From sequence record DRR723986_9837: a DNA stretch of 62,961 nt; one strand, written 5' to 3'. The translations under genes were made by a program, and so were the position numbers. Shown here one piece after another: positions 1 through 62,961 of this stretch. Under the pieces are notes generated by a model. That model worked only from the letters and a program-made list of their open reading frames with translations. It searched no databases and had not been told where the DNA came from. Positions within the stretch are counted from its first letter, which is position 1. Every line of letters starts with the position of its first letter.

Positions 1-1248
1 CTCGGAAACGATGATTCCCATATCGACCATTGTGCCGATGGCGATGGCAATTCCCGCCAGCGACATAATATTCGATTCAACACCGACAAATTGCATGGCG
101 ATGAACGACATCAGCACGGCAGCAGGCAAACAAATCGCGACAATGAAGCTGCTGCGAATGTGGAGTAGGAACAGCAGGATAATGACGGCGGTAATGAGAA
201 TCTCATCACGCAATGCGTGCGTTAGCGTGGCCATCGTTTCATTGATCAATCCCGTCCGATCATAGACTCCATGAATGGTGACTCCCTTGAGTGCCGGTTC
301 GATTTGGGTGATCTTTTCCTTGACGCGATCAATGACCACGCGAGGATTCTCGCCGTAGCGCATCACCACGACACCGCCCACCGCTTCTGCTCCGTTGTAA
401 TCGAGTGCTCCTCGGCGAAAGTCCGGTCCAAGCTGTACACTGGCAACGTCCTGCACGCGAACGGGGACTCCATCGCGCTGAGTAATCACCGTCTCCTCAA
501 TGTCGCTGATGGCTTTTCGCTGATCACCGTCGGTTCCAAGAAAGCCCTTGCCGCGAACGATGTACTCCATGCCAGTCGTTTCGACGGTTTTGGCTCCAAC
601 ATCTAAATTGGAGCCTTTGATGGCTTTCGCCAACGCATCGAGTGGCACTTCATGAAAACGCAACTTGTCGGGATCAACTTCGATCTGATACTGGCGAACG
701 TATCCGCCGATGGAAGCGACTTCGCTGACTCCTTCAACCGCTTGTAGTTCGTACTTGATGACGAAGTCCTGCATACTTCGCAGGTCCGCCAAACCCATGC
801 CGTCTTTGGGTGGCTTCAAGGCGTAATAGTAGATTTGTCCCAATCCGGTGGCATCTGGTCCTAGTTGCGGAACAACTCCATCGGGCAACTGAGACGCAGC
901 TGTGCCAAGCTGTTCCGAAACGCGGCTTCGTGCCCAGTAGAAGTCGATTTCATCTTTGAACGTCACCTGCACAAAGCTGTAGCCGAACATGCTCTTGCCA
1001 CGAACCGATTCGGCCCCGGGCACGGCCAGCAGCGAAACGCTGAGTGGATAGGTGACTTGGTCTTCGATGTCCTTTGGTGATCGACCGGGCCACGGTGTCA
1101 GCACAATGACTTGGTTCTCACCGACGTTGGGAATCGCATCGATCGGAACGGACCGATATGCAAACCAGCCACCAACACTCATGCCGACCGCAAGCAAAAG
1201 GACAAGCCAAGGCTCTTTCACACAGAATCGAATGATGATGTTTAGCAT
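1..1248 (-). CDS. cusA: CusA-type heavy-metal efflux RND permease, 5' part (runs off the window start)
   Basis: Absent from the ORF track because there is no stop in the window. ATG at 1248 follows an AGGAG RBS. My translation gives MLNIIIRFCVKEPWLV..VPIDAIPNVGENQVIVLTPWPGRSPKDIEDQVTYP..LGPDATGLGQIYYY..NIMSLAGIAIAIGTMVDMGII, which are CusA-subfamily motifs. Confidence 0.9.
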   Translation of the reverse strand, partial: MLNIIIRFCVKEPWLVLLLAVGMSVGGWFAYRSVPIDAIPNVGENQVIVLTPWPGRSPKDIEDQVTYPLSVSLLAVPGAESVRGKSMFGYSFVQVTFKDEIDFYWARSRVSEQLGTAASQLPDGVVPQLGPDATGLGQIYYYALKPPKDGMGLADLRSMQDFVIKYELQAVEGVSEVASIGGYVRQYQIEVDPDKLRFHEVPLDALAKAIKGSNLDVGAKTVETTGMEYIVRGKGFLGTDGDQRKAISDIEETVITQRDGVPVRVQDVASVQLGPDFRRGALDYNGAEAVGGVVVMRYGENPRVVIDRVKEKITQIEPALKGVTIHGVYDRTGLINETMATLTHALRDEILITAVIILLFLLHIRSSFIVAICLPAAVLMSFIAMQFVGVESNIMSLAGIAIAIGTMVDMGIIVSE

Positions 1249-1258
1249 CTTGCTTCTC

Positions 1259-3460
1259 CTAGTTCGGCATGCGAGCAATGGAAGGAGCCGAATCAAGCTC
1301 AGCGATTGCCATGTCGCCAACGACTTCACCGCATGTCAGCATTTCGTCGCCCCAGTACGGATTGGCAAGTTCTCCGCCCGGCTGCATCCAGTCGCCACCG
1401 CCACCGGGCACCATCGGGCAGTAGTAGTGCGTCAGTGCTTTCGCAGTTTTGGGGCCTCGCACGTGGGTGGCTGCCCGAAGCATTCCATGACTTACCGCCC
1501 GGTAGGCTTCGCGGGCAGTTTCCAGCGAGCCATCCATTCGCATTGCGGCTCGACGTGATTTTGCGAGATGCTTCTGGGCGTCGTCGGGTACGTTGGCAGA
1601 CATTTCGAGACGGGCCAGTGAGTCCAACAGCGTGTTGAGCGCAACGGGCGGCGGTGTCAAATCCGCTGCCATTGCACATTGAATCTCAAAGTACGCGTCA
1701 TAAGCTTTGTCAAAGTCACTCGCTGACTTGCCAGCCAGCATGACCGGTTGCGAGTCTGGTAGTTCAAGCGGTCCCGGTGAATAGCTCGGCGCTTTGGACG
1801 GGTCCATCAAGGACGGGTTTCCAGCAAGTTGCATCTGCGAGTCGATTAGGAAGTTCCCACCCGTGGCAACAGTTTCGCCAGCGGCTAAGCCTTCGATAAT
1901 GACTGCCTCATCGTCATTCATCGGGCCAACTGCCACTCGGCGAATCTCGAATCGACCGGGTTCCGTCTCGATGTAGATCACACCGCTGTCTCCAGTTAGC
2001 AAGACGGAGTCACGCGGTACGGTTACAACTCTTTGTTCAGGCTGAGGCTCGGTGGCATACCCAAGCTGCACTGTGGGCACCAAATCCATTCCACATAGCG
2101 GGCACTCCCCCGGTTCATCGCGGATTACTTGGGGATGCATTGGACTGATGTATTTGCCGGACAGTGCCGGGTCATAAACCAGCTTCGCGGGTATCACTGG
2201 GACTGTAATGCGAGCCGTCGCGTAGTCTCCTGGCCGGAGTTTGCTATCGAAGTTCATTACTTCGACACGAACTCTCACGGTGCGAGTTTTCTTGTTTACG
2301 GTGGGATCGATGAATGCGACGCGTCCAGTAAAGACTTCACCGGGTATGGATTGAATCTCCGCTTCAACCTGTTGACCAAACCGAACTGTTGCCGCGTCGT
2401 CAGGGAACAGATCAAGCATCAACCAAACGGAAGTAAGGTCGGCAATGCGATAGAGCTTCTGCCCGGTCTTGACGTAGTCACCCTCAACGGTGGTTTTTTC
2501 GATTACGGTTCCGCTTTGAGGCGACTTTATTCGGATGCGTGATTGTGGCTTGCGGCTCTTGCGAAGTATTTCGATTTGTTCGGTCGTCATCCCCAATTCG
2601 CTTAGGTTTTCACGAGCCATGTCCTGCAGGTTACTGTCACCAATTTGGAAGCGTTTTGATGAACTCCCTTCGAGGCTGGTCACGAACTCCGTTTGGGCCG
2701 AATAGAGCTGCGGACTGTAGATTAGCGCAAGGTCGTCACCTTCACTGACGTGAACACCGGCGTAGTCGGCGTACATCTTCTCTAAACGTCCATCGATGTA
2801 TGCCGAGATTGTGGATAGTCTACTTTCATCGAAATCAATGGAACCGATGGTGCGAATCGTGCGAGTGACTTGCCCCATCTTTGACATCGCGGTTTGAATC
2901 CCGACGAGTCTGCGAGCAGACGCTTCGATTGTCACGGAGATTCCGTCACCGCCTCCACCGCTCGTCGCTTCGACGAGTTCCATTGCACAGACCGGGCACC
3001 TTCCCGGTTCAGTCGAAGGTGGAGTACACATCATGGGGCAGATATATCGCTTGTCTTCACCACCCCCACCTGCCTGAGCGCCGGTCTCATCGGAAGACCC
3101 CGAAAAGCCATCTGCCGTCACCCACTCAGTTCGTTGAGCGACTCCGAGCAAGAACAACAGCAAGGCTCCAACAGCAACAACCCCCATTGATTTCACGCCA
3201 AAGCGCATCAGCCATGACCATCCGCCAAGCTGAGTTTCGATATTTATGGACGAGCGATGTGCCGTCGGAGCATCTGCCGCAACGGCTGCGGCTACTTCTT
3301 CGCTTTCCTGACCGCTTTCACCGAGCGAGTTTTGAGCACCTTTCAGCTCTGGACTATCGGCCTCTTGCTTCTCAGGCGACGCTTCTTCAGTTGGCTGGTC
3401 TTTCGGCGGATTGACGGCGTCCTGCTCATCATCCGGTGTTGATTGTTCGTCGTGTGTCAT
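1259..3460 (-). CDS. cusB: CusB-type RND periplasmic adaptor with two heavy-metal-binding modules and a C-terminal DUF3347-like domain
   Basis: Membrane-fusion-protein motifs (GRLEKMYAD, IYSPQLYSAQTEF, TRTVRVR, LRPG, NFLIDS). Metal modules YICPMMC..CPVCAM and YISPMHP..CPLCGMDL. C-terminal YCPM..W.Q..NPYWG..MLTCG. Start placed at ATG 3460; the track start is 3526. Confidence 0.88.
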   Translation of the reverse strand: MTHDEQSTPDDEQDAVNPPKDQPTEEASPEKQEADSPELKGAQNSLGESGQESEEVAAAVAADAPTAHRSSINIETQLGGWSWLMRFGVKSMGVVAVGALLLFLLGVAQRTEWVTADGFSGSSDETGAQAGGGGEDKRYICPMMCTPPSTEPGRCPVCAMELVEATSGGGGDGISVTIEASARRLVGIQTAMSKMGQVTRTIRTIGSIDFDESRLSTISAYIDGRLEKMYADYAGVHVSEGDDLALIYSPQLYSAQTEFVTSLEGSSSKRFQIGDSNLQDMARENLSELGMTTEQIEILRKSRKPQSRIRIKSPQSGTVIEKTTVEGDYVKTGQKLYRIADLTSVWLMLDLFPDDAATVRFGQQVEAEIQSIPGEVFTGRVAFIDPTVNKKTRTVRVRVEVMNFDSKLRPGDYATARITVPVIPAKLVYDPALSGKYISPMHPQVIRDEPGECPLCGMDLVPTVQLGYATEPQPEQRVVTVPRDSVLLTGDSGVIYIETEPGRFEIRRVAVGPMNDDEAVIIEGLAAGETVATGGNFLIDSQMQLAGNPSLMDPSKAPSYSPGPLELPDSQPVMLAGKSASDFDKAYDAYFEIQCAMAADLTPPPVALNTLLDSLARLEMSANVPDDAQKHLAKSRRAAMRMDGSLETAREAYRAVSHGMLRAATHVRGPKTAKALTHYYCPMVPGGGGDWMQPGGELANPYWGDEMLTCGEVVGDMAIAELDSAPSIARMPN

Positions 3461-3698
3461 GGCAATTCTCGTGACGTACGTGTCCGCTGCACGAAGTGAT
3501 CGTGTGGTCGTGCTCGTGTTACGCAACCGGACAACGGCAGTCCTTGTCGCGCAGCATCAAGCTGCATGCATTATTTTGTGGCAAGCGGCATCGAGTAAAC
3601 GGAGCCCGTGCAATGTGTGCAGCCGGAGACTATCTTCAATGCACTGTGAGGCGGAGAAGCGTTTCGACAGGCGCGCAAGACTCCGCAAGGAGAGCGGG

Positions 3699-4295
3699 CT
3701 ACAGCCGCCAGACGCAGAAAGCAATCTGCGAGAAGTGAGGCTCAACCGGGCCGCGAGCATACTCGCAGGAACCCGAGCGAGGTGGTTGGACTGAAGTCGC
3801 AACATCAACGACACAGACAATGCTGAGCGTCAGTACGTCTCGCAACTCCGTGGCAGGCGAGCCCGGTACGGGTGCATTGAATGGCTCGGGAGCCATGATG
3901 CAATTGCATGCCGCCGCGATTGCCGCCAAATCAGTGGCTTTAACCTGCGCAGCGCTTTCGCATGATGTTTGCTTGGGGTGTCCAAGCAGGGACGCTTGAG
4001 GATCCGGGCCTTCTTGCAACTCCATTCCATCAAATGGATCGTCGGCAAAAGTCGCCGCATGGTGCTCCTCTTCACCGTGTCCGCAGCAACTGCCGTCATC
4101 TTTCGTGGCTTCACCACTGCAACAGGGGCACTTGACGGTTTCCGATTGCACTTTGCAACAACCGCAACCTTGGCACTTATATCCGGTCGAAACTCTATCG
4201 GAACAGTCCTGCTGAAGTCCGTACGCCAAGCTCGGCTGCATCGTTACGGCGACGATGAGTAAAAGATTGACGGCGATGTGGGTTGGACGGGCCAT
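3699..4295 (-). CDS. Cys-rich exported leader protein L1, upstream of cusBA
   Basis: Signal-like N-terminus, Cys clusters (CQGCGCC, CPCC, CNC), and C-terminus QPP..ARGP..FCVWRL*. Same architecture as four other leader ORFs in the window. Confidence 0.7.
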   Translation of the reverse strand: MARPTHIAVNLLLIVAVTMQPSLAYGLQQDCSDRVSTGYKCQGCGCCKVQSETVKCPCCSGEATKDDGSCCGHGEEEHHAATFADDPFDGMELQEGPDPQASLLGHPKQTSCESAAQVKATDLAAIAAACNCIMAPEPFNAPVPGSPATELRDVLTLSIVCVVDVATSVQPPRSGSCEYARGPVEPHFSQIAFCVWRL

Positions 4296-4335
4296 GTGAG
4301 TTATTCGGAAGTTTCCTTCAATCCGATCCGATGAT

Positions 4336-4352
4336 ATACCCTATGACGGTAT
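4336..4352. promoter_or_regulatory. CsoR/RcnR-type operator (ATACCC-N5-CGGTAT)
   Basis: Pseudo-palindrome TATACC-N7-GGTATA (4335-4353) between divergent L1-cusBA and tolC. Same format as the box at 6979 and as CsoR operators. Confidence 0.6.
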
Positions 4353-4447
4353 ACGAAGTATATCGGGTTTTCGGCCGATTGGTACAAGTCCAATTTGGCA
4401 CAACACGCAAGAACGCCATGTTATTGTAGTCTGCGGAGCAGCGATTT

Positions 4448-6085
4448 ATGGGATTCCGACATTCAAATCTACGTGCGAAAAGCCGGAAACGACTGCTACT
4501 TGCGGGACTCATCGCATTCTCTGCTAGCGGCTGTGCGACGACTCGCCAGGCTTCGCACTCCGATTCTTTGCACGCAAGGCCAGTGCCTCGGGCATCAGGC
4601 GCCAGCGCAGTTTTTACTGAAACGCAGGGCGCCCCCAAACGCCCCGCATTCAAGGCGAATACGCCAGTGCAAACGGTTGGGTTCGAAGACGAATTGGTGA
4701 TTTCGTCACCACTGCGACTCGCTCGACAGTCCGATGGATCCGCGAATTCGACCTATGAAGAGGCCGGAGAGGCTGTGTCGGATAAAGGTGAGACTGACGA
4801 AGGCGAAGAAACTAAAGATGGTGCCATTGGATTCGTAGAATCGATTCCTTTGGGCCTTGCCTCCAACGTCAAAGTTACCCGACAACCTGTCAGCTACTTC
4901 GTGTCCACAGCACTTGCTAATCATCCCAAGATTCGAGCGGCGCGCAATCGTACCGCGGCTGCTTCCAACGTCATTCCCCAAGCACGTGCACTGCCCGACC
5001 CAAAGTTCAACAACACGTTCTGGCCCATTCAGGATCAGGCTCTGCAAACCGCTGGTGGCCGCGTTGGACATCAGTTTCAGCTTTCACAAGGAGTGCCATG
5101 GCCCGAAAAGTTAAGCACGAAGGCGGCGATCGCCAGCCGCGAGGTTCAGATGGCTCAAGCCGAAGTGCAACAGATTGAGCGTGAGATCACTGAATCGGTT
5201 CGATTGGCCTACTACGAAGTTTGGTTCGCCACTCGAGCGATCATGATCATCGAGGAAACCCGCGAGCTGGTGAACGACCTGACTGACGTTGCGGAGGCTC
5301 GCTACAAGAGTGGTGGAACTCAACAGGATGTTCTGCGGGCACAACTTGAAGCGGATAGACTAGACGATCAGCTTGTCGGTTTGCGCAGGCAGAAGGAGCA
5401 AGCTCAAGCCGATCTCGCGGCATTGCTACAGCAGCCAGTGTCGCTCATTCCTGAAACACAACAGGACATCGGCCTGACCGATGCCCCGAAGCAGCTCGAT
5501 GAACTGCTCGGCCTTGCCGAACAGTGCAGCCCTGAGCTTCGAGCGTTGGCATGGGAGATTCAACGCGATCGGCAAAAGCAACGGCTAGCCTATCTTCAGA
5601 AGTACCCGGATTTCAATCTCGGGCTGAACTACTCGATCATTAACGATGATACCAACGTCATCAGTCCAGTCGCCAACGGGCACGACAACATCAGCTTCGT
5701 TGTTGGTGTGACGCTTCCGATCTGGCGTGAGAAAATCAACGCGGGAATCCGCGAAGCATCACATCGGACTAGCAGCACATCGCAACGACTCGAAGCTGAG
5801 CGTGATGCGATCCAAGGTAAACTTCGCCGATTGATGGCACAAGCCGACGCCCTAGTTGAGCAGGAAGGAATCTATGAGGATCGAATCATTCCCCGAACCG
5901 AAGACACGCTCAAGCTGTCGATCGCAGACTATCGTGGCAAGCGAACTGACTTCTTCACGCTGATCGAGACATACCGGGAACTGCTGATGTTCGAGACGCA
6001 GTTGGCACGTATAGAGGCCACGCTGGCTGGGACGATTGCTCAGATTGAACGCACCGTCGGCTGCCCATATGGCGGGGAGGGCTAA
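4448..6085 (+). CDS. TolC/CusC-family outer-membrane efflux lipoprotein
   Basis: Lipobox-like FSASGC. OEP motifs (ALANHPKI, ARALPDP, VPWPEKL, YPDFNLG, GVTLPIW, ADYRGKRTDFFTLI). Confidence 0.9.
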   Translation: MGFRHSNLRAKSRKRLLLAGLIAFSASGCATTRQASHSDSLHARPVPRASGASAVFTETQGAPKRPAFKANTPVQTVGFEDELVISSPLRLARQSDGSANSTYEEAGEAVSDKGETDEGEETKDGAIGFVESIPLGLASNVKVTRQPVSYFVSTALANHPKIRAARNRTAAASNVIPQARALPDPKFNNTFWPIQDQALQTAGGRVGHQFQLSQGVPWPEKLSTKAAIASREVQMAQAEVQQIEREITESVRLAYYEVWFATRAIMIIEETRELVNDLTDVAEARYKSGGTQQDVLRAQLEADRLDDQLVGLRRQKEQAQADLAALLQQPVSLIPETQQDIGLTDAPKQLDELLGLAEQCSPELRALAWEIQRDRQKQRLAYLQKYPDFNLGLNYSIINDDTNVISPVANGHDNISFVVGVTLPIWREKINAGIREASHRTSSTSQRLEAERDAIQGKLRRLMAQADALVEQEGIYEDRIIPRTEDTLKLSIADYRGKRTDFFTLIETYRELLMFETQLARIEATLAGTIAQIERTVGCPYGGEG

Positions 6086-6186
6086 GAAAGCGCGGCTCAT
6101 GCTCGGTGCTCTTCGAAGTTCGAAAGACGAAGCCGCTTTACCGAAGAATGAATCACTTACACCGTCTCGTGCGGATCGTCCGGCTG

Positions 6187-6789
6187 TCATTCCCAACCGA
6201 GCTTTGCTAACTCTTGGCGAAGCTCTTTTCTTGCGCGGTTCAATCGTGAACCAACAGTGCCCTCAGGGATGCCGACCGCTTTGGCGATCTCCTGATATGA
6301 CAGGCCACGCTGTTCCTTCAGCAGCAAAACGGCTCTGAGTTCTGGTTCCAGCCGAGACATGGCGGTTTCAAGTAGTTCAGCCTCCTCGCTTGGTCCGATG
6401 GGGTCGGGATCGTTTGTTTCTGGTTCGGCGAGAAGTGGAGCGGTTGAGCGTCGCTTGCTGCGGCGAAGGTGCTGCAAGGCTTCATTTGTTGCCAGCCGGT
6501 ATAGCCACGTTTCGAGTTTCGACTGGCCGTTGAACTGGTCGAGCTTGCGAAACATAGTCAAAAATACGTGCTGCGTTAGATCGTCGGCATCCTGCCTGCC
6601 GACCATACGGACCATCAAGCCGTAGACGTGGTCGCTGCATTGCTCGTAAAGCCGCTGCATCGCGCTGCGATCACCTGCGAGACAAGCATCGACCAATTGC
6701 TGTGTGGTAGCAATCGAATTCGACCGGCGAATCGTTGAGTCAACGTTCTGTTGGCTTGCTTCATCCAAATGCATGAACTCCGGTGTCAT
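6187..6789 (-). CDS. ECF (group 4) sigma factor
   Basis: Region 2 DADDLTQHVFL..F.GQSKLETWLYRLATN and region 4 GLSYQEIAKAVGIPEGTVGSRLNRAR. Confidence 0.93.
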   Translation of the reverse strand: MTPEFMHLDEASQQNVDSTIRRSNSIATTQQLVDACLAGDRSAMQRLYEQCSDHVYGLMVRMVGRQDADDLTQHVFLTMFRKLDQFNGQSKLETWLYRLATNEALQHLRRSKRRSTAPLLAEPETNDPDPIGPSEEAELLETAMSRLEPELRAVLLLKEQRGLSYQEIAKAVGIPEGTVGSRLNRARKELRQELAKLGWE

Positions 6790-6978
6790 TCACAACGAAC
6801 GTTCCTCTTAGCGAAGAACCCTCTTTGCTCGTCTGAGCAATCTCAGATTTTCGATTGAAGAAATCCGAATACAAGGCGTCGAAAGTTCCAGCACAGTCCT
6901 CAGGAATATACGCACGCTCATCGCCGCACCGCGAAAACGGGAGTCGATGACGCAACTCTCTGACTTTGCAAGAGTATC

Positions 6979-6995
6979 ATACCCTGATGGGGTAT
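6979..6995. promoter_or_regulatory. CsoR-type operator (ATACCC-TGATG-GGGTAT)
   Basis: Perfect ATACCC-N5-GGGTAT palindrome about 190 nt upstream of the ECF sigma gene, in the divergent intergenic region. Confidence 0.68.
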
Positions 6996-7252
6996 TGTAG
7001 GGTGTGCCCAAGTTCGCCGATTTGCCGTGCCCGATTGGGCCCAGTGGCCCCGATACTTATTGGCGTCTGCGCTGGAGGTTTCAACTGCATATAAAATGGT
7101 GGCCATGAATACGACTAGCCGCCGACGGGCGAGTCTCATCCTTACATATTCAGGTAGGCGGCGAGAATCCGCTGGGTGAATCTGCAGAGACGAAAAATCA
7201 ATTTTGCGGTTTGCGAAGACTGGTTCGTTGGTGCGGTGTAGTGAACCTAACG

Positions 7253-7281
7253 TTGACTCCGAAGCGTCGTTGGCCGATAAT
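7253..7281 (+). promoter_or_regulatory. sigma70-like promoter for the L2-czcBA operon
   Basis: TTGACT (7253-7258), 17-nt spacer, GATAAT (7276-7281), 40 nt upstream of ATG 7322. Confidence 0.5.
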
Positions 7282-7321
7282 CAAACCATCATCGACTGTT
7301 TCTCGTTTGCAGATCTTTGCT

Positions 7322-7708
7322 ATGTTCTTCCGTTTCATTCACCTGCTGACGTGCCTAACCGTGCTGGTTTGTCCAGCGATGGGTGGGACGTGTTGTGCAG
7401 ATGAGGACGATTCTAGGGTTGAACGTGGAGGCTGTGAGCATCATTGCTGCAGTGATGCGGATGGGGAACAAGCTCCGGTCGCTCCTGATTGTCCTGAACC
7501 GTGCCATGATTGTTTCTGTGCGGGGGCCTTGCCTCCGGGGTTCAATGCGTCGGTTGAACTGACGGATATGGTGGACACGCTCGCGATTGTTGCTGTCAAT
7601 GATTTGGCAGCGACATCCGTCACTCAGCGTCTCGAATTTTCTTCACGAGACGAATCGCCTCCGCATGGGCGAACGCTCCTAACGACTTATTGCAGGTTCC
7701 TGCTGTAA
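7322..7708 (+). CDS. Cys-rich exported leader protein L2
   Basis: MFFRFIHLLTCLTVLVCPAMGGTCCA..CEHHCC..CPEPCHDCFC..ESPPHGR..YCRFLL*. Start moved to ATG 7322, downstream of the promoter. Confidence 0.72.
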   Translation: MFFRFIHLLTCLTVLVCPAMGGTCCADEDDSRVERGGCEHHCCSDADGEQAPVAPDCPEPCHDCFCAGALPPGFNASVELTDMVDTLAIVAVNDLAATSVTQRLEFSSRDESPPHGRTLLTTYCRFLL

Positions 7709-7844
7709 GACGCTCTTTTGGCCTTTTTTTGGCTGCACTTCGTAGTGACTTTGGTTGCTTCGTGCTGCGCTGCTTGAGAACGGCCCGGTCGTTTGCTTGG
7801 GAACAAGCATCGTTTGAGCGTCACTCTTTCTTACAGCGGATGCA
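7691..7844 (+). promoter_or_regulatory. Predicted RBS-sequestering RNA stem between the end of L2 and the czcB ribosome-binding site
   Basis: GCTGTAAGA (7702-7710, includes the L2 stop TAA) is the exact reverse complement of TCTTACAGC (7829-7837). TCC/GGA and TGCA/TGCA extend the stem. GACGCTC (7709-7715)/GAGCGTC (7816-7822) is an inner pairing. The downstream ATG is at 7850. Confidence 0.6.
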
Positions 7845-7849
7845 TCACC

Positions 7850-9508
7850 ATGTCGGATGTCATGACTTCGCCGAAGGTCTCGGCAGAACCCATACCGGTC
7901 GATTCAGCGATCGACCAACAACCCACGCCCGATAGCGAGTCAACAGCAGCGGTGCGACCGCGAAACTCGCGTTTTCGGCGAGTGATACTGGCGATGGTCG
8001 GGTGGATTCCGTCGGTCTTGGTCGTCGCCGGGCTGGGAGCGTTGGCTTGGTATGGCCATCACAATGAATGGAAGTTGCCGCGTTTTGCGGCCACACCTTC
8101 ACCCACAATAACGGGGCCAGCGTGGTGCGACAGTCATGGAGTACCGGAAGCGGAATGCATCAATTGCGTTCCGGGTCTGATTGAAGACACGCCGAAGCTG
8201 ACGTTTTGTGATGTTCACGGCGTTCATGGCTGTGTGCTGCATGATCCATCACTCGCCGAGACGAAGTCACCTGCCGAAGTTACCGACAACGATCTTGCCC
8301 GAGCGGAACGGGCACTGACGGTTCGTCCTCGTCGAGAAAACTTGGCACTCAGTCAATTACCGGGTTCGCGAATTCAATTTGCTTCGCTCGATGCCATGCG
8401 GAGTGCAGGCGTTGACGTGGAACCAGTGCAGCGGCAGGCAATCATCGAAAGTGTCGAGACGGCGGGTGAAGTTCGCTACGACGCAACCAAGACAGCTCAA
8501 GTGTCTCCGCCTGCCGACGGAATTGTGAAGCAAGTGCGGGTGAATGTCGGTGATTGGGTGGAGGCCGGGCAGGTGTTGGCGGTTATTGATTCCGAGAAGG
8601 TGGGACGCTTGAAGTCTGAGCTTCTTTCTGCGTTGTCTGACGAGCGGCTGAAGCAGGACGCCGTTCGGCGCATCGAGCCGCTTGCCAATCGCAACGTCAT
8701 TCCCGGTAAGCGGTTGCTGGAAAGCCAGACTGAGCTTCAGCAGGCGACGTCGTTGGTGGAGAAAACCGTTCGGTCCCTCAGCAATCTTGGTCTGTCGGTT
8801 CATCTGGAACGCCTGCGATCACTTCAGCCGGAACAGGCGAAGGACGCCGTTCGCAAGTTGGGCACGGAGCAGATCGAGGAGCGGGACAGCGACAATCTGA
8901 TTGTGGTGATCGCCCCGTTGGCGGGCCGGGTGGTCGAACGTGAAACGGTTGTCGGTGAAGTCGTTGTTCGCGGAACTCAAATGTTTCGGCTATCCGATAC
9001 ACGAACGGTCTGGCTTGATCTTCGTGTGCCAGCCGAAGAAGCCTCGCTTGCGAAAATGGGACAAGAAGTTCGCTACCGTCCTGATGGACAAGCGACAGAG
9101 CATCGCGGCAAAGTCATTTGGATTAGTACGGACGTTGATCGGCAGACTCGAACTGTACGAGTGCGAGCGGAGCTTGAGAACGCAGACGGCAGTCTTCGCA
9201 ATGAGTCATTCGGATTGGGCCAGATTGTGCTGCGAGACGAACCGGATGCGATCGTGGTGCCGGACTCGTCGATTCAATGGGACGGCGAAAACACGCTGGT
9301 CTTTGTTCGCGACAAGCGATTCTTTGAAAAAGACCGACCGAAATTCTTTGTGGCTCGCTCGGTTCGCGTGGGAGTCAAGCAGGACGGGTTTATGGAAACT
9401 ATTGCGGGCGTGTTGCCGGGTGAAGTGGTCGCGTCCAGTGGCAGCGATGTGCTGCGGGCACAATTGCTGAAAAACAATTTGGGTGCAGGCTGCACCTGCG
9501 GTCACTGA
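7850..9508 (+). CDS. czcB: CzcB-type RND periplasmic adaptor with an N-terminal Cys/His metal-binding module
   Basis: TM anchor, WCDSHGVPEAECINC..FCDVHGVHGCVLH, MFP motifs (APLAGRVVER, TRTVRVRAEL), C-terminal GCTCGH. Start at ATG 7850. Confidence 0.85.
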   Translation: MSDVMTSPKVSAEPIPVDSAIDQQPTPDSESTAAVRPRNSRFRRVILAMVGWIPSVLVVAGLGALAWYGHHNEWKLPRFAATPSPTITGPAWCDSHGVPEAECINCVPGLIEDTPKLTFCDVHGVHGCVLHDPSLAETKSPAEVTDNDLARAERALTVRPRRENLALSQLPGSRIQFASLDAMRSAGVDVEPVQRQAIIESVETAGEVRYDATKTAQVSPPADGIVKQVRVNVGDWVEAGQVLAVIDSEKVGRLKSELLSALSDERLKQDAVRRIEPLANRNVIPGKRLLESQTELQQATSLVEKTVRSLSNLGLSVHLERLRSLQPEQAKDAVRKLGTEQIEERDSDNLIVVIAPLAGRVVERETVVGEVVVRGTQMFRLSDTRTVWLDLRVPAEEASLAKMGQEVRYRPDGQATEHRGKVIWISTDVDRQTRTVRVRAELENADGSLRNESFGLGQIVLRDEPDAIVVPDSSIQWDGENTLVFVRDKRFFEKDRPKFFVARSVRVGVKQDGFMETIAGVLPGEVVASSGSDVLRAQLLKNNLGAGCTCGH

Positions 9509-9532
9509 GCCTGCCGAAAGGGAATTCCCACG

Positions 9533-12500
9533 ATGCTCACTCGCCTAATTGACCTATCACTACATCATCGGTTCGCCGTCTTACTCGGTGTGCTGGTACT
9601 CATTGCCGGCGGCGGCTACGCTCTCAGTCAGCTTGATGTCGATGCGTTTCCCGATACGACGCCGATCATGGTTCAGGTCAACACGACTGCACCAGCATTG
9701 TCGCCGGAAGAAATCGAACGCCAGATCACCTATCCAATCGAGCAGTCACTTAGCGGCTTGCCGTCACTGGAAAACATTCGCTCGGTCTCGAAGTACGGCT
9801 TCTCGCAGGTCGTCGTGACGTTCGAGGATGGCACAGACATTTACTTCGCCCGACAGGTTGTCGGTGAGCGGCTGGCAACCGTGGAGCTTCCCGGTGGGGT
9901 GAGTCGTCCAAAGATGGGACCGGTGGCAACGGGACTCGGCGAAGTTTTTCATTACGTGCTGACCTATCCGGGCGTGGACTTCACGAAGCTGCCAGAGTCT
10001 GAGCGGATGCGAATGCTGACCGAGCTTCGCACCACGCACGATTGGGTGGTCAAACCACAACTGCGAACTGTCGCGGGCACCGCCGAAATCAACAGTTGGG
10101 GCGGTTACGAAAAACAGTTTCAAGTTCGCATTGATCCGGCGGGTTTGGTGTCGCGGGGGCTGACGTTTGGTGAAGTTGTTGATGCATTGCAGGAGAACAA
10201 TCGCAATGTTGGCGGTGGGAATGTCGATCGTATGGGCGAGATGTTGCTCGTTCAGGGGTTGGGGCGCACGACTGACATTCCACAAATTGAAAACATTGTC
10301 ATCAAGGCGAGCGATGGTGTGCCGGTACGAATTCGTGATGTAGCGACCGTCGCAGTCGGCCATGAGATTCGACGCGGTGCAGTGACAGCGGACGGCAATG
10401 GTGAAGCTGTCATGGGGCTGGGCTTCATGTTGATGGGCGAGAACACGCATCAGTACACCGACGCACTCAAAAGCAAAGTCGAAGAGATACAAGTCAACCT
10501 GCCAAGTGGCATGACGCTGGTCACGATGTATGACCGCACGGAATTGGTCGATTCCGTGATCGACACCGTTCGCAAGAATCTGTTTGAAGGCGGGTTGCTC
10601 GTTGTGGCCGTGCTGTTTTTCTTTCTCGGCAACCTGCGAGCCGGTCTGATTGTCGCATTGGCGATTCCTCTTTCGATGCTCTTTGCCTTCACTGGGATGT
10701 GGCGTTTCGGAATTGTCGCCAGTCTGTTGAGTCTCGGTGCGATCGACTTTGGGTTGGTCGTTGATAGTTCGGTCGTGATGGTCGAGAACTGTGTGCGACA
10801 TTTGGCAATGGCCAATCCTCTGGGGCGGAGTCGGTTGGAGAGAATTCGCGACGCGGCAGTTGGAGTTCGCGGGCCGACAATGTTCGGCGAACTCATCATT
10901 ATGATCGTCTATCTGCCGATCCTGACGCTCGAAGGCATCGAAGGAAAGATGTTTCGCCCGATGGCGCTGACGGTCATTTTTGCCTTGGCCGGTTCGATGC
11001 TGCTTTCAATGACGTTAATGCCGGTGCTGGCCAGTCTGCTGCTGCCCAAGAATATGAGTCATCGCGAGCCGCTGCTCGTACGAATCCTCAAGCGGCTCTA
11101 CCGCCCGGTGTTGCACTTCACGATGCACCAGAAGACAGCCATTATCGGATTCGCGGTGGCTGTGCTGGTAGTCGCATTCGGCATGATTGCTCCGAACCTC
11201 GGCACCGAGTTCATGCCACAACTTTCGGAAGGCTCGGTTGCAATCAACGTAGTACGTCTTGCCGGGACTCAACTTGATGAGTCGATGCGTTTCAACACGC
11301 AGATGGAAAAGGCGCTTCTGGACGAATTTCCAGATGAAGTGGCCCATGTCTGGAGCCGCATCGGCTCGGCAGAGATTGCCACCGATCCAATGGGACTCGA
11401 ATTGACTGATGTGTTCATCACGCTCAAACCGCGCGACGAATGGAAAAAGGCATCCACACAAGCTGAACTGACGTCGTTGTTCGAGCAGAAGCTGCGAACA
11501 CTTCCCGGCCAGCGACTCGCCTACACGCAGCCCATCAAGCTGCGAATGGACGAACTGGGAACCGGTAGTCGTAGCGACATTGCAGTCAAACTCTACGGCG
11601 ATGATTTGGATACGCTTGCCGACAAGGCCACTGAAATCGAGCGAGTGCTGATCGATGTGCCCGGTTCAGCGGATGTCGGTGCAACTCAGTTGACCGGGCA
11701 GCCGATGTTGCAAGTGATAATCAAGCAGAACGAAATCGCTCGCTACGGTATCCCGGCCTCCAGCGTCTTGGACTTGGTCGAAGCCGTTGGCAATCGACCT
11801 GTTGGCGACGTATTTCAAGGACAGCTTCGTTTTCCGCTGACCGTTCGACTTCCTGACGAATACCGTGACGACCCGGAAAAGATCGCCTCGATTCCGGTGA
11901 CGACTCCACGCGGCGAGCAGATTCCGCTTGGGCGATTGGCCGAAGTGAAGTTCACCAGTGGCCCATCACAGATTGCCCGCGAATGGGGGCAACGCCGAGT
12001 CACCGTATCCGTCAATGTACGAGGCCGCGATGTCGGCAGCTTCGTTGCAGAAGCGGAGAAAAAGATCGCAGAACAGGTGACACTGCCCTCGGCAAGATAC
12101 CACGTTGAATTCGGCGGACAATTTGAACACATGATTCAAGCCCGGCAACGGTTGTTCATCGTTGTGCCGGTCGCATTGGTGCTGATCTTTTCGCTGCTGT
12201 ATGTGACCTACGGAAACGTCATCGACACCGTGAGAATCTTCACCGGCATTCCGTTCGCGTGGACCGGCGGAGTGATCGCGTTGTGGCTGCGAGACATGCC
12301 ATTCTCTATTTCTGCGGCAGTTGGTTTTGTGGCCTTGTCCGGCGTTGCGGTGCTGGATGACATGCTGCTGGTTTCCACGATTCGGCAACTACGCCAACGC
12401 GGTCGGGATTTGGAATCTGCAGTCGAAGAAGCGGCGTTGACTCGGCTTCGGCCTGTGTTGATGACAACGCTGGTGGCAGCGTTGGGATTTGTCCCGATGG

Positions 12501-12745
12501 CCCTCAGCACTCGAATGGGTGCCGAAGTTCAGCGACCGCTCGCAACCGTCGTCATTGGTGGTGTTATCAGTGCGATGGTGATGTCGTTGCTGGTCCTGCG
12601 AGTGCTTTACATGGTATTTCAAAGTCCATTGGGTTCTGGGGATGAGACCCCGCAGAAGATCAACGGCGAACAGGTAGATAGTGAGACATTCAGCGAGAGT
12701 TCCACTCAAAGGCAACCGAGTCGTTTCGGTGCCAACGCTCGCTGA
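9533..12745 (+). CDS. czcA: CzcA-family heavy-metal efflux RND permease
   Basis: DAFPD, TM4 AIDFGLVVDSSVVMVEN, RLRPVLMT, GAEVQRPLATVVIGG; 1070 aa. Confidence 0.93.
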   Translation: MLTRLIDLSLHHRFAVLLGVLVLIAGGGYALSQLDVDAFPDTTPIMVQVNTTAPALSPEEIERQITYPIEQSLSGLPSLENIRSVSKYGFSQVVVTFEDGTDIYFARQVVGERLATVELPGGVSRPKMGPVATGLGEVFHYVLTYPGVDFTKLPESERMRMLTELRTTHDWVVKPQLRTVAGTAEINSWGGYEKQFQVRIDPAGLVSRGLTFGEVVDALQENNRNVGGGNVDRMGEMLLVQGLGRTTDIPQIENIVIKASDGVPVRIRDVATVAVGHEIRRGAVTADGNGEAVMGLGFMLMGENTHQYTDALKSKVEEIQVNLPSGMTLVTMYDRTELVDSVIDTVRKNLFEGGLLVVAVLFFFLGNLRAGLIVALAIPLSMLFAFTGMWRFGIVASLLSLGAIDFGLVVDSSVVMVENCVRHLAMANPLGRSRLERIRDAAVGVRGPTMFGELIIMIVYLPILTLEGIEGKMFRPMALTVIFALAGSMLLSMTLMPVLASLLLPKNMSHREPLLVRILKRLYRPVLHFTMHQKTAIIGFAVAVLVVAFGMIAPNLGTEFMPQLSEGSVAINVVRLAGTQLDESMRFNTQMEKALLDEFPDEVAHVWSRIGSAEIATDPMGLELTDVFITLKPRDEWKKASTQAELTSLFEQKLRTLPGQRLAYTQPIKLRMDELGTGSRSDIAVKLYGDDLDTLADKATEIERVLIDVPGSADVGATQLTGQPMLQVIIKQNEIARYGIPASSVLDLVEAVGNRPVGDVFQGQLRFPLTVRLPDEYRDDPEKIASIPVTTPRGEQIPLGRLAEVKFTSGPSQIAREWGQRRVTVSVNVRGRDVGSFVAEAEKKIAEQVTLPSARYHVEFGGQFEHMIQARQRLFIVVPVALVLIFSLLYVTYGNVIDTVRIFTGIPFAWTGGVIALWLRDMPFSISAAVGFVALSGVAVLDDMLLVSTIRQLRQRGRDLESAVEEAALTRLRPVLMTTLVAALGFVPMALSTRMGAEVQRPLATVVIGGVISAMVMSLLVLRVLYMVFQSPLGSGDETPQKINGEQVDSETFSESSTQRQPSRFGANAR

Positions 12746-12773
12746 TGAAAGTTGATTGCAAGGAGAAACTGCA

Positions 12774-13139
12774 ATGCGTTTGGTTTACGGAATGATGTTG
12801 TTGGCGATGTTCGGATTCACCACGCTCGGATTGACCGGGTGTAGTTCTAACACGGACACGGCCAGCACAGAAGAACATGCTGACCACGATCACGAGGGTG
12901 ACGAGCACGCTTCGCACGATCACAGTGGTTGGTGGTGCAACGAACACGGTGTTCCTGAAGACGAATGTGCTTTATGCAAGACGTCACTGGTCGCCGACTT
13001 CAAAGCGAAAGGCGACTGGTGCGACGAACATGACAGACCTGACTCGCAGTGCTTTGAGTGCAATCCGGAGAACTTCGAGAAATTTGCCGCGAGATATGAA
13101 GCCAAGTTTGGTGAGCAACCACCAAAGCCAACGGAGTGA
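12774..13139 (+). CDS. His/Cys-rich lipoprotein with two WCxEH..P...CxxC repeats (putative metallochaperone)
   Basis: AGGAG RBS, lipobox LTGC, His-rich linker, WCNEHGVPEDECALC and WCDEHDRPDSQCFEC. Confidence 0.8.
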   Translation: MRLVYGMMLLAMFGFTTLGLTGCSSNTDTASTEEHADHDHEGDEHASHDHSGWWCNEHGVPEDECALCKTSLVADFKAKGDWCDEHDRPDSQCFECNPENFEKFAARYEAKFGEQPPKPTE

Positions 13140-13145
13140 TGACGA

Positions 13146-15290
13146 GTGAGTATGGAGAACAACAAAAGGGAAATCGAGCTACGCATTTACGGGATGGATT
13201 GCGCTGAGGAGGTCACACTCCTCAAGCGTGAATTGATTCCGCTATTGGGCGATGAAGATCGACTCGGTTTTGATTTATTGAATGGCAAGCTGTCCGTTGA
13301 TACGTCTTCACTCGACGTATCACGAACGGATGTGCTGGCTGCAATCGAACGAACCGGCCTGAAGTCCGCGCCTTGGCGGGACGATGGTGCGGCGAGTAAC
13401 GACCTTTCGTTCTGGCAAAAGCATCAGCGTTCGATCCTGACTGCGGTGAGTGGTCTGTTCGGACTGAGCGGGTTGGTTGTGCAGCTGTGGACGGGTGAGT
13501 CGGAATCGGTGCCGATTGCGTCGATCGTGCTTTACAGCGTCGGCATCGTTGCAGGTCTGCTGATGGTGCTTCCGAAAGCGTGGCGATCGCTTGTCTCATT
13601 GCGTCCCGATATGAACCTGTTGATGTCAGTCGCGGTAATCGGAGCGGTGTTGATTGGCGAATGGTTCGAGGGGGCGACGGTTGCGTTTCTGTTTTCGTTC
13701 TCACTGCTGCTTGAGTCATGGAGCGTAGGCCGGGCACGTCGAGCCATCGCTTCATTGATGGACTTGTCACCGCCGACCGCTCACCTTCGGGATGAAGCGG
13801 GCGAAGTGAAGGACGTGGCTCCCGCGGATGTGCCTGTCGGTTCCACAGTCATTGTGCGTCCCGGCGAAAAGATTCCGCTTGATGGTCGAGTTCTCAATGG
13901 AATCAGCGGCGTGAATCAGGCACCGATTACCGGTGAAAGCGTTCCCGTTGAAAAGGAATCTGGTGATGAAGTGTTTGCCGGAACTATCAACGGCGACGGC
14001 TTGCTGGAGATCGAAACGACCAAAGCTGCTGACGATACGACGCTGGCTCGAATCATCAAGATGGTTGGTGACGCCGGGTCCAAACGTGCTCCGTCGGAAA
14101 AGTGGGTTGAGAAGTTCGCAGCCGTCTATACGCCAGTGGTGATGCTTGTCGCCTTGCTGATGCTGGTGATTCCACCGCTGGTTTTCGAGGGAGATTGGTC
14201 CGTCTGGCTTTATCGCTCGCTCGTGTTGCTAGTCATCGCATGTCCGTGTGCCCTCGTGATTTCAACGCCCGTGAGCGTCGTGGCTGCATTGGCGGCGGCT
14301 GCTCGCAACGGCGTACTCATCAAAGGTGGAGTGTTCATTGAAGTCCCCGCCCACCTCAAGGCGATTGCGATGGACAAGACCGGCACATTGACACGGGGAG
14401 AACCGGCTGTTGTTGACGTGGTGCCGATGAACGGACATGACGAAGCAGAGCTACTTTTGCGAGCCGGTGCTTTGGAACTCAACAGCAACCATCCTTTGGC
14501 TCGTGCGATTGTCGAAGAAGCCAAACGTCGGGAATTGCAACTCGTCGCCGCCGACGAGTTTGAAACCATTCAGGGCAAAGGAGCGGCAGGAATCATCAAC
14601 GGCAAGCCGTATTGGTTGGGTTCACATCGCTACTTGGAACAGCGTGGACAGGAGACACCGGAGGTTCACGAGCAGTTGGAATCGATGACGGAAGCGGGGC
14701 GAACCGTGGTGGTGGTTGGAAACGATGAACACGTTTGCGGTTTCATCACACTGGCCGATGCCATCAGAGACGAATCCCGCGATGCGATTCGTCAACTTCA
14801 CGAAGCAGGTGTAGAGCAACTCGTGATGCTGACAGGTGACAACAAAGGCACGGCCAAAGCGATCGCCAAAGAAGCAGGCATCGACGAAGTTCACGCCGAG
14901 CTATTGCCTGAAGATAAAGTCGTGGCGGTCGAACGGCTGGTCAAACAATATGAACAAGTCGCAATGATTGGCGATGGCGTCAACGACGCCCCAGCACTTG
15001 CTCGTGCGTCACTCGGCTTGGCGATGGGAGCCGCCGGGAGCGATGCGGCCATCGAGACGGCTGACATTGCTTTGATGTCCGATGATCTTTCCAAGCTACC
15101 GTGGCTAATTCACCATTCAAGACGAACGCTCAGCATCATTCGCCAGAACATCGCGTTCTCACTCGCCGTTAAAGCCCTATTCGTCGTGTTAACGTTCGCT
15201 GGCTTCGCATCACTGTGGGCCGCGATCGCAGCCGACATGGGAGCCTCACTGCTGGTTATTGGGAATGGTCTGCGACTGCTCAAATCGTAA
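13146..15290 (+). CDS. zntA: P1B-2 type Zn/Cd/Pb-transporting P-type ATPase
   Basis: N-terminal GMDCAEE, TGES, TM6 CPC, DKTGT, SNHP, GDGVNDAP, TM7 Lys (QNIAFSLAVK) and TM8 AADMG. Confidence 0.93.
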   Translation: MSMENNKREIELRIYGMDCAEEVTLLKRELIPLLGDEDRLGFDLLNGKLSVDTSSLDVSRTDVLAAIERTGLKSAPWRDDGAASNDLSFWQKHQRSILTAVSGLFGLSGLVVQLWTGESESVPIASIVLYSVGIVAGLLMVLPKAWRSLVSLRPDMNLLMSVAVIGAVLIGEWFEGATVAFLFSFSLLLESWSVGRARRAIASLMDLSPPTAHLRDEAGEVKDVAPADVPVGSTVIVRPGEKIPLDGRVLNGISGVNQAPITGESVPVEKESGDEVFAGTINGDGLLEIETTKAADDTTLARIIKMVGDAGSKRAPSEKWVEKFAAVYTPVVMLVALLMLVIPPLVFEGDWSVWLYRSLVLLVIACPCALVISTPVSVVAALAAAARNGVLIKGGVFIEVPAHLKAIAMDKTGTLTRGEPAVVDVVPMNGHDEAELLLRAGALELNSNHPLARAIVEEAKRRELQLVAADEFETIQGKGAAGIINGKPYWLGSHRYLEQRGQETPEVHEQLESMTEAGRTVVVVGNDEHVCGFITLADAIRDESRDAIRQLHEAGVEQLVMLTGDNKGTAKAIAKEAGIDEVHAELLPEDKVVAVERLVKQYEQVAMIGDGVNDAPALARASLGLAMGAAGSDAAIETADIALMSDDLSKLPWLIHHSRRTLSIIRQNIAFSLAVKALFVVLTFAGFASLWAAIAADMGASLLVIGNGLRLLKS

Positions 15291-15349
15291 GAGGTTCAGA
15301 CCAATTCCTCTAGAGTGTTGACGGTGCCGGAGTAGCGAATCGGTTGGGA

Positions 15350-15991
15350 CTACTTCCACCTGACGGAGCCGAAGGACGCCGGTGGGGGGCCGTCCATCCG
15401 AATCGAATCGTCCGGTTCTGGTTGTTGACGACGGAAGTCCTGTTGCGGCTGATAGTCCCGTGATGAGTCGCGAGGCAACGATGGCGGTGCGAGGTAACTT
15501 CGGTCCGGTGGTGCAACTTCACGACTCGGAATCTGACGATCATGCGAGTGGGCATCGTGGGAATGACCTTCGTGCGAATGTCCGCTGTGGCTGTCTCCAC
15601 CGTGTGAGTGGTTGTGGCTTGGCACTGCCAACTCGAAACCGGGTTGGTATTCGTCGGTCAGTCGATTCGGCAATGTTCGGCCCCGCTGGAGCGGACAACC
15701 AATTGGTTCGCTACAGATGGCGTCATTCCCATAGGGGCAGGCAGCCTCAGCGTAAATGGGAATCGCATTATGCCGACTCAGGGCTGTGGTCGGATAACCG
15801 ATGTGGCCATACCCGTGGTAGTCTCCGTGGCCGTAATGATATCGGTGGCCATGATCATGGTGGCTGTAGGAATGGTCGTGAGCGAAGCTGCCGTGAAGGT
15901 TTCCATTCAGGTATTGGGCTGAGGCGGGCGTGGCGATGCAGCCGGAAAGTGCCAACACGGATAGAATTGCCAGCGTGGTTGGGCGAAACAT
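15350..15991 (-). CDS. Exported His/Gly/Tyr-rich, largely disordered protein
   Basis: CAGGA RBS, signal peptide (..ASA-Q), two His tracts and a Pro-rich C-terminus. Confidence 0.7.
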   Translation of the reverse strand: MFRPTTLAILSVLALSGCIATPASAQYLNGNLHGSFAHDHSYSHHDHGHRYHYGHGDYHGYGHIGYPTTALSRHNAIPIYAEAACPYGNDAICSEPIGCPLQRGRTLPNRLTDEYQPGFELAVPSHNHSHGGDSHSGHSHEGHSHDAHSHDRQIPSREVAPPDRSYLAPPSLPRDSSRDYQPQQDFRRQQPEPDDSIRMDGPPPASFGSVRWK

Positions 15992-16240
15992 GGTTTGATC
16001 CTGTTGGCTTGGTTGTCGCGGAATAGGCGGACTGTCGAACAGAGCCGGTCGTCGCCAAGCGAATTGCTAGTGGAAAGGCTGTGCCGATTATTCCGGTGAA
16101 GCCGCCCCTTCGATCAGAACGGGCGATTCGTGCCGCATAGGCCGATAATCCTGAAGAATCGTCGCTGTCGGATACCGAGCCATCCTTTCGATGTCTTGCA
16201 GCCAGCGTCAAACAAAACCTTCACCGACAAGGATGTCCGG

Positions 16241-16651
16241 GTGTTTCTCCGTATTGCCACATCAATGCTCTTGGCTGCACTGCTGATTCTTCAATCAGTT
16301 GTGCCGTGCTGTGCCATCGGCAAACTGCTGGCAGGTGGCGGTAGCTCGGAAGCTGCGGCAACACACGTCGCTCATCCTTGTTCTTGTTGCCCATACTCAC
16401 AATCGCAACAGGAACCAGTTCCTTCGGACGATGGCCATTTACCGGATGGCAAGTGCCCATACTGTGGCGGGCTGCTTTTTCATTCGGGTTTGGATGATGC
16501 GGCACCGATATCCAAAGGTCACTTGGTTTTAGCGCTGCTCGGCGATGCACCGAAACATATGAGCGAGCAAGCTCCTGTCTTCCGACAAATATTTCAGCGA
16601 CAGGTTCTCGGGCTACCATTTCTGAACACCGGTATGCGCCTTCTGATCTAG
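16241..16651 (+). CDS. Cys-rich exported leader protein L3, upstream of tolC
   Basis: Probable GTG start; [42 protein letters not shown]. Confidence 0.65.
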
Positions 16652-16719
16652 CCGTCTTCCACCATTGCAAGTCCGTGCGTGATCCGACTGTTCGTTTACT
16701 GCCCTCAGAGAATTTCGCC

Positions 16720-18228
16720 ATGTGTTTACTCAATAGATACCTCCTGCTCGCTTTGACGGCCTTACCGCTGGTCAGCATTGGCTGTTCCACTTCACGTCAA
16801 CATCTGGCCCAGCGTGATTCGCGTCCAGCGCAAATCAGTCAGAGCGAGCCGTCGCCGGGAACGGTGGCATCATCAGAAGCCCACGATGTCCCGGAAGTTC
16901 AGACTGTTGCTTTTCGCGATGATGAGGCGGATGAAGTAACTGGCGATTTGGCTGATTCAGCGATTCAGCTCGCCGTTCCCGTCGAGGTCGAAGGATTCGG
17001 TATAGGGGAATCCGGATTGACGCTTGAAGCCATCGAACAGTTGGCATTGGCGAATAATCCCGCCATTCAGCAGGCGAATGCGGCATCGGCACGAGCCGGT
17101 GGCATACGAACTCAGGTTGGACTCAAGCCAAATCCAACGATCGGCTACTTCGGCGAAGAAATCGGCAACGACGGAGCTAGGGGACTCCACGGAGCATTTG
17201 TTTCGCAGACATTTGTTCGTGGTGACAAGCTCGAATGGAATCGTCAGGTTCACGGTCACGATGTGAACGCGATGAACTGGCAGATTGAAACGCAGCGGCA
17301 ACGAGTTCTCACGGACATTCGGCTTGCCTTTTACGACGCATTGGCTGCCCAGAAACGTCTGCAACTCGCTAGGGACTTTCGCAGCGTTGCCAAAGAAGGA
17401 GTGACAGTTTCGGAAGATCGAGTTGATGCAAAAGTCGGTACAAGGCCCGATGTGTTGCAATCCGAGATCCAACTTAATGAAGTTGATCTTTCCATTCAGC
17501 AGGCTGAATTTGAATTGTCAGCGGCTTTGAACGAGCTGGCGGCGTTGGCGGGAGTTCCTGATCTTGGAGCCACCGCATTGATCGGAGACTTGGAAGTCGC
17601 GGTCAATACTCGCGATGCGGAAACAGAGTTCGCACAGATTGTGGCAATGAGTCCGCAGTTGGCGGCTGCACAGGCTCGGGTCGATCGGGCACGAGCCAAC
17701 GTGCAACGACAGCAGGTTCAGCCGATTCCAAACGTGACGGCACAACTTGGAACGGGTGGGGATGACGGGACTGGAAATGCGTTCGCCAACGTCCAATTGA
17801 GTCTTCCTGTTCCGGTCCACAACAAGAATCAAGGTAACATTCGAGCGGCTCAGGCCGAATACTGTGCCGCGACACAAAACGTGCAGCGAATCCGTCAGAG
17901 CATTCGCCGCGATCTTGCTCAAGTGATGCGGGAATACAATACTGCCGAGGCCACAGTTCATCAGTACGAGAATTCGATTCTTCCCAAGGCGGAAGAAACG
18001 CTGGAACTGATGCAGGAAGCTCGGGACGCCGGAGAATTCGACTTCCTGCGTGTGTTGACGGCACGTCGAGCCTACTTCGATGCGAACCTTAAATACGTGG
18101 CTGCGATGGGCCGACTGGCTCAAGCGAATGCGAAGATTGACGGATTACTGCTGACTGGCGGCCTGTCGAATGTTGTGACCTACAGCGTTGGTGACGACCT
18201 GCGAGGTCAGGCTTTGAGCGGTCTTTAA
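16720..18228 (+). CDS. czcC: TolC/CzcC-family outer-membrane efflux lipoprotein
   Basis: Lipobox VSIGC. OEP motifs ([42 protein letters not shown]). Confidence 0.88.
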
Positions 18229-18490
18229 TCGATGCGATTGCGTGTAAACAGGAGAGTGTCGAACGGACGACACTTACAATCAAAGTGAATACTTTACAAT
18301 CTTCGTAGCTGAGACCGATTGTGATTTCCACAGCGTTTTTGGGTACTAAGCGACCAATTTGCATTCGGCACGCGGCTTGCAAGATCATCTAGCCAAGATG
18401 AATCACTGTAGACCATTGCCGGAATAACCGATAAAACTCTCATCGGCGGGACCATTGCGCCCGCAATCCAGAGAATCAAGCCTCAAGTCC

Positions 18491-18958
18491 ATGTTTCACA
18501 GCATCATCACCATCCTGACGACGGCAGCGATTGCGTTACACGCAATGCTGGGATGCTGTGCGCACCATGATCATTCATGCTGCGAAACGCACGGGTTGAC
18601 GGCTGTGATTCATCAGTCGCACGATTACGATTCTCACGGACACGAACATCATCATCACGATGATGATGTAGACTCGACCGGCGAAGACGCTGAGAACGAC
18701 TGCGGCCATCAGCATCGACATGACGGTGGTCAGCCTCACGGATGCGATGAAGGAGCTTGCAACTTCACGTCTGTGCAGCGAACAAGCGATCTCGAACTGA
18801 TGCTGACATTCGCAATGTGGTGCCAGAGTCTCTGCGATGTGGCTCACACGGACGCAATGGACAGTTTGGTCGCGTTGAACTTCGCAGCCGAATCGCCTCC
18901 CGATCCGCTCTCCAAATCGGGTACTGCACGCGCCATTTCTCAGGTCTGGCGGCTGTAA
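18491..18958 (+). CDS. Cys/His-rich exported leader protein L4
   Basis: MFHSIITILTTAAIALHAMLGCCAHH, His tract, HGCDEGACNF, ESPPDP..SQVWRL*. Confidence 0.72.
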   Translation: MFHSIITILTTAAIALHAMLGCCAHHDHSCCETHGLTAVIHQSHDYDSHGHEHHHHDDDVDSTGEDAENDCGHQHRHDGGQPHGCDEGACNFTSVQRTSDLELMLTFAMWCQSLCDVAHTDAMDSLVALNFAAESPPDPLSKSGTARAISQVWRL

Positions 18959-19165
18959 CAGCACGCGACCAAGGTTTGTCTCCGGCTGGTAACGACCAGT
19001 GGCTTTCAATGCCGCTGATGCACTCGTCCCCTTAGCAATGCCGGACACTCTCTTTGCCTTGGTCTGATCCTCTGCGATTGATTGATCGCTTTCCGCTGCG
19101 TTTGTCTCAGGCATGAGGCATGTCGCACGCAGGTTGGATGATTCCCGTGTGCTGGATATTGAACA

Positions 19166-20662
19166 ATGAAGATACGTTTTCCCAAAATCCCAATGAAGTG
19201 GGTTTGGATCGTCGGACTCCTGATCGTTACCGTTGTCGGCGGTGGGACGTGGAGCCGCTGGTTTCCCGCAGCGACATCATGGGTCGATACCACGGTGACC
19301 GCGTTTCGCGGCGGTGGTGAATCCGTCAGTGATGATGCTCACACAGAGGAAGACCCGCACGCCGGACATGACCACGGTGCCCATGCGGGACACAGCGAAG
19401 AAACATCGCTGGAGTTGTCGGATCAGGCTTTGCGAAACATCGGTTTGTCTGACGAGACGATTCGACCAATCAGATTGGAGACATTCCGCAGATCCATCAC
19501 TGTTCCGGCACTCGTCGTTGAACGTCCCGGTCGGACTCGCGTGCAGGTTGCGACACCGATGACCGGAGTGATCACTCACGTTCACGCTGTTCAGGGAGAA
19601 GCTGTTGAACCGGGAACGCTGCTATTTCAGATTCGCTTGACGCATGAAGACCTCGTGAACGCACAAACCGAGTTCGTCAAGACGCTGGGCGAACTGGAGG
19701 TCGAAGAGCGTGAGATCACTCGATTGCAAGATGTCACTCGCAGCGGTGCGGTTGCCGGAAAACTGTTATTGGACCGGGAATACGCCAGAGACAAATTGAC
19801 CGCAATGTTGCGTGCTCAACGGGAAGCTCTGCGGCTGCACGGATTGTCAGACAAGCAAGTTGAGCAGATTGCTAATCAACGTCGATTGCTGCGTGAGTTG
19901 CAGATTTTTGCTCCGTCCATCGACGGCCACAGTGACGACGAACTCAAGCTCACGCAAACATTCATCAGCCAAGCCAATTATCAGCAGCGAGTACAACAAG
20001 AACCAGATGTTCACACGGGGCCACTGATTCTCCAGCAGCTAGATGTTCACAAGGGTCAATCGGTCAACGCGGGTGAAACAGTCTGCATTCTGACGGACTA
20101 CGACGAACTGTTCATCGAAGGCATGGCGTTTGAACAGGATTTCAGCCAGCTTCGACAGGCTTCCGAGAAAGACTGGACTGTCGATGCGATCTTCCAGCAG
20201 CCGGGTGAGGGAACGCAGGTGGTCGAAGGTCTGAAGATCGCCTACCTCGCGAACACCGTGGATACTGATTCGCGAACGCTGCATTTCTACGTTCGCTTGC
20301 CCAATGAAGTGACCAAGGATCGTCGCGAACAGGGCAATCGTTATGTCGAATGGAAATACCTGCCCGGACAACGCTTGCAGTTGCGGGTGCCAGTTGAGCA
20401 ATGGCCTGACCAGATTGTCGTTCCGGTTGATGCCGTCGCTCGCGAAGGAGCCGAGTCGTTCGTCTTTCAGCAGAACGGCGATCATTTCGATCGCGTTCCG
20501 GTCCATGTGAAATACCGCGATCAGTATTCGGCGGTGATTGACAATGACGGTTCGCTGTTTCCGGGTGATGTGGTGGCATTGCGTGGTGCTCATCAAATGC
20601 AAATGGCCCTCAAAAACAAGGCTGGTGGTGGAGTTGATCCACACGCCGGTCACAACCACTAA
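19166..20662 (+). CDS. RND periplasmic adaptor (CzcB-like) with His-rich segments
   Basis: TM anchor, DPHAGHDHGAHAGH, MFP core, C-terminal DPHAGHNH. Confidence 0.85.
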   Translation: MKIRFPKIPMKWVWIVGLLIVTVVGGGTWSRWFPAATSWVDTTVTAFRGGGESVSDDAHTEEDPHAGHDHGAHAGHSEETSLELSDQALRNIGLSDETIRPIRLETFRRSITVPALVVERPGRTRVQVATPMTGVITHVHAVQGEAVEPGTLLFQIRLTHEDLVNAQTEFVKTLGELEVEEREITRLQDVTRSGAVAGKLLLDREYARDKLTAMLRAQREALRLHGLSDKQVEQIANQRRLLRELQIFAPSIDGHSDDELKLTQTFISQANYQQRVQQEPDVHTGPLILQQLDVHKGQSVNAGETVCILTDYDELFIEGMAFEQDFSQLRQASEKDWTVDAIFQQPGEGTQVVEGLKIAYLANTVDTDSRTLHFYVRLPNEVTKDRREQGNRYVEWKYLPGQRLQLRVPVEQWPDQIVVPVDAVAREGAESFVFQQNGDHFDRVPVHVKYRDQYSAVIDNDGSLFPGDVVALRGAHQMQMALKNKAGGGVDPHAGHNH

Positions 20663-20673
20663 GGGGCCACACA

Positions 20674-23600
20674 ATGCTAAACGCAATTATTCGATTCGCA
20701 CTGAGACAGCGTTTGCTTGTCATTGCTGCTGCCCTGTTCCTTGTTGGTTATGGCACTTGGCAGGCAACGCAGTCACAGATTGACGTTTTCCCGGACCTCA
20801 ACCGTCCCCGTGTGGTCATTATGACCGAAGCGCCGGGACTGGCACCGGAGGAAGTCGAAACGCTGATTACGTTTCCTATTGAAACGACGATGAATGGAGC
20901 GAACGGTGTTCAGGCCGTTCGCAGTTCGTCGGGTGTCGGCATCTCCGTGATCTACGTTGAGTTCGACTGGGGCACCGACATCTACAACGATCGTCAGATT
21001 GTCAACGAACGTCTGCAACTTGTTCAGGAACGGATGCCGGATGGTGTGAAGCCAACGCTGGCACCGATCTCGTCCATCATGGGCCAGATTCTGATGCTCG
21101 GCATGTGGAGCGATGACAACGGCACCGAATCGCTGGAATTGAGAACGCTTGGTGACTGGGTAGTGCGACAACGTCTGTTGACGATCCCCGGTGTGTCGCA
21201 GGTGTTCACGATGGGGGGCGGTCGCAAGCAGTTTCAAGTTCTGGTCGATCCAGACTCCATGCTGCGTTACGGGGTGACGCTACATGAAGTGAAGCAGGCC
21301 GTGCAGGACAGCAATGAGAATGCAACCGGTGGATACCTTGATGAACAAGGGCCGAACGAATTACTGGTACGAGCGCTAGGCCGTGTGCAATCGATTGGCG
21401 ACTTGCAGAAAGTCGTTGTCACGATGCGGGAAGGCCGACCCATTGCGTTAGCTCAAATTGCTCGTGTTGTGGAAGGACCGCAAGTCAAACGTGGCGACAG
21501 CTCTGCATTCGTTCGAGGCGATGAAGGCAACTTCTCCGGTGGTCCCGCCGTCATCCTCACCATCAACAAACAACCAGGAGCCGACACACGGCGTGTGACA
21601 GATGATGTCATGGCTGCGATCGAGGATCTGCGACCATCATTGCCAAGCGATCTCCGCATCGAGCCACTCTACACACAGAAATCGTTCATTGACCGAGCGA
21701 TTGAAAACGTAGCAGAAGCACTACGTGATGGCGGCATCCTCGTTGTCATCATTCTGTTTTTGTTTCTCTTGAATTTACGCACGACGTTCATCACGCTCAC
21801 GGCAATCCCATTGTCACTGCTGATGACGGCGATCGTTTTTGCATTCTTCGGCCTGTCGATCAACACGATGACTCTTGGGGGGCTCGCCGTTGCGGTCGGA
21901 GAACTGGTTGATGACGCGATTGTTGACGTCGAGAACATCTTCCGGCGACTCAAGGAAAACCGCAGTCGGGCCAACCCCAAGAACCCTTTGCTTGTCGTGT
22001 TTCAGGCGAGTGTCGAGGTACGAAACTCGATCGTATTCGGGACAATAATCGTCATCTTGGCATTTGTCCCCTTGCTCGCACTGTCAGGGATGGAAGGCCG
22101 ATTATTCGCTCCGCTCGGTGTGGCCTATATCGTCTCCATTCTTTCCTCGACGCTGGTGTCACTGACGGTGACACCAGTGTTGTCATACTGGCTGCTGAGC
22201 GGCGGAAAGGTGATTGAACGCGAAAAAGATGGATTTGTTTTGCGGACAGTCAAATGGTTCGGAGACAGAATCATCCGGTTCAGCCTTCAGTTTCCTCGAT
22301 TCAATTTGGCGTTGCCCGCGCTTTTGGTCGCTATCGCTGCACTTTTCCTCGTTCGATTGGACCGTGACTTCCTGCCACCGTTCAATGAAGGCGCAGTCCA
22401 GTTAAACGTCGTTCTGCCACCGGGCACGTCTCTGGAAACGTCTAACGATATCGCTGGGCGTGTTGAAAGTCGGCTGAAGAAAATCGAAGACATCGAGCAG
22501 TTTGTTCGCAGGACGGGTCGAGCAGAACTCGATGAGCACGCTGAAGGCGTGAACATGAGCGAGTTCATTCTGGAACTCGATCCGGAGTCAGCTCGGTCAC
22601 GCGAAGAGCAACTTGAAGAAATCCGTGAAGCGATGGCCGATATTCCGGGCATCGTGACCGCAGTGGAGCAGCCACTGGCTCATCTGATTTCGCACATGCT
22701 TTCTGGTGTGAAAGCGCAGATCGGAATGAAGATCTATGGTGACGACTTGGATACGTTGCGTCGCAAAGCGGACGAGATGAAGTCCGCCATGCAGTCAGTG
22801 CCGGGTGTGAAGGATTTGCTCGTCGAACCACAGGTCACGATCCCTCAGCTACGAATTGAGTTGGACCGCGATCAGCTTCTTCAATACGGACTCACACCCG
22901 CCGTGGTCAATGAGTTCATCGAAACGGCGATGAGTGGGCAGGTGGTCTCAGAAGTATTGATTGAGCAGCGGACATTCGATCTGCTGATTCGACTTGATGA
23001 AAACTACCGCGAGAACCTTCAAGCACTTCGACGTTTGACGATTGATTTGGAAGATGGCGGTAAGCTGCCCTTGGAAGCGGTTGCGAACATCTACGAGTCA
23101 GGCGGTCCAAACACGGTCAACCGTGAGAATGTGCGTCGTCGCATTGTCTTGCAGTGCAACGTGTCAGATCGCGGCGTGGTGGATGTCGTACAGGACATTC
23201 AAAAGCGTGTTCGCCCCGTGGTGGAATCGCTTCCTCCCGGCTACTTCGTTGAGTACAGCGGTCAATTTGAAAGTCAACAATCTGCCTCGCGTGTCATCGC
23301 TGTATTGTTCGTGATGTCGATGATCGGCATCTTCCTAGTGCTATTCACAATGTTTCGCTCCATCAATCTTTCATTGCAGGTGATGGTCGCATTACCGATG
23401 GCTTTCATCGGATCAGTTGCCGCTTTAGTCGTCACCGGTCAGACACTAACGGTGGCCGCAATGGTGGGTTTTGTCTCCTTGGGTGGCATTGCGTCTCGCA
23501 ATGGCATCCTGTTGGTCAATCACTATCTGCATTTGGTCAAGTACGAAGGCGAGAGCTGGACAAAGGAAATGATCGTCCGTGCCGGACTGGAACGTCTGGC

Positions 23601-23928
23601 ACCTGTATTGATGACGGCACTGACATCGGGCATTGCCCTGATTCCACTGGTCCTTGCTGCGGGCGAGCCGGGCAAAGAAATCCTGTATCCAGTGGCGACA
23701 GTGAGCTTGGGCGGACTGATCAGTTCCGCACTTCTCGACTTCTTCGTTCGCCCGGCTTTGTTCTGGCTGTTCGGTTTGAAGGAGGCCGAACGTGTCGTCA
23801 ATGAATCAAACACTGAAGTTGCGCTCGTCGAGGAAGCTGACGAACCGCATTTTTCCAATGAATCAAATCCCACTTCGTCCGGGACGACGGAGACCACTGA
23901 ACCTGTTACCGCTCCTGCTGCCCAATGA
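20674..23928 (+). CDS. Heavy-metal efflux RND permease with a distinct TM4 subtype
   Basis: DVFPDLNRP, TM4 LAVAVGELVDDAIVDVEN, GRAELDEHAEG, ERLAPVLMT, GKEILYPVA. Confidence 0.92.
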   Translation: MLNAIIRFALRQRLLVIAAALFLVGYGTWQATQSQIDVFPDLNRPRVVIMTEAPGLAPEEVETLITFPIETTMNGANGVQAVRSSSGVGISVIYVEFDWGTDIYNDRQIVNERLQLVQERMPDGVKPTLAPISSIMGQILMLGMWSDDNGTESLELRTLGDWVVRQRLLTIPGVSQVFTMGGGRKQFQVLVDPDSMLRYGVTLHEVKQAVQDSNENATGGYLDEQGPNELLVRALGRVQSIGDLQKVVVTMREGRPIALAQIARVVEGPQVKRGDSSAFVRGDEGNFSGGPAVILTINKQPGADTRRVTDDVMAAIEDLRPSLPSDLRIEPLYTQKSFIDRAIENVAEALRDGGILVVIILFLFLLNLRTTFITLTAIPLSLLMTAIVFAFFGLSINTMTLGGLAVAVGELVDDAIVDVENIFRRLKENRSRANPKNPLLVVFQASVEVRNSIVFGTIIVILAFVPLLALSGMEGRLFAPLGVAYIVSILSSTLVSLTVTPVLSYWLLSGGKVIEREKDGFVLRTVKWFGDRIIRFSLQFPRFNLALPALLVAIAALFLVRLDRDFLPPFNEGAVQLNVVLPPGTSLETSNDIAGRVESRLKKIEDIEQFVRRTGRAELDEHAEGVNMSEFILELDPESARSREEQLEEIREAMADIPGIVTAVEQPLAHLISHMLSGVKAQIGMKIYGDDLDTLRRKADEMKSAMQSVPGVKDLLVEPQVTIPQLRIELDRDQLLQYGLTPAVVNEFIETAMSGQVVSEVLIEQRTFDLLIRLDENYRENLQALRRLTIDLEDGGKLPLEAVANIYESGGPNTVNRENVRRRIVLQCNVSDRGVVDVVQDIQKRVRPVVESLPPGYFVEYSGQFESQQSASRVIAVLFVMSMIGIFLVLFTMFRSINLSLQVMVALPMAFIGSVAALVVTGQTLTVAAMVGFVSLGGIASRNGILLVNHYLHLVKYEGESWTKEMIVRAGLERLAPVLMTALTSGIALIPLVLAAGEPGKEILYPVATVSLGGLISSALLDFFVRPALFWLFGLKEAERVVNESNTEVALVEEADEPHFSNESNPTSSGTTETTEPVTAPAAQ

Positions 23929-23965
23929 CGGGGAACAGTCGGTGAATCTCTTGAAGGAGAGAACG

Positions 23966-24640
23966 ATGTTGAACTTTACCAAAACCGTCGTCTGCTGTTT
24001 GGCGGTCGTAGCTCTGTCGAGTTTGACAGAAGCAGGCGAGGCGATCGCCTACCGTCTGAGCAAGACGAAGGAAATGCATTTCGATGATGGGCGCAAAGCC
24101 GAGCAGCACTTGGCGGCTGTCAAGAAACTCGGCTGTGAAGCCCGTATGAACTCGCTCGGAGGTCACACGGATGTCATTTACCGATCTGCAAGATGGCAGG
24201 TCATGGAAGTTGCCAACGACAAGCTGGCTCACCAGTGGGAAGACTGGTTGAAGAAAGCGGGGTTCGAGACGGTCCACGGCCACGCTGCCGACCACGGTAC
24301 GGGGCATGACGCTCACGACGGTCACGATCATTCTGGCCATGACCATGCCGGACACAGTCACGAAGGACACAACCACGGTCCCGGCAAGGCGGAAGAAGTC
24401 TCATACGTGTTGCCAAACTGGAAAACGATCCATTCCCGAGACACCGCTCAGATGTCTGAACTGGTCGCGTTGTTGAAGGGCCTCGGCTGCGAAGTGCGAA
24501 CCGAGGACCACGGCGGTCACAGAGATGTCAGTGTTCGTTGTTCGCAGTGGAAACACGTTGAATTCGTTTCCCATGAAGCTGCCGCAGGCTGGCAGGACTG
24601 CCTGCGAAAGAACGGATTCGAGACACGTCACGAACACTGA
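23966..24640 (+). CDS. Exported protein with an internal domain duplication and a His-rich linker
   Basis: AAGGAG RBS and signal peptide. Two similar halves (K..H..LGCE.R...GGH.DV..R...W......W...L.K.GFET.H) are joined by a His tract. Confidence 0.8.
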   Translation: MLNFTKTVVCCLAVVALSSLTEAGEAIAYRLSKTKEMHFDDGRKAEQHLAAVKKLGCEARMNSLGGHTDVIYRSARWQVMEVANDKLAHQWEDWLKKAGFETVHGHAADHGTGHDAHDGHDHSGHDHAGHSHEGHNHGPGKAEEVSYVLPNWKTIHSRDTAQMSELVALLKGLGCEVRTEDHGGHRDVSVRCSQWKHVEFVSHEAAAGWQDCLRKNGFETRHEH

Positions 24641-24733
24641 GTCGATACAAGCAACCAACACGGCTGGCAGCCGCCTGAATACGTTCAGTCGGTTGCTAGC
24701 CCTTCAGTTACCACAATCTCACCGGAGAACTCG

Positions 24734-25264
24734 ATGAAAACCGTTTCTACTAACCTCGCACTGTCATTCGCGTTGATGGCCATGATTGTCGCTGGCTGTT
24801 CCAACAACAATTCCACTGGCCACGAAACTGCCGGTCCACCAAACACGATGGACTCACACGATGACCACGCCGGTAATGCTCACCCGTCAGAGGGTCCGCA
24901 TCATGGCGACCTGATTGAGCTGGGTAACGAAGAATATCACGCCGAGATTCTTCACGATGAAGATGCAGGGACGGTCACCATCTATGTGCTCAACGGGGCT
25001 GCCACCGAACAGGTTCCGATTGATGCAACAGAAGTCACGATCAACGCCAAGCACGACGGCAAGCCGGAACAATTCACGCTGACCGCTTCGCCGGATACGA
25101 ATGATCCGCAAGGCAAATCCTCTCGCTTCGTCTCCAAAAATGAAGAACTCGCTCATCACCTTGATGAAGAAGGTGCGGAACCGCGACTGGTTCTGAGCAT
25201 CAACGGTAAATCCTATCGCGGCACGATTTCGCATGATCACGACCACGAAGGACACGACCACTGA
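24734..25264 (+). CDS. His-rich lipoprotein
   Basis: GGAG RBS, lipobox VAGC, GPHHGDLIELG..YHAE, C-terminal HDHDHEGHDH. Confidence 0.82.
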   Translation: MKTVSTNLALSFALMAMIVAGCSNNNSTGHETAGPPNTMDSHDDHAGNAHPSEGPHHGDLIELGNEEYHAEILHDEDAGTVTIYVLNGAATEQVPIDATEVTINAKHDGKPEQFTLTASPDTNDPQGKSSRFVSKNEELAHHLDEEGAEPRLVLSINGKSYRGTISHDHDHEGHDH

Positions 25265-25268
25265 TACC

Positions 25269-25840
25269 ATGCTGCAAGCCACGACCTACTTGACCGCAAC
25301 ACTTCTCATCGCTGTCAATGCGATGCTGCTGTACTCGATTGCCAAACCGAGTCGCCGTATTTGGCCACCGCCTGCGCAGCAAACATGGCAATACTATGTC
25401 GTCAGGCTATTCACGCTTCTCTCGTTTGGTGGATTAATCGTGGTGGGCATCTTGGATTGGAATAGTCTGGATTGGCCATCGTGGTTTCGCTGGATAATCG
25501 GCATGGTCCTGATTGCCGCTGGAAATATCCTCGCATGGGTGGGGGTGCGGCAGTTGAGCATGAAAACAACATCTGGAAATGCCGGCCTCTTGGTCACCGA
25601 TGGACTCTATCGTTAACGCCGCAACCCTCAATACATTGGGGACATCTGCATTATCGCTGGCTGGGCCATTCTCTCGGCGTCGTACTGGACAATGCCGCTC
25701 TGCATCGGCGGCATTGTGGCATTTCTGATCACGCCACTCGCCCAGAGCCGTGGCTGCGAGACCTGCACAGTGAGCCGTACATCGAATTCTGCCAACGCAC
25801 GCCGCGATTCATCGGCCCCAAGTCGGTCTCCACGGCTTAG
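25269..25840 (+). pseudogene. Isoprenylcysteine-carboxyl-methyltransferase/PEMT-family membrane protein pseudogene
   Basis: The family motif LVTDGLYR-x-RRNPQY is broken by TAA at 25614-25616. The frame continues to ..FLITPLA, then shifts near 25740 into EPWLRDLHSEPYIEFCQRTPRF. Confidence 0.8.
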
Positions 25841-28800
25841 TCGAGCGTTTGTCCTTCTTCCTCGCGGTGAAACGTCTCGTACAGGGTTGGGAGCAATAAG
25901 AGTGTTAGGATTGTTGCCGAGATAATGCCGCCGATGACAACAGTGGCCAGTGGACGCTGGACTTCGGCTCCGGTCCCTATCGCGATGGCCATTGGAATAA
26001 AACCGAGTGCATCAGTGACGGCAGTCATCAGGACCGGGCGAAGACGTGTCACTGCTCCGTCAACGACTGCGGAGCGAATGTCTTTTCCTTCTTCTACTAG
26101 CTGTCGGATGAAGCTGACCATCACAACACCGTTCAGCACCGCGACACCGGAAAGAGCGATGAAGCCGACTCCTGCGGAAATGGAGAAGGGGATGTCTCGG
26201 ATCGCAAGTGAAATAATCCCACCGGTCAACGCAAACGGAACGCCAGAGAAAATCAGGAGTGCGTCACGAGTTGAATTGAACGTTGAGAACAAAATGACAA
26301 AGATGAGCAGCAGGGAGACGGGAACGACGACCATCAGTCGATTCGAGGCTCGTTCAAGATTCTCGAACTGTCCGCCCCAACGGTACCAGTATCCGGATGG
26401 GAACTGGACTTGCTGCTCAATCACCTTGGACGCATCGGCCACGAACGACCCCATGTCGCGGCCTCGCACGTTTGCCTGAACCACGATTCGCCGCTTGGCG
26501 TTTTCGCGGCTCACCTGATTCTGCCCTTCCACGATGGAAATATCGGCCAGTTGCTTGAGGGCCACCACTCGGGCTTCATACGCTGGATTGTGAACGTCCT
26601 TCTCCAACGTCCTTTCGTCGTCGCCATGAAGTGGAATCGGTAACTGCTCGATCATGCGAAGATTTTCACGCAGTGATTCCGGCAACCGCAGTACGATATC
26701 GAACCGCTGATCGCCCTCGAAGACTTGACCGACGGTCCTTCCCCCAATCGCCATTGAAACGACTTCCTGAACATCAGCCACGTCTAACCCAAAACGGGCA
26801 AGCTTCTCGCGGTTCATGTCGATGCGTAACGTTGGAAGTCCGCTGACTTGTTCGACCTTTACATCACTTGCACCTTCGACTTGGCTCAATAGCTTGCTCA
26901 CTTCGGTGGCTTTGGCCTGCATGACACTCATGTCATCGCCGAAGATTTTGAAGGCCACGTCACTGCGAACGCCGGAGATCAGTTCGTTGAACCGAAGCTC
27001 AATCGGTTGAGAAATCTCGTAAGCGTTGCCCGGAATCTGTTCGATGGCTTCTTCGACTTCAGCGATCAACTCCGCCTTTGACTTGCTGGGGTCAGGCCAC
27101 TTGTTTTTCGGTTTCACAATGATGTAGCCATCGGCGATGTTCGGCGGCATGGGGTCAGTAGCGACTTCAGCCGTACCGATGCGAGCGAAGACCGTTTCAA
27201 CTTCCGGGAACTCAAGCAGACGTTTTTCAAGACGCTTCTGCATTTCGATGGACTGGCTGAGCGACGTCGCGGGAATACGCAGCGACTGGATGGCAAAGTC
27301 CTGTTCATCGAGCGATGGAACAAATTCGCTTCCAAGCCCGGTTGCAATCCAGCCTGAGAGCAGGAGTATGGCGACCGCAACGCCAATGAATGCCTTCTTG
27401 AATCGAAGGGATGCCAACAATGCTCGTCGATACCAATGTTTGGCAAACGACATGATGCGGCCATCGCCTTCGCTGACTCTGCCGGTGAGAAACAAGGCCG
27501 CCATTGCGGGAATAAACGTGAAAGACAGTAAGAGCGAACCAAGCAAAGCAAGCAAGACAACTTTGGCCATCGGTACGAACATCTTGCCCTCGATACCTGT
27601 CAGCGTCAGGATCGGTAGATAGACGATCATAATGATGCCGACCCCAGAGAGCACCGGCGGGGCGACTTCGCGTGCTGCTTCAAAAGTCTCTTTGAGCCGT
27701 TCAGACTGATTCAGCGTTCTTCCAAGGGCTTGTTGTTTCTCTGCGAAGCGACGAATGATGTTCTCGGCCATCACAACCGAACCGTCGATGATGATTCCGA
27801 AGTCGATGGCACCCAAGCTCAGCAGATTCCCGCTGATTTTGTTGCTGACCATCCCGGTGACTGCGAACAACATGGAGAGCGGGATCGAGAGTGCGACGAA
27901 TAACGCCACTTTGAAGTTTCCGAGAATCGCAAACAACACGGCGATGACAAGAATCGCTCCTTCCATCAGGTTGTTTTGGATTGTCTTGATCGTTGCATCG
28001 ACCAGTCGCGTTCGATTGTAGACGGTTTTGGCATGAACACCGGGCGGTAAAGTGCGATTGACCTGCTGCATCGTTTCATCGACTGCCTTCGCTACGGTGC
28101 GACTATTCTCACCAACAAGCATCATGGCCGTGCCAACAACCGATTCTTCTCCATCTAGCGTTGCGGCTCCGGTGCGTAGTTCCTTGCCGAACTCCACACC
28201 GGCGACATCTTCGACGAGAATTGGAATGCTGTCGCGAGTTACAATGGGAATCTTTCGTATCTGTTCCAGCGTGGATACAAGTCCGCTCATCTTGACGATG
28301 TACTGTTCGCCCCGATGCTCGATATATCCGCCTCCGGCGAATGCGTTGTTGCGTTCAAGTGCTTTGGCCACGTCCCGAAACGTCAGTCCGACGGCGAGTA
28401 AGCGAGCTGGATGTGGGGTAACATGAAATTGCTTGGTGAATCCGCCTATAGAGTTCACTTCGGCAACTCCGGGTACGGTCAACAATTGAGGACGGATGAT
28501 CCAGTCCTGAATCGTTCGCAAATCGGTTGGCGTGTAGGGCGTGCCGTCAGGTTTCGTCGCGTCTGGTTCCGCTTCCACGGCCCACATATAGATTTCGCCA
28601 AGCCCGGTGCTGATTGGACTCATTGTCGGTTCGGCCAAACCGCGAGGCAGTGCATCCTTCGCGGTTTGCAGGCGTTCGCTTACCAACTGCCGGGCAAGAT
28701 AAAGGTCTGTGTCATCGTCGAAAACGACCGTGACCTGTGAGAGTCCATAGCGTGAAATGGATCGAAGTTCTTCCAGATGGGGCAATCCACTCATCGAAAC

Positions 28801-29010
28801 TTCAATAGGGAAGGTGACTCGCTTTTCGATTTCAATAGGTGAAAGTGCGGGAACTGAGGTGTTTATTTGCACCTGCACATTCGTAATGTCCGGAACAGCA
28901 TCGATCGGAAGTTCGGTGAAATTGTAGGCTCCAAGGGCTGCGACAAAGACGGAGGCAAGTACGACGAGAATGCGATGTTTGATGGAGAATCGAATGATTG
29001 CTGTAAGCAC
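25837..29010 (-). CDS. czcA: CzcA-family heavy-metal efflux RND permease
   Basis: DAVPDITNVQVQIN, AIDFGIIIDGSVVMAEN, TAEVATDPMPPN, GAEVQRPLATVVIGG. Confidence 0.94.
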   Translation of the reverse strand: MLTAIIRFSIKHRILVVLASVFVAALGAYNFTELPIDAVPDITNVQVQINTSVPALSPIEIEKRVTFPIEVSMSGLPHLEELRSISRYGLSQVTVVFDDDTDLYLARQLVSERLQTAKDALPRGLAEPTMSPISTGLGEIYMWAVEAEPDATKPDGTPYTPTDLRTIQDWIIRPQLLTVPGVAEVNSIGGFTKQFHVTPHPARLLAVGLTFRDVAKALERNNAFAGGGYIEHRGEQYIVKMSGLVSTLEQIRKIPIVTRDSIPILVEDVAGVEFGKELRTGAATLDGEESVVGTAMMLVGENSRTVAKAVDETMQQVNRTLPPGVHAKTVYNRTRLVDATIKTIQNNLMEGAILVIAVLFAILGNFKVALFVALSIPLSMLFAVTGMVSNKISGNLLSLGAIDFGIIIDGSVVMAENIIRRFAEKQQALGRTLNQSERLKETFEAAREVAPPVLSGVGIIMIVYLPILTLTGIEGKMFVPMAKVVLLALLGSLLLSFTFIPAMAALFLTGRVSEGDGRIMSFAKHWYRRALLASLRFKKAFIGVAVAILLLSGWIATGLGSEFVPSLDEQDFAIQSLRIPATSLSQSIEMQKRLEKRLLEFPEVETVFARIGTAEVATDPMPPNIADGYIIVKPKNKWPDPSKSKAELIAEVEEAIEQIPGNAYEISQPIELRFNELISGVRSDVAFKIFGDDMSVMQAKATEVSKLLSQVEGASDVKVEQVSGLPTLRIDMNREKLARFGLDVADVQEVVSMAIGGRTVGQVFEGDQRFDIVLRLPESLRENLRMIEQLPIPLHGDDERTLEKDVHNPAYEARVVALKQLADISIVEGQNQVSRENAKRRIVVQANVRGRDMGSFVADASKVIEQQVQFPSGYWYRWGGQFENLERASNRLMVVVPVSLLLIFVILFSTFNSTRDALLIFSGVPFALTGGIISLAIRDIPFSISAGVGFIALSGVAVLNGVVMVSFIRQLVEEGKDIRSAVVDGAVTRLRPVLMTAVTDALGFIPMAIAIGTGAEVQRPLATVVIGGIISATILTLLLLPTLYETFHREEEGQTLD

Positions 29011-29018
29011 ATGACCTC

Positions 29019-30122
29019 TTAGTGGCTATGTTCAGCAGAAGACTTTCCCATCTCCGCCTTGAGTAAAAAGGTATTGCCCGCCGCGACAACTTCCCCTGCA
29101 TGCAGACCGTCGAGAACCTCAACCCTTTGCCCATCAGAACGACCGGTGTTCAAGTGCCGCACTTCGAAGCCTTTGCTACCATCAGGCACCTTTACCTGAA
29201 CAAACACAGATGGTTTGTTCTCGATCAACAGGACAGAACTCTCGGGCACGGCAACTGCCACACTGTGCTCAGTGAGAGAAACTTCCACAGTGACGAACAT
29301 CCCCGGTGGCCACTGCTGCTGTTGGTTAGATAGTTCCAGACGCGCGTGTCCGGACCGCGTTGCTTCCGATAAGGTAGGGCGGATGTAGGTAATCCGTGTA
29401 TCGAGGCGGGCATCCGTCGATTGTGAGAGGACGGTCGCTGGCATCCCTACCTTGAGTGCCGCCAATAGCCTTGGCGGCACAGCAATATTGGCCCACGTTG
29501 ATTCGAGATTACCCAGTTTGAAAAGCACCTTTTCGCTCGATACGAACTCCCCCTTGGTAGCGTCCTGATCAATGATGACACCATCAATTTCGGCCTTTAC
29601 TTGATAGTTGGATAGACTCTCGTTGCTTTGGACGGTTGCCAGGACCTCGCCAGCTTGAACAGTATCGCCAAGCATCTTGCGGACACGCGTGAGCGTGCCG
29701 GGAAAGCGTGGAACAACATGAACCAGGGTATTGCCATTGATGACTGTCTCCCCATAGAAACTCTGTCGCTCCTGAATGACCGCAGGTGCAGCAGGGACGA
29801 ACTCAATTCCTTCTCGTTTTGCCTTCTCCCAAGAATACTGCAAGAACTTTTGAGACGATTCACTGTGCTCATCATGCTTTTGGTTCGGTTTAGTGTGAGA
29901 AGCGTTGTCATGATCACTAAGTGGATTGCTCTTGTGAAAAGTTGCGTTATCCGATTCTGGATCGCACGCTTCCCGATCCGCAGCACAACGACCCGCGTGT
30001 GAGCCGTGATCCTGGTCGGCGTGACCCGTTTCTTCTTTAGCACTGACACACCCTCCACCGACGAGGACCAAGCAGAGTAGGAACACGAGTTTAGAAATAG
30101 TTCTGTGGGGCTTATTGGTCAT
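29019..30122 (-). CDS. czcB: CzcB-type RND periplasmic adaptor
   Basis: MFP motifs (PRFPG, WPPGMFV, FLLKAEMGKSSAEHSH). Start placed at ATG 30122, overlapping the czcC 3' end; the track start is 30368. Confidence 0.87.
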   Translation of the reverse strand: MTNKPHRTISKLVFLLCLVLVGGGCVSAKEETGHADQDHGSHAGRCAADREACDPESDNATFHKSNPLSDHDNASHTKPNQKHDEHSESSQKFLQYSWEKAKREGIEFVPAAPAVIQERQSFYGETVINGNTLVHVVPRFPGTLTRVRKMLGDTVQAGEVLATVQSNESLSNYQVKAEIDGVIIDQDATKGEFVSSEKVLFKLGNLESTWANIAVPPRLLAALKVGMPATVLSQSTDARLDTRITYIRPTLSEATRSGHARLELSNQQQQWPPGMFVTVEVSLTEHSVAVAVPESSVLLIENKPSVFVQVKVPDGSKGFEVRHLNTGRSDGQRVEVLDGLHAGEVVAAGNTFLLKAEMGKSSAEHSH

Positions 30123-31443
30123 TGCATGCTCCTTGATCCAGTTGATTGAGTCGTTCTTGAAGCGTTCCGCTGAGCCGTTGTATGTCAACTTGTTCGCGAA
30201 TCGCTGAAAGCGTGATAGTGACAAGACGCTCACGACGGTCAAGATAAGTTGTCTGAGCATCGAGGTAGTCAAGATAGTTAATGCGACCGAGCCGATAGGC
30301 ATCGGTAGCGGACGTAAGCACGCGTGCTGTCTGCGGCAAAAGACTTTCCTGAAGAAGCTCTCGTTCAAATAGGAGCAGCCGCAATCGATCGCGACGGGAT
30401 GCGAGCTCCGTAGCGACCCTAATCTGAGTGCTGGCGAGATTGAAATGACTTGCCCTTAGTTTCTCATCCGCTCCCTGGGAGGCGAATTGATTGCGGTCAA
30501 ATAGTGGCAGAGGAATCGCCACGCCTGCCACGAACGCATGATCGTCTGTGGAATCAAAGCGTCGAAAACCGGCTGAAACCGTAACGTTGGGAATGGCTAA
30601 GGCACGTTGCAAATCAGCAGATTTTGTCGCGGCAACCCGTTGAGCAGTTGCATAAGCGACATCAGGAGTCCTTTGCACATCCGTCGCCGAAAGCTCAGCT
30701 TGCGGATCGTGGAGAAGTAGTTCGCGGCCGCTGAAAGTGACATCCGAAGAATTTCCGCCCCACAGCGCCGTCAATCTTCGTTTTGCTATCTGCAGCTCCT
30801 GCGTTCTTTGCTTGCGAACAACTTCGGCGGTTTGAAGCGCCACATCTGCTTTGTCAACTTCAAGTCTGAGGGCTCCACCGTGCGAAGACTTGCGTGAAAC
30901 AAGGCGCAGCGCCTGCCTGAGAATCTGAACCTCTTTTTCAGATAGTGCCAGTAGAGACTTGGAAGCAATCACCTCTGCATAGGCGATACGAGCTTTTGCA
31001 AGTATCTCTGCCGTAGTGATATCACAACGTATGTCAAATGCGTCGGCATTGGCCTTTGCAACGGAAGAGCGTGCTCCTCGCTTGCCCGCCGTTTCGATCA
31101 ATTGAGAAATCCAGCCGGTCAATTCTAGGTCGTCTTCGGAATGGTTCCCGCCAAAGTCCTCTGCCTCAAAGGTTATGATGGGATTGGGTAGCCGAGCAGC
31201 TTGCTGAGTCTGAGCACGCAGTGAACGCAGTGTCGCTGACTGACTCTGCAACTGTGGATTTCCAGACTGGATTCGTTCTACGACCTGCGAAAAGCATGAA
31301 ATCGTTGTAGTTAATCGGTCAGTTGAGTCCGTGCTGTCTTCAGAGAAAGGGCTCTGGGCGATTGCTACGTTAACGGTAGTCAACAAAATAGCAACGGACG
31401 CCAGCAACCCGAATGTCGGATTCTGTTTCATCGTCTGATTCAC
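30112..31443 (-). CDS. czcC: CzcC/TolC-family outer-membrane factor
   Basis: LPNP, IETAGKRGAR, IPLPLFDRNQ, AYRLGRINYLDYLDAQ. Start is GTG 31443 or ATG 31431. Confidence 0.9.
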   Translation of the reverse strand: MNQTMKQNPTFGLLASVAILLTTVNVAIAQSPFSEDSTDSTDRLTTTISCFSQVVERIQSGNPQLQSQSATLRSLRAQTQQAARLPNPIITFEAEDFGGNHSEDDLELTGWISQLIETAGKRGARSSVAKANADAFDIRCDITTAEILAKARIAYAEVIASKSLLALSEKEVQILRQALRLVSRKSSHGGALRLEVDKADVALQTAEVVRKQRTQELQIAKRRLTALWGGNSSDVTFSGRELLLHDPQAELSATDVQRTPDVAYATAQRVAATKSADLQRALAIPNVTVSAGFRRFDSTDDHAFVAGVAIPLPLFDRNQFASQGADEKLRASHFNLASTQIRVATELASRRDRLRLLLFERELLQESLLPQTARVLTSATDAYRLGRINYLDYLDAQTTYLDRRERLVTITLSAIREQVDIQRLSGTLQERLNQLDQGACNDQ

Positions 31444-31514
31444 AATCGAATTGAGTCATAAACCGGGCCGATTACGCCCGAGCATAAACGTACGAATTGG
31501 TTGGAATCAGACGA
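31431..31514 (-). promoter_or_regulatory. Predicted hairpin pairing the L5 stop region with the czcC start region
   Basis: Perfect 11-bp inverted repeat TCGTCTGATTC (31431-31441)/GAATCAGACGA (31504-31514), with an inner CGGGC/GCCCG stem. One arm holds the L5 stop codon; the other touches both candidate czcC starts. Confidence 0.65.
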
Positions 31515-31875
31515 GAATGACGGTGAATTTCTGGGAACGCAGATGCGCCGAGATAGTGTTCCCCGAGATTGTAAACAGCCGTTCGTCCACTCGTACACGG
31601 TAAGGCTGTTCCGGCTCCTGACGAACGGCTAGGACCCCGCCTGGTGCAGCAGCTTGGTTCTCGAGGGAATTTCCGCTGACCGCAATGTTTGTTTCGCGTG
31701 CAGGGCAGGTGCAACCTTCGCACTCGCAGAGTTTATGCTCGTGAACGGGCGCCTCATTTTGCCACTGATCAGCGTGAGCGACATGAGGCGCGCAAAGTAT
31801 GTGCGAAGATCCCACCGCAAGGAGAAGAAAAACCAAGAAAATTGCCGTCAGGCGCTGGAAGAAACAGTCGCACAT
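31507..31875 (-). CDS. Cys-rich exported leader protein L5 (CzcI-like position)
   Basis: Hydrophobic N-terminus ..HILCAPH, CECEGCTCP, C-terminus FTVILV*. First gene before czcCBA. Confidence 0.68.
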   Translation of the reverse strand: MCDCFFQRLTAIFLVFLLLAVGSSHILCAPHVAHADQWQNEAPVHEHKLCECEGCTCPARETNIAVSGNSLENQAAAPGGVLAVRQEPEQPYRVRVDERLFTISGNTISAHLRSQKFTVILV

Positions 31876-31959
31876 AATTTCCGAATGCTAGCACGATTAA
31901 GTCCCGGACTGCAAAGACTTTCCCGACGCTGGACAGAATGGCGATTCAGGGGCTATTGC

Positions 31960-34900
31960 TCAGGCGTTTTCTGCGAATCTTGGATCGCGGATACCCAGCT
32001 TGAGCTTCCATTCCATGACCGAGCAATAGAGCACGGGAACGACCAGCATTGTAATGACCGCGATGACCATGCCGCCAAAACTGGGGATGGCCATTGGGAC
32101 CATGATGTCGCTGCCTCGGCCCGTGGAGGTAAGTACCGGAATGAGTGCGAGAATGGTTGTCGCGGTTGTCATCAAACAGGGGCGCACGCGACGCAAGCCA
32201 GCAGTGACTGTGGCTTCGCGGGCATGTTCTGCACTGGTGATGCGATCGCGGCGGAAGCTATCCTCCAAGTATGAAGCTATCACCACGCCGTCATCGGTGG
32301 CGATTCCGAACAACGCAAGGAAGCCGACCCATACAGCGACACTGAGATTGATCGTTTGAACTTGAAATAGCTCACGCATATTCGTATCGAATAGACTAAA
32401 GTCTAGAAACCAATCGGTGCCGTATAGCCATAGCATGATAAATCCGCCTGACCATGCGATCATGATTCCGCTGAACACCAGCGATGTTGTGATAACGGAT
32501 TTGAATTGGAAGTACAGAATCAAAAAAATGATCCCCAGAGCCAATGGCAACACCAACGCCAGCGTCTTTTGCGAGCGTAGTTGGTTTTCGTAGTTTCCGG
32601 CGAAGGAATAGCTGACACCTGCAGGTAGAACCAGTTCACCGCTTTCAATCTTTTGTTGCAGAAAAGCTTGGGCATCCTCGACGACATCCACTTCTGCGTT
32701 GCCAGCCTTCATGTCGAACAGGACGTAACCCAACAGGAAAGTGTCTTCACTCTTAATGACCTGCGGGCCTCGGACGTAGCGAATGTCGGCCAACTGAGCG
32801 AGCGGAATCTGCTGTCCCATTGGTGTTGGCACGAGAATGCGTTCCAGCGACTCGGCGTCGTCTCGCAGTTCTCGTGCGTAGCGAACACGCACCGGATAGC
32901 GTTCGCGACCTTCGACGGTCGTGGTGATGCGACGCCCTCCGATTGCGACTTCGATCACGTCTTGAACGCTGCGGATATGCAGGCCGTAGCGTTTGATCGC
33001 GTCACGGTCGATGTCGATTTCCAGATACGGTTTTCCGACGATGCGGTCAGCGATCACGGCGGATGCCTGAACCGTGGGGACCTGTTTGAGTAGCCCTTCG
33101 ATTTGCAGTGCGACTCGTTCAATGGTTTCGAGGTCCGGGCCTTTGATCTTCATGCCCATTGGTGCCCGCATCCCGCTTTGCAGCATCACGATACGTGCGG
33201 CGATCGGTTGTAGTTTGGGAGCGGACGTGGTTCCGGGAATGTCAGCTGCTTCGGTGATCTTCTGCCAAATGTCATCTGGTGAATTGATTTCGTCTCGCCA
33301 CTGGCGGAACGGTTGACCGTGGGGGTCTTCGATCAATTCACCTTGCTCGTCGCGAGCATAGTCGTCGGCTCCTTCGTCGTAGCGAAACTTCAAACGGTTG
33401 CCGTTCTGGTCCGTCTTGTATTCTGACTTGTAGGTGATGAAGGTTTCAATCATCGAAATCGGAGCCGGATCGAGCGGACTATCGGCTCGACCGATCTTGC
33501 CAACGACGGAATCCACTTCGGGAATTGAAATCAAAAACTTGTTTTGCAGTTGGAGCACGTCCATTGCCTCGCCAATTGAAGCGTGAGGCATCGTCGTCGG
33601 CATATAGAGGAACGAGCCTTCATCCAACGGAGGCATGAACTCTTTGCCGATGCCGGGTAGTGTTTCACTTGCGGCTGTCCAAGGTCTTGATTCGCGAATT
33701 GTCGATTGCTCGATCCCGACATTCGATGCAAGTCTTGGGATGAACGAAAACACGCTGTCGAATCCAAGCCACGCACTGCCGCCAAAAAGCAGGATGACGG
33801 TTGGTATGGACAGGAACAACAGCTTGTGGGCGAGACACCATCGCAGAATTGGTTCGTAGAGGTAGCGTTGAAAGATCGTAAAGAAACCAAGCAGCCCGCC
33901 GATCAGCAGCCCGACAAACATGAGGTTTCGCGTGAGTCCTTTTTGCGGACCGAGTGGTAGCCAATGCTCCGTCAGGATGACTCCAACGACCAACACAGCG
34001 ATCGCACTGGCAACGTAAGGGGCGTAATGGTTGTAGTCTTTTGGGATGCGTGGTTCGAGCAGCTTGTACAGTCCAAGGCCGATGACGATGGCCCCGACCC
34101 ACCACGAAACGAAAAACATCGCCAGCACTCCTGCGGCGACAAGAGCGATCATTGAGTATTTGCGAAGCGAACCCGCCGGCATTCGGCCGCCCATCAGGAT
34201 GTGGGCTGCCGGAGGAATGATCGTGAGTGCCACGATGACCGATGCGGCGAGGGCAAACGTTTTTGTGAAAGCAAGAGGCCGAAACAGTTTGCCTTCCGCA
34301 GCAATCATGGTGAACACGGGAAGGAAACTGACTACCGTCGTCGAGACAGCGGTTAAAACGGCACTAGCAACTTCGTTCGACGCTCGGAAAATGACGTGTC
34401 CGCGATCTTCGTTAGGGTCAGCCTCGTCCAAGTGTTTGAGAATATTCTCGCACAGAATAATGCCCATATCGACCATCGTTCCAATCGCGATCGCGATACC
34501 TGACAACGCCACAATGTTGGCATCGACTCCGAAGGTCTTCATGGCAATGAACACCATCAAAACGGCCAGCGGCAACAATGCACTGATAAGAATGGAGCTG
34601 CGCAGGTGTAGCACCATAACCAAAATCACGATGATGGTGACGAGAATTTCCTCAGAGAGTGCGGTGTTGAGCGTGCCCAGCGTTTCGTAAATCACGCCGG
34701 TGCGATCGTAGAAGGGGACAACCCTGACTTGGGTGGTCGTGATCCAGTCCGGCCATTGGTCACGCGGTGTCCCTCGTAAATGCTGCACCCAGGAGTCGTG
34801 GTTGGGCGTCGAGCCAGTGATCGTGGGAAGTTCGTGCGAATTAGCATACGCATCGACCAGTTCAGCGGTGGTCCGTGTGTAATCGACCAGCACTTTGGAT

Positions 34901-35952
34901 GGCAAGCCGGGTGACACTTCCTCAATCTTCGCTTTAACGTTCTTGATAGCTTCGAGCGGATTGAATCCGTATCGCACAACGGTCACACCGCCGACAGCTT
35001 CGGCTCCTGCTTTGTCCAAGGCACCGCGACGCAGTGCCGGGCCAAGTGTAACGGTGGCTACATCCTTGATTGTGATAGGGACATTATCCGTGACTTTGAC
35101 TACCGTCTTTTCAATATCTTCGACCTGTTCGATGAAGCCAAGTCCGCGAATGACGTATTCGGCTTTATTGAGTTCGATGGTTCTCGCACCCACATCGACA
35201 TTGGTCATCCTCACCGACTGAAATACATCGGCGAGCGACACCTTGGCGGCTCGCATCGCATCCGGGTCAACGTCGATTTGATATTCCTGCACGAAACCGC
35301 CAATGGAAGCGACTTCGCTGACGCCTTCCGCAGAAGCCAGTGCGTAACGCACGTACCAGTCCTGAATCGTTCGCAGTTCATGCAAATCCCAGCCACCGGT
35401 TGGATTGCCGTCGGGGTCTTGGCCTTCGAGCGTGTACCAGAGAATCTGACCGAGAGCGGTGGCGTCTGGACCGAGCGTCGGTTGCACACCTTCAGGAAGT
35501 GTTCCAGCGGGAAGGCTGTTGAGTTTTTCCAGTACGCGAGAACGCGACCAGTAAAATTCCGCGTTCTCGTTGAAGATCACATAGATCGTCGAGAAGCCGA
35601 ACATCGAGTAGCTGCGAATTGTCTTGACCTCGGGGATGCCCAAAAGAGCGACCGTCATCGGATAGCCGATTTGATCCTCGACGTCTTGTGGGCTGCGGCC
35701 CATCCATTCGGTGAAGACGATCTGCTGGTTCTCGCCGATGTCAGGAATCGCATCGACGGGAACCGGATCGCGGGGTAGGCTGCCGACTTGCCAGTCGAAC
35801 GGAGCGACCATGATACCCCAGCCTATGATGGCCATAACAAGCAGAGCGACGACAAGTTTGTTGTGCAGGCAGAACCAAATGATGCCGCCAAGAATGGTTC
35901 GACGAGCGCTTTGAATATCGGCAGCTATATCATTGGAAGGTTCGGTCATCAA
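31960..35952 (-). CDS. cusA: CusA-type Cu(I)/Ag(I) efflux RND permease with large insertions (1330 aa)
   Basis: DAIPDIGENQ, GPDATALGQ, AIAIGTMVD. The Met-triad contexts LYMP, PISMIET and RIVMLQSG match the CusA three-methionine site. Confidence 0.92.
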   Translation of the reverse strand: MMTEPSNDIAADIQSARRTILGGIIWFCLHNKLVVALLVMAIIGWGIMVAPFDWQVGSLPRDPVPVDAIPDIGENQQIVFTEWMGRSPQDVEDQIGYPMTVALLGIPEVKTIRSYSMFGFSTIYVIFNENAEFYWSRSRVLEKLNSLPAGTLPEGVQPTLGPDATALGQILWYTLEGQDPDGNPTGGWDLHELRTIQDWYVRYALASAEGVSEVASIGGFVQEYQIDVDPDAMRAAKVSLADVFQSVRMTNVDVGARTIELNKAEYVIRGLGFIEQVEDIEKTVVKVTDNVPITIKDVATVTLGPALRRGALDKAGAEAVGGVTVVRYGFNPLEAIKNVKAKIEEVSPGLPSKVLVDYTRTTAELVDAYANSHELPTITGSTPNHDSWVQHLRGTPRDQWPDWITTTQVRVVPFYDRTGVIYETLGTLNTALSEEILVTIIVILVMVLHLRSSILISALLPLAVLMVFIAMKTFGVDANIVALSGIAIAIGTMVDMGIILCENILKHLDEADPNEDRGHVIFRASNEVASAVLTAVSTTVVSFLPVFTMIAAEGKLFRPLAFTKTFALAASVIVALTIIPPAAHILMGGRMPAGSLRKYSMIALVAAGVLAMFFVSWWVGAIVIGLGLYKLLEPRIPKDYNHYAPYVASAIAVLVVGVILTEHWLPLGPQKGLTRNLMFVGLLIGGLLGFFTIFQRYLYEPILRWCLAHKLLFLSIPTVILLFGGSAWLGFDSVFSFIPRLASNVGIEQSTIRESRPWTAASETLPGIGKEFMPPLDEGSFLYMPTTMPHASIGEAMDVLQLQNKFLISIPEVDSVVGKIGRADSPLDPAPISMIETFITYKSEYKTDQNGNRLKFRYDEGADDYARDEQGELIEDPHGQPFRQWRDEINSPDDIWQKITEAADIPGTTSAPKLQPIAARIVMLQSGMRAPMGMKIKGPDLETIERVALQIEGLLKQVPTVQASAVIADRIVGKPYLEIDIDRDAIKRYGLHIRSVQDVIEVAIGGRRITTTVEGRERYPVRVRYARELRDDAESLERILVPTPMGQQIPLAQLADIRYVRGPQVIKSEDTFLLGYVLFDMKAGNAEVDVVEDAQAFLQQKIESGELVLPAGVSYSFAGNYENQLRSQKTLALVLPLALGIIFLILYFQFKSVITTSLVFSGIMIAWSGGFIMLWLYGTDWFLDFSLFDTNMRELFQVQTINLSVAVWVGFLALFGIATDDGVVIASYLEDSFRRDRITSAEHAREATVTAGLRRVRPCLMTTATTILALIPVLTSTGRGSDIMVPMAIPSFGGMVIAVITMLVVPVLYCSVMEWKLKLGIRDPRFAENA

Positions 35953-36015
35953 AGCGTTGTATTCTCTTTACTAGTTTCCCCAAATGCGGCTGAAAGACCT
36001 GCACGACTCGTTCTC

Positions 36016-38427
36016 CTACCCGTGGTTGTGCCCGGCGTGCTCATCCGGCGTCGGCGTTTTCTCACCCAGCGGCTCGACCATGTCTGCACACTTGAGCATC
36101 GAAGCTCCGTAGTATGGATTGCGAACAGCGTCGTTCGCCTGAATCCAGCTTGCCCCACGCCCCTCAAACGCCATCGGGCAGTGAAGCTCGAACAATTGGT
36201 CACTGCCTGCCAATCCAAAAACACGTTGAAGCGTCAGTAGTTCATCAGAAAGAAGTGCGAATGCGGAACGAAGTGTCTTCAAGTCATTGGCCTTCGACAG
36301 TCGAGCCGTGATAGCGGAAAGACTATTCAACTCAGAATTCCACCGTTCCGCGGCTTTGCCCGTTAGGGATTGAGCGTTGATTGTGCTGACTGCCTGTTGA
36401 AGTCCAGCCACGGCGTTTGTTGCTGCCTTGGAATCATCTGCCGAAAGCGCCTGCGAGATCGCAAGATATGGATTGACGAGTTGCCTGAGTTGATTGCGGA
36501 AATCGGCGGTGACGTCGAGACTTTCTTCAGCCATTTCGTGTCGAGCGTGAGACAGTCCAAACATTTGCTGCAAGCGTTCTGCGTGTCGCTTCGTCACCAG
36601 ATAGACCCGGTCAGCGTCCTGTAGCGACTTCACATCTCGACCTTCTACGGCATCGTTTCTGAGCAGCATCGCAAACTCTTCGAGTTGCGCTCGCATGTCG
36701 CCGGATAACTGGTCAACCTTCAACGCGGCGATGCGTTGGCCGAGTTCATTGAACCCATTCTGGATTGCATCCAACTCGGCAGCTTCGATGGCTTCACCGA
36801 CTGCCTGCACCGACTCAATGGTTTGATGCAACTGCTTTTCCAATTCGTTTGGCAGGGACATCCCTTTGTGTTCAGCCATCTGCATTGGCTCACCGTCCGC
36901 AGCAGGTTTTTTCTCGCCACCGTGATCATGGCCTCCGCCTCCACCGCCTTCTGGTGTCATCATGGACGGCTTCGCTGAGATTTGCAGAGCGCTATCCAGT
37001 TTGAAGTTACCGTTGGTGACCACCAGTTCGCCTTCTTTCAAGCCCGCTTTGACAAGGTAATAGTCGCCGGCACGGGGGCCGAGCACAATTTCGCGACCTT
37101 CATAGGTTGGCTCTTCGGCATAAGGAATCTGCACGTAGACAATGGCTCGTGTTCCCGTGAGCAAGGCAGCGGAAACTGGAATCACCAGCGGCTTCGCCGT
37201 ATCGCTGGGTTCAGCTGTCACGTAGCCAAGTGTTTCAGCACGCACCAATGGCATTCCGCATACATCGCAATCGCCCGGCTGGTCCTTCACTATCTCGGGG
37301 TGCATCGGGCTGATCCATTTCCCGGCCAACGAAGAGTCCAGAACTTTTCCGCCCGCAGCGATCCTGGATTTCACTACAGCACGAACAAACATTTCCGGTT
37401 TCAGTCGTCCGTCCTCGTTTGAGACGTTGACTCGCACCTTGACCGTTCGCGTCGCTTCGTTAAGCACGGGGTCGATAAATGCTATGCGACCATGAAACAC
37501 TTCACCGGGGTAGGCTTCGGTTGTGAATTCGACATCCTGTCCGTAGCGAAGCCACGGCAGGTCGGATTCATAGGCATCCATTTGCACCCAATGGTAGTCC
37601 AAGTCGGCAACCGTATAGATGCGGTCTCCCGTGCGCACACGGTCACCTTCCTCACGGTGTTTCTTGACGACAATGCCACCGGCGGGAGAGTAAATCGTCA
37701 GGTGCGTGCTGGGCTTCCCACGCTGCTCGATTTCCTTTATCTGCTTGTCGGTGATACCCAGCAGCCTTAGCTTTTCACGAGCCGACTCGGCCAGATTCAG
37801 CGGTTCCACGAATCGTGAGGACGGTCGTTCCGCCTTAGATTGCAGTGCCGAAACGAGTTCTTCCTGAGCCGTGTAGAGTTCTTCGCTGTAAATGTATGCC
37901 ATGTGGTCGTCTTCATTGACTTCTACGCCTTCAAACTCGACGAACAATCGGTCCAAGCGACCAGCAACCCAAGCGGTGATATGGGCCAGTCGAGTCTGGT
38001 CGTATTCAATCTTGCCGACCATGCGAACGTCGGCAGTGACATAGCGATGAGCCACCGGGAGGGTCTGCACGTTCATCAGCTTCTTAACATCGGAACTGAT
38101 CGAAACGGTGCGGACGCCGCTAGCCGATCTTTTTACCGGCACCAAGTCCATTCCGCAGATCGGACAGCTCCCCGGTCCATCTCGCCGTATTTGGGGGTGC
38201 ATCGAGCATGTCCAAACCTGAGCTTCGCCTTCGCTGGCCGACGCGTGAGCATGACCGGAATGACCATCCTGAGCCGATGTCCCGTGAGCCATCTGACCAT
38301 CGCCATGCATCGAAATGCCCAGTAGCAAACCAACGCCGAGCAAAACCATGGCTTGGGCGATCCACAATTTGCCGCGATGCTGTTCGTAAAACTGACTGAG
38401 TCGATTCATTGCGGTTGCTTTATCCAT
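36016..38427 (-). CDS. cusB: CusB-type adaptor with heavy-metal-binding modules and a DUF3347-like C-terminus
   Basis: WTCSMHPQI..CPICGMDL, MFP core, WISPMHP..CDVCGM, HCPMAF..W.Q..NPYYG.SML.C. Confidence 0.88.
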   Translation of the reverse strand: MDKATAMNRLSQFYEQHRGKLWIAQAMVLLGVGLLLGISMHGDGQMAHGTSAQDGHSGHAHASASEGEAQVWTCSMHPQIRRDGPGSCPICGMDLVPVKRSASGVRTVSISSDVKKLMNVQTLPVAHRYVTADVRMVGKIEYDQTRLAHITAWVAGRLDRLFVEFEGVEVNEDDHMAYIYSEELYTAQEELVSALQSKAERPSSRFVEPLNLAESAREKLRLLGITDKQIKEIEQRGKPSTHLTIYSPAGGIVVKKHREEGDRVRTGDRIYTVADLDYHWVQMDAYESDLPWLRYGQDVEFTTEAYPGEVFHGRIAFIDPVLNEATRTVKVRVNVSNEDGRLKPEMFVRAVVKSRIAAGGKVLDSSLAGKWISPMHPEIVKDQPGDCDVCGMPLVRAETLGYVTAEPSDTAKPLVIPVSAALLTGTRAIVYVQIPYAEEPTYEGREIVLGPRAGDYYLVKAGLKEGELVVTNGNFKLDSALQISAKPSMMTPEGGGGGGHDHGGEKKPAADGEPMQMAEHKGMSLPNELEKQLHQTIESVQAVGEAIEAAELDAIQNGFNELGQRIAALKVDQLSGDMRAQLEEFAMLLRNDAVEGRDVKSLQDADRVYLVTKRHAERLQQMFGLSHARHEMAEESLDVTADFRNQLRQLVNPYLAISQALSADDSKAATNAVAGLQQAVSTINAQSLTGKAAERWNSELNSLSAITARLSKANDLKTLRSAFALLSDELLTLQRVFGLAGSDQLFELHCPMAFEGRGASWIQANDAVRNPYYGASMLKCADMVEPLGEKTPTPDEHAGHNHG

Positions 38428-38449
38428 ATCCTCGTCTGCGAATTGCTGC

Positions 38450-39349
38450 TCACAGCGTTGGTCCGACTTTCGTATCCAACCAACTCACCAGTGTTTTCAC
38501 TTCATCAACATCGCGTACACCGACCGCTGTCAGTGACCGCGAACCTCGCTTCCAAGTTGCGGCAATGCTCGAATCGAGATCGACCAAACAACATTCCGTG
38601 TCTCCACACATTGCCATGTTTGACTCACGCTGGCCAAACCATTCTGTCTTCTCGTCGTCATGTTCAAATAAAACAAGTGTGGAACCATCCTGCCGCTTGC
38701 ACACGGCCTTGACACACGTGCAACAGGGCATTTTCAGGACACTTGTCGAAGCCAGCGAATAGCCTTCCGGCAATCCTTCAGATACGGCAGGACGATATCC
38801 AACCATTTGAACAGCGGTGTCTGCATTGACGGATTCGCCTTCATATTTGTTCAATAAGAACTGTTCTGCCGCATCAGGATCGTCGGGAAGCTGACGCAAA
38901 TAGTGATCCATCGTCGCTATGAATTCGGCACTGTGTTCGTGATCGCCAGCCTTTGCGTGAGTGTGCGAGTGCGAGTGCGGATGATCTATGCCGCGATTCA
39001 TCCAATAGCCAACCCCCAGCATGAGAAGCACCGACGCAGCCAGTGCCAATGCCCGGGACGACGTCCATTCACGCCTTTGGCGCGGTCGCTGGGCGGACGC
39101 TGGTTGCGGCTCGGATGAGTCGTTCAATTCGGCATTTGCCAGTTCCGCTGACAGACCGTCCCAAACGGAAGAGGGAACCTCTGGTTCTCGCATTCGGCTC
39201 ACGGCCCGAGTGACATCCCGGAACTCCGCGAACTCGGCAGCGCATGACTCACACCCGGCAAGATGCCGAGTCATCCTGGCCTGAGATTCAGCAGACAACT
39301 CGCCGTCGTAGTACGCCGAAAGTAGGTCTTGAACATCGGGGCATTTCAT
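38450..39349 (-). CDS. zf-HC2 anti-sigma factor with a TM helix and a His/Cys-rich extracytoplasmic domain
   Basis: MKC..VQDLLSAYYDGEL..HLAGCESC (HxxxCxxC ZAS motif), TM LALAASVLLMLGVGYW, HPHSHSHTH, PCCTC..C..MC...CC. Confidence 0.88.
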   Translation of the reverse strand: MKCPDVQDLLSAYYDGELSAESQARMTRHLAGCESCAAEFAEFRDVTRAVSRMREPEVPSSVWDGLSAELANAELNDSSEPQPASAQRPRQRREWTSSRALALAASVLLMLGVGYWMNRGIDHPHSHSHTHAKAGDHEHSAEFIATMDHYLRQLPDDPDAAEQFLLNKYEGESVNADTAVQMVGYRPAVSEGLPEGYSLASTSVLKMPCCTCVKAVCKRQDGSTLVLFEHDDEKTEWFGQRESNMAMCGDTECCLVDLDSSIAATWKRGSRSLTAVGVRDVDEVKTLVSWLDTKVGPTL

Positions 39350-39624
39350 GGCGACACATCCATCGGGGAGACTTCTGGGGCGGAATAACTGCATTATGCC
39401 GTCCGCTCACCGCTCCAAGAAGCAATCTTGGTGAGCACGTTTTTGGATGCTCGAAAGCGACGGTTCTTCACGCTTTTGCCAAGAAAAATTGGAAGAAAAG
39501 CGGTTGGCATGGACTCGTTCACAGATTTTTGGATTTTCGCATGAAGATTCGTTTGGCGAAAGCATCGAAACCCCCGTCCGGCATTTAATGACATTCGATT
39601 CACCGTATTTGTGCGAGCAAACCT

Positions 39625-40029
39625 ATGACGTCGAAACTGCTGCTCAGCGTAGTCCTCGGACTGGGTCTGTTTCTTGTTGTTTCCGGTTGTAATTCCACCG
39701 AATCCGAAACAACTCCTGTTGCGCATACCAATGCGTCGGATCACTCAGTAATGGAACATGACAATTCGAGCCACGATCATGGTGACGCGGGCGATATAGG
39801 CAAAACCGACATGGAGAAGATGACCGCAGCACTGGCAGACTTCTCCGAGGAAGACCGCAAATCCGCGATGAAACAGCACTTCTGCCCGGTCAGCGGTGAA
39901 ATGCTCGGTACGATGGGTGAACCGGAGCAGGTCGAAGTCCAAGACCAGAACGTTTGGATTTGCTGCGATGGCTGCAAGGACAAACTGCTCGCCGAACCAG
40001 ACAAGTACCTAGCCAAACTAAATGACTAA
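39625..40029 (+). CDS. Lipoprotein with a YHS/TRASH-like metal-binding domain
   Basis: Lipobox VSGC; QHFCPVSGEMLGTMG..WICCDGC..PDKYL. Confidence 0.82.
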   Translation: MTSKLLLSVVLGLGLFLVVSGCNSTESETTPVAHTNASDHSVMEHDNSSHDHGDAGDIGKTDMEKMTAALADFSEEDRKSAMKQHFCPVSGEMLGTMGEPEQVEVQDQNVWICCDGCKDKLLAEPDKYLAKLND

Positions 40030-40087
40030 CAACGTGGCGGTCTTCGCCAATCCCTCGTTTTTCACTTCCGCCAAGGAAAAACTCAAC

Positions 40088-40984
40088 ATGTCTTTGAGAA
40101 ACCTCACTCAAGTATCCGCGATCGCCTTTGCAACTTTGGCGATGTCGAGCAGCGTCTTCGCTCAACAGCACAACCACGCGGACCACAAGCACGAATCCCA
40201 CGGTCACGATCATTCGTCCATGCAACAGGGGCCGAACGGTGGAACCGTCCAAACGGTTGGGACGCGGCGCATCGAAACGGTCGTCCGTCCTAAGGGCATC
40301 ATGTTTATGGTGCTTGATAGAGAAGGTAAAACCACCGCTGCTCCCCGTGCTAGCGGATCATTGAAGTTGCGGGTTGGTGACAAAGGCAAAGAGTATCCGT
40401 ATGAATTGGAGCCACTCAAGAACAATGCTATTGGAGTCGCCGTTGACCTGTCGAAAGTCGTTGGTCACACCCTGCACATGGATGTGACGCTCAACGGAAT
40501 CGCCGCACAGCCCGTTTCGTTTCATGCAATGGGCAAAGTGTCAGACAGCAAGCTGTCCGATGCCGTTTTAATTAGCTTGCAGGGCACATGTCCGGTCAGC
40601 GGCAAAAAACTTGGCTCGATGGGGGCACCCCCGAAGGTCATGGTCGAAGGCAAACCTCTGTTTGTTTGCTGTGCCGGTTGCAGCGACAAAGTTAAGAGCT
40701 CGCCGCAACAGTACCTCGCCAAATATTACCAACCGAGCAGTGAGCAGGTTCGCCCCGGCGTCTTCAAGGCAACGCTGGCCGATGCGAAGGCGATTGCTGC
40801 CCAGAAGCTCTGCCCTGTCATGGATGAACCCTTGGGTGGCATGGGCGCTCCGTTGAAAGTCGATGTCAAAGGCAAAGCCGTCTACATCTGCTGTGCGGGA
40901 TGTGCCAAGAAGCTGCACGCGCAGCCAGATGAGTTTCTTGCCAAGCTCACCAAGATGGGCATCAAACCTCCGGGAATGAAGTAG
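40088..40984 (+). CDS. Exported protein with a His-rich N-terminus and two YHS/TRASH-like domains
   Basis: AAGGA RBS, signal peptide VFA-Q, CPVSG..LGSMG..CCAGC and CPVM..LGGMG..CCAGC. Confidence 0.83.
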   Translation: MSLRNLTQVSAIAFATLAMSSSVFAQQHNHADHKHESHGHDHSSMQQGPNGGTVQTVGTRRIETVVRPKGIMFMVLDREGKTTAAPRASGSLKLRVGDKGKEYPYELEPLKNNAIGVAVDLSKVVGHTLHMDVTLNGIAAQPVSFHAMGKVSDSKLSDAVLISLQGTCPVSGKKLGSMGAPPKVMVEGKPLFVCCAGCSDKVKSSPQQYLAKYYQPSSEQVRPGVFKATLADAKAIAAQKLCPVMDEPLGGMGAPLKVDVKGKAVYICCAGCAKKLHAQPDEFLAKLTKMGIKPPGMK

Positions 40985-41162
40985 CCCTATCGAATAGACT
41001 CGTCGCTATCGAGCGGGAGACATCGTATCAAACACCGTCGACGGTGCGTGCATAACAAAGCGGTTTGAATATTGCCCAGTCTTTGCCGCTGTCATCGTCG
41101 CTGGTTGCCGAAACAACGAAAAACTTTGTTGGCAGGTTAACGATGGGATCTTAGGTTCAACT

Positions 41163-42197
41163 TCAAACTGAAATGCGTTCCACGATATTTCTTGTGACCC
41201 TCCGGTGTCTACGGTCGTAGAGTCGCGTTGTTCGTGGGTCAGCATGTCCTGCGAGGTTCTGAACGTCCTCAAGGGGAACACCCTGGCTGAGGAGATCAGT
41301 GATGGTAGTCACGCGAAACGAATGAGGTGAGAGGCGGTTTGACAGCCCGGCACCTCGCATCCTGCGTTTAACCATTCTGCCCATATCTCCGGCGGTCATG
41401 CCATTTCTGGTAAGTTCCTTTGTTCTGCGGATCGTCGTCCGGAATAGCGGGGTGGCCTTCTCTTCTGGGTCTAGGCCACTGCCATCGATATACTCTTGAA
41501 TGAACAGCTGCAGGTCGTGACGAACGGGAATCTCTCGCTGTTTGCCGCCCTTCTCGCGAAAGCGCAAACAATGCTGTTCACCGATATCGTAAAAGTCACC
41601 GAATCGAAGTTTGGCGATAGCCCCCACTCGAGCTGCGGTATAGATGAGAATTCCAAGAATGGCGTGATCACGAAGCCCGACAACTGAGCTCGTATCTACT
41701 GAGGCCATCAGCCGTCGACACTGATCAATCGTAATCTCCGGAGTCTTGCCCTCAATGACCTGCAGACGCTCTCCGCGCACCGATGCCGCAGGATTCAGGA
41801 CGACCACATGGCGATTAACCAAGGTGTCAAAGAAATGCCTCAGGCCTGAAAGATGGAGCTTCTTGGTGCTCGCTGCATAGTCCAAGCCATCAAGATATTC
41901 CCCCACGTCCCGCGGCGACACATTCGCCAAGTCTTTTCCCTGCGCATCGCAATGTTCCAAGAACTGCCTGATTGCGCGCTCGTATGCGCGTCGAGTGTTT
42001 GGATTGCGTAGCTTGCCAAAGATAAATTCCTCCCAGGCAAACCTCGCCGCCGCGCCGCCACGTTCGACCATGGCCGGAAGTTTATCCCCATCTGGTTCGG
42101 CTGTTCCGACATCGAGTGCTACATCAATCGGCACCATTTCAGTCAGCTTTGTATGCTCGGCTATGCTTGCAAGCTCTGGCGTATTCCTGTGTTTCAC
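41163..42197 (-). CDS. Tyrosine recombinase (Xer/resolvase-like)
   Basis: SAM-like N-terminal domain (NPNTRRAY). Catalytic R (TAARVG), K (EKGGK), HxxR (PHSFR), GH and Y (TTRLYDRR). Confidence 0.92.
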   Translation of the reverse strand: MKHRNTPELASIAEHTKLTEMVPIDVALDVGTAEPDGDKLPAMVERGGAAARFAWEEFIFGKLRNPNTRRAYERAIRQFLEHCDAQGKDLANVSPRDVGEYLDGLDYAASTKKLHLSGLRHFFDTLVNRHVVVLNPAASVRGERLQVIEGKTPEITIDQCRRLMASVDTSSVVGLRDHAILGILIYTAARVGAIAKLRFGDFYDIGEQHCLRFREKGGKQREIPVRHDLQLFIQEYIDGSGLDPEEKATPLFRTTIRRTKELTRNGMTAGDMGRMVKRRMRGAGLSNRLSPHSFRVTTITDLLSQGVPLEDVQNLAGHADPRTTRLYDRRHRRVTRNIVERISV

Positions 42198-42299
42198 TGA
42201 GTATCCAACAACACTTCCGAGAGGCCAAGCAGATGATTCACAGATAAGGCGTACCGGAAATAGATTTCTATGAGTTTTTTGCGATCTGAGAACACCTCG

Positions 42300-42339
42300 A
42301 AGTTAATGCATGATAACGTCCTTTGTCGAGCATTAACTT
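42300..42339. other. dif/res-like recombination site upstream of the tyrosine recombinase
   Basis: AGTTAATGCATGATAA-CGTCCT-TTGTCGAGCATTAACT. The 16-bp inverted arms match at 13/16 positions around a 6-bp spacer. Confidence 0.62.
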
Positions 42340-42436
42340 AGGCGGATACTTTCGGGTGCGAGATTTTGCTGAAGGTGCGACGTTTTCCTTATGGTAAATT
42401 GTTTCTTGTATCGATCTAACAAATGAGGGAATTGGG

Positions 42437-43393
42437 ATGTCGCTGAGTGAATCGGATCTCCAAAGCGCACTGAAAGGCTCTGCCGATGGATTCGACGCTC
42501 GTCTCAGAAAATTTGAGATCGAATGGAGTCCGACCGGTTTGAATGTTGAAGGGCATTTCTACTATCTATCATTCAAAAACGGCGCGCCTAGTCTCGATGA
42601 TTTCGTGACCTACCTGTACCACCAACTGGTGCCATTTTGCCTACCAAAACATGAAATTGAGAGAGCTGTAGCTCTGGGCCAAACTCATGTCCGTCATGTT
42701 CAGGATCTTTGTGATAAAGCCCGCAATTTGTTTATCAAGGCACGTTCTGAACATAGTGCATCTCGGCAAGGTGAGCCGGGCGAGCTCATCTTGTTTGTCT
42801 TACTCGAATCAGTACTCTTGGCTCCGCAAGTCGCCTGCAAAATGTACTTGAAGACGAGCGAGAACATGCCGGTCCACGGGTCTGACAGCGTTCATGTGCG
42901 GCTCTTAGAGAATGCCGAGGACTTACAGCTTATCTGGGGCGAATCGAAACTCTACCAATCCCTCGCAAGTGCGTTCGATGAGACACTTGAGTCCATCGCC
43001 GGGTTCATTGGTGATGATACTAAACGGTCACCGCGTGAACGTGATATTGACGTGATACGTGATCATATGGCGATTGCGGATGACCGACTTCGTGAGCAAC
43101 TCTTGAGGTACTTTGATCCATACACCGAGGAGAGCAACAAGCTCAGCGAGATTTTCGCATGTTTCACTGGATTCAACGCAGCCGTCTTTGACAAAGGCTT
43201 CAAACCTGAAGACGTAGAGAGTCAGTTTCGGAAGAAGTATGAAAAACGTTTGGAAACCGCGTGTAAGCTTTTTGCAGAAAAAGTACAGGCGAGAAAACTC
43301 GAGAAGCTGCAGTTTCTACTGTTTCTGATTCCCTTCGAGGATATCGATAGTTTTAGAAAGAAGTTCTTTAAGAAGCTGGGGGTGACTTCATGA
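42437..43393 (+). CDS. hamA: Hachiman defence nuclease HamA (DUF1837)
   Basis: GEPGELILF..LE..APQ..CKM.LKT...VHGSD.VH..WGESKLY (D..ExK nuclease motif). ATGA overlap with the downstream helicase. Confidence 0.85.
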   Translation: MSLSESDLQSALKGSADGFDARLRKFEIEWSPTGLNVEGHFYYLSFKNGAPSLDDFVTYLYHQLVPFCLPKHEIERAVALGQTHVRHVQDLCDKARNLFIKARSEHSASRQGEPGELILFVLLESVLLAPQVACKMYLKTSENMPVHGSDSVHVRLLENAEDLQLIWGESKLYQSLASAFDETLESIAGFIGDDTKRSPRERDIDVIRDHMAIADDRLREQLLRYFDPYTEESNKLSEIFACFTGFNAAVFDKGFKPEDVESQFRKKYEKRLETACKLFAEKVQARKLEKLQFLLFLIPFEDIDSFRKKFFKKLGVTS

Positions 43394-45972
43394 TTCAGGA
43401 ACTTGCAAATCGCATTTGGGCGCACGAAGCCTTTCACGAGGATTACGCATCGCTTTTGACGGGTGCATTTAGTCGGTCATTTGGGTATGCGGAGACGGAA
43501 GTGTTTGAGGTCGATCGTTTAATGAGGCTAATCCGTTCGGCGTGCCACTTATCCGGAAGCAAGACACGCGAGCATCGTGAAGCCGCATACCGCATAGTCG
43601 TAGGCACTTCAACTATCTCGAACATAATTGCTGAGGATCACCAGAAACTGGCTAATGTAGTATTCTCAAGACTCGGAAATTTCCCAGCGGTTTCCTTTTT
43701 ATGGAACCGTGTAGGTACGGTTGAACGATCCGAGTTGAGCAATAATCCACTCGGGCTAGATGTCGATATCCAGCGGCGAAAGATGGAAAACACAGTTGAG
43801 TTCGATCGGGACTCGGCACTCACGCTCACTGATTTTCAGCGAAGGCTCTGGAGTGAACTGGAACGTGACCAGCCGATTGCTGTCACTGCGCCAACCTCCG
43901 CTGGAAAGTCATTTGCTCTCTTAAACTACATAGTTCGTAAGCATGTCACTGGTAAGTTTCGGTGGAGTCTATTTTTGGTTCCGACGCGCGCATTGATTTC
44001 GCAAATAACCACCTCTGTTACAGACTTGTTCAGCGTCGCTGCACCGGAGCGGGAACTGACAGTGTCAGCAATCCCCATACCACCCAATGAGTTGGAGGCT
44101 AGCAGCGGTATCTACGTTCTAACTCAAGAGCGGGCCCAAATACTAATTGAATCAGGCGAGATGCCGCATTTTGATGTCGTTGTTATCGATGAAGCGCAAG
44201 GAATAGCAGATGGACAACGCGGAATAACCCTTCAAACGGTTCTTGATTCGATTTTAAAAACGAAATCAGAAAATAGAGTGCTTTTCGCAGCGCCACCAAT
44301 AAGTAACCCCGGACTATTTGCAGATCTCTTTTCGTTTAATTCCTGTGAAGTAATCCGAGAACTCGAGAGTCCTGTTGCGCAAAACCTAGTCTTCGTGAAA
44401 ACCAACCCGATCATCAAGAATGAGGTTACGCTCTCGATAAAGATCGAAGACAGCATTCTTCCAATTGGAGATATCAAGCTAGAGCGTGAGCTTTTTGATG
44501 ACCGTCAAAAGCTCACTCTGCTTAGCTGGGAATTCGGAAAGAAGTCGCAGAATATTGTCTTTTCCAATGGCAAAGCAGAGTGCGAAAAGATTGCGCTTCA
44601 ACTAACTGATCTAGCCCTTTCCGATAATGAAAGTGAGGTGGAACCTCAGTTGCTGGAGCTATCGCATTTCATTCGTTCACACGTGCATAAGGAGTATTCG
44701 CTGGCTGAAACGGTTCTGGCCGGAGTCGGGTTTCACTACGGAAACATGCCAGCTGCGATTCGCAAGGCTGTGGAAAGCAGTTTTGAGAACGGTATTCTCA
44801 GTCATCTAGTCTGCACAAGTACGCTTCTTCAGGGCGTCAATATGCCAGCCAGCAACCTCTTTATGCTTAACCCTACACGTGGAGCGGAACGCATTGGTGG
44901 CGCAGCAGAACCACTTGATGGAGTTGACTTTTGGAACCTAGCTGGACGAGCAGGTCGCCTGGGAAAGGAGTTTGAGGGCAATGTTTTCTTAATCGATTAT
45001 GAGCTTTGGAAGTCGAAGCCAGTTTCTGCTGACCGCGAACAGGAAGTAATTCCCGCCCTCGGCAAAACCGTACGATCAAAGAGTGACCAATTGCTCGAGT
45101 TCATAGAGAATCGTCAACATCCGTCCGGCGAAAGTCCTGCGGCGGAATCGGCGTTCACCAAGCTTTTCAATGATCTACGCTCTGGGAAACTTGCTGTAAC
45201 CTTGGAGAGGATTTTTCCTGAGAACGAACAGATACTCGTGCAGACATTCGATGAAGTGATAGGTCGATGTGTGGAGTTGATCGACGTTCCCGAGGAAATC
45301 ACGACTAGGAACATTTCAATTTCTCCGTATCGACAACAACAGATGCTCGATTATCTTCGCAAGCGTATGAAAGAAAAGTCGCCAGAGGATTTTGTGCCTG
45401 TTCACCCCCTTAGGTCGGAGGCGTACGGAAGTATGTTGCGTGTTATGAAGAGAATCCATAACCACTTTGAATTGAAGAAGAAGAAGGACCGCTCGCATGT
45501 GTTCTTCGCGAGCTTCGCGATTAAATGGATGCGAGGAGAACCGCTGCCCCAGCTAATCGATGCCTACCACAGTAATCGCAAGAAGAGAATGAAGAAGGAG
45601 CCAAGTATTGCTACATCGATACGAGCGACCCTTGAGCTTTTGGAAACAGATATGCGTTTCCGCTATGTAAAATATCTTAGGTGTTATGAAGATTTGGTTA
45701 GCTTTGCTCTTAAAGAAATCGGACGTCAAGAACTGTCTAAATCGATCCCTCCAATTCATCTTTTCCTGGAGCTTGGGGCGTCCTCAGGGACAATGGTATC
45801 ATTGATCAGTCTTGGCTTCACAAGAACTACAGCAGGCATACTGCAGGATCAAACAACAGAGAAGTCGTTCACCAGGACGTCCGCGTTAGCGTGGCTCAAG
45901 AGGACAAGATGGGGAGCAAGAGATATCCCTCAAATCTGCAAGGAAGAGATCAACGAGATTGTTGGGATTTGA
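43390..45972 (+). CDS. hamB: Hachiman defence Ski2-like SF2 helicase HamB
   Basis: APTSAGKS, VPTRALI, TQER, IDEAQ, GVGFHYG, TSTLLQGVNMPA, NLAGRAGR. Confidence 0.87.
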   Translation: MIQELANRIWAHEAFHEDYASLLTGAFSRSFGYAETEVFEVDRLMRLIRSACHLSGSKTREHREAAYRIVVGTSTISNIIAEDHQKLANVVFSRLGNFPAVSFLWNRVGTVERSELSNNPLGLDVDIQRRKMENTVEFDRDSALTLTDFQRRLWSELERDQPIAVTAPTSAGKSFALLNYIVRKHVTGKFRWSLFLVPTRALISQITTSVTDLFSVAAPERELTVSAIPIPPNELEASSGIYVLTQERAQILIESGEMPHFDVVVIDEAQGIADGQRGITLQTVLDSILKTKSENRVLFAAPPISNPGLFADLFSFNSCEVIRELESPVAQNLVFVKTNPIIKNEVTLSIKIEDSILPIGDIKLERELFDDRQKLTLLSWEFGKKSQNIVFSNGKAECEKIALQLTDLALSDNESEVEPQLLELSHFIRSHVHKEYSLAETVLAGVGFHYGNMPAAIRKAVESSFENGILSHLVCTSTLLQGVNMPASNLFMLNPTRGAERIGGAAEPLDGVDFWNLAGRAGRLGKEFEGNVFLIDYELWKSKPVSADREQEVIPALGKTVRSKSDQLLEFIENRQHPSGESPAAESAFTKLFNDLRSGKLAVTLERIFPENEQILVQTFDEVIGRCVELIDVPEEITTRNISISPYRQQQMLDYLRKRMKEKSPEDFVPVHPLRSEAYGSMLRVMKRIHNHFELKKKKDRSHVFFASFAIKWMRGEPLPQLIDAYHSNRKKRMKKEPSIATSIRATLELLETDMRFRYVKYLRCYEDLVSFALKEIGRQELSKSIPPIHLFLELGASSGTMVSLISLGFTRTTAGILQDQTTEKSFTRTSALAWLKRTRWGARDIPQICKEEINEIVGI

Positions 45973-46061
45973 GGCCTCCGATGGTCCGAAAAACCATTGA
46001 AAAGCCTTGTTGTCTGAACAGATTGTTCAGTTTGCAGTATCACATGATGTGGGCAGCCCGC

Positions 46062-46298
46062 TTACGCGTTGACCTGCTCGAAGATCCAAGAGTGCGCGGC
46101 GTCAACCACCTTGGCTACAAGCGGCAAATCATCTCGTCCAAACGAGTTTGAATCCTTCCACGAATCGCCGTCTTTGTAAATGCGACTAACCGTCACATTG
46201 TGCCGCGCGCCGTTCTGGGTATCGTTCTCCCAGATCGCCGCCTTAATCCGGCCTAAGCGAACTTCATGCACAGGTCGAGCTTTTGACTTAGCTATCAT
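46062..46298 (-). CDS. Small conserved protein, putative PC4-like ssDNA-binding protein (copy 1)
   Basis: AAGGAG RBS; PVHEVR.G.IKA.IW.N..H.VT.SR.Y..W..S..FGRDDL. Paralog at 57504. Confidence 0.7.
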   Translation of the reverse strand: MIAKSKARPVHEVRLGRIKAAIWENDTQNGARHNVTVSRIYKDGDSWKDSNSFGRDDLPLVAKVVDAAHSWIFEQVNA

Positions 46299-46737
46299 CA
46301 CTATCTCCTTTAACAGGACCACGAAACTTGCTTGCCTCTCTCTCTGCCGCTTGGCAGCTTGGGCAAACACCAAGAAAGTTTTCCAACGAACCGTTGGGAA
46401 CGTAATGAACATTGCGCCACCCCAGAGCTTTCGCTTCTTCAGGTGTCGCTGGACCCTCGCGAGTGCATTCGCCACAACTAAGCGTAAATGCCACGTCTCT
46501 AGGTATACGAGCTCTGTCGAGTGTTATGCTTTGAGCCCGTCGATGGGCGAACTCAACCGCGGCCAATGTAACCACGCGATTGAATTCAACCCCGAGCTCT
46601 TTCGGGTAGCTAAACTCAGGTGGATAGCCATCGTCGCCCAACCACTCGCGAAGCTGCAAAGCTTTCCTCTCAACCACTTCCCAGTCATATCGAAGCCAGG
46701 CAGCGATAAGACTGTCCCAAAGTATTTGCGGATCCAT
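46288..46737 (-). CDS. Hypothetical protein with a C-terminal CxxC..CxxC zinc ribbon
   Basis: MDP..W..L..WL..GY.P N-terminus; CGEC and CPSC. Tightly coupled to its neighbours. Confidence 0.72.
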   Translation of the reverse strand: MDPQILWDSLIAAWLRYDWEVVERKALQLREWLGDDGYPPEFSYPKELGVEFNRVVTLAAVEFAHRRAQSITLDRARIPRDVAFTLSCGECTREGPATPEEAKALGWRNVHYVPNGSLENFLGVCPSCQAAEREASKFRGPVKGDSDDS

Positions 46738-46739
46738 CC

Positions 46740-47759
46740 CTACACCGCCAAGCTCAGAAGTTGGCCTATCTTGGCATCAAGCTCGGTGCGATCCCCAGCT
46801 AGCTGCACGCGCTGTGAAGCTTTGGTGAGCGCATCAACCACGGAAAAAACGGTGAAAGCCTCTTGCTTCTGGGCAATCTCCATTGCTTCCTTGATAAGCC
46901 ATTTTGGTAGCCTATGCTTACAGAGTGCCTGGGTAGCTTCATCCAAGTCAGAGCCGAGTTTCTGATGCATGGCGTTGCGAATAACACCAGCAAAGCCATC
47001 GCGCCGAGCATCTCGTTTAGCCACCAAGCCTTCAATAATGCGTCGGACTTCATCGAGCCCATTACGGACATTGGCGGTGTGCTTGCGCGTAAACTCAACC
47101 ACTTCGACTGCATCCCAGACGATGTGGTTCTGACAGATACGCTGGAACCAAAACGTTTGGATGCCCAGTGAGCGACGTCCAACCTCGGAGTTCCACAGGA
47201 AGAATCCGGGAGCAAATGCTTGCCCCTCGATTTCAGCCCAGCCGCTGGGGTCGATTAGAAAAGCAAACATATCTTGCTCACCGCAGTAGAGCCCGGTGCT
47301 TTGCTTATCCATCGCTGTTTGCGGTGGGGTGAAGTCTGATGCAAACTCTTTAACGACTTCTAGCAACTCCGCATTCCACAAACGGGTATAGGCTACACCG
47401 TGCACAGAACGGATCTGTTCCTCCTGTGTGAGCAACTGCAGGGGCTTCTCAGAACGCGGTAGCGTCTCTTCAAAAGCCTTGCTCGCCGTTTTCGAGCTCA
47501 ATCGATTGATCGTATCTCGATTAACACCTGCCATGCGGCAGAGCTGCGAGAAGGACCAATCGTTAAGCTCAAAATCTGGCTTATCGCCGAGACAAAGGGT
47601 CAGGTCGTGGGTAAGTACAATCTCCTTAGGTGGAATCCAGCGATCGTGCGATAGTTCACGATCACTCTGGCATTTCTGGTAGAGAGCTTCGAAGGAATCG
47701 AAAGCCTCATCTGGCGTCCTGCGAAAGAGTTCCTGGTGTGCTCGCTTGAGCGTTGCCAT
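46740..47759 (-). CDS. DUF932-like protein typical of ICE/plasmid backbones
   Basis: FRRTPDE.F.S, WSFSQLC, GFFLWNSEVG..SL...F.F...C.NH.VW. GAGG RBS. Confidence 0.75.
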   Translation of the reverse strand: MATLKRAHQELFRRTPDEAFDSFEALYQKCQSDRELSHDRWIPPKEIVLTHDLTLCLGDKPDFELNDWSFSQLCRMAGVNRDTINRLSSKTASKAFEETLPRSEKPLQLLTQEEQIRSVHGVAYTRLWNAELLEVVKEFASDFTPPQTAMDKQSTGLYCGEQDMFAFLIDPSGWAEIEGQAFAPGFFLWNSEVGRRSLGIQTFWFQRICQNHIVWDAVEVVEFTRKHTANVRNGLDEVRRIIEGLVAKRDARRDGFAGVIRNAMHQKLGSDLDEATQALCKHRLPKWLIKEAMEIAQKQEAFTVFSVVDALTKASQRVQLAGDRTELDAKIGQLLSLAV

Positions 47760-48396
47760 GGCAGTGTCCTCTGCTTCTAGGCGACAAGAAGTTGCGCCCG
47801 AACCACGTTGGTTGGGCTAAGGACTGTCTCAGAAAGTCAGTCCAAGTCCCAACCAAGCGCTAAAGCAAGAGGAAAATTTGGCGGTCCTGCACTACAAAAC
47901 CATTTCAGACCATCAGCCTCATGAGTCAGGGAGTGCCCTAACTGATGAGGCCTATTGTCATCTTCCCAGTTTCGGTTGTAGTACCACTCAGGTTAAGGCC
48001 TAACACAATCCAACTCAGATGTCAGTCCTGGATTCTTTTTGCGGCTTCGTCCTCTTTCATCCGTCGGGGCTCGCCCGCGCAGGCCGAAGGCCCTTCGCCC
48101 CGCTCGGTGAAAGTTGACGAAGCAATGAAACCCGAGCTTGCACCGCTCAACTGGCACCAAAATTGTGGCTTTGTTTTTAGGATTCTAGAGGCGGCTCGTA
48201 GCGTTTGTTCATTCACGCGAAGCCTGTACTATCGCTGGCTAGCAACGTGCGGCTTTAGGCGAGGAGGGCTCTACCTAAATCAAGTTCGATGCCTGCGAGC
48301 TTGAAAACGCACTGAGACAAGCTTGCATCTGCGTTGCAGTCGCATAGACTTTAGGTAACGAGTTTTTCTTGCAGCCGGGAAGCAAAATCGGCTGTG

Positions 48397-48502
48397 CACC
48401 TTTTCTACTGGGTGGGTAAACATAAAGAAGAGTACCTTTCCTGCTGGGTAGCTAAACATAAAGCGGGGCACCCCAGCTGCCGGGTGGTTAAACATACGGC
48501 GG
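48397..48502. repeat. Three tandem ~36-bp units with a 20-bp core CTRCYGGGTRGNTAAACATA
   Basis: Units start at 48397, 48433 and 48469. Degenerate flanking units lie at 48361 and 48503. Confidence 0.8.
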
Positions 48503-48516
48503 CACTTTTCCCAGGC

Positions 48517-49818
48517 TTACGGACTTAGCATCTGCTTCTCCACTAACAGATCTCCGTACTTGAGTAACAAGGCTTGGGCACGCTTAGCGGTCGGGATGTA
48601 CTGCTCCAAGTACGTCGCATACTCGTTGTACTGCTCGCTAAAGACTCCACTTTGGCGATCGGTTAGTTTGGTTGCAGAGAGGTGCAAGGCTCTCAAACCA
48701 GCCAGTGAGTCCTCTAATGCACCGGTCGCTTGCAAGGCTTTGAGCGACATGGGCTTTTTCTCACTGGTGCGCTTCATTGCTTGGTAGCGGCCTGGTTGGG
48801 AGTAGGCCGATTGGAGAAACGGAGCGAGGTATTTCTTGATGTCTGCTTGCTCGCGCTCAAAATCCTGCAATAGCTGCTTGCGTTGTGTCTCCGCCTCAAG
48901 CTTAGCGATTTTCATCTCGGCCTCAGCCTTTGACGCTGCCTTTTCGGCTTCAAGCTTCTCAAGCTCGGACTTTGCTCGTGCCTTCTCAACTTCCTCTGCG
49001 GCTGCTGCAAGCTTTCGCTCGTTTTCTACCTTTAGCTGCATCAGCTTCTGAGCCTCCTCCTTCCTTACTCGCGCCGCAGCAGCCACGGCTTGTTGGTTTG
49101 CGTTAGTCGCCCAGCTGCGCTCGATACTCTCTAGGGCCTGCTCAAGGGTTTCAGGGCTCATCTGAGGACTGTCTGCGGCGTCTTCGAGTAGAGCATCCAG
49201 TACGCGGTTAGCATTTTGGTATGCCTTGGCCGCTACGTTTGATTCTTCTGCCACAAGTCCAATAGCTGAGGCTGTTGTTTTTGAAGGTACAAAGAGTGGA
49301 TTCTCATTTTTGAGAGCTTCTCGCACCGGCATTAGTAAACCTGAGAGCTTTGCCTCGGCGGCATCTGCAAGTTCTAGCTGTGGAAGGCTGCGGTTTACTA
49401 AGGAGTGGTAGGCTTGAAGAAAGTCAGTCTCACCGGCAATTCTGCGGCCGGTATCATCACTAGCGAGTGCCTCGGTTCTGTCTTTCCACAGCTCAGCTTG
49501 GGTCCTAAATGCTGCGACCTCCTTTTGAGCAAGTTTTCCCTGAGTATCTAGGTCTACCAAATGCGAAAGGCTTAGCTGCTGCTCTTCAATCTCCATGAGC
49601 TGCTCTGCATCCAATTCGTCTTGCTTTGCCTGGAGCTCGGTGAGCTGTGCCTTGAGTTTGGCATTTTCGTTCTCAACCTCGGATTCTGAGCGCGATAGAG
49701 CACCCAGAATTCCAGGCATCAGGAAGTAGATACCGCAAAAGACGCTTACAACAAGGATTACTCCGACAAGCGTTTTCCCAGGTGCCGGGGACGCATCGCT
49801 AGATGTCTTAGAGGTCAT
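48517..49818 (-). CDS. Membrane-anchored long coiled-coil protein
   Basis: One N-terminal TM helix followed by E/K/A/Q-rich heptads. Start overlaps the coupling-protein stop (ATGA). Confidence 0.8.
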   Translation of the reverse strand: MTSKTSSDASPAPGKTLVGVILVVSVFCGIYFLMPGILGALSRSESEVENENAKLKAQLTELQAKQDELDAEQLMEIEEQQLSLSHLVDLDTQGKLAQKEVAAFRTQAELWKDRTEALASDDTGRRIAGETDFLQAYHSLVNRSLPQLELADAAEAKLSGLLMPVREALKNENPLFVPSKTTASAIGLVAEESNVAAKAYQNANRVLDALLEDAADSPQMSPETLEQALESIERSWATNANQQAVAAAARVRKEEAQKLMQLKVENERKLAAAAEEVEKARAKSELEKLEAEKAASKAEAEMKIAKLEAETQRKQLLQDFEREQADIKKYLAPFLQSAYSQPGRYQAMKRTSEKKPMSLKALQATGALEDSLAGLRALHLSATKLTDRQSGVFSEQYNEYATYLEQYIPTAKRAQALLLKYGDLLVEKQMLSP

Positions 49819-52800
49819 TTCTCAGGATGCCTTTCTGTTTGCTGCTCTTTCCTGGGTAGTAAATAGCTGTCACCGAAGCCGCTCAGAAGATCCTCATTCC
49901 CGCTCTCAAGTGTTTCTTGCGCTGGCTCTTGGGCTTCTTCTGCATCGGGCGGGATATCGCTTACACTTGGCGGCTCAACTTCTGTTGGCCGAATAGACTC
50001 CACAGCTCTGAGCCCGGCTTCAGGGCCATCACTGCTGCTCGAATCATCTTGGGAACCCTCAGGCTCTGGTGATTGCGGAAGTCTTAGCTCTGGCGTGATG
50101 GTTTCATCAGCGCGATCTTCCCAACTAGCGTTTCGACGCCGCGCGTACTCTTCAGGGGTGATATGGAACGCTGACTCCATGACGAAGGGCAGGCCAGCAA
50201 ACTGGGCGTAGCCTTCTCCTCGTCGAATATGCAAGACACTTCGCTGTGGGTGATCTGTCATTGCTAGAATCTCGTTCGGGCGCAAGCGAGGCGAGATTTC
50301 TTCCTTAGAACCAAGCATTCGACCGGCCATGGAGAGCCCGAGTAGGCTGATATAGGAGTTCCAAGACTTTGAGTGATAAACAGTCTCGCCAGACGTTGCT
50401 GATGTTTCTTGCTGTTCAGTTAAGTCACTGGCAGCAAAAACCTGCTTGATTCGCGTATTTGCTCGTACGGACGGAATCAGATCGACGCCGCTGGTCTTCA
50501 GGTCCATCAGAGTCTGATTGGCAAGAATGACTCCGATGTTCATGCTACGCGCGGTTTGGAGAAGTAGCTCGACATTGTTCGATACAATGCGTTGAAACTC
50601 GTCAATGATGAGAAATACTTGCTTGCGTTTCGGGCCAGCAGCTTTGGCACCGCTCATCAAGGAGTAGAGAGCCAAGCGTCCCATCTCAGCGCTACTTGCC
50701 GTTCCGAGGCTCGATGCAATGTGAAAAGCCACTACTTGCGGCGTATGGAAAACATCTTGCAGATCAATTGCATTAGCCAGAGCCACCTTAGGATAAGGGC
50801 TATCTGCGGTTGCGTTCAGTGGCTCCCAATCGGCTAAACGCCGAACGACTGTACCGACATGGGTAGCAGCCTTTTTGACCTCCCTCGATAAGTGGTTGAG
50901 CGCCTTTCTTGAATTGATTACTTCTAGCAGCTCAGCAAATGATCCAATGTCGGGCTTGTATTCGAAAGCAGCGTGGAGAACCGCCGAGTTTACGTCGCTG
51001 TAGTAGCTGCGACCGTAGTCAGTACCGTGCTGAAGCCCTAAGCCAGCAGCCAGGATATCGGCCCGCTGGTAAAGGGTTAGCTTATTGATGAAGCTCTGCT
51101 GCAGCGGGTTGAATATGTAGGTTGGTGTACCTAATTCGTTGGTGAACCAGCGAAAGGGGATGTTCTCCTGAGCAGCCCCGATCCGGGCTGCCTCGAGCAA
51201 TGAGTGGTCGTCTCCCTTCATATCAAGCAATACCACTGAGCACTCACCACCTGCGATAAGCTGGGCCATGAGCGGCGCAATACCAAGCGAAGTCTTACCA
51301 GAACCCGAGTCTCCTAGAAGGTGCATGTGCTCGGTGAACACGGAGCGAGGAACGATGATGGGCGAGCGATCTTGAGCGTTAACGCCAAGAAAGACACTTT
51401 CGTTCTCAATTGGATTGCTTGAGCTCTTCATGCGCTCAGTGGCATTTTTCCAATCCGATTCCGTGAGGGAATTAGAGCCCTGAGTTTCAGCTATGCTTAA
51501 CCCGAGAAGGTGTAAGCTTGTCAGCGGCTGGGAGACCACAGCAATGAGAGTCGGTAGTGGAAGCAAAAGTGCGAAGAAAACAACTACCAGGACGTGCGAG
51601 ACGGGCCGCACAACGAGCCAGGCATACATGAGCGGGATATAAACCCAGCCCTGGGTTTGAGCCTGCGCTCGCTCCTCAGCAACTCTCCACATCTCCTCCT
51701 CGGCTTCAAACAAAGCATTTCGCTCGCGCTCTTCTTGGACTTTCTTCAAACGCTCAAGATACCGCTCGCGTGCAGCCCCTGCTAATCGCTCCAAGATCAT
51801 AGCTTGGCGTGGCTCAACCAAAACATCATCAACCTCCACTAGTCCGTCATTATCAAGAGCTTGGATTTCTGAATGGAGAATCCCTCGATCGATCATCTCA
51901 TCCAGGTCAATTCCGTCACTTGCTAGGTCGGTCTTGAGCTGCTCTTTGGCAAACCACTCGGCATGGCCCTCAGGAAGCAACCATTTGAGTGTAGGCGGTA
52001 GATTGACCTTGAGGACATCTCCAAACATAGCTGTACGAGTGCGTGCCAATCCCCAGTGAAAGTGAGCGGCACTGGCGGCTATGAGCACAATCCAGACAGA
52101 TGCTATTAGTAACCTACGTCGCGCGGGACTAACGATAGGACTTTGGGCAATGCCTGGGACCCGTAGTTGTTTGGTGTTGTAGCGAAGCCAAGCAAATAGC
52201 GCCCCGATACTGGCTTTTGCAGCCGGTAGGTACCTCAGGGACGTTCGCTTGTGGAGGAAGGCTGTTAACGGCCCAAGCAAGACGAAGAGCAAGAGCGGTA
52301 GGAGCGCTGCAGTGGAGAACCCTGAGCTATTAGCGAGTGGATCGCCTGTTTGCGGATCTGGAATGGCGCGGTAGGCAAGCAGAGCGGTTAGTGCGCATAG
52401 TGGAGTGAGCAGCCAGTAATACTCAAGGCCCTTGGCCTGGGATGCAAATGGGTTGAGCCGATTGCGCCAAAGCTTGCGAAGATTTGTAATTCGGCTGGCA
52501 TCTCCGACCTCGGTAACTCGAATCCGAAATAAATGAGTGGCGACCACATCAGCGAATAGAAATGTTAGGACGACTGCAACAATGAGCAGCAGCGCAGGCT
52601 GAGGCGGAAAGTAGAGATTGTAGTAGAGCAGATAGCTGACAATGAGGGCGATAGGCAGGCGCAACCACAAGGCAAACGAGGGGAGACCAGCAAGAAGAAA
52701 CAGAAATACGCCTAGAGCTACAACAACGGCAGCGTAGCTTACGGCGAGGTAGTCCGCTGCTGGCAAGAAGTGAAGCACGCTCATCACTAGCACTGCAAGC

Positions 52801-52979
52801 ACTCCCAGTCCGACTACGAATCGTCGATGGATTCGACGACGAGCCGTGGAGTCTTGAGCGGTGGTGGCAATCTCTAGAGCTAGATCCTGAGCCGAACCGT
52901 CGAGCTGATTTGGGTTGTCCGAATCAGCCGTTAGGCTCTCTGGCCAAGGTCTTAGCTTTGGGATTAGTTCACGCCACAT
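49815..52979 (-). CDS. VirD4/TraD-like type IV coupling ATPase with an extended multi-TM N-terminus
   Basis: Walker A GDSGSGKT, LLDMKGD, FNPL, Walker B FLIIDEFQ, ARSMNIGVILANQTL.DL. About eight hydrophobic segments lie N-terminal to the ATPase. Probable ATG at 52979. Confidence 0.8.
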   Translation of the reverse strand: MWRELIPKLRPWPESLTADSDNPNQLDGSAQDLALEIATTAQDSTARRRIHRRFVVGLGVLAVLVMSVLHFLPAADYLAVSYAAVVVALGVFLFLLAGLPSFALWLRLPIALIVSYLLYYNLYFPPQPALLLIVAVVLTFLFADVVATHLFRIRVTEVGDASRITNLRKLWRNRLNPFASQAKGLEYYWLLTPLCALTALLAYRAIPDPQTGDPLANSSGFSTAALLPLLLFVLLGPLTAFLHKRTSLRYLPAAKASIGALFAWLRYNTKQLRVPGIAQSPIVSPARRRLLIASVWIVLIAASAAHFHWGLARTRTAMFGDVLKVNLPPTLKWLLPEGHAEWFAKEQLKTDLASDGIDLDEMIDRGILHSEIQALDNDGLVEVDDVLVEPRQAMILERLAGAARERYLERLKKVQEERERNALFEAEEEMWRVAEERAQAQTQGWVYIPLMYAWLVVRPVSHVLVVVFFALLLPLPTLIAVVSQPLTSLHLLGLSIAETQGSNSLTESDWKNATERMKSSSNPIENESVFLGVNAQDRSPIIVPRSVFTEHMHLLGDSGSGKTSLGIAPLMAQLIAGGECSVVLLDMKGDDHSLLEAARIGAAQENIPFRWFTNELGTPTYIFNPLQQSFINKLTLYQRADILAAGLGLQHGTDYGRSYYSDVNSAVLHAAFEYKPDIGSFAELLEVINSRKALNHLSREVKKAATHVGTVVRRLADWEPLNATADSPYPKVALANAIDLQDVFHTPQVVAFHIASSLGTASSAEMGRLALYSLMSGAKAAGPKRKQVFLIIDEFQRIVSNNVELLLQTARSMNIGVILANQTLMDLKTSGVDLIPSVRANTRIKQVFAASDLTEQQETSATSGETVYHSKSWNSYISLLGLSMAGRMLGSKEEISPRLRPNEILAMTDHPQRSVLHIRRGEGYAQFAGLPFVMESAFHITPEEYARRRNASWEDRADETITPELRLPQSPEPEGSQDDSSSSDGPEAGLRAVESIRPTEVEPPSVSDIPPDAEEAQEPAQETLESGNEDLLSGFGDSYLLPRKEQQTERHPEK

Positions 52980-53670
52980 TGGTATTGCGTTCAATAACGT
53001 GCAGCATGTCGGGAACAACTTCGACGGCGATAGGAACGATTGGCTGATGCGAGCGGAGCCGAGTTACTAGAGCATCTGCCCGCGACTGGGTTGAGGTCGC
53101 AACCCCCAAAGTAAACTGCCCCCGGTCAATGAGTTGCTCAAACTGCTTAACCTTACGACGCTTGGAGATAGCCTCTAAGCATTTCCTGACCGTATGGTCT
53201 GGACGTGCTGCATGGTCAGCGAGGAAGCAGCCCAGTGTTTTCCTTTCATCACCCAGCTCAAGAAAATAGCAGTTAGCGTGGATGCCTTTGGCAAGGAAGC
53301 CCTCATTGATAGTTTTGATTTCTCCAACAGAGAGTCTGCGGCGGGGCTTCGAGCCGAAGTGGCAGTATCCGAGAAATGCGAAGTTAGAAATCAGCGCTTG
53401 AGGGCCATGAGGCTTACCGCGACTTGTTGGAAGACCAAAATGGCGGAGCGCACGAATTCCAAGGGTGTAGTAAATTCGAGAGTCACCATCACCGTAGAGC
53501 GGATGCTTGTTGAGATAGCCGTTTGTGGCAAGCTTGCTACAGACCTTAGTTACTGCGTTTACATTGGAGTCATCAAAGAACTCTTTGTGCAGAACTTCTC
53601 GAGTGGTTAGCCGGTAGGTACCTATATGGCTGAAAATCTCGTTATCGCGTTCCGTTAAGCGTGTTCCCAC
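52969..53670 (-). CDS. Replication-relaxation (Replic_Relax)-like protein, divergent copy
   Basis: N-terminal wHTH-like RLTERD.EI...I..YRLTT......F.....KL...GYL...YYTLG. No clear PD-(D/E)xK motif. Confidence 0.5.
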   Translation of the reverse strand: MGTRLTERDNEIFSHIGTYRLTTREVLHKEFFDDSNVNAVTKVCSKLATNGYLNKHPLYGDGDSRIYYTLGIRALRHFGLPTSRGKPHGPQALISNFAFLGYCHFGSKPRRRLSVGEIKTINEGFLAKGIHANCYFLELGDERKTLGCFLADHAARPDHTVRKCLEAISKRRKVKQFEQLIDRGQFTLGVATSTQSRADALVTRLRSHQPIVPIAVEVVPDMLHVIERNTNVA

Positions 53671-53688
53671 TGCTAGGTCCTATACGTG

Positions 53689-54321
53689 TTACCAGATCTC
53701 GTACGGCATTGCCCTCCTTACGCAGTAGTGGTGAAACGAAGAAACTCGACGTGTGGCGTAGCTGCCACCGAACTCGATTACCTTGATAGCTTCGCCAGCT
53801 GAGTTGAAAAGCTGGGCATCAGGGTTCTTGCTTCGTTCTCCAGGCGTTTGGACATCTTCCCCGAGCCACATTCCGGCCTCTTTGCGGCGTGTGCTGAGAA
53901 ACCACAAGTATACCTCAGCCATTCCCAAGTCGTGAGTAGCTTGAATGGGCCGGGTTAGAGAAGCTGTGCTATTGCCGCCAAACAGCTGCTTTGCTCGCTT
54001 GGTTGCGATAAATGCAGGCTCAAAAATAGGTGCCTCAGTCCAGCGGCTCTGAAGTCTCCAGGAGATACGTGCCGGGTTCGGGCGCGGCTCACCTGGTTGC
54101 CAACAGAGAACGGCCTCCGAAAGCTGGGGGAGGGGATGAGCCAGGACACGAAACGCTTTGAGAAGCTCTCGATTAACTAAGCGCGCAAGTGAGCGACGAG
54201 CTGCGGTCTCGGGCGCATCACATTGTGGCCACCAGTGCTTGGCAATCTGTCGAAGCGAGAGCAGACGGACTTTTCGAGATAGCGAATCAAGGATTTGTGA
54301 ATCTCGTTCTGTAAGCTTCAT
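53689..54321 (-). CDS. Replication-relaxation (Replic_Relax)-like protein
   Basis: LTERD..IL..L...RLLSL.QI..AARRSL.RL, HDL..AEVY, W.GE, PDA, IEF..Y. This fits a wHTH plus PD-(D/E)xK-like layout. Confidence 0.6.
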   Translation of the reverse strand: MKLTERDSQILDSLSRKVRLLSLRQIAKHWWPQCDAPETAARRSLARLVNRELLKAFRVLAHPLPQLSEAVLCWQPGEPRPNPARISWRLQSRWTEAPIFEPAFIATKRAKQLFGGNSTASLTRPIQATHDLGMAEVYLWFLSTRRKEAGMWLGEDVQTPGERSKNPDAQLFNSAGEAIKVIEFGGSYATRRVSSFHHYCVRRAMPYEIW

Positions 54322-54676
54322 AGTTGACCTTGGCTAAGAGAGGCTATCAACTTCTATTTCTAGGCTGAGCTATCGTGCTAGGCATTAGCAGCGAGCCAAG
54401 GTTGAACCGCAAGGTCTGAGGCCCTAGGTATGGTTCAGGGGCGGCGCGATCATCTGAGCAACTGGCCTATAATTGCGGTATTGAATGAGCATTGGGATGG
54501 CACGTGCATTAGCAACTAGGGGGTACAACCGAGGTGCCATTTACGATGCCGCAGATTTGAACTGGCCACTTGGTTTTGCGGGCATTTGTTGCGGGCAAGA
54601 ACTAGTTGCTTGAACACGAGTCCTAGCAGCACACTAGTTATCTACTTATCTACTGACTGAAAGCCTGCGAGATGCG

Positions 54677-55078
54677 ATGAAGCGACAAACCCTAAGAGCA
54701 CTGCTTGTTTGGCTACTACTGATTCTCGCCGAGATTCTTCATGGTGTGGTTCGAGCCATCCTGCTGGTTCCGGTGGTTGGTGGGTTTCGCTCTGACCAGA
54801 TCGGAGTCTTTAGTGGTTCAGTGATTGTGCTTGCAATCGCAACGGGAACAATCCGTTGGATCGGGTGTCAGACCACTGCCGAGAGTCTGCGAATTGGACT
54901 GTTATGGGGCGTGCTGACAGTTGCCTTTGAATTCTCATTTGGTTTAGTGGTGGTGCAGCGGACGTGGGAGGAGCTTTTGGCGAGCTACCGAATAGAGCGC
55001 GGTGGGTTGATGCCCTTTGGATTGCTTGTCGTGCTGCTTGCACCACTACTTGCATCGAAGCTGCGCCCTGTATCTTAA
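54677..55078 (+). CDS. Small four-TM membrane protein
   Basis: Four hydrophobic segments; W..LTVAFEFSFG..R.WE.LLA.Y..GGL motif. Confidence 0.72.
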   Translation: MKRQTLRALLVWLLLILAEILHGVVRAILLVPVVGGFRSDQIGVFSGSVIVLAIATGTIRWIGCQTTAESLRIGLLWGVLTVAFEFSFGLVVVQRTWEELLASYRIERGGLMPFGLLVVLLAPLLASKLRPVS

Positions 55079-55531
55079 AAGCTAAATAGCAGGCTGATTC
55101 AATCAGGTGGTTCACTCCAAGGTCTAACTCTTTCAATCGCCGTTTGAGCGATGTAAGCCGCTTCTACTCGTGCTGCTGAGTATCTTTGAGGTGCCATTTG
55201 GCCTGCCACTTCTTTGCCCTCAAGACCTTCGGTCTCTATCTTTCTACAGATCCAACGACGGAACTCACCCAACAAACAGATATCTCCGCCCATCGGGAAC
55301 CTACACAGATGGGGTGCTTTTGCTGTCGAGCACTGAAACAAATGGCGGCCAATGGGCGGCGCTGGCCCAACTAAGACGTGGTCTCGTTCGCAGATCCAGC
55401 AAATCAAGCCCCGAACCAATGAGGTGCTATGGAAGAATTTATTAGCTAGAGGGCTTTGGCGAGAGCTGAGGTGAAGATGAAAAGATGGGGACTAGACGCA
55501 ACTAGTCCCCCAACACGCGAGGGTAAATCGC

Positions 55532-55930
55532 ATGAAAAACAAAACTAATTCAGGAGTAAAACAAAACGCAGAAGGAGTCAAGCAACTAAGCCCACTTGAA
55601 GGTGCAGCATCGAACAAGACCAATCATCCACCGCACTACGATGATGAGCCTGATGTGACCGGAAAACGGCTATTCCCGCTTGGCAAAGTAGTGATTACTC
55701 GCGGAGCAATGCTGACCCTGAATCCGGAGACCGTAAAGCAAGCGGTAACGCGGCATATCTCTGGAAGTTGGGGAAACCTCTGTGCTCAGGACAAGTTAGC
55801 GAATGATTTCGCGATTGAGCATGGGGAGCGAGTTGTCTCGAAGTATCGCGGGGAAGACGGTGAGGATTTCTACATCATCACCGAATGGGATCGCTCCTAT
55901 ACGACGATTCTACTGACCAACGAATACTGA
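55532..55930 (+). CDS. Conserved plasmid/ICE-associated hypothetical protein
   Basis: F.LG.VV.T.G..RH..G.WG.L...D...N..A...G.R..S.Y..IITEWDRS.TTILL..EY, a motif set I recognise from mobile-element proteins. Confidence 0.75.
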   Translation: MKNKTNSGVKQNAEGVKQLSPLEGAASNKTNHPPHYDDEPDVTGKRLFPLGKVVITRGAMLTLNPETVKQAVTRHISGSWGNLCAQDKLANDFAIEHGERVVSKYRGEDGEDFYIITEWDRSYTTILLTNEY

Positions 55931-56377
55931 GTAGGCAAACAAGTGGACCAAACCCAAGACGACACCGGAGCACTGGGCAAAGCAAAGTAGCTCGAGAAGG
56001 ATTCGCAGCAAGCCTATAGCTGTTCTTTGTGGCGAACTGGGGGCGGGACTTTGAGTGAACTGGAGAGGGACTGGCAGGGGCCAGCCCTCGCGCATCATGG
56101 AGGGTGTGCCGATGAAAAACGAAACTCAAATCGAATCAATACGGGTCGCGCAAGCGGCCCGTATTCTATTTACGAACAGATACTCGCGTTTCATTCTTGC
56201 CAAGGCATCAAGGTCCAAGCGTGGGCACGTTGCTCTGTAGCTTGTATTCAGGCCTTAAACCGGACAAAGCCTCCGGTCCGAGTGCCATTTGATCTGTCAT
56301 TTTCGTGCTTTTGAGAAGGCTCCTCGCTACTCTGCTTAGTCGATCTGTGTTTTTAGGTTTTTAAGTGAGGTATCGAT

Positions 56378-57472
56378 GTGACGACATGGTTTTCTCGATC
56401 AGACAACCAACAACAAGCTGCAAGTGCTCCCCTACGTGGCGAGCTCGTGGTTCAACCCGCGAGTCCACCACAGCAACTACCTGCAGCAAAGGAGCAAAAG
56501 AACGGTTCGATTTCTCTACTTGAGGAAGCGCGTAATGCAATCGCGGAGGCCAGTACTCTTGATGAGATAAAGTCCATTCGCGATAAGGCAGAGGCAGCAC
56601 GCAACTACGCGCAAGCAGCTGGCATGGGGTTGGAGATTCAGAACTACGCAGCAGAAGTAAAGCTCCGGGCCGAGCGTCGTGCAGGGGAGTTGCTCAAGGA
56701 GCTTAAGCTGCATGGAGGAGACCGCAGTTGGGAGCGGGCTACCTCAAGGCTAACTCTACGAGACATCGGTGTGAGCAAGGACCAGTCATCTCGCTGGCAA
56801 CTGGCTGCAACGGTACCTGAGGAGAAGTTTGAAGAGTTCTTGGATAGTGCCAAGCAGAATAACGAGGAGGTAACTACCGCTGGGCTTGTTAGGCTTGCGC
56901 AGAAGGAGCAAAGAAGCGCTCCAACTCAAAGCGAAGCGAGCAGAGATGAGTGCGAACCGGTTGAGAATTGCAACGTTGTCTCTGGCTTCTCAACATTGCT
57001 TGAGAGCGAGCAGCGCTTCTCGTGTGTCTATCTCGACCCACCTTGGCCAGGCGGCTCTGATAACGACTCGTTCTTGTTAGCCTTAGCCGAGATTCCACTG
57101 ACGGACCTGACCCAGGAGCATTCCCATGTTCACATTTGGGCCGAGGATGATTCGCTATTTGCAGCCAAGCAGGCACTTGATGGATGGGGATTTGAGTTTA
57201 AGGCATGCCTCGTAGCTGTCATGCGTTCAGCAAGTCAGAGTTCTTACTGGGCTCAAGCGCATGAGTATCTGCTGCTTGGCACTCGAGGCGAGCTTCCTTT
57301 TATGGAGCAGAGCTTAAGCAGTGTTTCAAAGCTTGAGCGTGATGCCACTGGTTATCCAAACCCTGGTATTCGTAAGCTTATTGAGCGGGTGAGCCCTGGG
57401 CCTTATCTAGAGCTATTTGCCCGAAGGCGAGTTAGCAACTGGACCATCCACAGTTCGTTTATAGAGGGGTAG
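56378..57472 (+). CDS. MT-A70-family adenine methyltransferase with an N-terminal helical domain
   Basis: YLDPPW, WGFEFK, HEYLLLGTRG, PGPYLELFARR. GTG start after GAGG. Confidence 0.8.
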   Translation: MTTWFSRSDNQQQAASAPLRGELVVQPASPPQQLPAAKEQKNGSISLLEEARNAIAEASTLDEIKSIRDKAEAARNYAQAAGMGLEIQNYAAEVKLRAERRAGELLKELKLHGGDRSWERATSRLTLRDIGVSKDQSSRWQLAATVPEEKFEEFLDSAKQNNEEVTTAGLVRLAQKEQRSAPTQSEASRDECEPVENCNVVSGFSTLLESEQRFSCVYLDPPWPGGSDNDSFLLALAEIPLTDLTQEHSHVHIWAEDDSLFAAKQALDGWGFEFKACLVAVMRSASQSSYWAQAHEYLLLGTRGELPFMEQSLSSVSKLERDATGYPNPGIRKLIERVSPGPYLELFARRRVSNWTIHSSFIEG

Positions 57473-57503
57473 AGCAAGTAGCAGCATCAGTGAAAGGTTT
57501 ATC

Positions 57504-57737
57504 GTGACGCAAAAGCAACCAGTACATGAGGTTCGTTTTGGATTGATTAAGGCTTCTGTCTGGCGAAACCAGACAAGGTCCGGTGAGCGACATAACGTTA
57601 CCGTCGCTCGGGTGTATCGAAACGGCGATGTTTGGAAAGAATCGACGCACTTTGGGCGGGACGATCTTCCAAACCTGGCCAAGGTCGTTGATTTGGCCCA
57701 CACGTGGATTTATCAGCATGGTGGGAGTAATGAATAG
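57504..57737 (+). CDS. Small conserved protein, putative PC4-like ssDNA-binding protein (copy 2)
   Basis: 43 of 67 aligned residues are identical to 46062-46298 (counted by hand). Confidence 0.72.
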   Translation: MTQKQPVHEVRFGLIKASVWRNQTRSGERHNVTVARVYRNGDVWKESTHFGRDDLPNLAKVVDLAHTWIYQHGGSNE

Positions 57738-57755
57738 TAGCGAAAGGGCAGCTGA

Positions 57756-58022
57756 ATGTCAGAAAGCGAGGTTGGGGAGAGGCTTGAGCGCATTGAGAGT
57801 ATGCTTGAGTCGTTGATGAAAGAGCGCAGAACCAAAGACTACTACTCGACTTCCGAGGTTGCTAAGCAGCTTGGACGAGCAGAGTTTACGGTTCGCGAAT
57901 GGTGCCGCTTAGGCCGCATCTGGGCTGAGAAGCGAGCCTCAGGCCGTGGTGCCAGTAAGGAGTGGATGATCTCTCAGGTAGAGCTTGAACGAATTAAGAA
58001 CGAAGGCTTGCTACCGCTCTGA
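57756..58022 (+). CDS. Excisionase-like helix-turn-helix protein
   Basis: YYSTSEVAKQLGRAEFTVREWCRLGRI.A.K....W.I, an HTH_17/Xis-like pattern. Confidence 0.8.
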   Translation: MSESEVGERLERIESMLESLMKERRTKDYYSTSEVAKQLGRAEFTVREWCRLGRIWAEKRASGRGASKEWMISQVELERIKNEGLLPL

Positions 58023-58200
58023 TAGCGGAGCTCAAAACGGTGGTGCGACGCGGATCGAGGCGATCGAGTCCTGCCTACGTACCACAACTGAGCTCACTCT
58101 TACGCTGCTGAAACACGAGGCAGCACGATCTTCGTGCAGTAATCTCCACCTTGCTTGGGCAGAAACCGATCGTGGGTAGCTATCATTCAATGCCATTCTC

Positions 58201-58346
58201 TATTCCCGATCGGTAATAAACCTGCATTGCTTCACTCCCAACAACGTACGCACCCCTTTTTTATTACCGTTCGGTAATAAAAACCTTGCTCAACCGCGAA
58301 AACGAGCGTATACCTAGTGATTATCAGGTATTCTTCCCGATCGGGA
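58201..58346. promoter_or_regulatory. Three palindromic operators and a sigma70-like promoter of the hip locus
   Basis: TATTCCCGATCGGTAATA (58201-58218), TTATTACCGTTCGGTAATAA (58261-58280) and TCCCGATCGGGA (58335-58346). TTGCTC-N17-TATACC (58286-58314) lies between the second and third. Confidence 0.72.
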
Positions 58347-58354
58347 CTAGGGAC

Positions 58355-58594
58355 ATGGAACCACACGGCTCAGTAATCGAAATCGGGCAGTTTGTGCGTC
58401 AGCGACGCAAAGCTGCCAAACTCACTCAGCGGCAGCTGGCTGAGATTGCTGGTGTTGGCCAGAGGTTCATTTCAGAGCTTGAGCGCGGTAAGCCCACGCT
58501 ACGACTGGCTGAGGTTGATTGCGTGCTGGCTGTCTTCGGAAAAGAGCTAGGCGTCGTTGAGAGAAAGCCGGAGGCGATAGATGAGTCGCGATAG
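58355..58594 (+). CDS. hipB: HipB-like XRE HTH regulator
   Basis: VRQRRKAAKLTQRQLAEIAGVGQRFISELERGKPTLRL. ATG at 58355. Confidence 0.85.
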   Translation: MEPHGSVIEIGQFVRQRRKAAKLTQRQLAEIAGVGQRFISELERGKPTLRLAEVDCVLAVFGKELGVVERKPEAIDESR

Positions 58595-58922
58595 ATGCGG
58601 ACAAGTTCGCCTCGACGGCACGCCTGTTGGGATCCTGGTGGAAACCGAAGATGGCTATTCGTTTAGCTACTTGCCTGAGTGGCTAGGCAATTCCGACTCG
58701 GTGCCGGTCTCCCTTACGCTACCTCTTCAGCAGGAGCCATACACTTCGCGCTATCTCCATCCGTTTTTTCAGAACCTTCTGCCTGAGGGCTGGTTACTTG
58801 AGCTAGCCACCAAGAAGCTTAAGGTTAGCAAAGATGATGATTTCGGACTCTTGCTTGCAACCTGTGCTGACTGTGTAGGAGCAGTTGAAATCCTAGCCAT
58901 GGAGGAAGCGGGAGATGAGTGA
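58581..58922 (+). CDS. Stand-alone HipA N-terminal-domain protein (HipS-like)
   Basis: G.L.E...GY.F.Y..PVSLTLPL..PY....L.PFFQNLLPEGW..DDFGLL...DCVGAV. Confidence 0.85.
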   Translation: MSRDRCGQVRLDGTPVGILVETEDGYSFSYLPEWLGNSDSVPVSLTLPLQQEPYTSRYLHPFFQNLLPEGWLLELATKKLKVSKDDDFGLLLATCADCVGAVEILAMEEAGDE

Positions 58923-59838
58923 CATCTGCTTAGTGTGCCTGCAGGATGGAGCCTCAGAGAGCGGCTATCATCCGCGTTGTGCCAAGTCTCTATTTGGCTC
59001 CACGACTATTCCAGCGCTTGAGCTCCAAGAGAGCATGGTCCAAACCGCTGGATTAGCAATGGCTGGCCGAACCTCACTGTCTGGAGTGCAGAAGAAGATC
59101 TCAGTCAAACTGTCCCACGACTTTCGTACAATCCTGGTAGCCACAGAAGATGGTCGCTACGTGCTTAAACCTCAGACCGATGCCTTTGCGAGTCTTCCTG
59201 AAATCGAGCATGTGAGCATGGAGGTTGCAGAAGCCGCTGGAGTTGAAACTGCGGTTAACGGACTGCTGCGCCTGGGAGACTCAAGACTAGCCTACATCAC
59301 TAAACGCTTCGATCGGCGCGATGATGGAAGTAAAGTCCGCCAGGAAGATTTTTGTCAGCTTGCTCAAAAACGTCCTGCTGAAAAATACGAAGGCTCGGCG
59401 GAGCTTTGCGTTCGAGTTGTTAGAAGGTATGCCAGCGAGCCGGGAATTGAGCTCATCAAGTTGTTTCGTCAGCTCGTATTCTCTTGGTGGATTGGAAACG
59501 GAGATCTACATCTTAAGAACCTCTCGCTCTATGTAGATCAGGAGGGAATCGTGAAGCTCACTCCGGCATACGATTTGGTATCGACGCGTTTAGTGATTCC
59601 TGATGACGAACTGGCGATGCCTGTTTGCGGGCGAGACCAGAAACTGATGCGTACGACTTGGCTCAAGCTAGCTGAATATGCTGGAATCCAGCGACGTGCG
59701 GCCGAGCGAGTGCTTAGAGAGCAGGTAGAGGCGCTCGAGACTTCGCTGGCGATAGTTGAGCGAAGTTTCATCAACAAGCAGATGAAACAAACGCTCAGCG
59801 AGCTACTGCAGGAGCGAACAGCTGTACTCAATACATGA
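58915..59838 (+). CDS. HipA-family kinase toxin lacking the N-terminal domain (HipT-like)
   Basis: SLSGVQKK loop, YVLKP, RFDR, QEDFCQL, GNGDLHLKN, LTPAYDL. N-terminal CxxC..H..C. Confidence 0.88.
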   Translation: MSDICLVCLQDGASESGYHPRCAKSLFGSTTIPALELQESMVQTAGLAMAGRTSLSGVQKKISVKLSHDFRTILVATEDGRYVLKPQTDAFASLPEIEHVSMEVAEAAGVETAVNGLLRLGDSRLAYITKRFDRRDDGSKVRQEDFCQLAQKRPAEKYEGSAELCVRVVRRYASEPGIELIKLFRQLVFSWWIGNGDLHLKNLSLYVDQEGIVKLTPAYDLVSTRLVIPDDELAMPVCGRDQKLMRTTWLKLAEYAGIQRRAAERVLREQVEALETSLAIVERSFINKQMKQTLSELLQERTAVLNT

Positions 59839-60061
59839 TTCGCAACTCTTGCGACTTTAGCTAAGAACTGAGGCTAACCAACTGGTCTCGCACTCCAGAT
59901 TAGTGTTGCATGCTTCCTAATCGCCGTTGGAATGATGCTGCTCTCATGTCTTGAGCAAGACTGATGCTGAAACACCTGCGTTGAGTTACAGGCTTGTTAG
60001 CGCTATAGTCTGACAGCTAGCACAACCGCTAGAGTCGTCTCTTTGCGAACAGGACTTGCAC

Positions 60062-61561
60062 ATGAACCATCTCGCGACCGTACAAGGTCATCTTAAGAAA
60101 CACAGCGAAGTTGAAACCGCGTTTGGAAAGCTGGCAGTTGTCAGCCAACCTATTGGCCAAGGTGGTAACGCGGTAGTTTATCCGGTCGACTTTGAAGGAC
60201 CTGCCGTAATCAAGGTTCTCTTGGAACCGGTCGGTGCAAAAGCCTCAACGAAGTTAGAGCGTTTCCAAAGAGAGTATCGCCGTCTGATCACGGTGCCACC
60301 GCATCCGAATCTCATTCGCCTTTTCCACTACGAGGCACTCCAAATTGGGACTCTTAAATTTCCAGCGATCATTATGGAACGGTGTGACGACTCCCTCGCA
60401 AGTTATGCGAAAAACCAAAGCAGCTTTCAGCGGCTGGATGACTTGTGTAGACAATTGGCAAGTGTCCTGGACCATATCCATGCGCATGGAATCATTCACC
60501 GAGACATAAAGCCGGAGAACATTTTAGTTAGGGCTGATGGTTCGTTTGTGCTTGCAGATTTTGGAATTGCCAAGTTCGACCCAAAGCTTTTTCTCGGTAA
60601 GCAACTGACAAAGAAGGGAGATCGCATGGCCAACTTTGCCTTTTCAGCACCAGAGCAATTCGAGAAGAGTCCGCAACTAGGGACGACTGCAGACATATAT
60701 AGTTTCGGGCAAGTTCTCTACTGGTGTGTCACGAAAACAACTTACCGAGGGAACAAGCCACCAAAGATGAGTGAGGTCGATTCGTCATATCGCAATTTTG
60801 ACGAGCTCGTAGATTCAATGTCGGCACACGAACCAACCCGGCGGTTGGATTCTGGTCGGAAGGTTATAGATACGTTAGACCAAGTTGAGAAACAGCGCAA
60901 AGAACGGGAATTCAATCACCACGTGATAGAGTGTCTTGAGCATTTCGATCGTGCGATTCGAAAAAGCTCCCCGGGCTTACGAGAAATCATCCGGTGCACT
61001 TCTGCGGACGAGATTGATCGGCTACTCAACGAACTCGCGAATATCTGTCAGACACATGAACTTTGGTGGACCGTCGGAAATGCAAACATGTCAATTAGTG
61101 AAATCAAGGTTGCAGATGGCATACGAGTGATTGGCAATATCGAGTTAGAGATTACGGACTGCTGGATGTATCGATCAGGCTCGGATATCGATCACTGTTT
61201 TGTAATGCTTCGTTCCGATCCTATGCCATCGTTTGACGAGTCCGGTGTTATTAGTTCGGAATACGAAGAGAAAGCTTGGTTCAATGGTCGCTACATCACT
61301 CGCGCTGAGTACGACGACGGATACGCAGTTATCGATGGTCAGACAGAGGAGGTGAGCGGGGCGGAGGTTCGATGTCGCTTTCTGCATCAGAGTTTTTTTT
61401 TCATAGCCACCAAATTTAATTCAATTCTACAGCCGGCGGCCGACACTACGATCTCGCGGCTTGTTCAGACCTATCAGAATGGACAAGCTGTCGACATGGC
61501 CGAGCTGCGAACAAAGTTGCAGAAGCTTCCTATCCATCAAGTGTCTCAATTGATGAGCTAG
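60062..61561 (+). CDS. Hanks-type Ser/Thr protein kinase with an unrecognised C-terminal domain
   Basis: GQGGNAVV, VIK, HRDIKPEN, DFG, APE, DIYSFG. No TM segment. Confidence 0.9.
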   Translation: MNHLATVQGHLKKHSEVETAFGKLAVVSQPIGQGGNAVVYPVDFEGPAVIKVLLEPVGAKASTKLERFQREYRRLITVPPHPNLIRLFHYEALQIGTLKFPAIIMERCDDSLASYAKNQSSFQRLDDLCRQLASVLDHIHAHGIIHRDIKPENILVRADGSFVLADFGIAKFDPKLFLGKQLTKKGDRMANFAFSAPEQFEKSPQLGTTADIYSFGQVLYWCVTKTTYRGNKPPKMSEVDSSYRNFDELVDSMSAHEPTRRLDSGRKVIDTLDQVEKQRKEREFNHHVIECLEHFDRAIRKSSPGLREIIRCTSADEIDRLLNELANICQTHELWWTVGNANMSISEIKVADGIRVIGNIELEITDCWMYRSGSDIDHCFVMLRSDPMPSFDESGVISSEYEEKAWFNGRYITRAEYDDGYAVIDGQTEEVSGAEVRCRFLHQSFFFIATKFNSILQPAADTTISRLVQTYQNGQAVDMAELRTKLQKLPIHQVSQLMS

Positions 61562-61586
61562 CACGATAGAAAACGCGTTGATGAAA

Positions 61587-62798
61587 CTATTGAAAAACTG
61601 AAGCGAGTGCTGCCCGCTGCTGATTTGGAAACAGGTGCCGATAGCGTCTTCGCATCGCATCGGTTTGGTGACCTACCCAATCATCAATCATCCGCTGATC
61701 CACTCCTGCAGAAGCGCAGTTACTAATAAAGCTATGCCTGAGGACATGCCAGCCGCGAAGGACTTGCCATTTAGAGTTCGCAACTGTACGACTGAAGTAG
61801 CAGCTCCCTTGGTCAAACGACAAACCATCTCCGGTGCGACTAAAAGTGAATCTCCCGGCTGGACGCTGCTCGAACCACTCAAGGAGTATGGACTCAAGCT
61901 GTGGGGAGATGGGAACGCAACGGGTTGAGCGCTGCCCGCGAACTCGCTTCTTCTCTCGTAGAACAATCTGACTACCCTCGAGATCGATATCCTGTATCTG
62001 CGAGCGAAGCATCTCGCTTCGGCGAGCTCCAGTGTAGGCAGCCATCGCCAGCATGGGGTAGATAAATCCCGGTCGGTTCATGGCTTTGACGTCGGCCAAA
62101 AACGCTCGTACCTCGTCTTGGTTGAGGTAGACGCAATCCCAGTAGTCCTGGGCCTCCTCTTCGCTCAGGCCCCCACGCTCAACAAGGCGTTCAATCTCAT
62201 CCCATGTCTTAAACGGCGGCTTTTCATCGACTTTGCCGTAGCGGAGCCGAGACTTTCTAGGAAGCTGCGTTTTTACATATCCTGATTCCTGAGCCCAGCT
62301 CCAGACAGTCGTTAGAGTGGCTAGCTCCTTCTTAATTGTCGTCGGGCTTAGTGGTTTGCCCCGAAGCCCTTTCTCTTGGCTGCGGGCGTTTACGTAAGCC
62401 TGAAGGTGGTCCAATGTGAAGCTTGATGGCCGTGTTCGGACACCGAGCAGACGCTTTAGGTGGCTCATATGGGTATGAAGCATCTTCCAAGTAGAAGTCT
62501 CGATAGCGGACTCGGGGATACTCGTCATGTAGAGATTCAGCAGCTCTCCGAGCAGCGGTGCTTTCTCAAGCTTCGGCTTCTGCTTGAGCACTCCAGAGGT
62601 CAGCAGAGCAGTAGGAATATCGGCTCCAGCCTCTAGCACCAAAGTACCGAGTTCAACACGTCTGAGATTGTCCTCGAGTCGAGCCAATGCGAGGTTGGCT
62701 GCGCTGGCTTGATTAGTCTTGAGAGACCGAGCAAATTTCTGACCGCCGTAGCGAAAGACAACGCGGTACGTTCCGTTTCTGAGTTCGAGGGATGCCAT
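61587..62798 (-). CDS. Tyrosine integrase (phage/ICE type, with an N-terminal arm-binding-like region)
   Basis: N-terminal YRVVFRYGG..RSLKT; TGARRSE, HVLRH, GH, RRY. Confidence 0.92.
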   Translation of the reverse strand: MASLELRNGTYRVVFRYGGQKFARSLKTNQASAANLALARLEDNLRRVELGTLVLEAGADIPTALLTSGVLKQKPKLEKAPLLGELLNLYMTSIPESAIETSTWKMLHTHMSHLKRLLGVRTRPSSFTLDHLQAYVNARSQEKGLRGKPLSPTTIKKELATLTTVWSWAQESGYVKTQLPRKSRLRYGKVDEKPPFKTWDEIERLVERGGLSEEEAQDYWDCVYLNQDEVRAFLADVKAMNRPGFIYPMLAMAAYTGARRSEMLRSQIQDIDLEGSQIVLREKKRVRGQRSTRCVPISPQLESILLEWFEQRPAGRFTFSRTGDGLSFDQGSCYFSRTVANSKWQVLRGWHVLRHSFISNCASAGVDQRMIDDWVGHQTDAMRRRYRHLFPNQQRAALASVFQ

Positions 62799-62863
62799 GG
62801 TTCACATTTTCCGTAGGAGGTACGGAAAGGACCAGCGATACAAACCCAACGTGACCTGAGTGC

Positions 62864-62881
62864 TGTCCCCGTTTTGTCCCC
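62864..62881. repeat. TGTCCCC direct repeat (putative integrase arm-type sites)
   Basis: TGTCCCC at 62864 and 62875 (11-bp period), 65 nt upstream of the integrase start. Confidence 0.5.
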
Positions 62882-62961
62882 AAAATCCCAATGTGGCCAT
62901 TTTGGCAGGGGTTTGGTCGAGAAGCAAAAGTGCGTTTGACCCAAGAAAAACCAGTGCGGAT

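Follow-up and report, generated by a model that had tools for sequence, protein, structure and literature searches.

Five small ORFs (L1–L5) that precede efflux genes in a 62,961-nt stretch of planctomycete DNA (the window, from record DRR723986_9837) belong to four planctomycete families that lack annotation: L2 together with L3, and L4, L1 and L5 each on its own. Their products are small, exported and rich in Cys and His, and in the genome each family keeps a locked position on the 5′ side of genes for heavy-metal RND pumps. All five exist at the coordinates of the original prediction, which put them forward as one family of candidate metal-sensing translational attenuators; its observation was partly confirmed and its attenuator interpretation is partly supported. 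Judged from substitution patterns, L1–L5 are real genes under purifying selection, with dN/dS values of 0.22–0.48 when each is compared with its nearest homologue (L1, 0.29 against L042; L2, 0.23–0.35; L3, 0.34; L5, 0.48 against L032). The middle of L2 is likewise under purifying selection (omega 0.21–0.36). None of the five has a Pfam match or reaches an NCBIfam cut-off, and no relative turned up when solved structures were searched by profile. AlphaFold2 predicted a globular fold for neither L2 (pLDDT 61, pTM 0.29; terminal helices only, at residues 2–25 and 116–127) nor L4 (pLDDT 61, pTM 0.25; a helix at residues 2–30 and two helices of moderate confidence in the spacer).

Features of the window; downstream spacings are measured to likely (predicted) start codons.
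Feature	Coordinates	Strand	Remarks
Membrane-fusion gene downstream of L1	1259..3460	-	HMBD + HlyD_D23 (Pfam); likely start
L1–fusion gene intergenic region	3461..3698	-	238 nt, to likely downstream start
L1	3699..4295	-	198 aa, 16 Cys; family tail PHFSQIAFCVWRL-stop
ECF sigma gene	6187-6789	-	Pfam; divergent from and adjoining L2
Promoter-like site	7253..7281	+	TTGACT-17-GATAAT, 40 nt before L2 ATG; consensus match only
L2	7322..7708	+	128 aa; purifying selection, conserved motifs in homologues
L2 closing helix, 5′ arm	7679..7715	+	Predicted; final 30 nt of L2, its stop codon and the next 7 nt
L2 closing helix, 3′ arm	7816..7856	+	Predicted; 34 nt upstream of the fusion-gene ATG (7850) plus ATG
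Membrane-fusion gene of L2 unit	7850..9508	+	HlyD_D23 (Pfam); 141 nt after L2
RND gene of L2 unit	9533-12745	+	Downstream of the HlyD_D23 fusion gene
L3	16241..16651	+	136 aa, GTG start; L2 superfamily member by HMM
Outer-membrane factor downstream of L3	16720..18228	+	OEP, lipoprotein signal; 68 nt after L3
L4	18491..18958	+	155 aa, 19 His; conserved LHAMLGCCAHHxH and CDEGxC; tail ARAxxQVWRL-stop
L4–fusion gene intergenic region	18959..19165	+	207 nt, to likely downstream start
Membrane-fusion gene downstream of L4	19166-20662	+	Pfam
RND gene downstream of L4	20674-23928	+	Pfam
OEP, membrane-fusion and RND genes downstream of L5	25837..31431	-	Pfam; OEP start 75 nt from L5
L5 helix	31429..31520	-	Predicted; L5 end, 75-nt intergenic region and OEP start; CGUCUGAUUC (contains UGA stop) pairs GAAUCAGACG
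L5	31507..31875	-	122 aa; HEHxLCECExCxC 65 aa from end; tail HLRSQKxxVILV-stop
zf-HC2 anti-sigma gene	38450-39394		Same island

The idea of a single family of five was not borne out. All-against-all BLASTP of L1–L5 gave no significant pair (best E 0.07, in a five-sequence database). When the 603 ORFs of the window were searched with an HMM of the L2 superfamily, L3 was matched (21.7 bits, E 4.8e-6) and L1, L4 and L5 were not, and hhalign comparisons between the family profiles were either non-significant or restricted to 21 hydrophobic N-terminal residues. These methods thus unite only L2 and L3. Database homologues numbered 23 for L2, 40 for L1 and 55 for L4; for the L2 profile there were 120 representative clusters, and of 201 genomes in the order, 65 have the L4 family.

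Each L ORF lies directly 5′ of an efflux gene on the same strand, as assigned with Pfam and as originally predicted. The description of the ORFs as heading operons does not hold for L4 and L5, which are located within longer same-strand gene arrays. In the L1 unit, an RND gene follows the membrane-fusion gene and runs off the window, and the L1 intergenic region contains a weak promoter-like match at 3599–3570. The proposed positional link to metal-transport genes extends to the homologues: an HlyD_D23 fusion gene comes next in all 18 L2-family loci scanned, from which 8 near-duplicate or broken loci had been removed, and in 23 of 24 L4-family loci, while the next gene carries HMBD and/or HlyD_D23 in 4/4 L1-family loci and is OEP at the single homologue of L5 (1/1). 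The genes upstream of L2 homologues are mutually unrelated.

The shared layout was confirmed and is kept in homologues. In all four families, an N-terminal hydrophobic helix with Cys/His is followed by a central Cys motif, a spacer and a stop-proximal tail that is conserved. The hydrophobic segment begins at about residue 5 in L1–L5, and the lengths on the N-terminal side of the Cys motif vary widely. The spacer, counted from the last Cys of the central motif to the C-terminal end, has a fixed length of 61–67 residues and low conservation. Its median is 64 residues in the L2 superfamily (interquartile range 63–65; 105 of 112 within 61–69) and 65 in the L4 superfamily (range 59–67, n=48); it measures 66–67 residues in the L1 family (n=21), counted from an invariant CxC, and 65 in both L5 and its homologue by hand count. 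In L3, a CPYC motif stands 61 aa from the C-terminal end, and the listed tail has 22 residues.

The tail is conserved at the peptide level in each family and terminates exactly at the stop codon; in the L2 family, the conserved stretches are LLxCLTVLVCPAMGGxCC, CHDCFCAGALPP and the tail PPxGRxLLTSYCxLLL-stop. Since invariant tail residues are encoded by up to six synonymous codons and the stop codons differ between loci (TAA/TAG in the L2 family, TAA/TGA/TAG in the L4 family), the sequences support peptide-level selection on each stop-proximal tail, in agreement with the original prediction. Within the L2 tail, dS was reduced in three of four comparisons. A Pro at positions −20 to −11 is found in 95/117 L2-superfamily, 46/48 L4-superfamily and 21/21 L1-family sequences, and an Arg or Lys at −14 to −9 in 110/117, 46/48 and just 3/21, respectively. 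The Pro-Pro motif reported near the end of L1, L2 and L4 is conserved in the L2 family (Pro at −16 in 16/16 and at −15 in 12/16) and frequent in the L4 superfamily; the L1 family does not conserve it, and L3 and L5 lack it. The tails resemble no characterised arrest motif. TnaC arrests the ribosome at the stop codon, and a ribosome at the leader end controls the next gene. The L ORFs, as candidate arrest leaders, share with TnaC and SecM the conserved residues over the last 12–17 positions of the leader peptide and show no sequence resemblance to them in these tails.

A helix is predicted in both the L2 and the L5 unit; it joins the ORF end and stop codon to the following gene's start region. 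For L5, the expected number of stop/start-region pairs was 19.6 versus 3.4 in shuffles, a value reached by 0 of 150 shuffles; the arm GAAUCAGACG lies immediately upstream of the OEP AUG (31431), and the helix is kept in the homologue with a G-C to A-U change. For L2, the corresponding values were 11.5 versus 3.1 (7 of 150 shuffles), with one G-C to A-U compensatory pair within the closing helix. RNAalifold recovered this helix with three compensatory pairs from five L2-family loci and gave no consensus structure for 12 sequences spanning the whole family. Stop/start pairs numbered 15–25 in 12 of 15 L2-family loci, against shuffle means of 3–10, and the long helices found in five of seven divergent representatives are made of different sequences. 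Conservation of the intergenic regions in the L2 and L5 units equals or exceeds that of the coding DNA (in the L5 unit, 80.5% intergenic versus 65% ORF identity). Single-sequence fold z-scores were weak (L2, −1.25; L5, −1.99; its homologue L032, −0.35; L4, −1.56). L1 showed no predicted stop/start-region pairing (fold z 0.02). In the minimum-energy fold of L4, the post-stop sequence pairs with −22 to −11 of the ATG, a non-significant result reached by 17 of 150 shuffles; across the L4 family, pairing at p<=0.05 was found in 0 of 22 loci, and 10 of 22 had no pairs. The attenuator interpretation is favoured by the predicted pairing at L2 and L5 and not by L1 and L4, where no attenuator-like structure was found and the intergenic regions yielded neither a terminator-like site nor a rut-like bias of C over G.

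By published description, CutF of Rhodobacter capsulatus carries Cys5, Cys12, C41xxxC45 and a C-terminal PPPRL (10.1101/2025.02.05.636593), and a stem-loop shields the cutO start in cutF–cutO (10.1101/2022.11.11.516240). As described, CutF and the L ORFs are both small with an N-terminal export signal and lie directly upstream of metal-homeostasis genes; they share N-terminal Cys and a central Cys motif about 65–73 residues from the C-terminus (in CutF, C45 to L118), and in both the C-terminus is conserved and prolines are present. L2 and L5 alone add a predicted stem that shields the downstream gene's start region, the arrangement described for cutF–cutO. L1 and L4 differ from CutF-like proteins in exceeding 150 aa, and the L families do not end in PPP or PP, their prolines being followed by 12–17 conserved residues. 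PP occurs in the last 15 residues of 0/117 L2-superfamily, 9/48 L4-superfamily and 1/21 L1-family sequences, so the filter described by Ozturk et al. (2023, PMC9973294) would drop nearly all of them; the main text and two supplementary files of that study do not name planctomycetes. OEP, ACR_tran and HlyD_D23 are given there as frequent neighbours of CutF-like genes, and CzcI of Cupriavidus metallidurans is described as CutF-like, without a C-terminal proline motif, and suggested to be a metal-sensing regulator. On description only, CzcI resembles the L ORFs as a small ORF ahead of czcCBA-type RND genes. In Mycobacterium, a copper-induced operon is described as beginning with the LpqS gene (PMC13712839). 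The LpqS model NF052429 (NCBIfam) matched 10 of 19 L2-family members weakly over most of its length; since the best score, 18.6 bits, is below the cut-off of 35, the L2 family was rejected as a member of NF052429.

CruR of Bordetella pertussis (PF11162) is described as an exported Cys-motif ORF at the head of a metal operon; the distance between its Cys motif and its C-terminal motif is fixed, and the intergenic region is long, 162 nt compared with 207–238 nt for L4 and L1 (PMC9426467). The L ORFs resemble it in these respects. Identity with DUF2946/CruR was rejected for the L families, in line with the original prediction: Pfam and profile searches gave no match, with hhalign probabilities of 4–9%; RAPP, RAGP or PPP ends none of the 117 L2-superfamily, 48 L4-superfamily or 21 L1-family sequences; and the Cys motif stands 61–67 residues from the C-terminus, versus 49–56 in planctomycete DUF2946-like ORFs. 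The phylum also has canonical RAPP ORFs, which form a family of their own.

The best reading, held tentatively, is that L1–L5 are CutF-type co-translational metal sensors acting in cis. The N-terminal hydrophobic segment would bring the nascent chain to the Sec translocon. With the ribosome at the last codons, the central Cys motif would be held 61–67 residues behind the peptidyl-transferase centre, a distance at which it would have just emerged periplasmically. Metal binding at this motif, or a disulfide with the N-terminal Cys cluster, could alter the pull on the chain, and the 12–17-residue tail in the exit tunnel might convert that pull into a longer or shorter ribosome dwell at or near the stop codon. 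This output step through a start-region helix is proposed for the L2 and L5 units, in which the dwelling ribosome would melt the helix hiding the next pump gene's translation start and so set its translation; the L1 and L4 spacers, of 200–240 nt, have no detectable structure.

Nearly as likely, the L proteins are mature periplasmic or membrane-anchored metal-binding accessories of the pumps, serving as chaperones, buffers or trans-acting sensors, as proposed for CzcI or CusF; the C-terminal tail would then be a docking or membrane-interface helix, and the start helix ordinary coupling by which both proteins are co-produced. Purifying selection over the whole length, including the middle of L2, and the heavy Cys/His load argue for such a protein and count against a sensor, as the 16 Cys of L1 and 19 His of L4 exceed the need of a sensor motif. 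The N-terminal helix, strongly conserved with its Cys, His and Pro, resembles a retained anchor, shows more conservation than a cleaved signal peptide usually does and is predicted by AlphaFold2 in both L2 and L4. The L2 tail is predicted as a short helix, and the tail Cys, conserved in 15/16 L2-family members and invariant in the L1 family, could be a metal ligand. Each family has its own downstream protein type, as expected of binding partners, the L2-unit fusion protein has its own conserved Cys/His motifs, and the spacers between L1 or L4 and the pump gene are long and unstructured. Also weighing against a sensor are the stop/start helix, which alone gives ordinary translational coupling without arrest, the AlphaFold2 helices within the L4 spacer, the tail's lack of likeness to characterised arrest motifs, and the absence of pairing in L1 and, generally, in the L4 family. 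An accessory protein accounts less well for a fixed Cys-to-C-terminus distance in four families without detectable homology, since this distance crosses a poorly conserved, mostly unstructured (predicted) region that a folded domain explains poorly; nor does it fit the lack of a confident fold or solved relative, or the L2 and L5 intergenic conservation, which goes beyond the usual need of coupling alone.

The families might also share their layout by coincidence, as unrelated small secreted Cys-rich proteins with no common mechanism. The lack of significant homology among L1, L4, L5 and the L2/L3 superfamily fits this, which is nevertheless improbable given that all four have the same Cys-to-C-terminus distance, the same order of elements, a conserved stop-proximal tail and the same placement relative to pump genes. 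It is very unlikely that the L proteins are membrane-anchored signalling partners of ECF sigma/anti-sigma systems (cf. CnrY/CnrX) that control transcription of the pump operons: the ECF sigma gene beside L2, the zf-HC2 gene in the same island and another upstream at one L2-homologue locus (L014) point that way, but among 16 ORFs upstream of L2 homologues there were 0/16 ECF sigma and 1/16 zf-HC2 genes, and, with a hydrophobic segment that begins so early, L1–L5 have no N-terminal domain in the cytoplasm. For the co-translational sensor, it is the layout of these families that suggests, without proving, that these proteins may sense metal during their own synthesis and thereby switch on the pump gene behind.

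The five small Cys-rich ORFs L1 to L5, each 5' of an efflux gene on the same strand, translate as originally predicted, and we count them as genes because they have homologues in databases and dN/dS values below 1 (0.22–0.48 for all five; Nei–Gojobori, against the nearest homologue). Even within the variable middle of L2 the ratio is 0.21–0.36. No Pfam family is matched by any of the five, and their NCBIfam scores all stay below the cut-offs. At E≤0.01, database searches returned 23 homologues of L2, 40 of L1 and 55 of L4, nearly all unnamed or 'hypothetical', the named ones belonging to Planctomycetota; Stieleria maiorica, Rubinisphaera italica and Calycomorphotria hydatis are among the carriers. 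A profile of the L2 family matched 120 representative clusters at E≤1e-3. In a sample of 201 genomes, drawn from the order to which the closest genome (G001) belongs, the L4 profile matched 65 and the L1 profile 4; with single-protein queries, L3 matched 2 and L5 matched 1. Every segment of G001 is 78–91% identical to the window at L1, L3 and L4, which makes that comparison uninformative there. Nine loci were added by a metagenome scan, and a search of sequencing runs gave contig shares of up to 0.26, with one metatranscriptome at 0.08.

Pfam annotation shows a heavy-metal efflux island in the window, adjoining mobile-element and defence genes (41163–62798), among which an MT-A70 methylase, HipA and a Ser/Thr kinase are also encoded; the GC content drops to 0.47–0.48 at 42–46 kb. 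The distances from the small-ORF stops to the likely downstream starts are 238 nt (L1), 141 nt (L2), 68 nt (L3), 207 nt (L4) and 75 nt (L5). One pump unit, that of the HMBD fusion gene also matching DUF3347, is preceded by a zf-HC2 anti-sigma-like gene, and no small Cys-rich ORF is present there.

Genes of the efflux island and of the adjoining mobile-element and defence region (OEP, outer-membrane factor gene; RND, pump gene; fusion gene, membrane-fusion gene)
Feature	Position (nt)	Strand	Remarks
HMBD/HlyD_D23 membrane-fusion gene after L1	1259-3460	-	Pfam
RND gene after L1 fusion gene	past window edge	-	Pfam
L1	3699-4295	-	198 aa; left end
L2	7322-7708	+	small ORF
Fusion gene of L2 unit	7850-9508	+	Pfam
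RND of L2 unit	9533-12745	+	Pfam
ORF between RND and P-type ATPase	12756-13139	+	127 aa; without Pfam family; weak lipoprotein-like NCBIfam matches
P-type ATPase	13146-15290	+	Pfam
ORF	15350-15991	-	without Pfam family
L3	16241-16651	+	small ORF
OEP after L3	16720-18228	+	Pfam
L4	18491-18958	+	155 aa
Fusion gene after L4	19166-20662	+	Pfam
RND after L4 fusion gene	20674-23928	+	Pfam
ORF	23792-24640	+	without Pfam family
ORF	24734-25264	+	without Pfam family
OEP, fusion gene and RND after L5	25837-31431	-	Pfam
L5	31507-31875	-	small ORF
RND-like gene	31960-35952	-	Pfam; unusual length (1330 aa); ACR_tran model matched in five separate stretches
HMBD fusion gene, also DUF3347	36016-38427	-	Pfam
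zf-HC2 anti-sigma gene	38450-39394	-	Pfam
Tyrosine integrase	41163-42197	-	
HamA and DEAD-box helicase	42437-45972		Hachiman-like
TraG/TrwB-type coupling protein	49815-53018	-	
Tyrosine integrase	61587-62798	-	

The original prediction treated the five ORFs as one family, which fails, as BLASTP among L1 to L5 gave no significant pair. An HMM of the L2 superfamily (117 representatives), searched over the window's complete set of 603 stop-to-stop ORFs, retrieved L2 (117 bits) and L3 (21.7 bits, E 4.8e-6) and no other ORF, so that kinship holds for these two; L1, L4 and L5 were unmatched. Pairwise hhalign comparisons of the L2, L1 and L4 profiles yielded nothing significant. A broader L4 alignment reached 91% probability against the L2 superfamily over just 21 hydrophobic N-terminal residues, which we do not take for homology. 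On these results we count four families: L2 with L3, then L4, L1 and L5. The last 14 nt of L1 (3699–3712, −) and L4 (18945–18958, +), which correspond to VWRL and the first two stop bases, are identical; the two proteins are otherwise dissimilar.

Every family conserves three elements: an N-terminal hydrophobic segment, a central Cys motif and a tail placed exactly at the stop. The N-terminal hydrophobic helix is seen in L1 to L5 (in the sequence, and with AlphaFold2 for L2 and L4), and the segment itself holds Cys, His or Pro, as in LLxCLTVLVCPAMGGxCC of L2 and LHAMLGCCAHHxH of L4. The central motif is of the CxxC type in L2 (CHDCFCAGALPP), L3 (CPYC) and L5 (CECExCxC), CxC in L1 and Cx4C in L4 (CDEGxC). 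The tails ending at the stop read PPxGRxLLTSYCxLLL in L2, PHFSQIAFCVWRL in L1, HLRSQKxxVIL[VI] in L5 and ARAxxQVWRL in L4, with PP[LI]RxHLxxx[VL]LLI in the wider L4 superfamily. Judged from codon usage, the tail is selected at the peptide level, because as many as six synonymous codons encode its conserved residues and the stop codons vary (TAA or TAG in 16 L2-family loci; TAA, TGA or TAG in 25 L4-family sequences).

Counted from the last central Cys, the C-terminus lies 61–67 residues away in the L1–L5 families; this distance, here called the ruler, is the most striking value they have in common. Its median is 64 in the L2 superfamily (interquartile range 63–65; 105 of 112 sequences within 61–69) and 65 in the L4 superfamily (range 59–67; n=48, about half of them close relatives), and it measures 66–67 in the L1 family (n=21) and 65 by hand count in L5 and its one homologue. 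The N-terminal side varies far more, spanning 24–82, 73–131 and 89–139 residues in three family sets. With family alignments, AlphaFold2 predicted no globular fold for L2 or L4, at low confidence: in L2 (pLDDT 61, pTM 0.29) only helices at 2–25 and 116–127, and in L4 (pLDDT 61, pTM 0.25) a helix at 2–30 plus two moderate helices at 98–134. A profile search of solved structures found no relative (E 0.62 and 2).

The predicted link to metal-transport genes was borne out in the homologues. According to Pfam, the next gene encodes an HlyD_D23 fusion protein in all 18 L2-family loci scanned, 8 of the 26 loci having been dropped beforehand (near-duplicates L034, L035, L038, L008 and L015, frameshifted L007, partial L040 and a duplicate row). 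The same holds for 23 of 24 L4-family loci, the exception (L048) being a 152-aa ORF call; an HMBD and/or HlyD_D23 gene comes next in 4/4 L1-family loci, and an OEP follows the L5 homologue. The genes 5' of the L2 homologues are mutually unrelated (cytochrome c, peptidase, methyltransferase, permease, HMG-CoA reductase and others), with an ECF sigma factor in 0/16 and a zf-HC2 protein in 1/16. On this evidence the small ORF and the pump move together, the ORF being the first gene of the unit. The L1–L5 families thus lie where CruR- and CutF-like ORFs are by definition placed, before metal-homeostasis genes. In the fusion protein of the L2 unit and its homologues (alignment A9), an invariant WCDSHGVPExECIVC ... 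CxEHGVHGC lies past the membrane helix and a C-terminal GAGCTCGH is conserved; these Cys/His motifs suggest that the protein has metal sites of its own.

Known co-translational metal-sensing leaders share parts of this layout. DUF2946 proteins are described as having CXXC as well as a C-terminal RAPP three residues from the end, with ~45 residues between (PMC9426467), and CutF as carrying Cys5, Cys12 and C41xxxC45 and ending in PPPRL at residue 118 (10.1101/2025.02.05.636593). That L1–L5 lie outside DUF2946/CruR and lack RAPP, as originally proposed, was confirmed: PF11162 was unmatched by L1–L5 and by 15 L2-family members (E≤10), and the final 15 residues carry R[AG][PG]P in 0/117 L2-superfamily, 0/48 L4-superfamily and 0/21 L1-family sequences and in 0/5 window ORFs. 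No PF11162 match exceeded the cut-off in five related genomes. Canonical DUF2946 ORFs do exist in Planctomycetota (10 of 301 genomes over the Pfam cut-off), built as CxxC, ~45 residues, R[AG]PP and 2–8 residues to the stop; examples are L020 1492–1914(−) and L076–L096, separate from the L1–L5 families. In planctomycete DUF2946-like ORFs the Cys-to-end distance is 49–56 residues, as against 61–67 in the L1–L5 families, and when 15 of them were compared by hhalign with the L2 and L4 profiles, the probabilities were 4% and 9%.

CutF-like proteins are reported often to precede OEP, ACR_tran and HlyD_D23 genes, and CzcI is treated as a CutF-like protein without the proline motif (PMC9973294). The genes downstream of L1–L5 are of the kind required by the CutF-like filter; by contrast, PP occurs in the last 15 residues of 0/5 window ORFs and 0/117 L2-superfamily sequences, and L1 (198 aa) and L4 (155 aa) exceed its length limit. 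Because the filter required PP in the last 15 residues, the CutF-like census would have missed these families: it would drop 117/117 L2-superfamily, 39/48 L4-superfamily and 20/21 L1-family sequences. Planctomycetes go unmentioned in the main text of PMC9973294 and in two of its text supplementary files. No CzcI model turned up in the Pfam and NCBIfam matches of L1–L5. LpqS (NF052429) was rejected, with L2 scoring 17.7–18.6 bits against a curated cut-off of 35; 10 of 19 L2-family members match this model at E≤1, with a best E-value of 0.0017. The protein atlas offered unnamed clusters and weak DUF leads alone, and its lead DUF6660 (PF20365; score 0.93) was dismissed, as there was no L-like match in five related genomes (best E-value 0.48).

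A CutF-type stem-loop over the next start is predicted for L5, L2 and most L2-family loci; L1, L3 and the L4 family gave none. Pairing was computed at each window junction as the expected number of pairs joining the stop region (−42 to +12) to the next-gene start region (−22 to +7), compared with 150 dinucleotide shuffles. The L5 junction has 19.6 expected pairs against 3.4 in shuffles (reached by 0/150), L2 11.5 against 3.1 (7/150), L4 8.1 against 2.7 (17/150), L3 5.3 against 4.2 and L1 0.7 against 2.2. At L5, the 10-nt CGUCUGAUUC, which holds the UGA stop, is fully complementary to GAAUCAGACG directly before the OEP AUG. The sole L5 homologue (locus L032; 40% protein identity) keeps this helix, with one G-C to A-U change and one pair lost, and the two loci are 80.5% identical in the intergenic region, compared with 65% in the ORF, 67% in the OEP gene and 58% upstream.

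At the L2 junction a closing helix is predicted by RNAalifold from five loci. Its 5' arm (7679–7715) spans the final 30 nt of the ORF, its stop and 7 nt more, and its 3' arm (7816–7856) consists of the fusion-gene ATG and the 34 nt preceding it; compensatory changes occur in 3 of 61 predicted pairs. The analysis had been moved to subgroups after an alignment of 12 divergent L2-family junctions gave a consensus of 0 pairs. Across 15 L2-family loci, 12 have 15–25 pairs against shuffle means of 3–10, with p≤0.05 in four and p≤0.15 in 11; a Fisher combination with one locus per subgroup (8 values, related loci, hand arithmetic) gives a chi-square of ~36 on 16 df (p ~0.003). With starts fixed, five of seven divergent representatives have helices of 14–30 pairs and differing sequence, the exceptions being L039 (6 pairs) and L006 (0 pairs). 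The L2 intergenic region is conserved like coding DNA, with upstream DNA ~50% identical in 3/4 comparisons, and the tail codons have a lower dS than the middle, also in 3/4. Single-sequence fold z-scores are weak (L2 −1.25, L5 −1.99, L032 −0.35). In the L4 family, 0/22 loci reach p≤0.05 and 10/22 have zero pairs, and L1 shows no pairing of stop and start regions; cis-RNA support is thus absent for two of the four families. There were no Rfam matches in the window and no terminator-like site in the five intergenic regions, nor was there a rut-like excess of C over G past the stop, where the L4 family has C 0.30 and G 0.27, no different from the ORF. In the L2-family junctions (alignment A7), TGCTGCGC recurs ~60 nt past the stop in most divergent intergenic regions, and CGTTTGAG[CT]GT is repeatedly seen just ahead of the fusion-gene start in the window and L009 groups.

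We give a CutF-like mechanism, with ribosome arrest as a putative step, somewhat less than an even chance of being the right reading of these genes. A ribosome on the last codons would open the helix over the pump-gene start in L2 and L5, and at that moment the ~65-residue spacer would put the Cys motif just beyond the Sec channel, a placement based on general tunnel and channel lengths. By then the exit tunnel would contain the conserved tail, which could modulate termination or the last elongation steps when metal is bound or a disulfide forms outside. A Pro-Pro stall was rejected: it leaves the 12–16 conserved residues after it unexplained and, by our own geometry on the L2 coordinates, fails to reach the L2 helix. 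Since it accounts for neither, arrest, if there is any, would lie at or next to the stop.

The small proteins could instead be mature pump partners, membrane-anchored or periplasmic, that bind metal and are expressed by ordinary translational coupling. In favour of such a partner are purifying selection over the whole length, an N-terminus that is conserved and resembles an anchor, the high content of Cys and His, and the missing RNA signal for L1 and L4; we regard this main rival as nearly as likely as the sensor. The CutF-like sensor and the partner protein are not mutually exclusive. The boldest form of the sensor reading, which we consider unlikely, is that Planctomycetes possess a new class of exported leader peptides that sense metal, comprising at least four families unrelated in sequence. 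In these, a tail of 12–17 residues (Pro around −13 to −17, Arg around −11 or −12, a hydrophobic end, without RAPP or PPP) would hold the ribosome at or next to the stop, and a spacer of ~65 residues would act as a molecular ruler over the tunnel and Sec channel, coupling periplasmic metal to translation of the RND pump gene.

CutF, CruR and the CutF-like ORFs that precede RND genes already exemplify the principle, and the present families, their tail motifs, the 61–67-residue ruler and their abundance in Planctomycetota are undescribed in the literature searched; a search for planctomycete Cys-rich efflux-associated proteins returned nothing relevant. To our knowledge, two proteins, CutF and CruR, have so far been shown to sense metal as nascent chains during export. 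Both are found in Pseudomonadota (formerly Proteobacteria) and have proline-based motifs at the very C-terminus. If the CutF-like reading is true, the principle would extend to another phylum and to heavy-metal RND pumps, new candidate arrest sequences would be on offer, and four families with the same ~65-residue spacing would amount to a natural ruler experiment. If L1–L5 are mature accessory proteins instead, they would form a new pump-specific class of metal-binding partners, a useful and less surprising result. All family members are annotated as hypothetical, and a function would name many genes, the L4 family being present in 65 of 201 genomes and the L2 family in 120 clusters.

Follow-up and report, generated by a model that had tools for sequence, protein, structure and literature searches.

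Does the ribosome that finishes a small cysteine-rich open reading frame, L2, decide whether the downstream metal-efflux gene czcB is translated? The locus lies in a 62,961-nt stretch of DNA that was analysed as a whole (the window); paralogues were considered within the window and related genomes. L2 is followed, after a gap of 141 nt, by czcB and then by genes for an RND transporter and a P-type ATPase (Table 1). A sequence-only reading had proposed that the L2 stop region base-pairs with the czcB ribosome-binding site, such that a ribosome dwelling on the last L2 codons would melt the stem, as in SecM/MifM-type control.

The L2-czcB locus and the L2 peptide family

The arrangement requires that czcB start at ATG 7850 and lack a promoter of its own in the gap, and the sequence-only reading had named both as points on which it could fail. 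Orthologues of czcB have a Met at the place matching ATG 7850; the upstream TTG starts at 7793 and 7814 were considered and rejected, as they are not conserved and in-frame stops cut upstream TTG starts in several orthologues. A promoter scan placed a sigma70-like site ahead of L2 and detected no second one from 7708 to 7850; hexamer pairs comparable to this site, read by eye, lie upstream of most orthologous leaders. Rfam covariance models (riboswitches such as NiCo, and others) gave four chance matches (E 1.7-7), none of them in the L2-czcB gap, and the contigs from two metatranscriptome runs with small word shares are short and divergent, none spanning the L2 stop to the czcB start.

Table 1. 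Features of the L2-czcB locus, numbered from the first nucleotide of the window.
Feature	Position	Strand	Details
Sigma70-like promoter	7253..7281	+	TTGACT-17-GATAAT; 10/12 match; 41 nt 5' of leader ATG
L2 leader ORF	7322..7708	+	128 aa; rich in cysteine, without a Pfam match
Hydrophobic N-terminus, likely Sec signal peptide	7322..7387	+	Kyte-Doolittle 1.3-2.4 over residues 1-26
Cys cluster, putative metal site	7490..7519	+	C57-x3-C61-x2-C64-x-C66
Stop-anchored tail, putative termination-stalling sequence	7667..7705	+	G116-R117...C124-x2-L-L
Competing local hairpin, last codons and stop	7684..7711	+	
Outer helix, 5' arm	7696..7708	+	Last codons and TAA
Inner helix, 5' arm	7709..7715	+	GACGCTC
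Long interior hairpin of three-way junction	7720..7785	+	17+8 pairs, 2 with double-sided changes
RNA polymerase pause-like element	7757..7770	+	G7757 (-10), T7766 (-1), G7767 (+1), then CGC
Short interior hairpin	7790..7812	+	97% paired, 1 double-sided change
Inner helix, 3' arm	7816..7822	+	GAGCGTC
Outer helix, 3' arm	7829..7844	+	czcB initiation region with weak Shine-Dalgarno
CzcB/CusB-type periplasmic adaptor	7850..9508	+	Pfam HlyD_D23, TIGR01730; ATG 7850 conserved start
CusA/CzcA-family heavy-metal RND transporter	9533..12745	+	TIGR00914, 1202 bits, over cut-off
Cadmium-family heavy-metal P-type ATPase	13146..15290	+	TIGR01512 and TIGR01525 over cut-off; same strand

Judged by its sequence, L2 is a planctomycete Cys-rich leader. 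We collected 23 close homologues and 101 cluster representatives; the three named sources of homologues are planctomycete or "hypothetical", and homologues form the first gene of several unrelated operons. L2 matched nothing in Pfam at E<=0.01, and none of 24 family members matched DUF2946 at E<=10; residues 39-124 matched the LpqS family NF052429 at 18.6 bits (E=0.0017), under the curated cut-off of 35 bits. The AlphaFold model, built from a shallow alignment, is mostly unfolded (mean pLDDT 43.5) and too poor for a fold search, and the nearest ESM Atlas clusters of one homologue (P0002) are unnamed, with the named DUF8199, DUF6769 and DUF6660 at 0.93-0.94 and low shared-feature counts serving as leads only. 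The same low-confidence model has a helix at residues 2-16, and the hydrophobic stretch of the N-terminus is kept in alignment A1. One L2 homologue is labelled "Secreted protein" in its source.

Two elements of the peptide hold a fixed place relative to its end. C61, C64 and C66 of the putative metal site are invariant in the alignment (24/24), and the last Cys lies a median of 64 aa from the C-terminus (IQR 63-65, in 99 of the 101 representatives). When residues are counted back from the C-terminus, without alignment, G stands at -13 in 84/101, R at -12 in 71/101, L at -2 in 80/101 and L or I at -1 in 85/101; G at -13 also occurs in 14 of the 22 homologues whose match was scored without the tail. 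None of the 101 has RAPP or RGPP in its last 25 residues, or PP within its last 15. P is common at -18..-15, and PP falls within the last 20 residues of 42/101 and is absent there from 59/101; that of L2 is at -16/-15. The leader stop is TAA or TAG in 28/28, against a background of neighbouring long ORFs that use TGA in 55/95. Alternatively, the nonpolar C-terminus may serve as a protease tag, and pairing may be why TAA/TAG is retained.

A predicted stem between the L2 stop and the czcB start

The perfect pairing that had been claimed between GCTGTAAGA (7702-7710, with the TAA at 7706-7708) and TCTTACAGC (7829-7837) is borne out, each being the exact reverse complement of the other; among 2000 shuffles of the 160-nt stretch, 3% contain a perfect inverted repeat of 9 nt. 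The minimum-free-energy structure of 7660-7870, the fold suggested as a check, likewise holds the stem, as 7+7 pairs with an 8-nt bulge. Other details of the sequence-only reading need revision. GACGCTC/GAGCGTC does lie inside the stem, but the nine pairs of the repeat and these seven cannot coexist, because 7709-7710 fall in both helices. The strings said to extend the stem, TCC/GGA (7698-7700/7838-7840) and TGCA/TGCA (7691-7694/7841-7844), are present, but the TCC/GGA register was found just in this strain; close relatives pair -10..-1 with no bulge. AGCGGA (7835-7840) ends 9 nt before ATG 7850, close to the 10 nt described, but it is a weak Shine-Dalgarno sequence (-3.3 kcal/mol with an anti-SD 9-mer), and in several orthologues its place is taken by GCAGAAG, without GGA; given this weakness and the missing GGA, "initiation region" is a safer term than "ribosome-binding site". 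The reading also overlooked two features described below, a local hairpin that competes with the stem and the pause-like element.

Evidence for the stem from this sequence alone is weak, and it is comparison that carries the case; as an example of the stem this locus ranks among the weakest, and the orthologous loci L004, L001 and L022 among the strong ones. Its folding z-score is -1.56, with 14/200 shuffles folding equally well. Across five folding windows the probability of the stem is 0.53, 1.0, 0.10, 0.05 and 0.17, varying because the local hairpin competes (-86.2 kcal/mol for the local state and -85.0 for the long-range state), and folded naked, the locus gives 1.7 stop-to-start pairs. 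The locus's own arms pair at -22.8 kcal/mol, foreign arms at -13.4+-3.0, with 0/36 foreign arms as good.

Pairing between the stop zone and the start region of czcB (at least 6 expected pairs) is predicted in 19 of the 26 L2-czcB loci, as the claim of a conserved stem requires; it is missing from the ensemble at the locus studied here and in L002, L020, L021, L031, L038 and L039. Loci have a mean of 12.5 stop-to-start pairs, compared with 1.8 when the intergenic region is shuffled (Wilcoxon p=0.007 over 11 orthologue groups, set by eye without a tree). Among distant homologous loci the stem appears in 4/23 (p=0.14), so the folding method does not yield it for free; by the same count we rejected it as a general trait of the wider leader family. 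The partner of the -14..-6 region varies in its register from the stop (-10..-1, -7..+2, +4..+15 or -15..-7), and groups A and C, which use one register, exchange U-A and C-G at two positions.

Classical covariation for the stem is thin. In the eight close loci, 98% of the cells of the inner helix are paired, with one double-sided change from A-U to G-C, and the 13-pair outer helix has none. A whole-structure score was matched by 11/500 shuffles. Synonymous-codon randomisation was beaten at p<0.05 in just 7/26 loci, and the best partner of the 12-mer at the Shine-Dalgarno zone is the stop in 6/26 loci and 2/11 groups (p=0.17, a weak result). The local stop hairpin, 89% paired in the eight close loci with no double-sided change, was rejected as a family-wide feature (p=0.087 over all groups, not significant).

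In the model, a ribosome opens the stem only when the stop is no more than about 4-5 codons away, in agreement with the proposal that a ribosome on the last L2 codons opens it. With the P site 20-12 codons from the end, opening the start region costs a mean of 9.3-9.9 kcal/mol; at 5-0 codons the mean is 6.8-7.6 kcal/mol, a mean gain of just 2-3 kcal/mol. At this locus the outer helix has a probability of 0.77-1.0 with the ribosome 16-5 codons from the end, which strengthens the stem by removing the local hairpin, and of 0 at 4 or fewer; opening the start region costs 6.2 kcal/mol here, with no ribosome or a ribosome at the stop alike. A stall at the PP or GR codons was rejected as the opener on geometry, modelled ribosomes there leaving the stem shut.

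A pause-like element in the gap

The element at 7757-7767 is likely, by its sequence, to be an RNA polymerase pause signal. The motif G-N7-CTGCG occurs in 20 of the 26 loci, compared with 2.7 expected, and once on the opposite strand; moving the G to -9 or -11 leaves 2 and 3 loci. Most copies lie 49-63 nt after the stop of the leader. Two other leader families carry it in 21/52 loci, compared with 6.9 expected and 0 on the opposite strand, in loci that were fetched after the pause idea arose and with a register chosen on the orthologue set. The motif is also present in leader loci without the stem. The consensus elemental pause is described as G-10, Y-1 and G+1 (PMC5842316, PMC11077087, PMC6336406), all of which are present here, without the t-3 and g-2 of the consensus. 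With the his pause, the motif shares G-10, the last five transcribed bases of the pause RNA, and G+1. Unlike the his attenuator pause, which falls inside a leader ORF, it sits about 57 nt beyond the stop and has a conserved CGC after it; a pause hairpin upstream was rejected as not consistent across loci.

Known systems, proposed mechanism and alternatives

The SecM/MifM comparison holds in part: the leader-stem arrangement fits that model, but L2 lacks the proline arrest motifs of those peptides, it precedes genes for CzcB, CzcA and a P-type ATPase rather than a Sec or YidC gene, and CutF is the nearer precedent. CutF of Rhodobacter capsulatus (cutFOG) is described as the product of a small gene at the head of its operon, with a Sec-type N-terminus and a Cys motif; a stem conceals the start of the metal-detoxification gene that follows, and ribosome dwell is proposed to open that stem. 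Genes for CusB/CzcB and OEP are often found after CutF-like genes (PMC9973294; bioRxiv 10.1101/2025.02.05.636593). By this analogy, L2 is probably a proline-free variant of the copper sensor CutF. Under the published rules for CutF-like genes (PMC9973294), L2 is under 150 aa with a same-strand neighbour within 1000 nt, and its Cys cluster, a putative metal site, fits the Cys/His motif (CxxxC or CxxC), but its PP falls just outside the last 15 residues; a start-hiding stem within reach of a ribosome at the leader end is predicted in most loci and marginal here. L2 differs from CutF in having no DUF2946 match and no C-terminal polyproline, in the distance from Cys cluster to C-terminus (about 62-64 residues, against 45 for the CutF motif), in a stem that uses the last codons and stop to close a 141-nt three-way junction, and in the pause-like element. 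The available supplementary text of PMC9973294 (3 files, 8,054 characters) contains no planctomycete names. CruR of Bordetella pertussis (DUF2946) is described as having a RAPP tail and heading an importer that copper switches off via Rho, in a model that presumes a polymerase pause in the gap, with no position given in the portion available (PMC9426467). Like CruR, L2 is followed by a long intergenic region with a proposed pause, keeps a conserved distance between its Cys motif and its tail (CxxC-RAPP in CruR) and has a nonpolar C-terminus; it lacks RAPP, and the portion of the CruR report available describes no start-hiding stem (PMC9426467). The "-stop" arrest peptides, for which stop-codon arrest has been demonstrated by toeprinting, also combine an exported leader with a stem over the next start and arrest with a stop codon in the A site, as we propose for L2; unlike L2, they precede Sec/YidC genes, monitor secretion, have tails unlike GR...CxxLL and lack a Cys cluster.

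With moderate confidence, we propose that L2 acts as a metal-sensing translational gate of the CutF type, operated by a ribosome that dwells at termination. A single transcript would begin upstream of L2, and the nascent peptide would be exported via Sec, which would place its Cys cluster, about 62 residues from the C-terminus, in the periplasm by the time the ribosome reaches the end. A polymerase pause near 7766, with the leader arm made and the czcB arm not yet, would give the ribosome time to arrive. Metal binding would then lengthen a termination dwell set by the GR...CxxLL-stop tail, holding the ribosome in the short stretch from which, as computed, it removes the stem. Without the dwell the stem would close and czcB go untranslated, with czcA and the ATPase gene possibly silenced through Rho polarity. 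More tentatively, L2 may belong to a class of proline-free metal-sensing arrest peptides (GR-x7-C/S-x-x-L-L/I-stop), widespread in planctomycetes, that stall at RF1-read stops on periplasmic Cys-metal binding, with a hard-wired his-like pause about 57 nt past the stop timing the local hairpin against the czcB stem, and the whole attenuator-style switch being read from outside the cytoplasm.

Stem and geometry would suffice for plain long-range translational coupling, in which each finishing ribosome briefly melts the stem, czcB tracks L2 translation with no regulated stall, and metal control, if any, acts at the promoter; the lack of a proline arrest motif near the L2 stop also fits. We consider this unlikely, since it leaves unexplained a stop-anchored tail that persists although codons change synonymously and registers shift, the fixed Cys-to-stop distance and the pause-like motif. 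That motif, including its occurrence without the stem, would find a role as the Rho release point if the main output were CruR/TnaC-type Rho attenuation, with a ribosome at the stop shielding pyrimidine-rich RNA behind it and the stem being secondary. The long gap is as in CruR, the first 25 nt past the stop are 33% C, 30% T and 23% G, and rho is present in 5/5 related genomes; but the gap is structured, with C equal to G overall (27% each), unlike a rut site, and the stem is retained in most loci, so that this too seems unlikely.

The logic could also be inverted, with an upstream stall at the PP/GR codons locking the stem shut until metal frees it and a run to the stop opens czcB. Copper releases CruR, the ribosome positions that strengthen the stem at this locus are upstream ones, and prolines are frequent just ahead of the tail; yet PP is absent from the majority of representatives, the best-conserved residues, -13 to -1, would not yet be made at such a stall, and the local hairpin is not significant across groups. 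We find this reading quite improbable. Least of all do we favour L2 as a secreted metal-binding protein acting on the pump in trans, with the stem merely damping czcB translation or incidental. CzcI of Cupriavidus metallidurans, whose gene lies upstream of czcCBA, is reported to quench the pump as a periplasmic protein (PMC10127602, PMC9973294) and gives a precedent, and the stem is marginal in this locus. The low-confidence, mostly unfolded model of L2, the unrelated operons that its homologues head, and a stem tied to the stop codon across registers make such a role very unlikely.

Metal sensing by a nascent exported peptide has been shown for just two copper systems, both proline-based. If our preferred reading of L2 as a CutF-like gate is true, the L2 family extends nascent-peptide metal sensing to a CzcBA/ZntA-type efflux operon in planctomycetes, with an arrest chemistry that differs from that of the proline-based systems and probably acts at termination. 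The conserved pause-like element, found again after leaders of two other families in the same island, offers a candidate, at the level of sequence, for the polymerase pause presumed in the CruR model as described.

The stem and its conservation

The sequence-only reading paired the last codons and stop of L2, a small Cys-rich leader ORF, with the initiation region of the adaptor gene czcB. That observation is confirmed: all the complementary strings it named lie where it placed them, and the MFE structure of 7660-7870 includes the stem. The outer and inner helices are both present, but not at full length simultaneously; because bases 7709-7710 are common to both, the actual MFE fold has 7+7 pairs with an 8-nt bulge. 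Support for the stem from the window sequence alone is weak: folding of 7660-7870 gives z = -1.56, and equal stability is reached by 14 of 200 shuffles; a 9-nt inverted repeat arises by chance in 3% of 2000 shuffles; the stem probability runs from 0.05 to 1.0 depending on the folding window (n = 5); and the long-range state (-85.0 kcal/mol) is matched in stability by a competing local hairpin at 7684-7711 (-86.2 kcal/mol).

We examined 67 sequences, duplicates included, which yielded 28 distinct loci with a close L2 homologue directly upstream of a czcB orthologue with an assignable ATG. Two loci, L027 and L030, were left out as near-copies of L026, and the remaining 26 were assigned by eye to 11 groups; L013 was kept although its czcB frame seemingly shifts shortly after the start, through either gene breakage or misassembly. 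Pairing was measured in full-ensemble folds between the stop zone (-18 to +15) and the czcB start region, with a threshold of at least six expected pairs. By this measure the stem is conserved in 19 of the 26 loci, with a mean of 12.5 expected pairs vs. 1.8 in shuffles (14 each; group-level p = 0.007); it falls below six pairs in the window itself and in L002, L020, L021, L031, L038 and L039. Among more distant loci with L2 homologues (27 inspected; L035, L054, L061 and L064 left out as unclear or duplicate), only 4 of 23 have the stem (p = 0.14). A locus's own arms outperform every foreign arm in 7 of the 26 loci and rank within the top tenth in 12; they beat shuffled targets (p < 0.05) in 13 and synonymous recoding in 7. 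The SD-zone 12-mer tested alone is weak (6/26 loci, 2/11 groups).

In a covariation check of eight close loci, a double-sided change was found once in the inner helix (98% paired) and never in the outer helix (90% paired). The start-region partner changes register between groups, and two positions carry a U-A/C-G swap between groups A and C. Given these shifts and swaps and the few double-sided changes, start-region pairing thus appears to have been maintained more through re-invention than through classical covariation.

The czcB start is conserved among orthologues, and a search of the 141-nt L2-czcB gap for a sigma70-like promoter found none; hexamer pairs similar to those upstream of L2 can be read by eye upstream of most orthologous leaders. 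The window SD is weak (-3.3 kcal/mol against an anti-SD motif), as are those of most orthologues. In L018, L024, L026, L027, L030 and L031, a GATAAT hexamer lies by eye about 6 nt upstream of the likely leader ATG, which suggests leaderless or near-leaderless transcripts at these loci. The dense gene cluster at 1259-41000, together with the recombinase-like ORFs beyond it, is probably a metal-resistance island.

Features of the window
Feature	Position	Strand	Remarks
RND, OEP, P-type ATPase and ECF sigma genes	1259-41000		dense cluster
Leader-like ORF, Cys/His-rich	3699-4295	-	pause-like motif
ECF sigma gene	6187-6789		divergent from L2
Sigma70-like promoter	7253-7281		upstream of L2
L2 leader	7322-7708	+	128 aa
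Pause-like element	7757-7770		G7757 (-10), T7766 (-1), G7767 (+1)
CzcB-type adaptor gene	starts 7850		downstream of L2; followed by CusA/CzcA-family RND pump and cadmium-family P-type ATPase
Leader-like ORF, Cys/His-rich	16244-16651	+	
Leader-like ORF, Cys/His-rich	18491-18958	+	pause-like motif
Cys/His leader	31507-31875	-	upstream of outer-membrane efflux gene, ATG 31431
Tyrosine recombinase-like ORF (by eye)	41163-42302	-	
Tyrosine recombinase-like ORF (by eye)	61587-62801	-	

The leader tail and the terminating ribosome

L2 has 23 close homologues and 101 cluster representatives. Its N-terminus is hydrophobic, and C61, C64 and C66 are invariant in the 24 aligned sequences. The tail is also conserved: counting positions from the C-terminus without alignment, the representatives have G at -13 (84/101), R at -12 (71/101), L at -2 (80/101) and L or I at -1 (85/101). 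The C-terminus lies 64 residues from the last cluster Cys (IQR 63-65; 99/101). In 22 hits scored without the tail, this distance is 55-69 (21 measurable; SD 2.2, vs. 6.5 for N-terminal spacing), and G is at -13 in 14. Tail codons vary synonymously across the family, and therefore part of the constraint acts on the peptide.

We modelled a ribosome that covers -12 to +13 relative to its P-site codon. Opening czcB -15 to +3 then costs on average 9.3-9.9 kcal/mol as long as the ribosome stands 20-12 codons ahead of the last one, and 6.8-7.6 kcal/mol at 5-0. In the window, the outer helix has a probability of 0.08 in naked RNA, 0.77-1.0 with the ribosome 16-5 codons away, and 0 at four codons or fewer; a ribosome on the last L2 codons thus removes the stem in computed folds, as the sequence-only reading proposed, and its interpretation is partly supported. 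In the modelled geometry, PP or GR stalling leaves the stem shut, and it opens when the ribosome dwells at termination or on the last codons. The 28 orthologous leaders all end in TAA or TAG; in contrast, TGA closes 55 of 95 long ORFs in the neighbourhood and 10 of the 23 distant leaders. Given the known specificity of release factors, this usage fits RF1-specific termination; pairing could be another cause.

A pause-like motif in the gap

The sequence-only reading overlooked one element, CTGCGC, which is present in 20 of the 26 gaps (expected 3.1). Where CTGCG is found (21 loci), the distance from the stop to its T is 49-63 nt, and a G stands exactly ten bases upstream of this T in 19, with variable intervening sequence. 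The pattern is strand- and register-specific: it is seen in 20/26 loci, compared with 1 when the opposite strand is read and 2 or 3 when the G is placed at -9 or -11 instead. At G-10, Y-1 and G+1 the motif agrees with the consensus pause (PMC11077087), and its last five bases, G-10 and G+1 are identical to those of the his pause scaffold (PMC5842316). RNA polymerase may pause here, at a predicted point where the leader arm would already be transcribed and the czcB arm not yet. The pattern occurs in 9 of 23 distant L2-homologue loci, and in 9/25 (expected 3.6) and 12/27 (expected 3.3) loci of two additional leader families that were retrieved later, with 0 on the opposite strand; the loci of these two families are mutually related, and in one of them a simple -10 base count over all occurrences is not significant.

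A candidate metal gate and its relatives

From the observed sequences, their conservation, the computed folds and their geometry, we consider a CutF-like gate the most likely explanation, with roughly even chances. The Cys cluster of nascent L2 would be exported and bind metal, prolonging ribosome dwell at L2 termination; the dwelling ribosome would occupy the 5' arm of the stem while a paused polymerase resumes, allowing czcB initiation. PMC10987492 offers a precedent for arrest with a stop codon in the A site. The likeness to CutF lies in this proposed mode of working: L2 has neither a DUF2946 match nor RAPP, no representative has RAPP/RGPP or PP in its last 15 residues (0/101), and the L2 family is without the PP within the last 15 residues that defines the CutF-like filter of PMC9973294.

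Plain coupling is an unlikely alternative to this gate, and we hold Rho attenuation as the chief output to be equally unlikely, with a rho gene in 5 of 5 related genomes. Slightly less probable again is a stall further upstream, which would keep the stem shut until metal releases it. A trans-acting CzcI-like protein seems improbable.

Another Cys/His leader of the window, at 31507-31875, has a stop region predicted to pair over the efflux gene start, with 18.7 expected pairs, a value reached in 1 of 40 shuffles. The three further leader-like ORFs lie upstream of czcB-like or OEP genes and have hydrophobic C-terminal ends, two of them VWRL; they have no Pfam or NCBIfam match and no clear stem covering the next start. 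In L028, a second small Cys-rich leader-like ORF stands in place of czcB, 78 nt past the L2-type leader stop, possibly as tandem leaders. Distant L2 homologues (L034-L063) precede ABC permease (MacB/FtsX), HMA, PAP2, protoglobin-histidine kinase or distant czcB genes, mostly without a stem. G001, G004, G692, G715 and G998, all related genomes, each carry a second Rho-like gene (440-478 bits, below the TIGR00767 cut-off) besides the main rho.

L2 matches occur in 45/401 and 21/301 genomes of two planctomycete families and in 3/401 of a phylum-wide sample, and a literature search, mostly of papers open without subscription, found no prior description of the planctomycete family. A Pfam search of L2 gave no match; residues 39-124 weakly match the actinobacterial copper-homeostasis LpqS model (E = 0.0017, below cut-off), and the nearest Atlas neighbours of P0002, an L2 homologue, are unnamed Acidobacteriota clusters. 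On these grounds, the L2 leader type may extend beyond planctomycetes.
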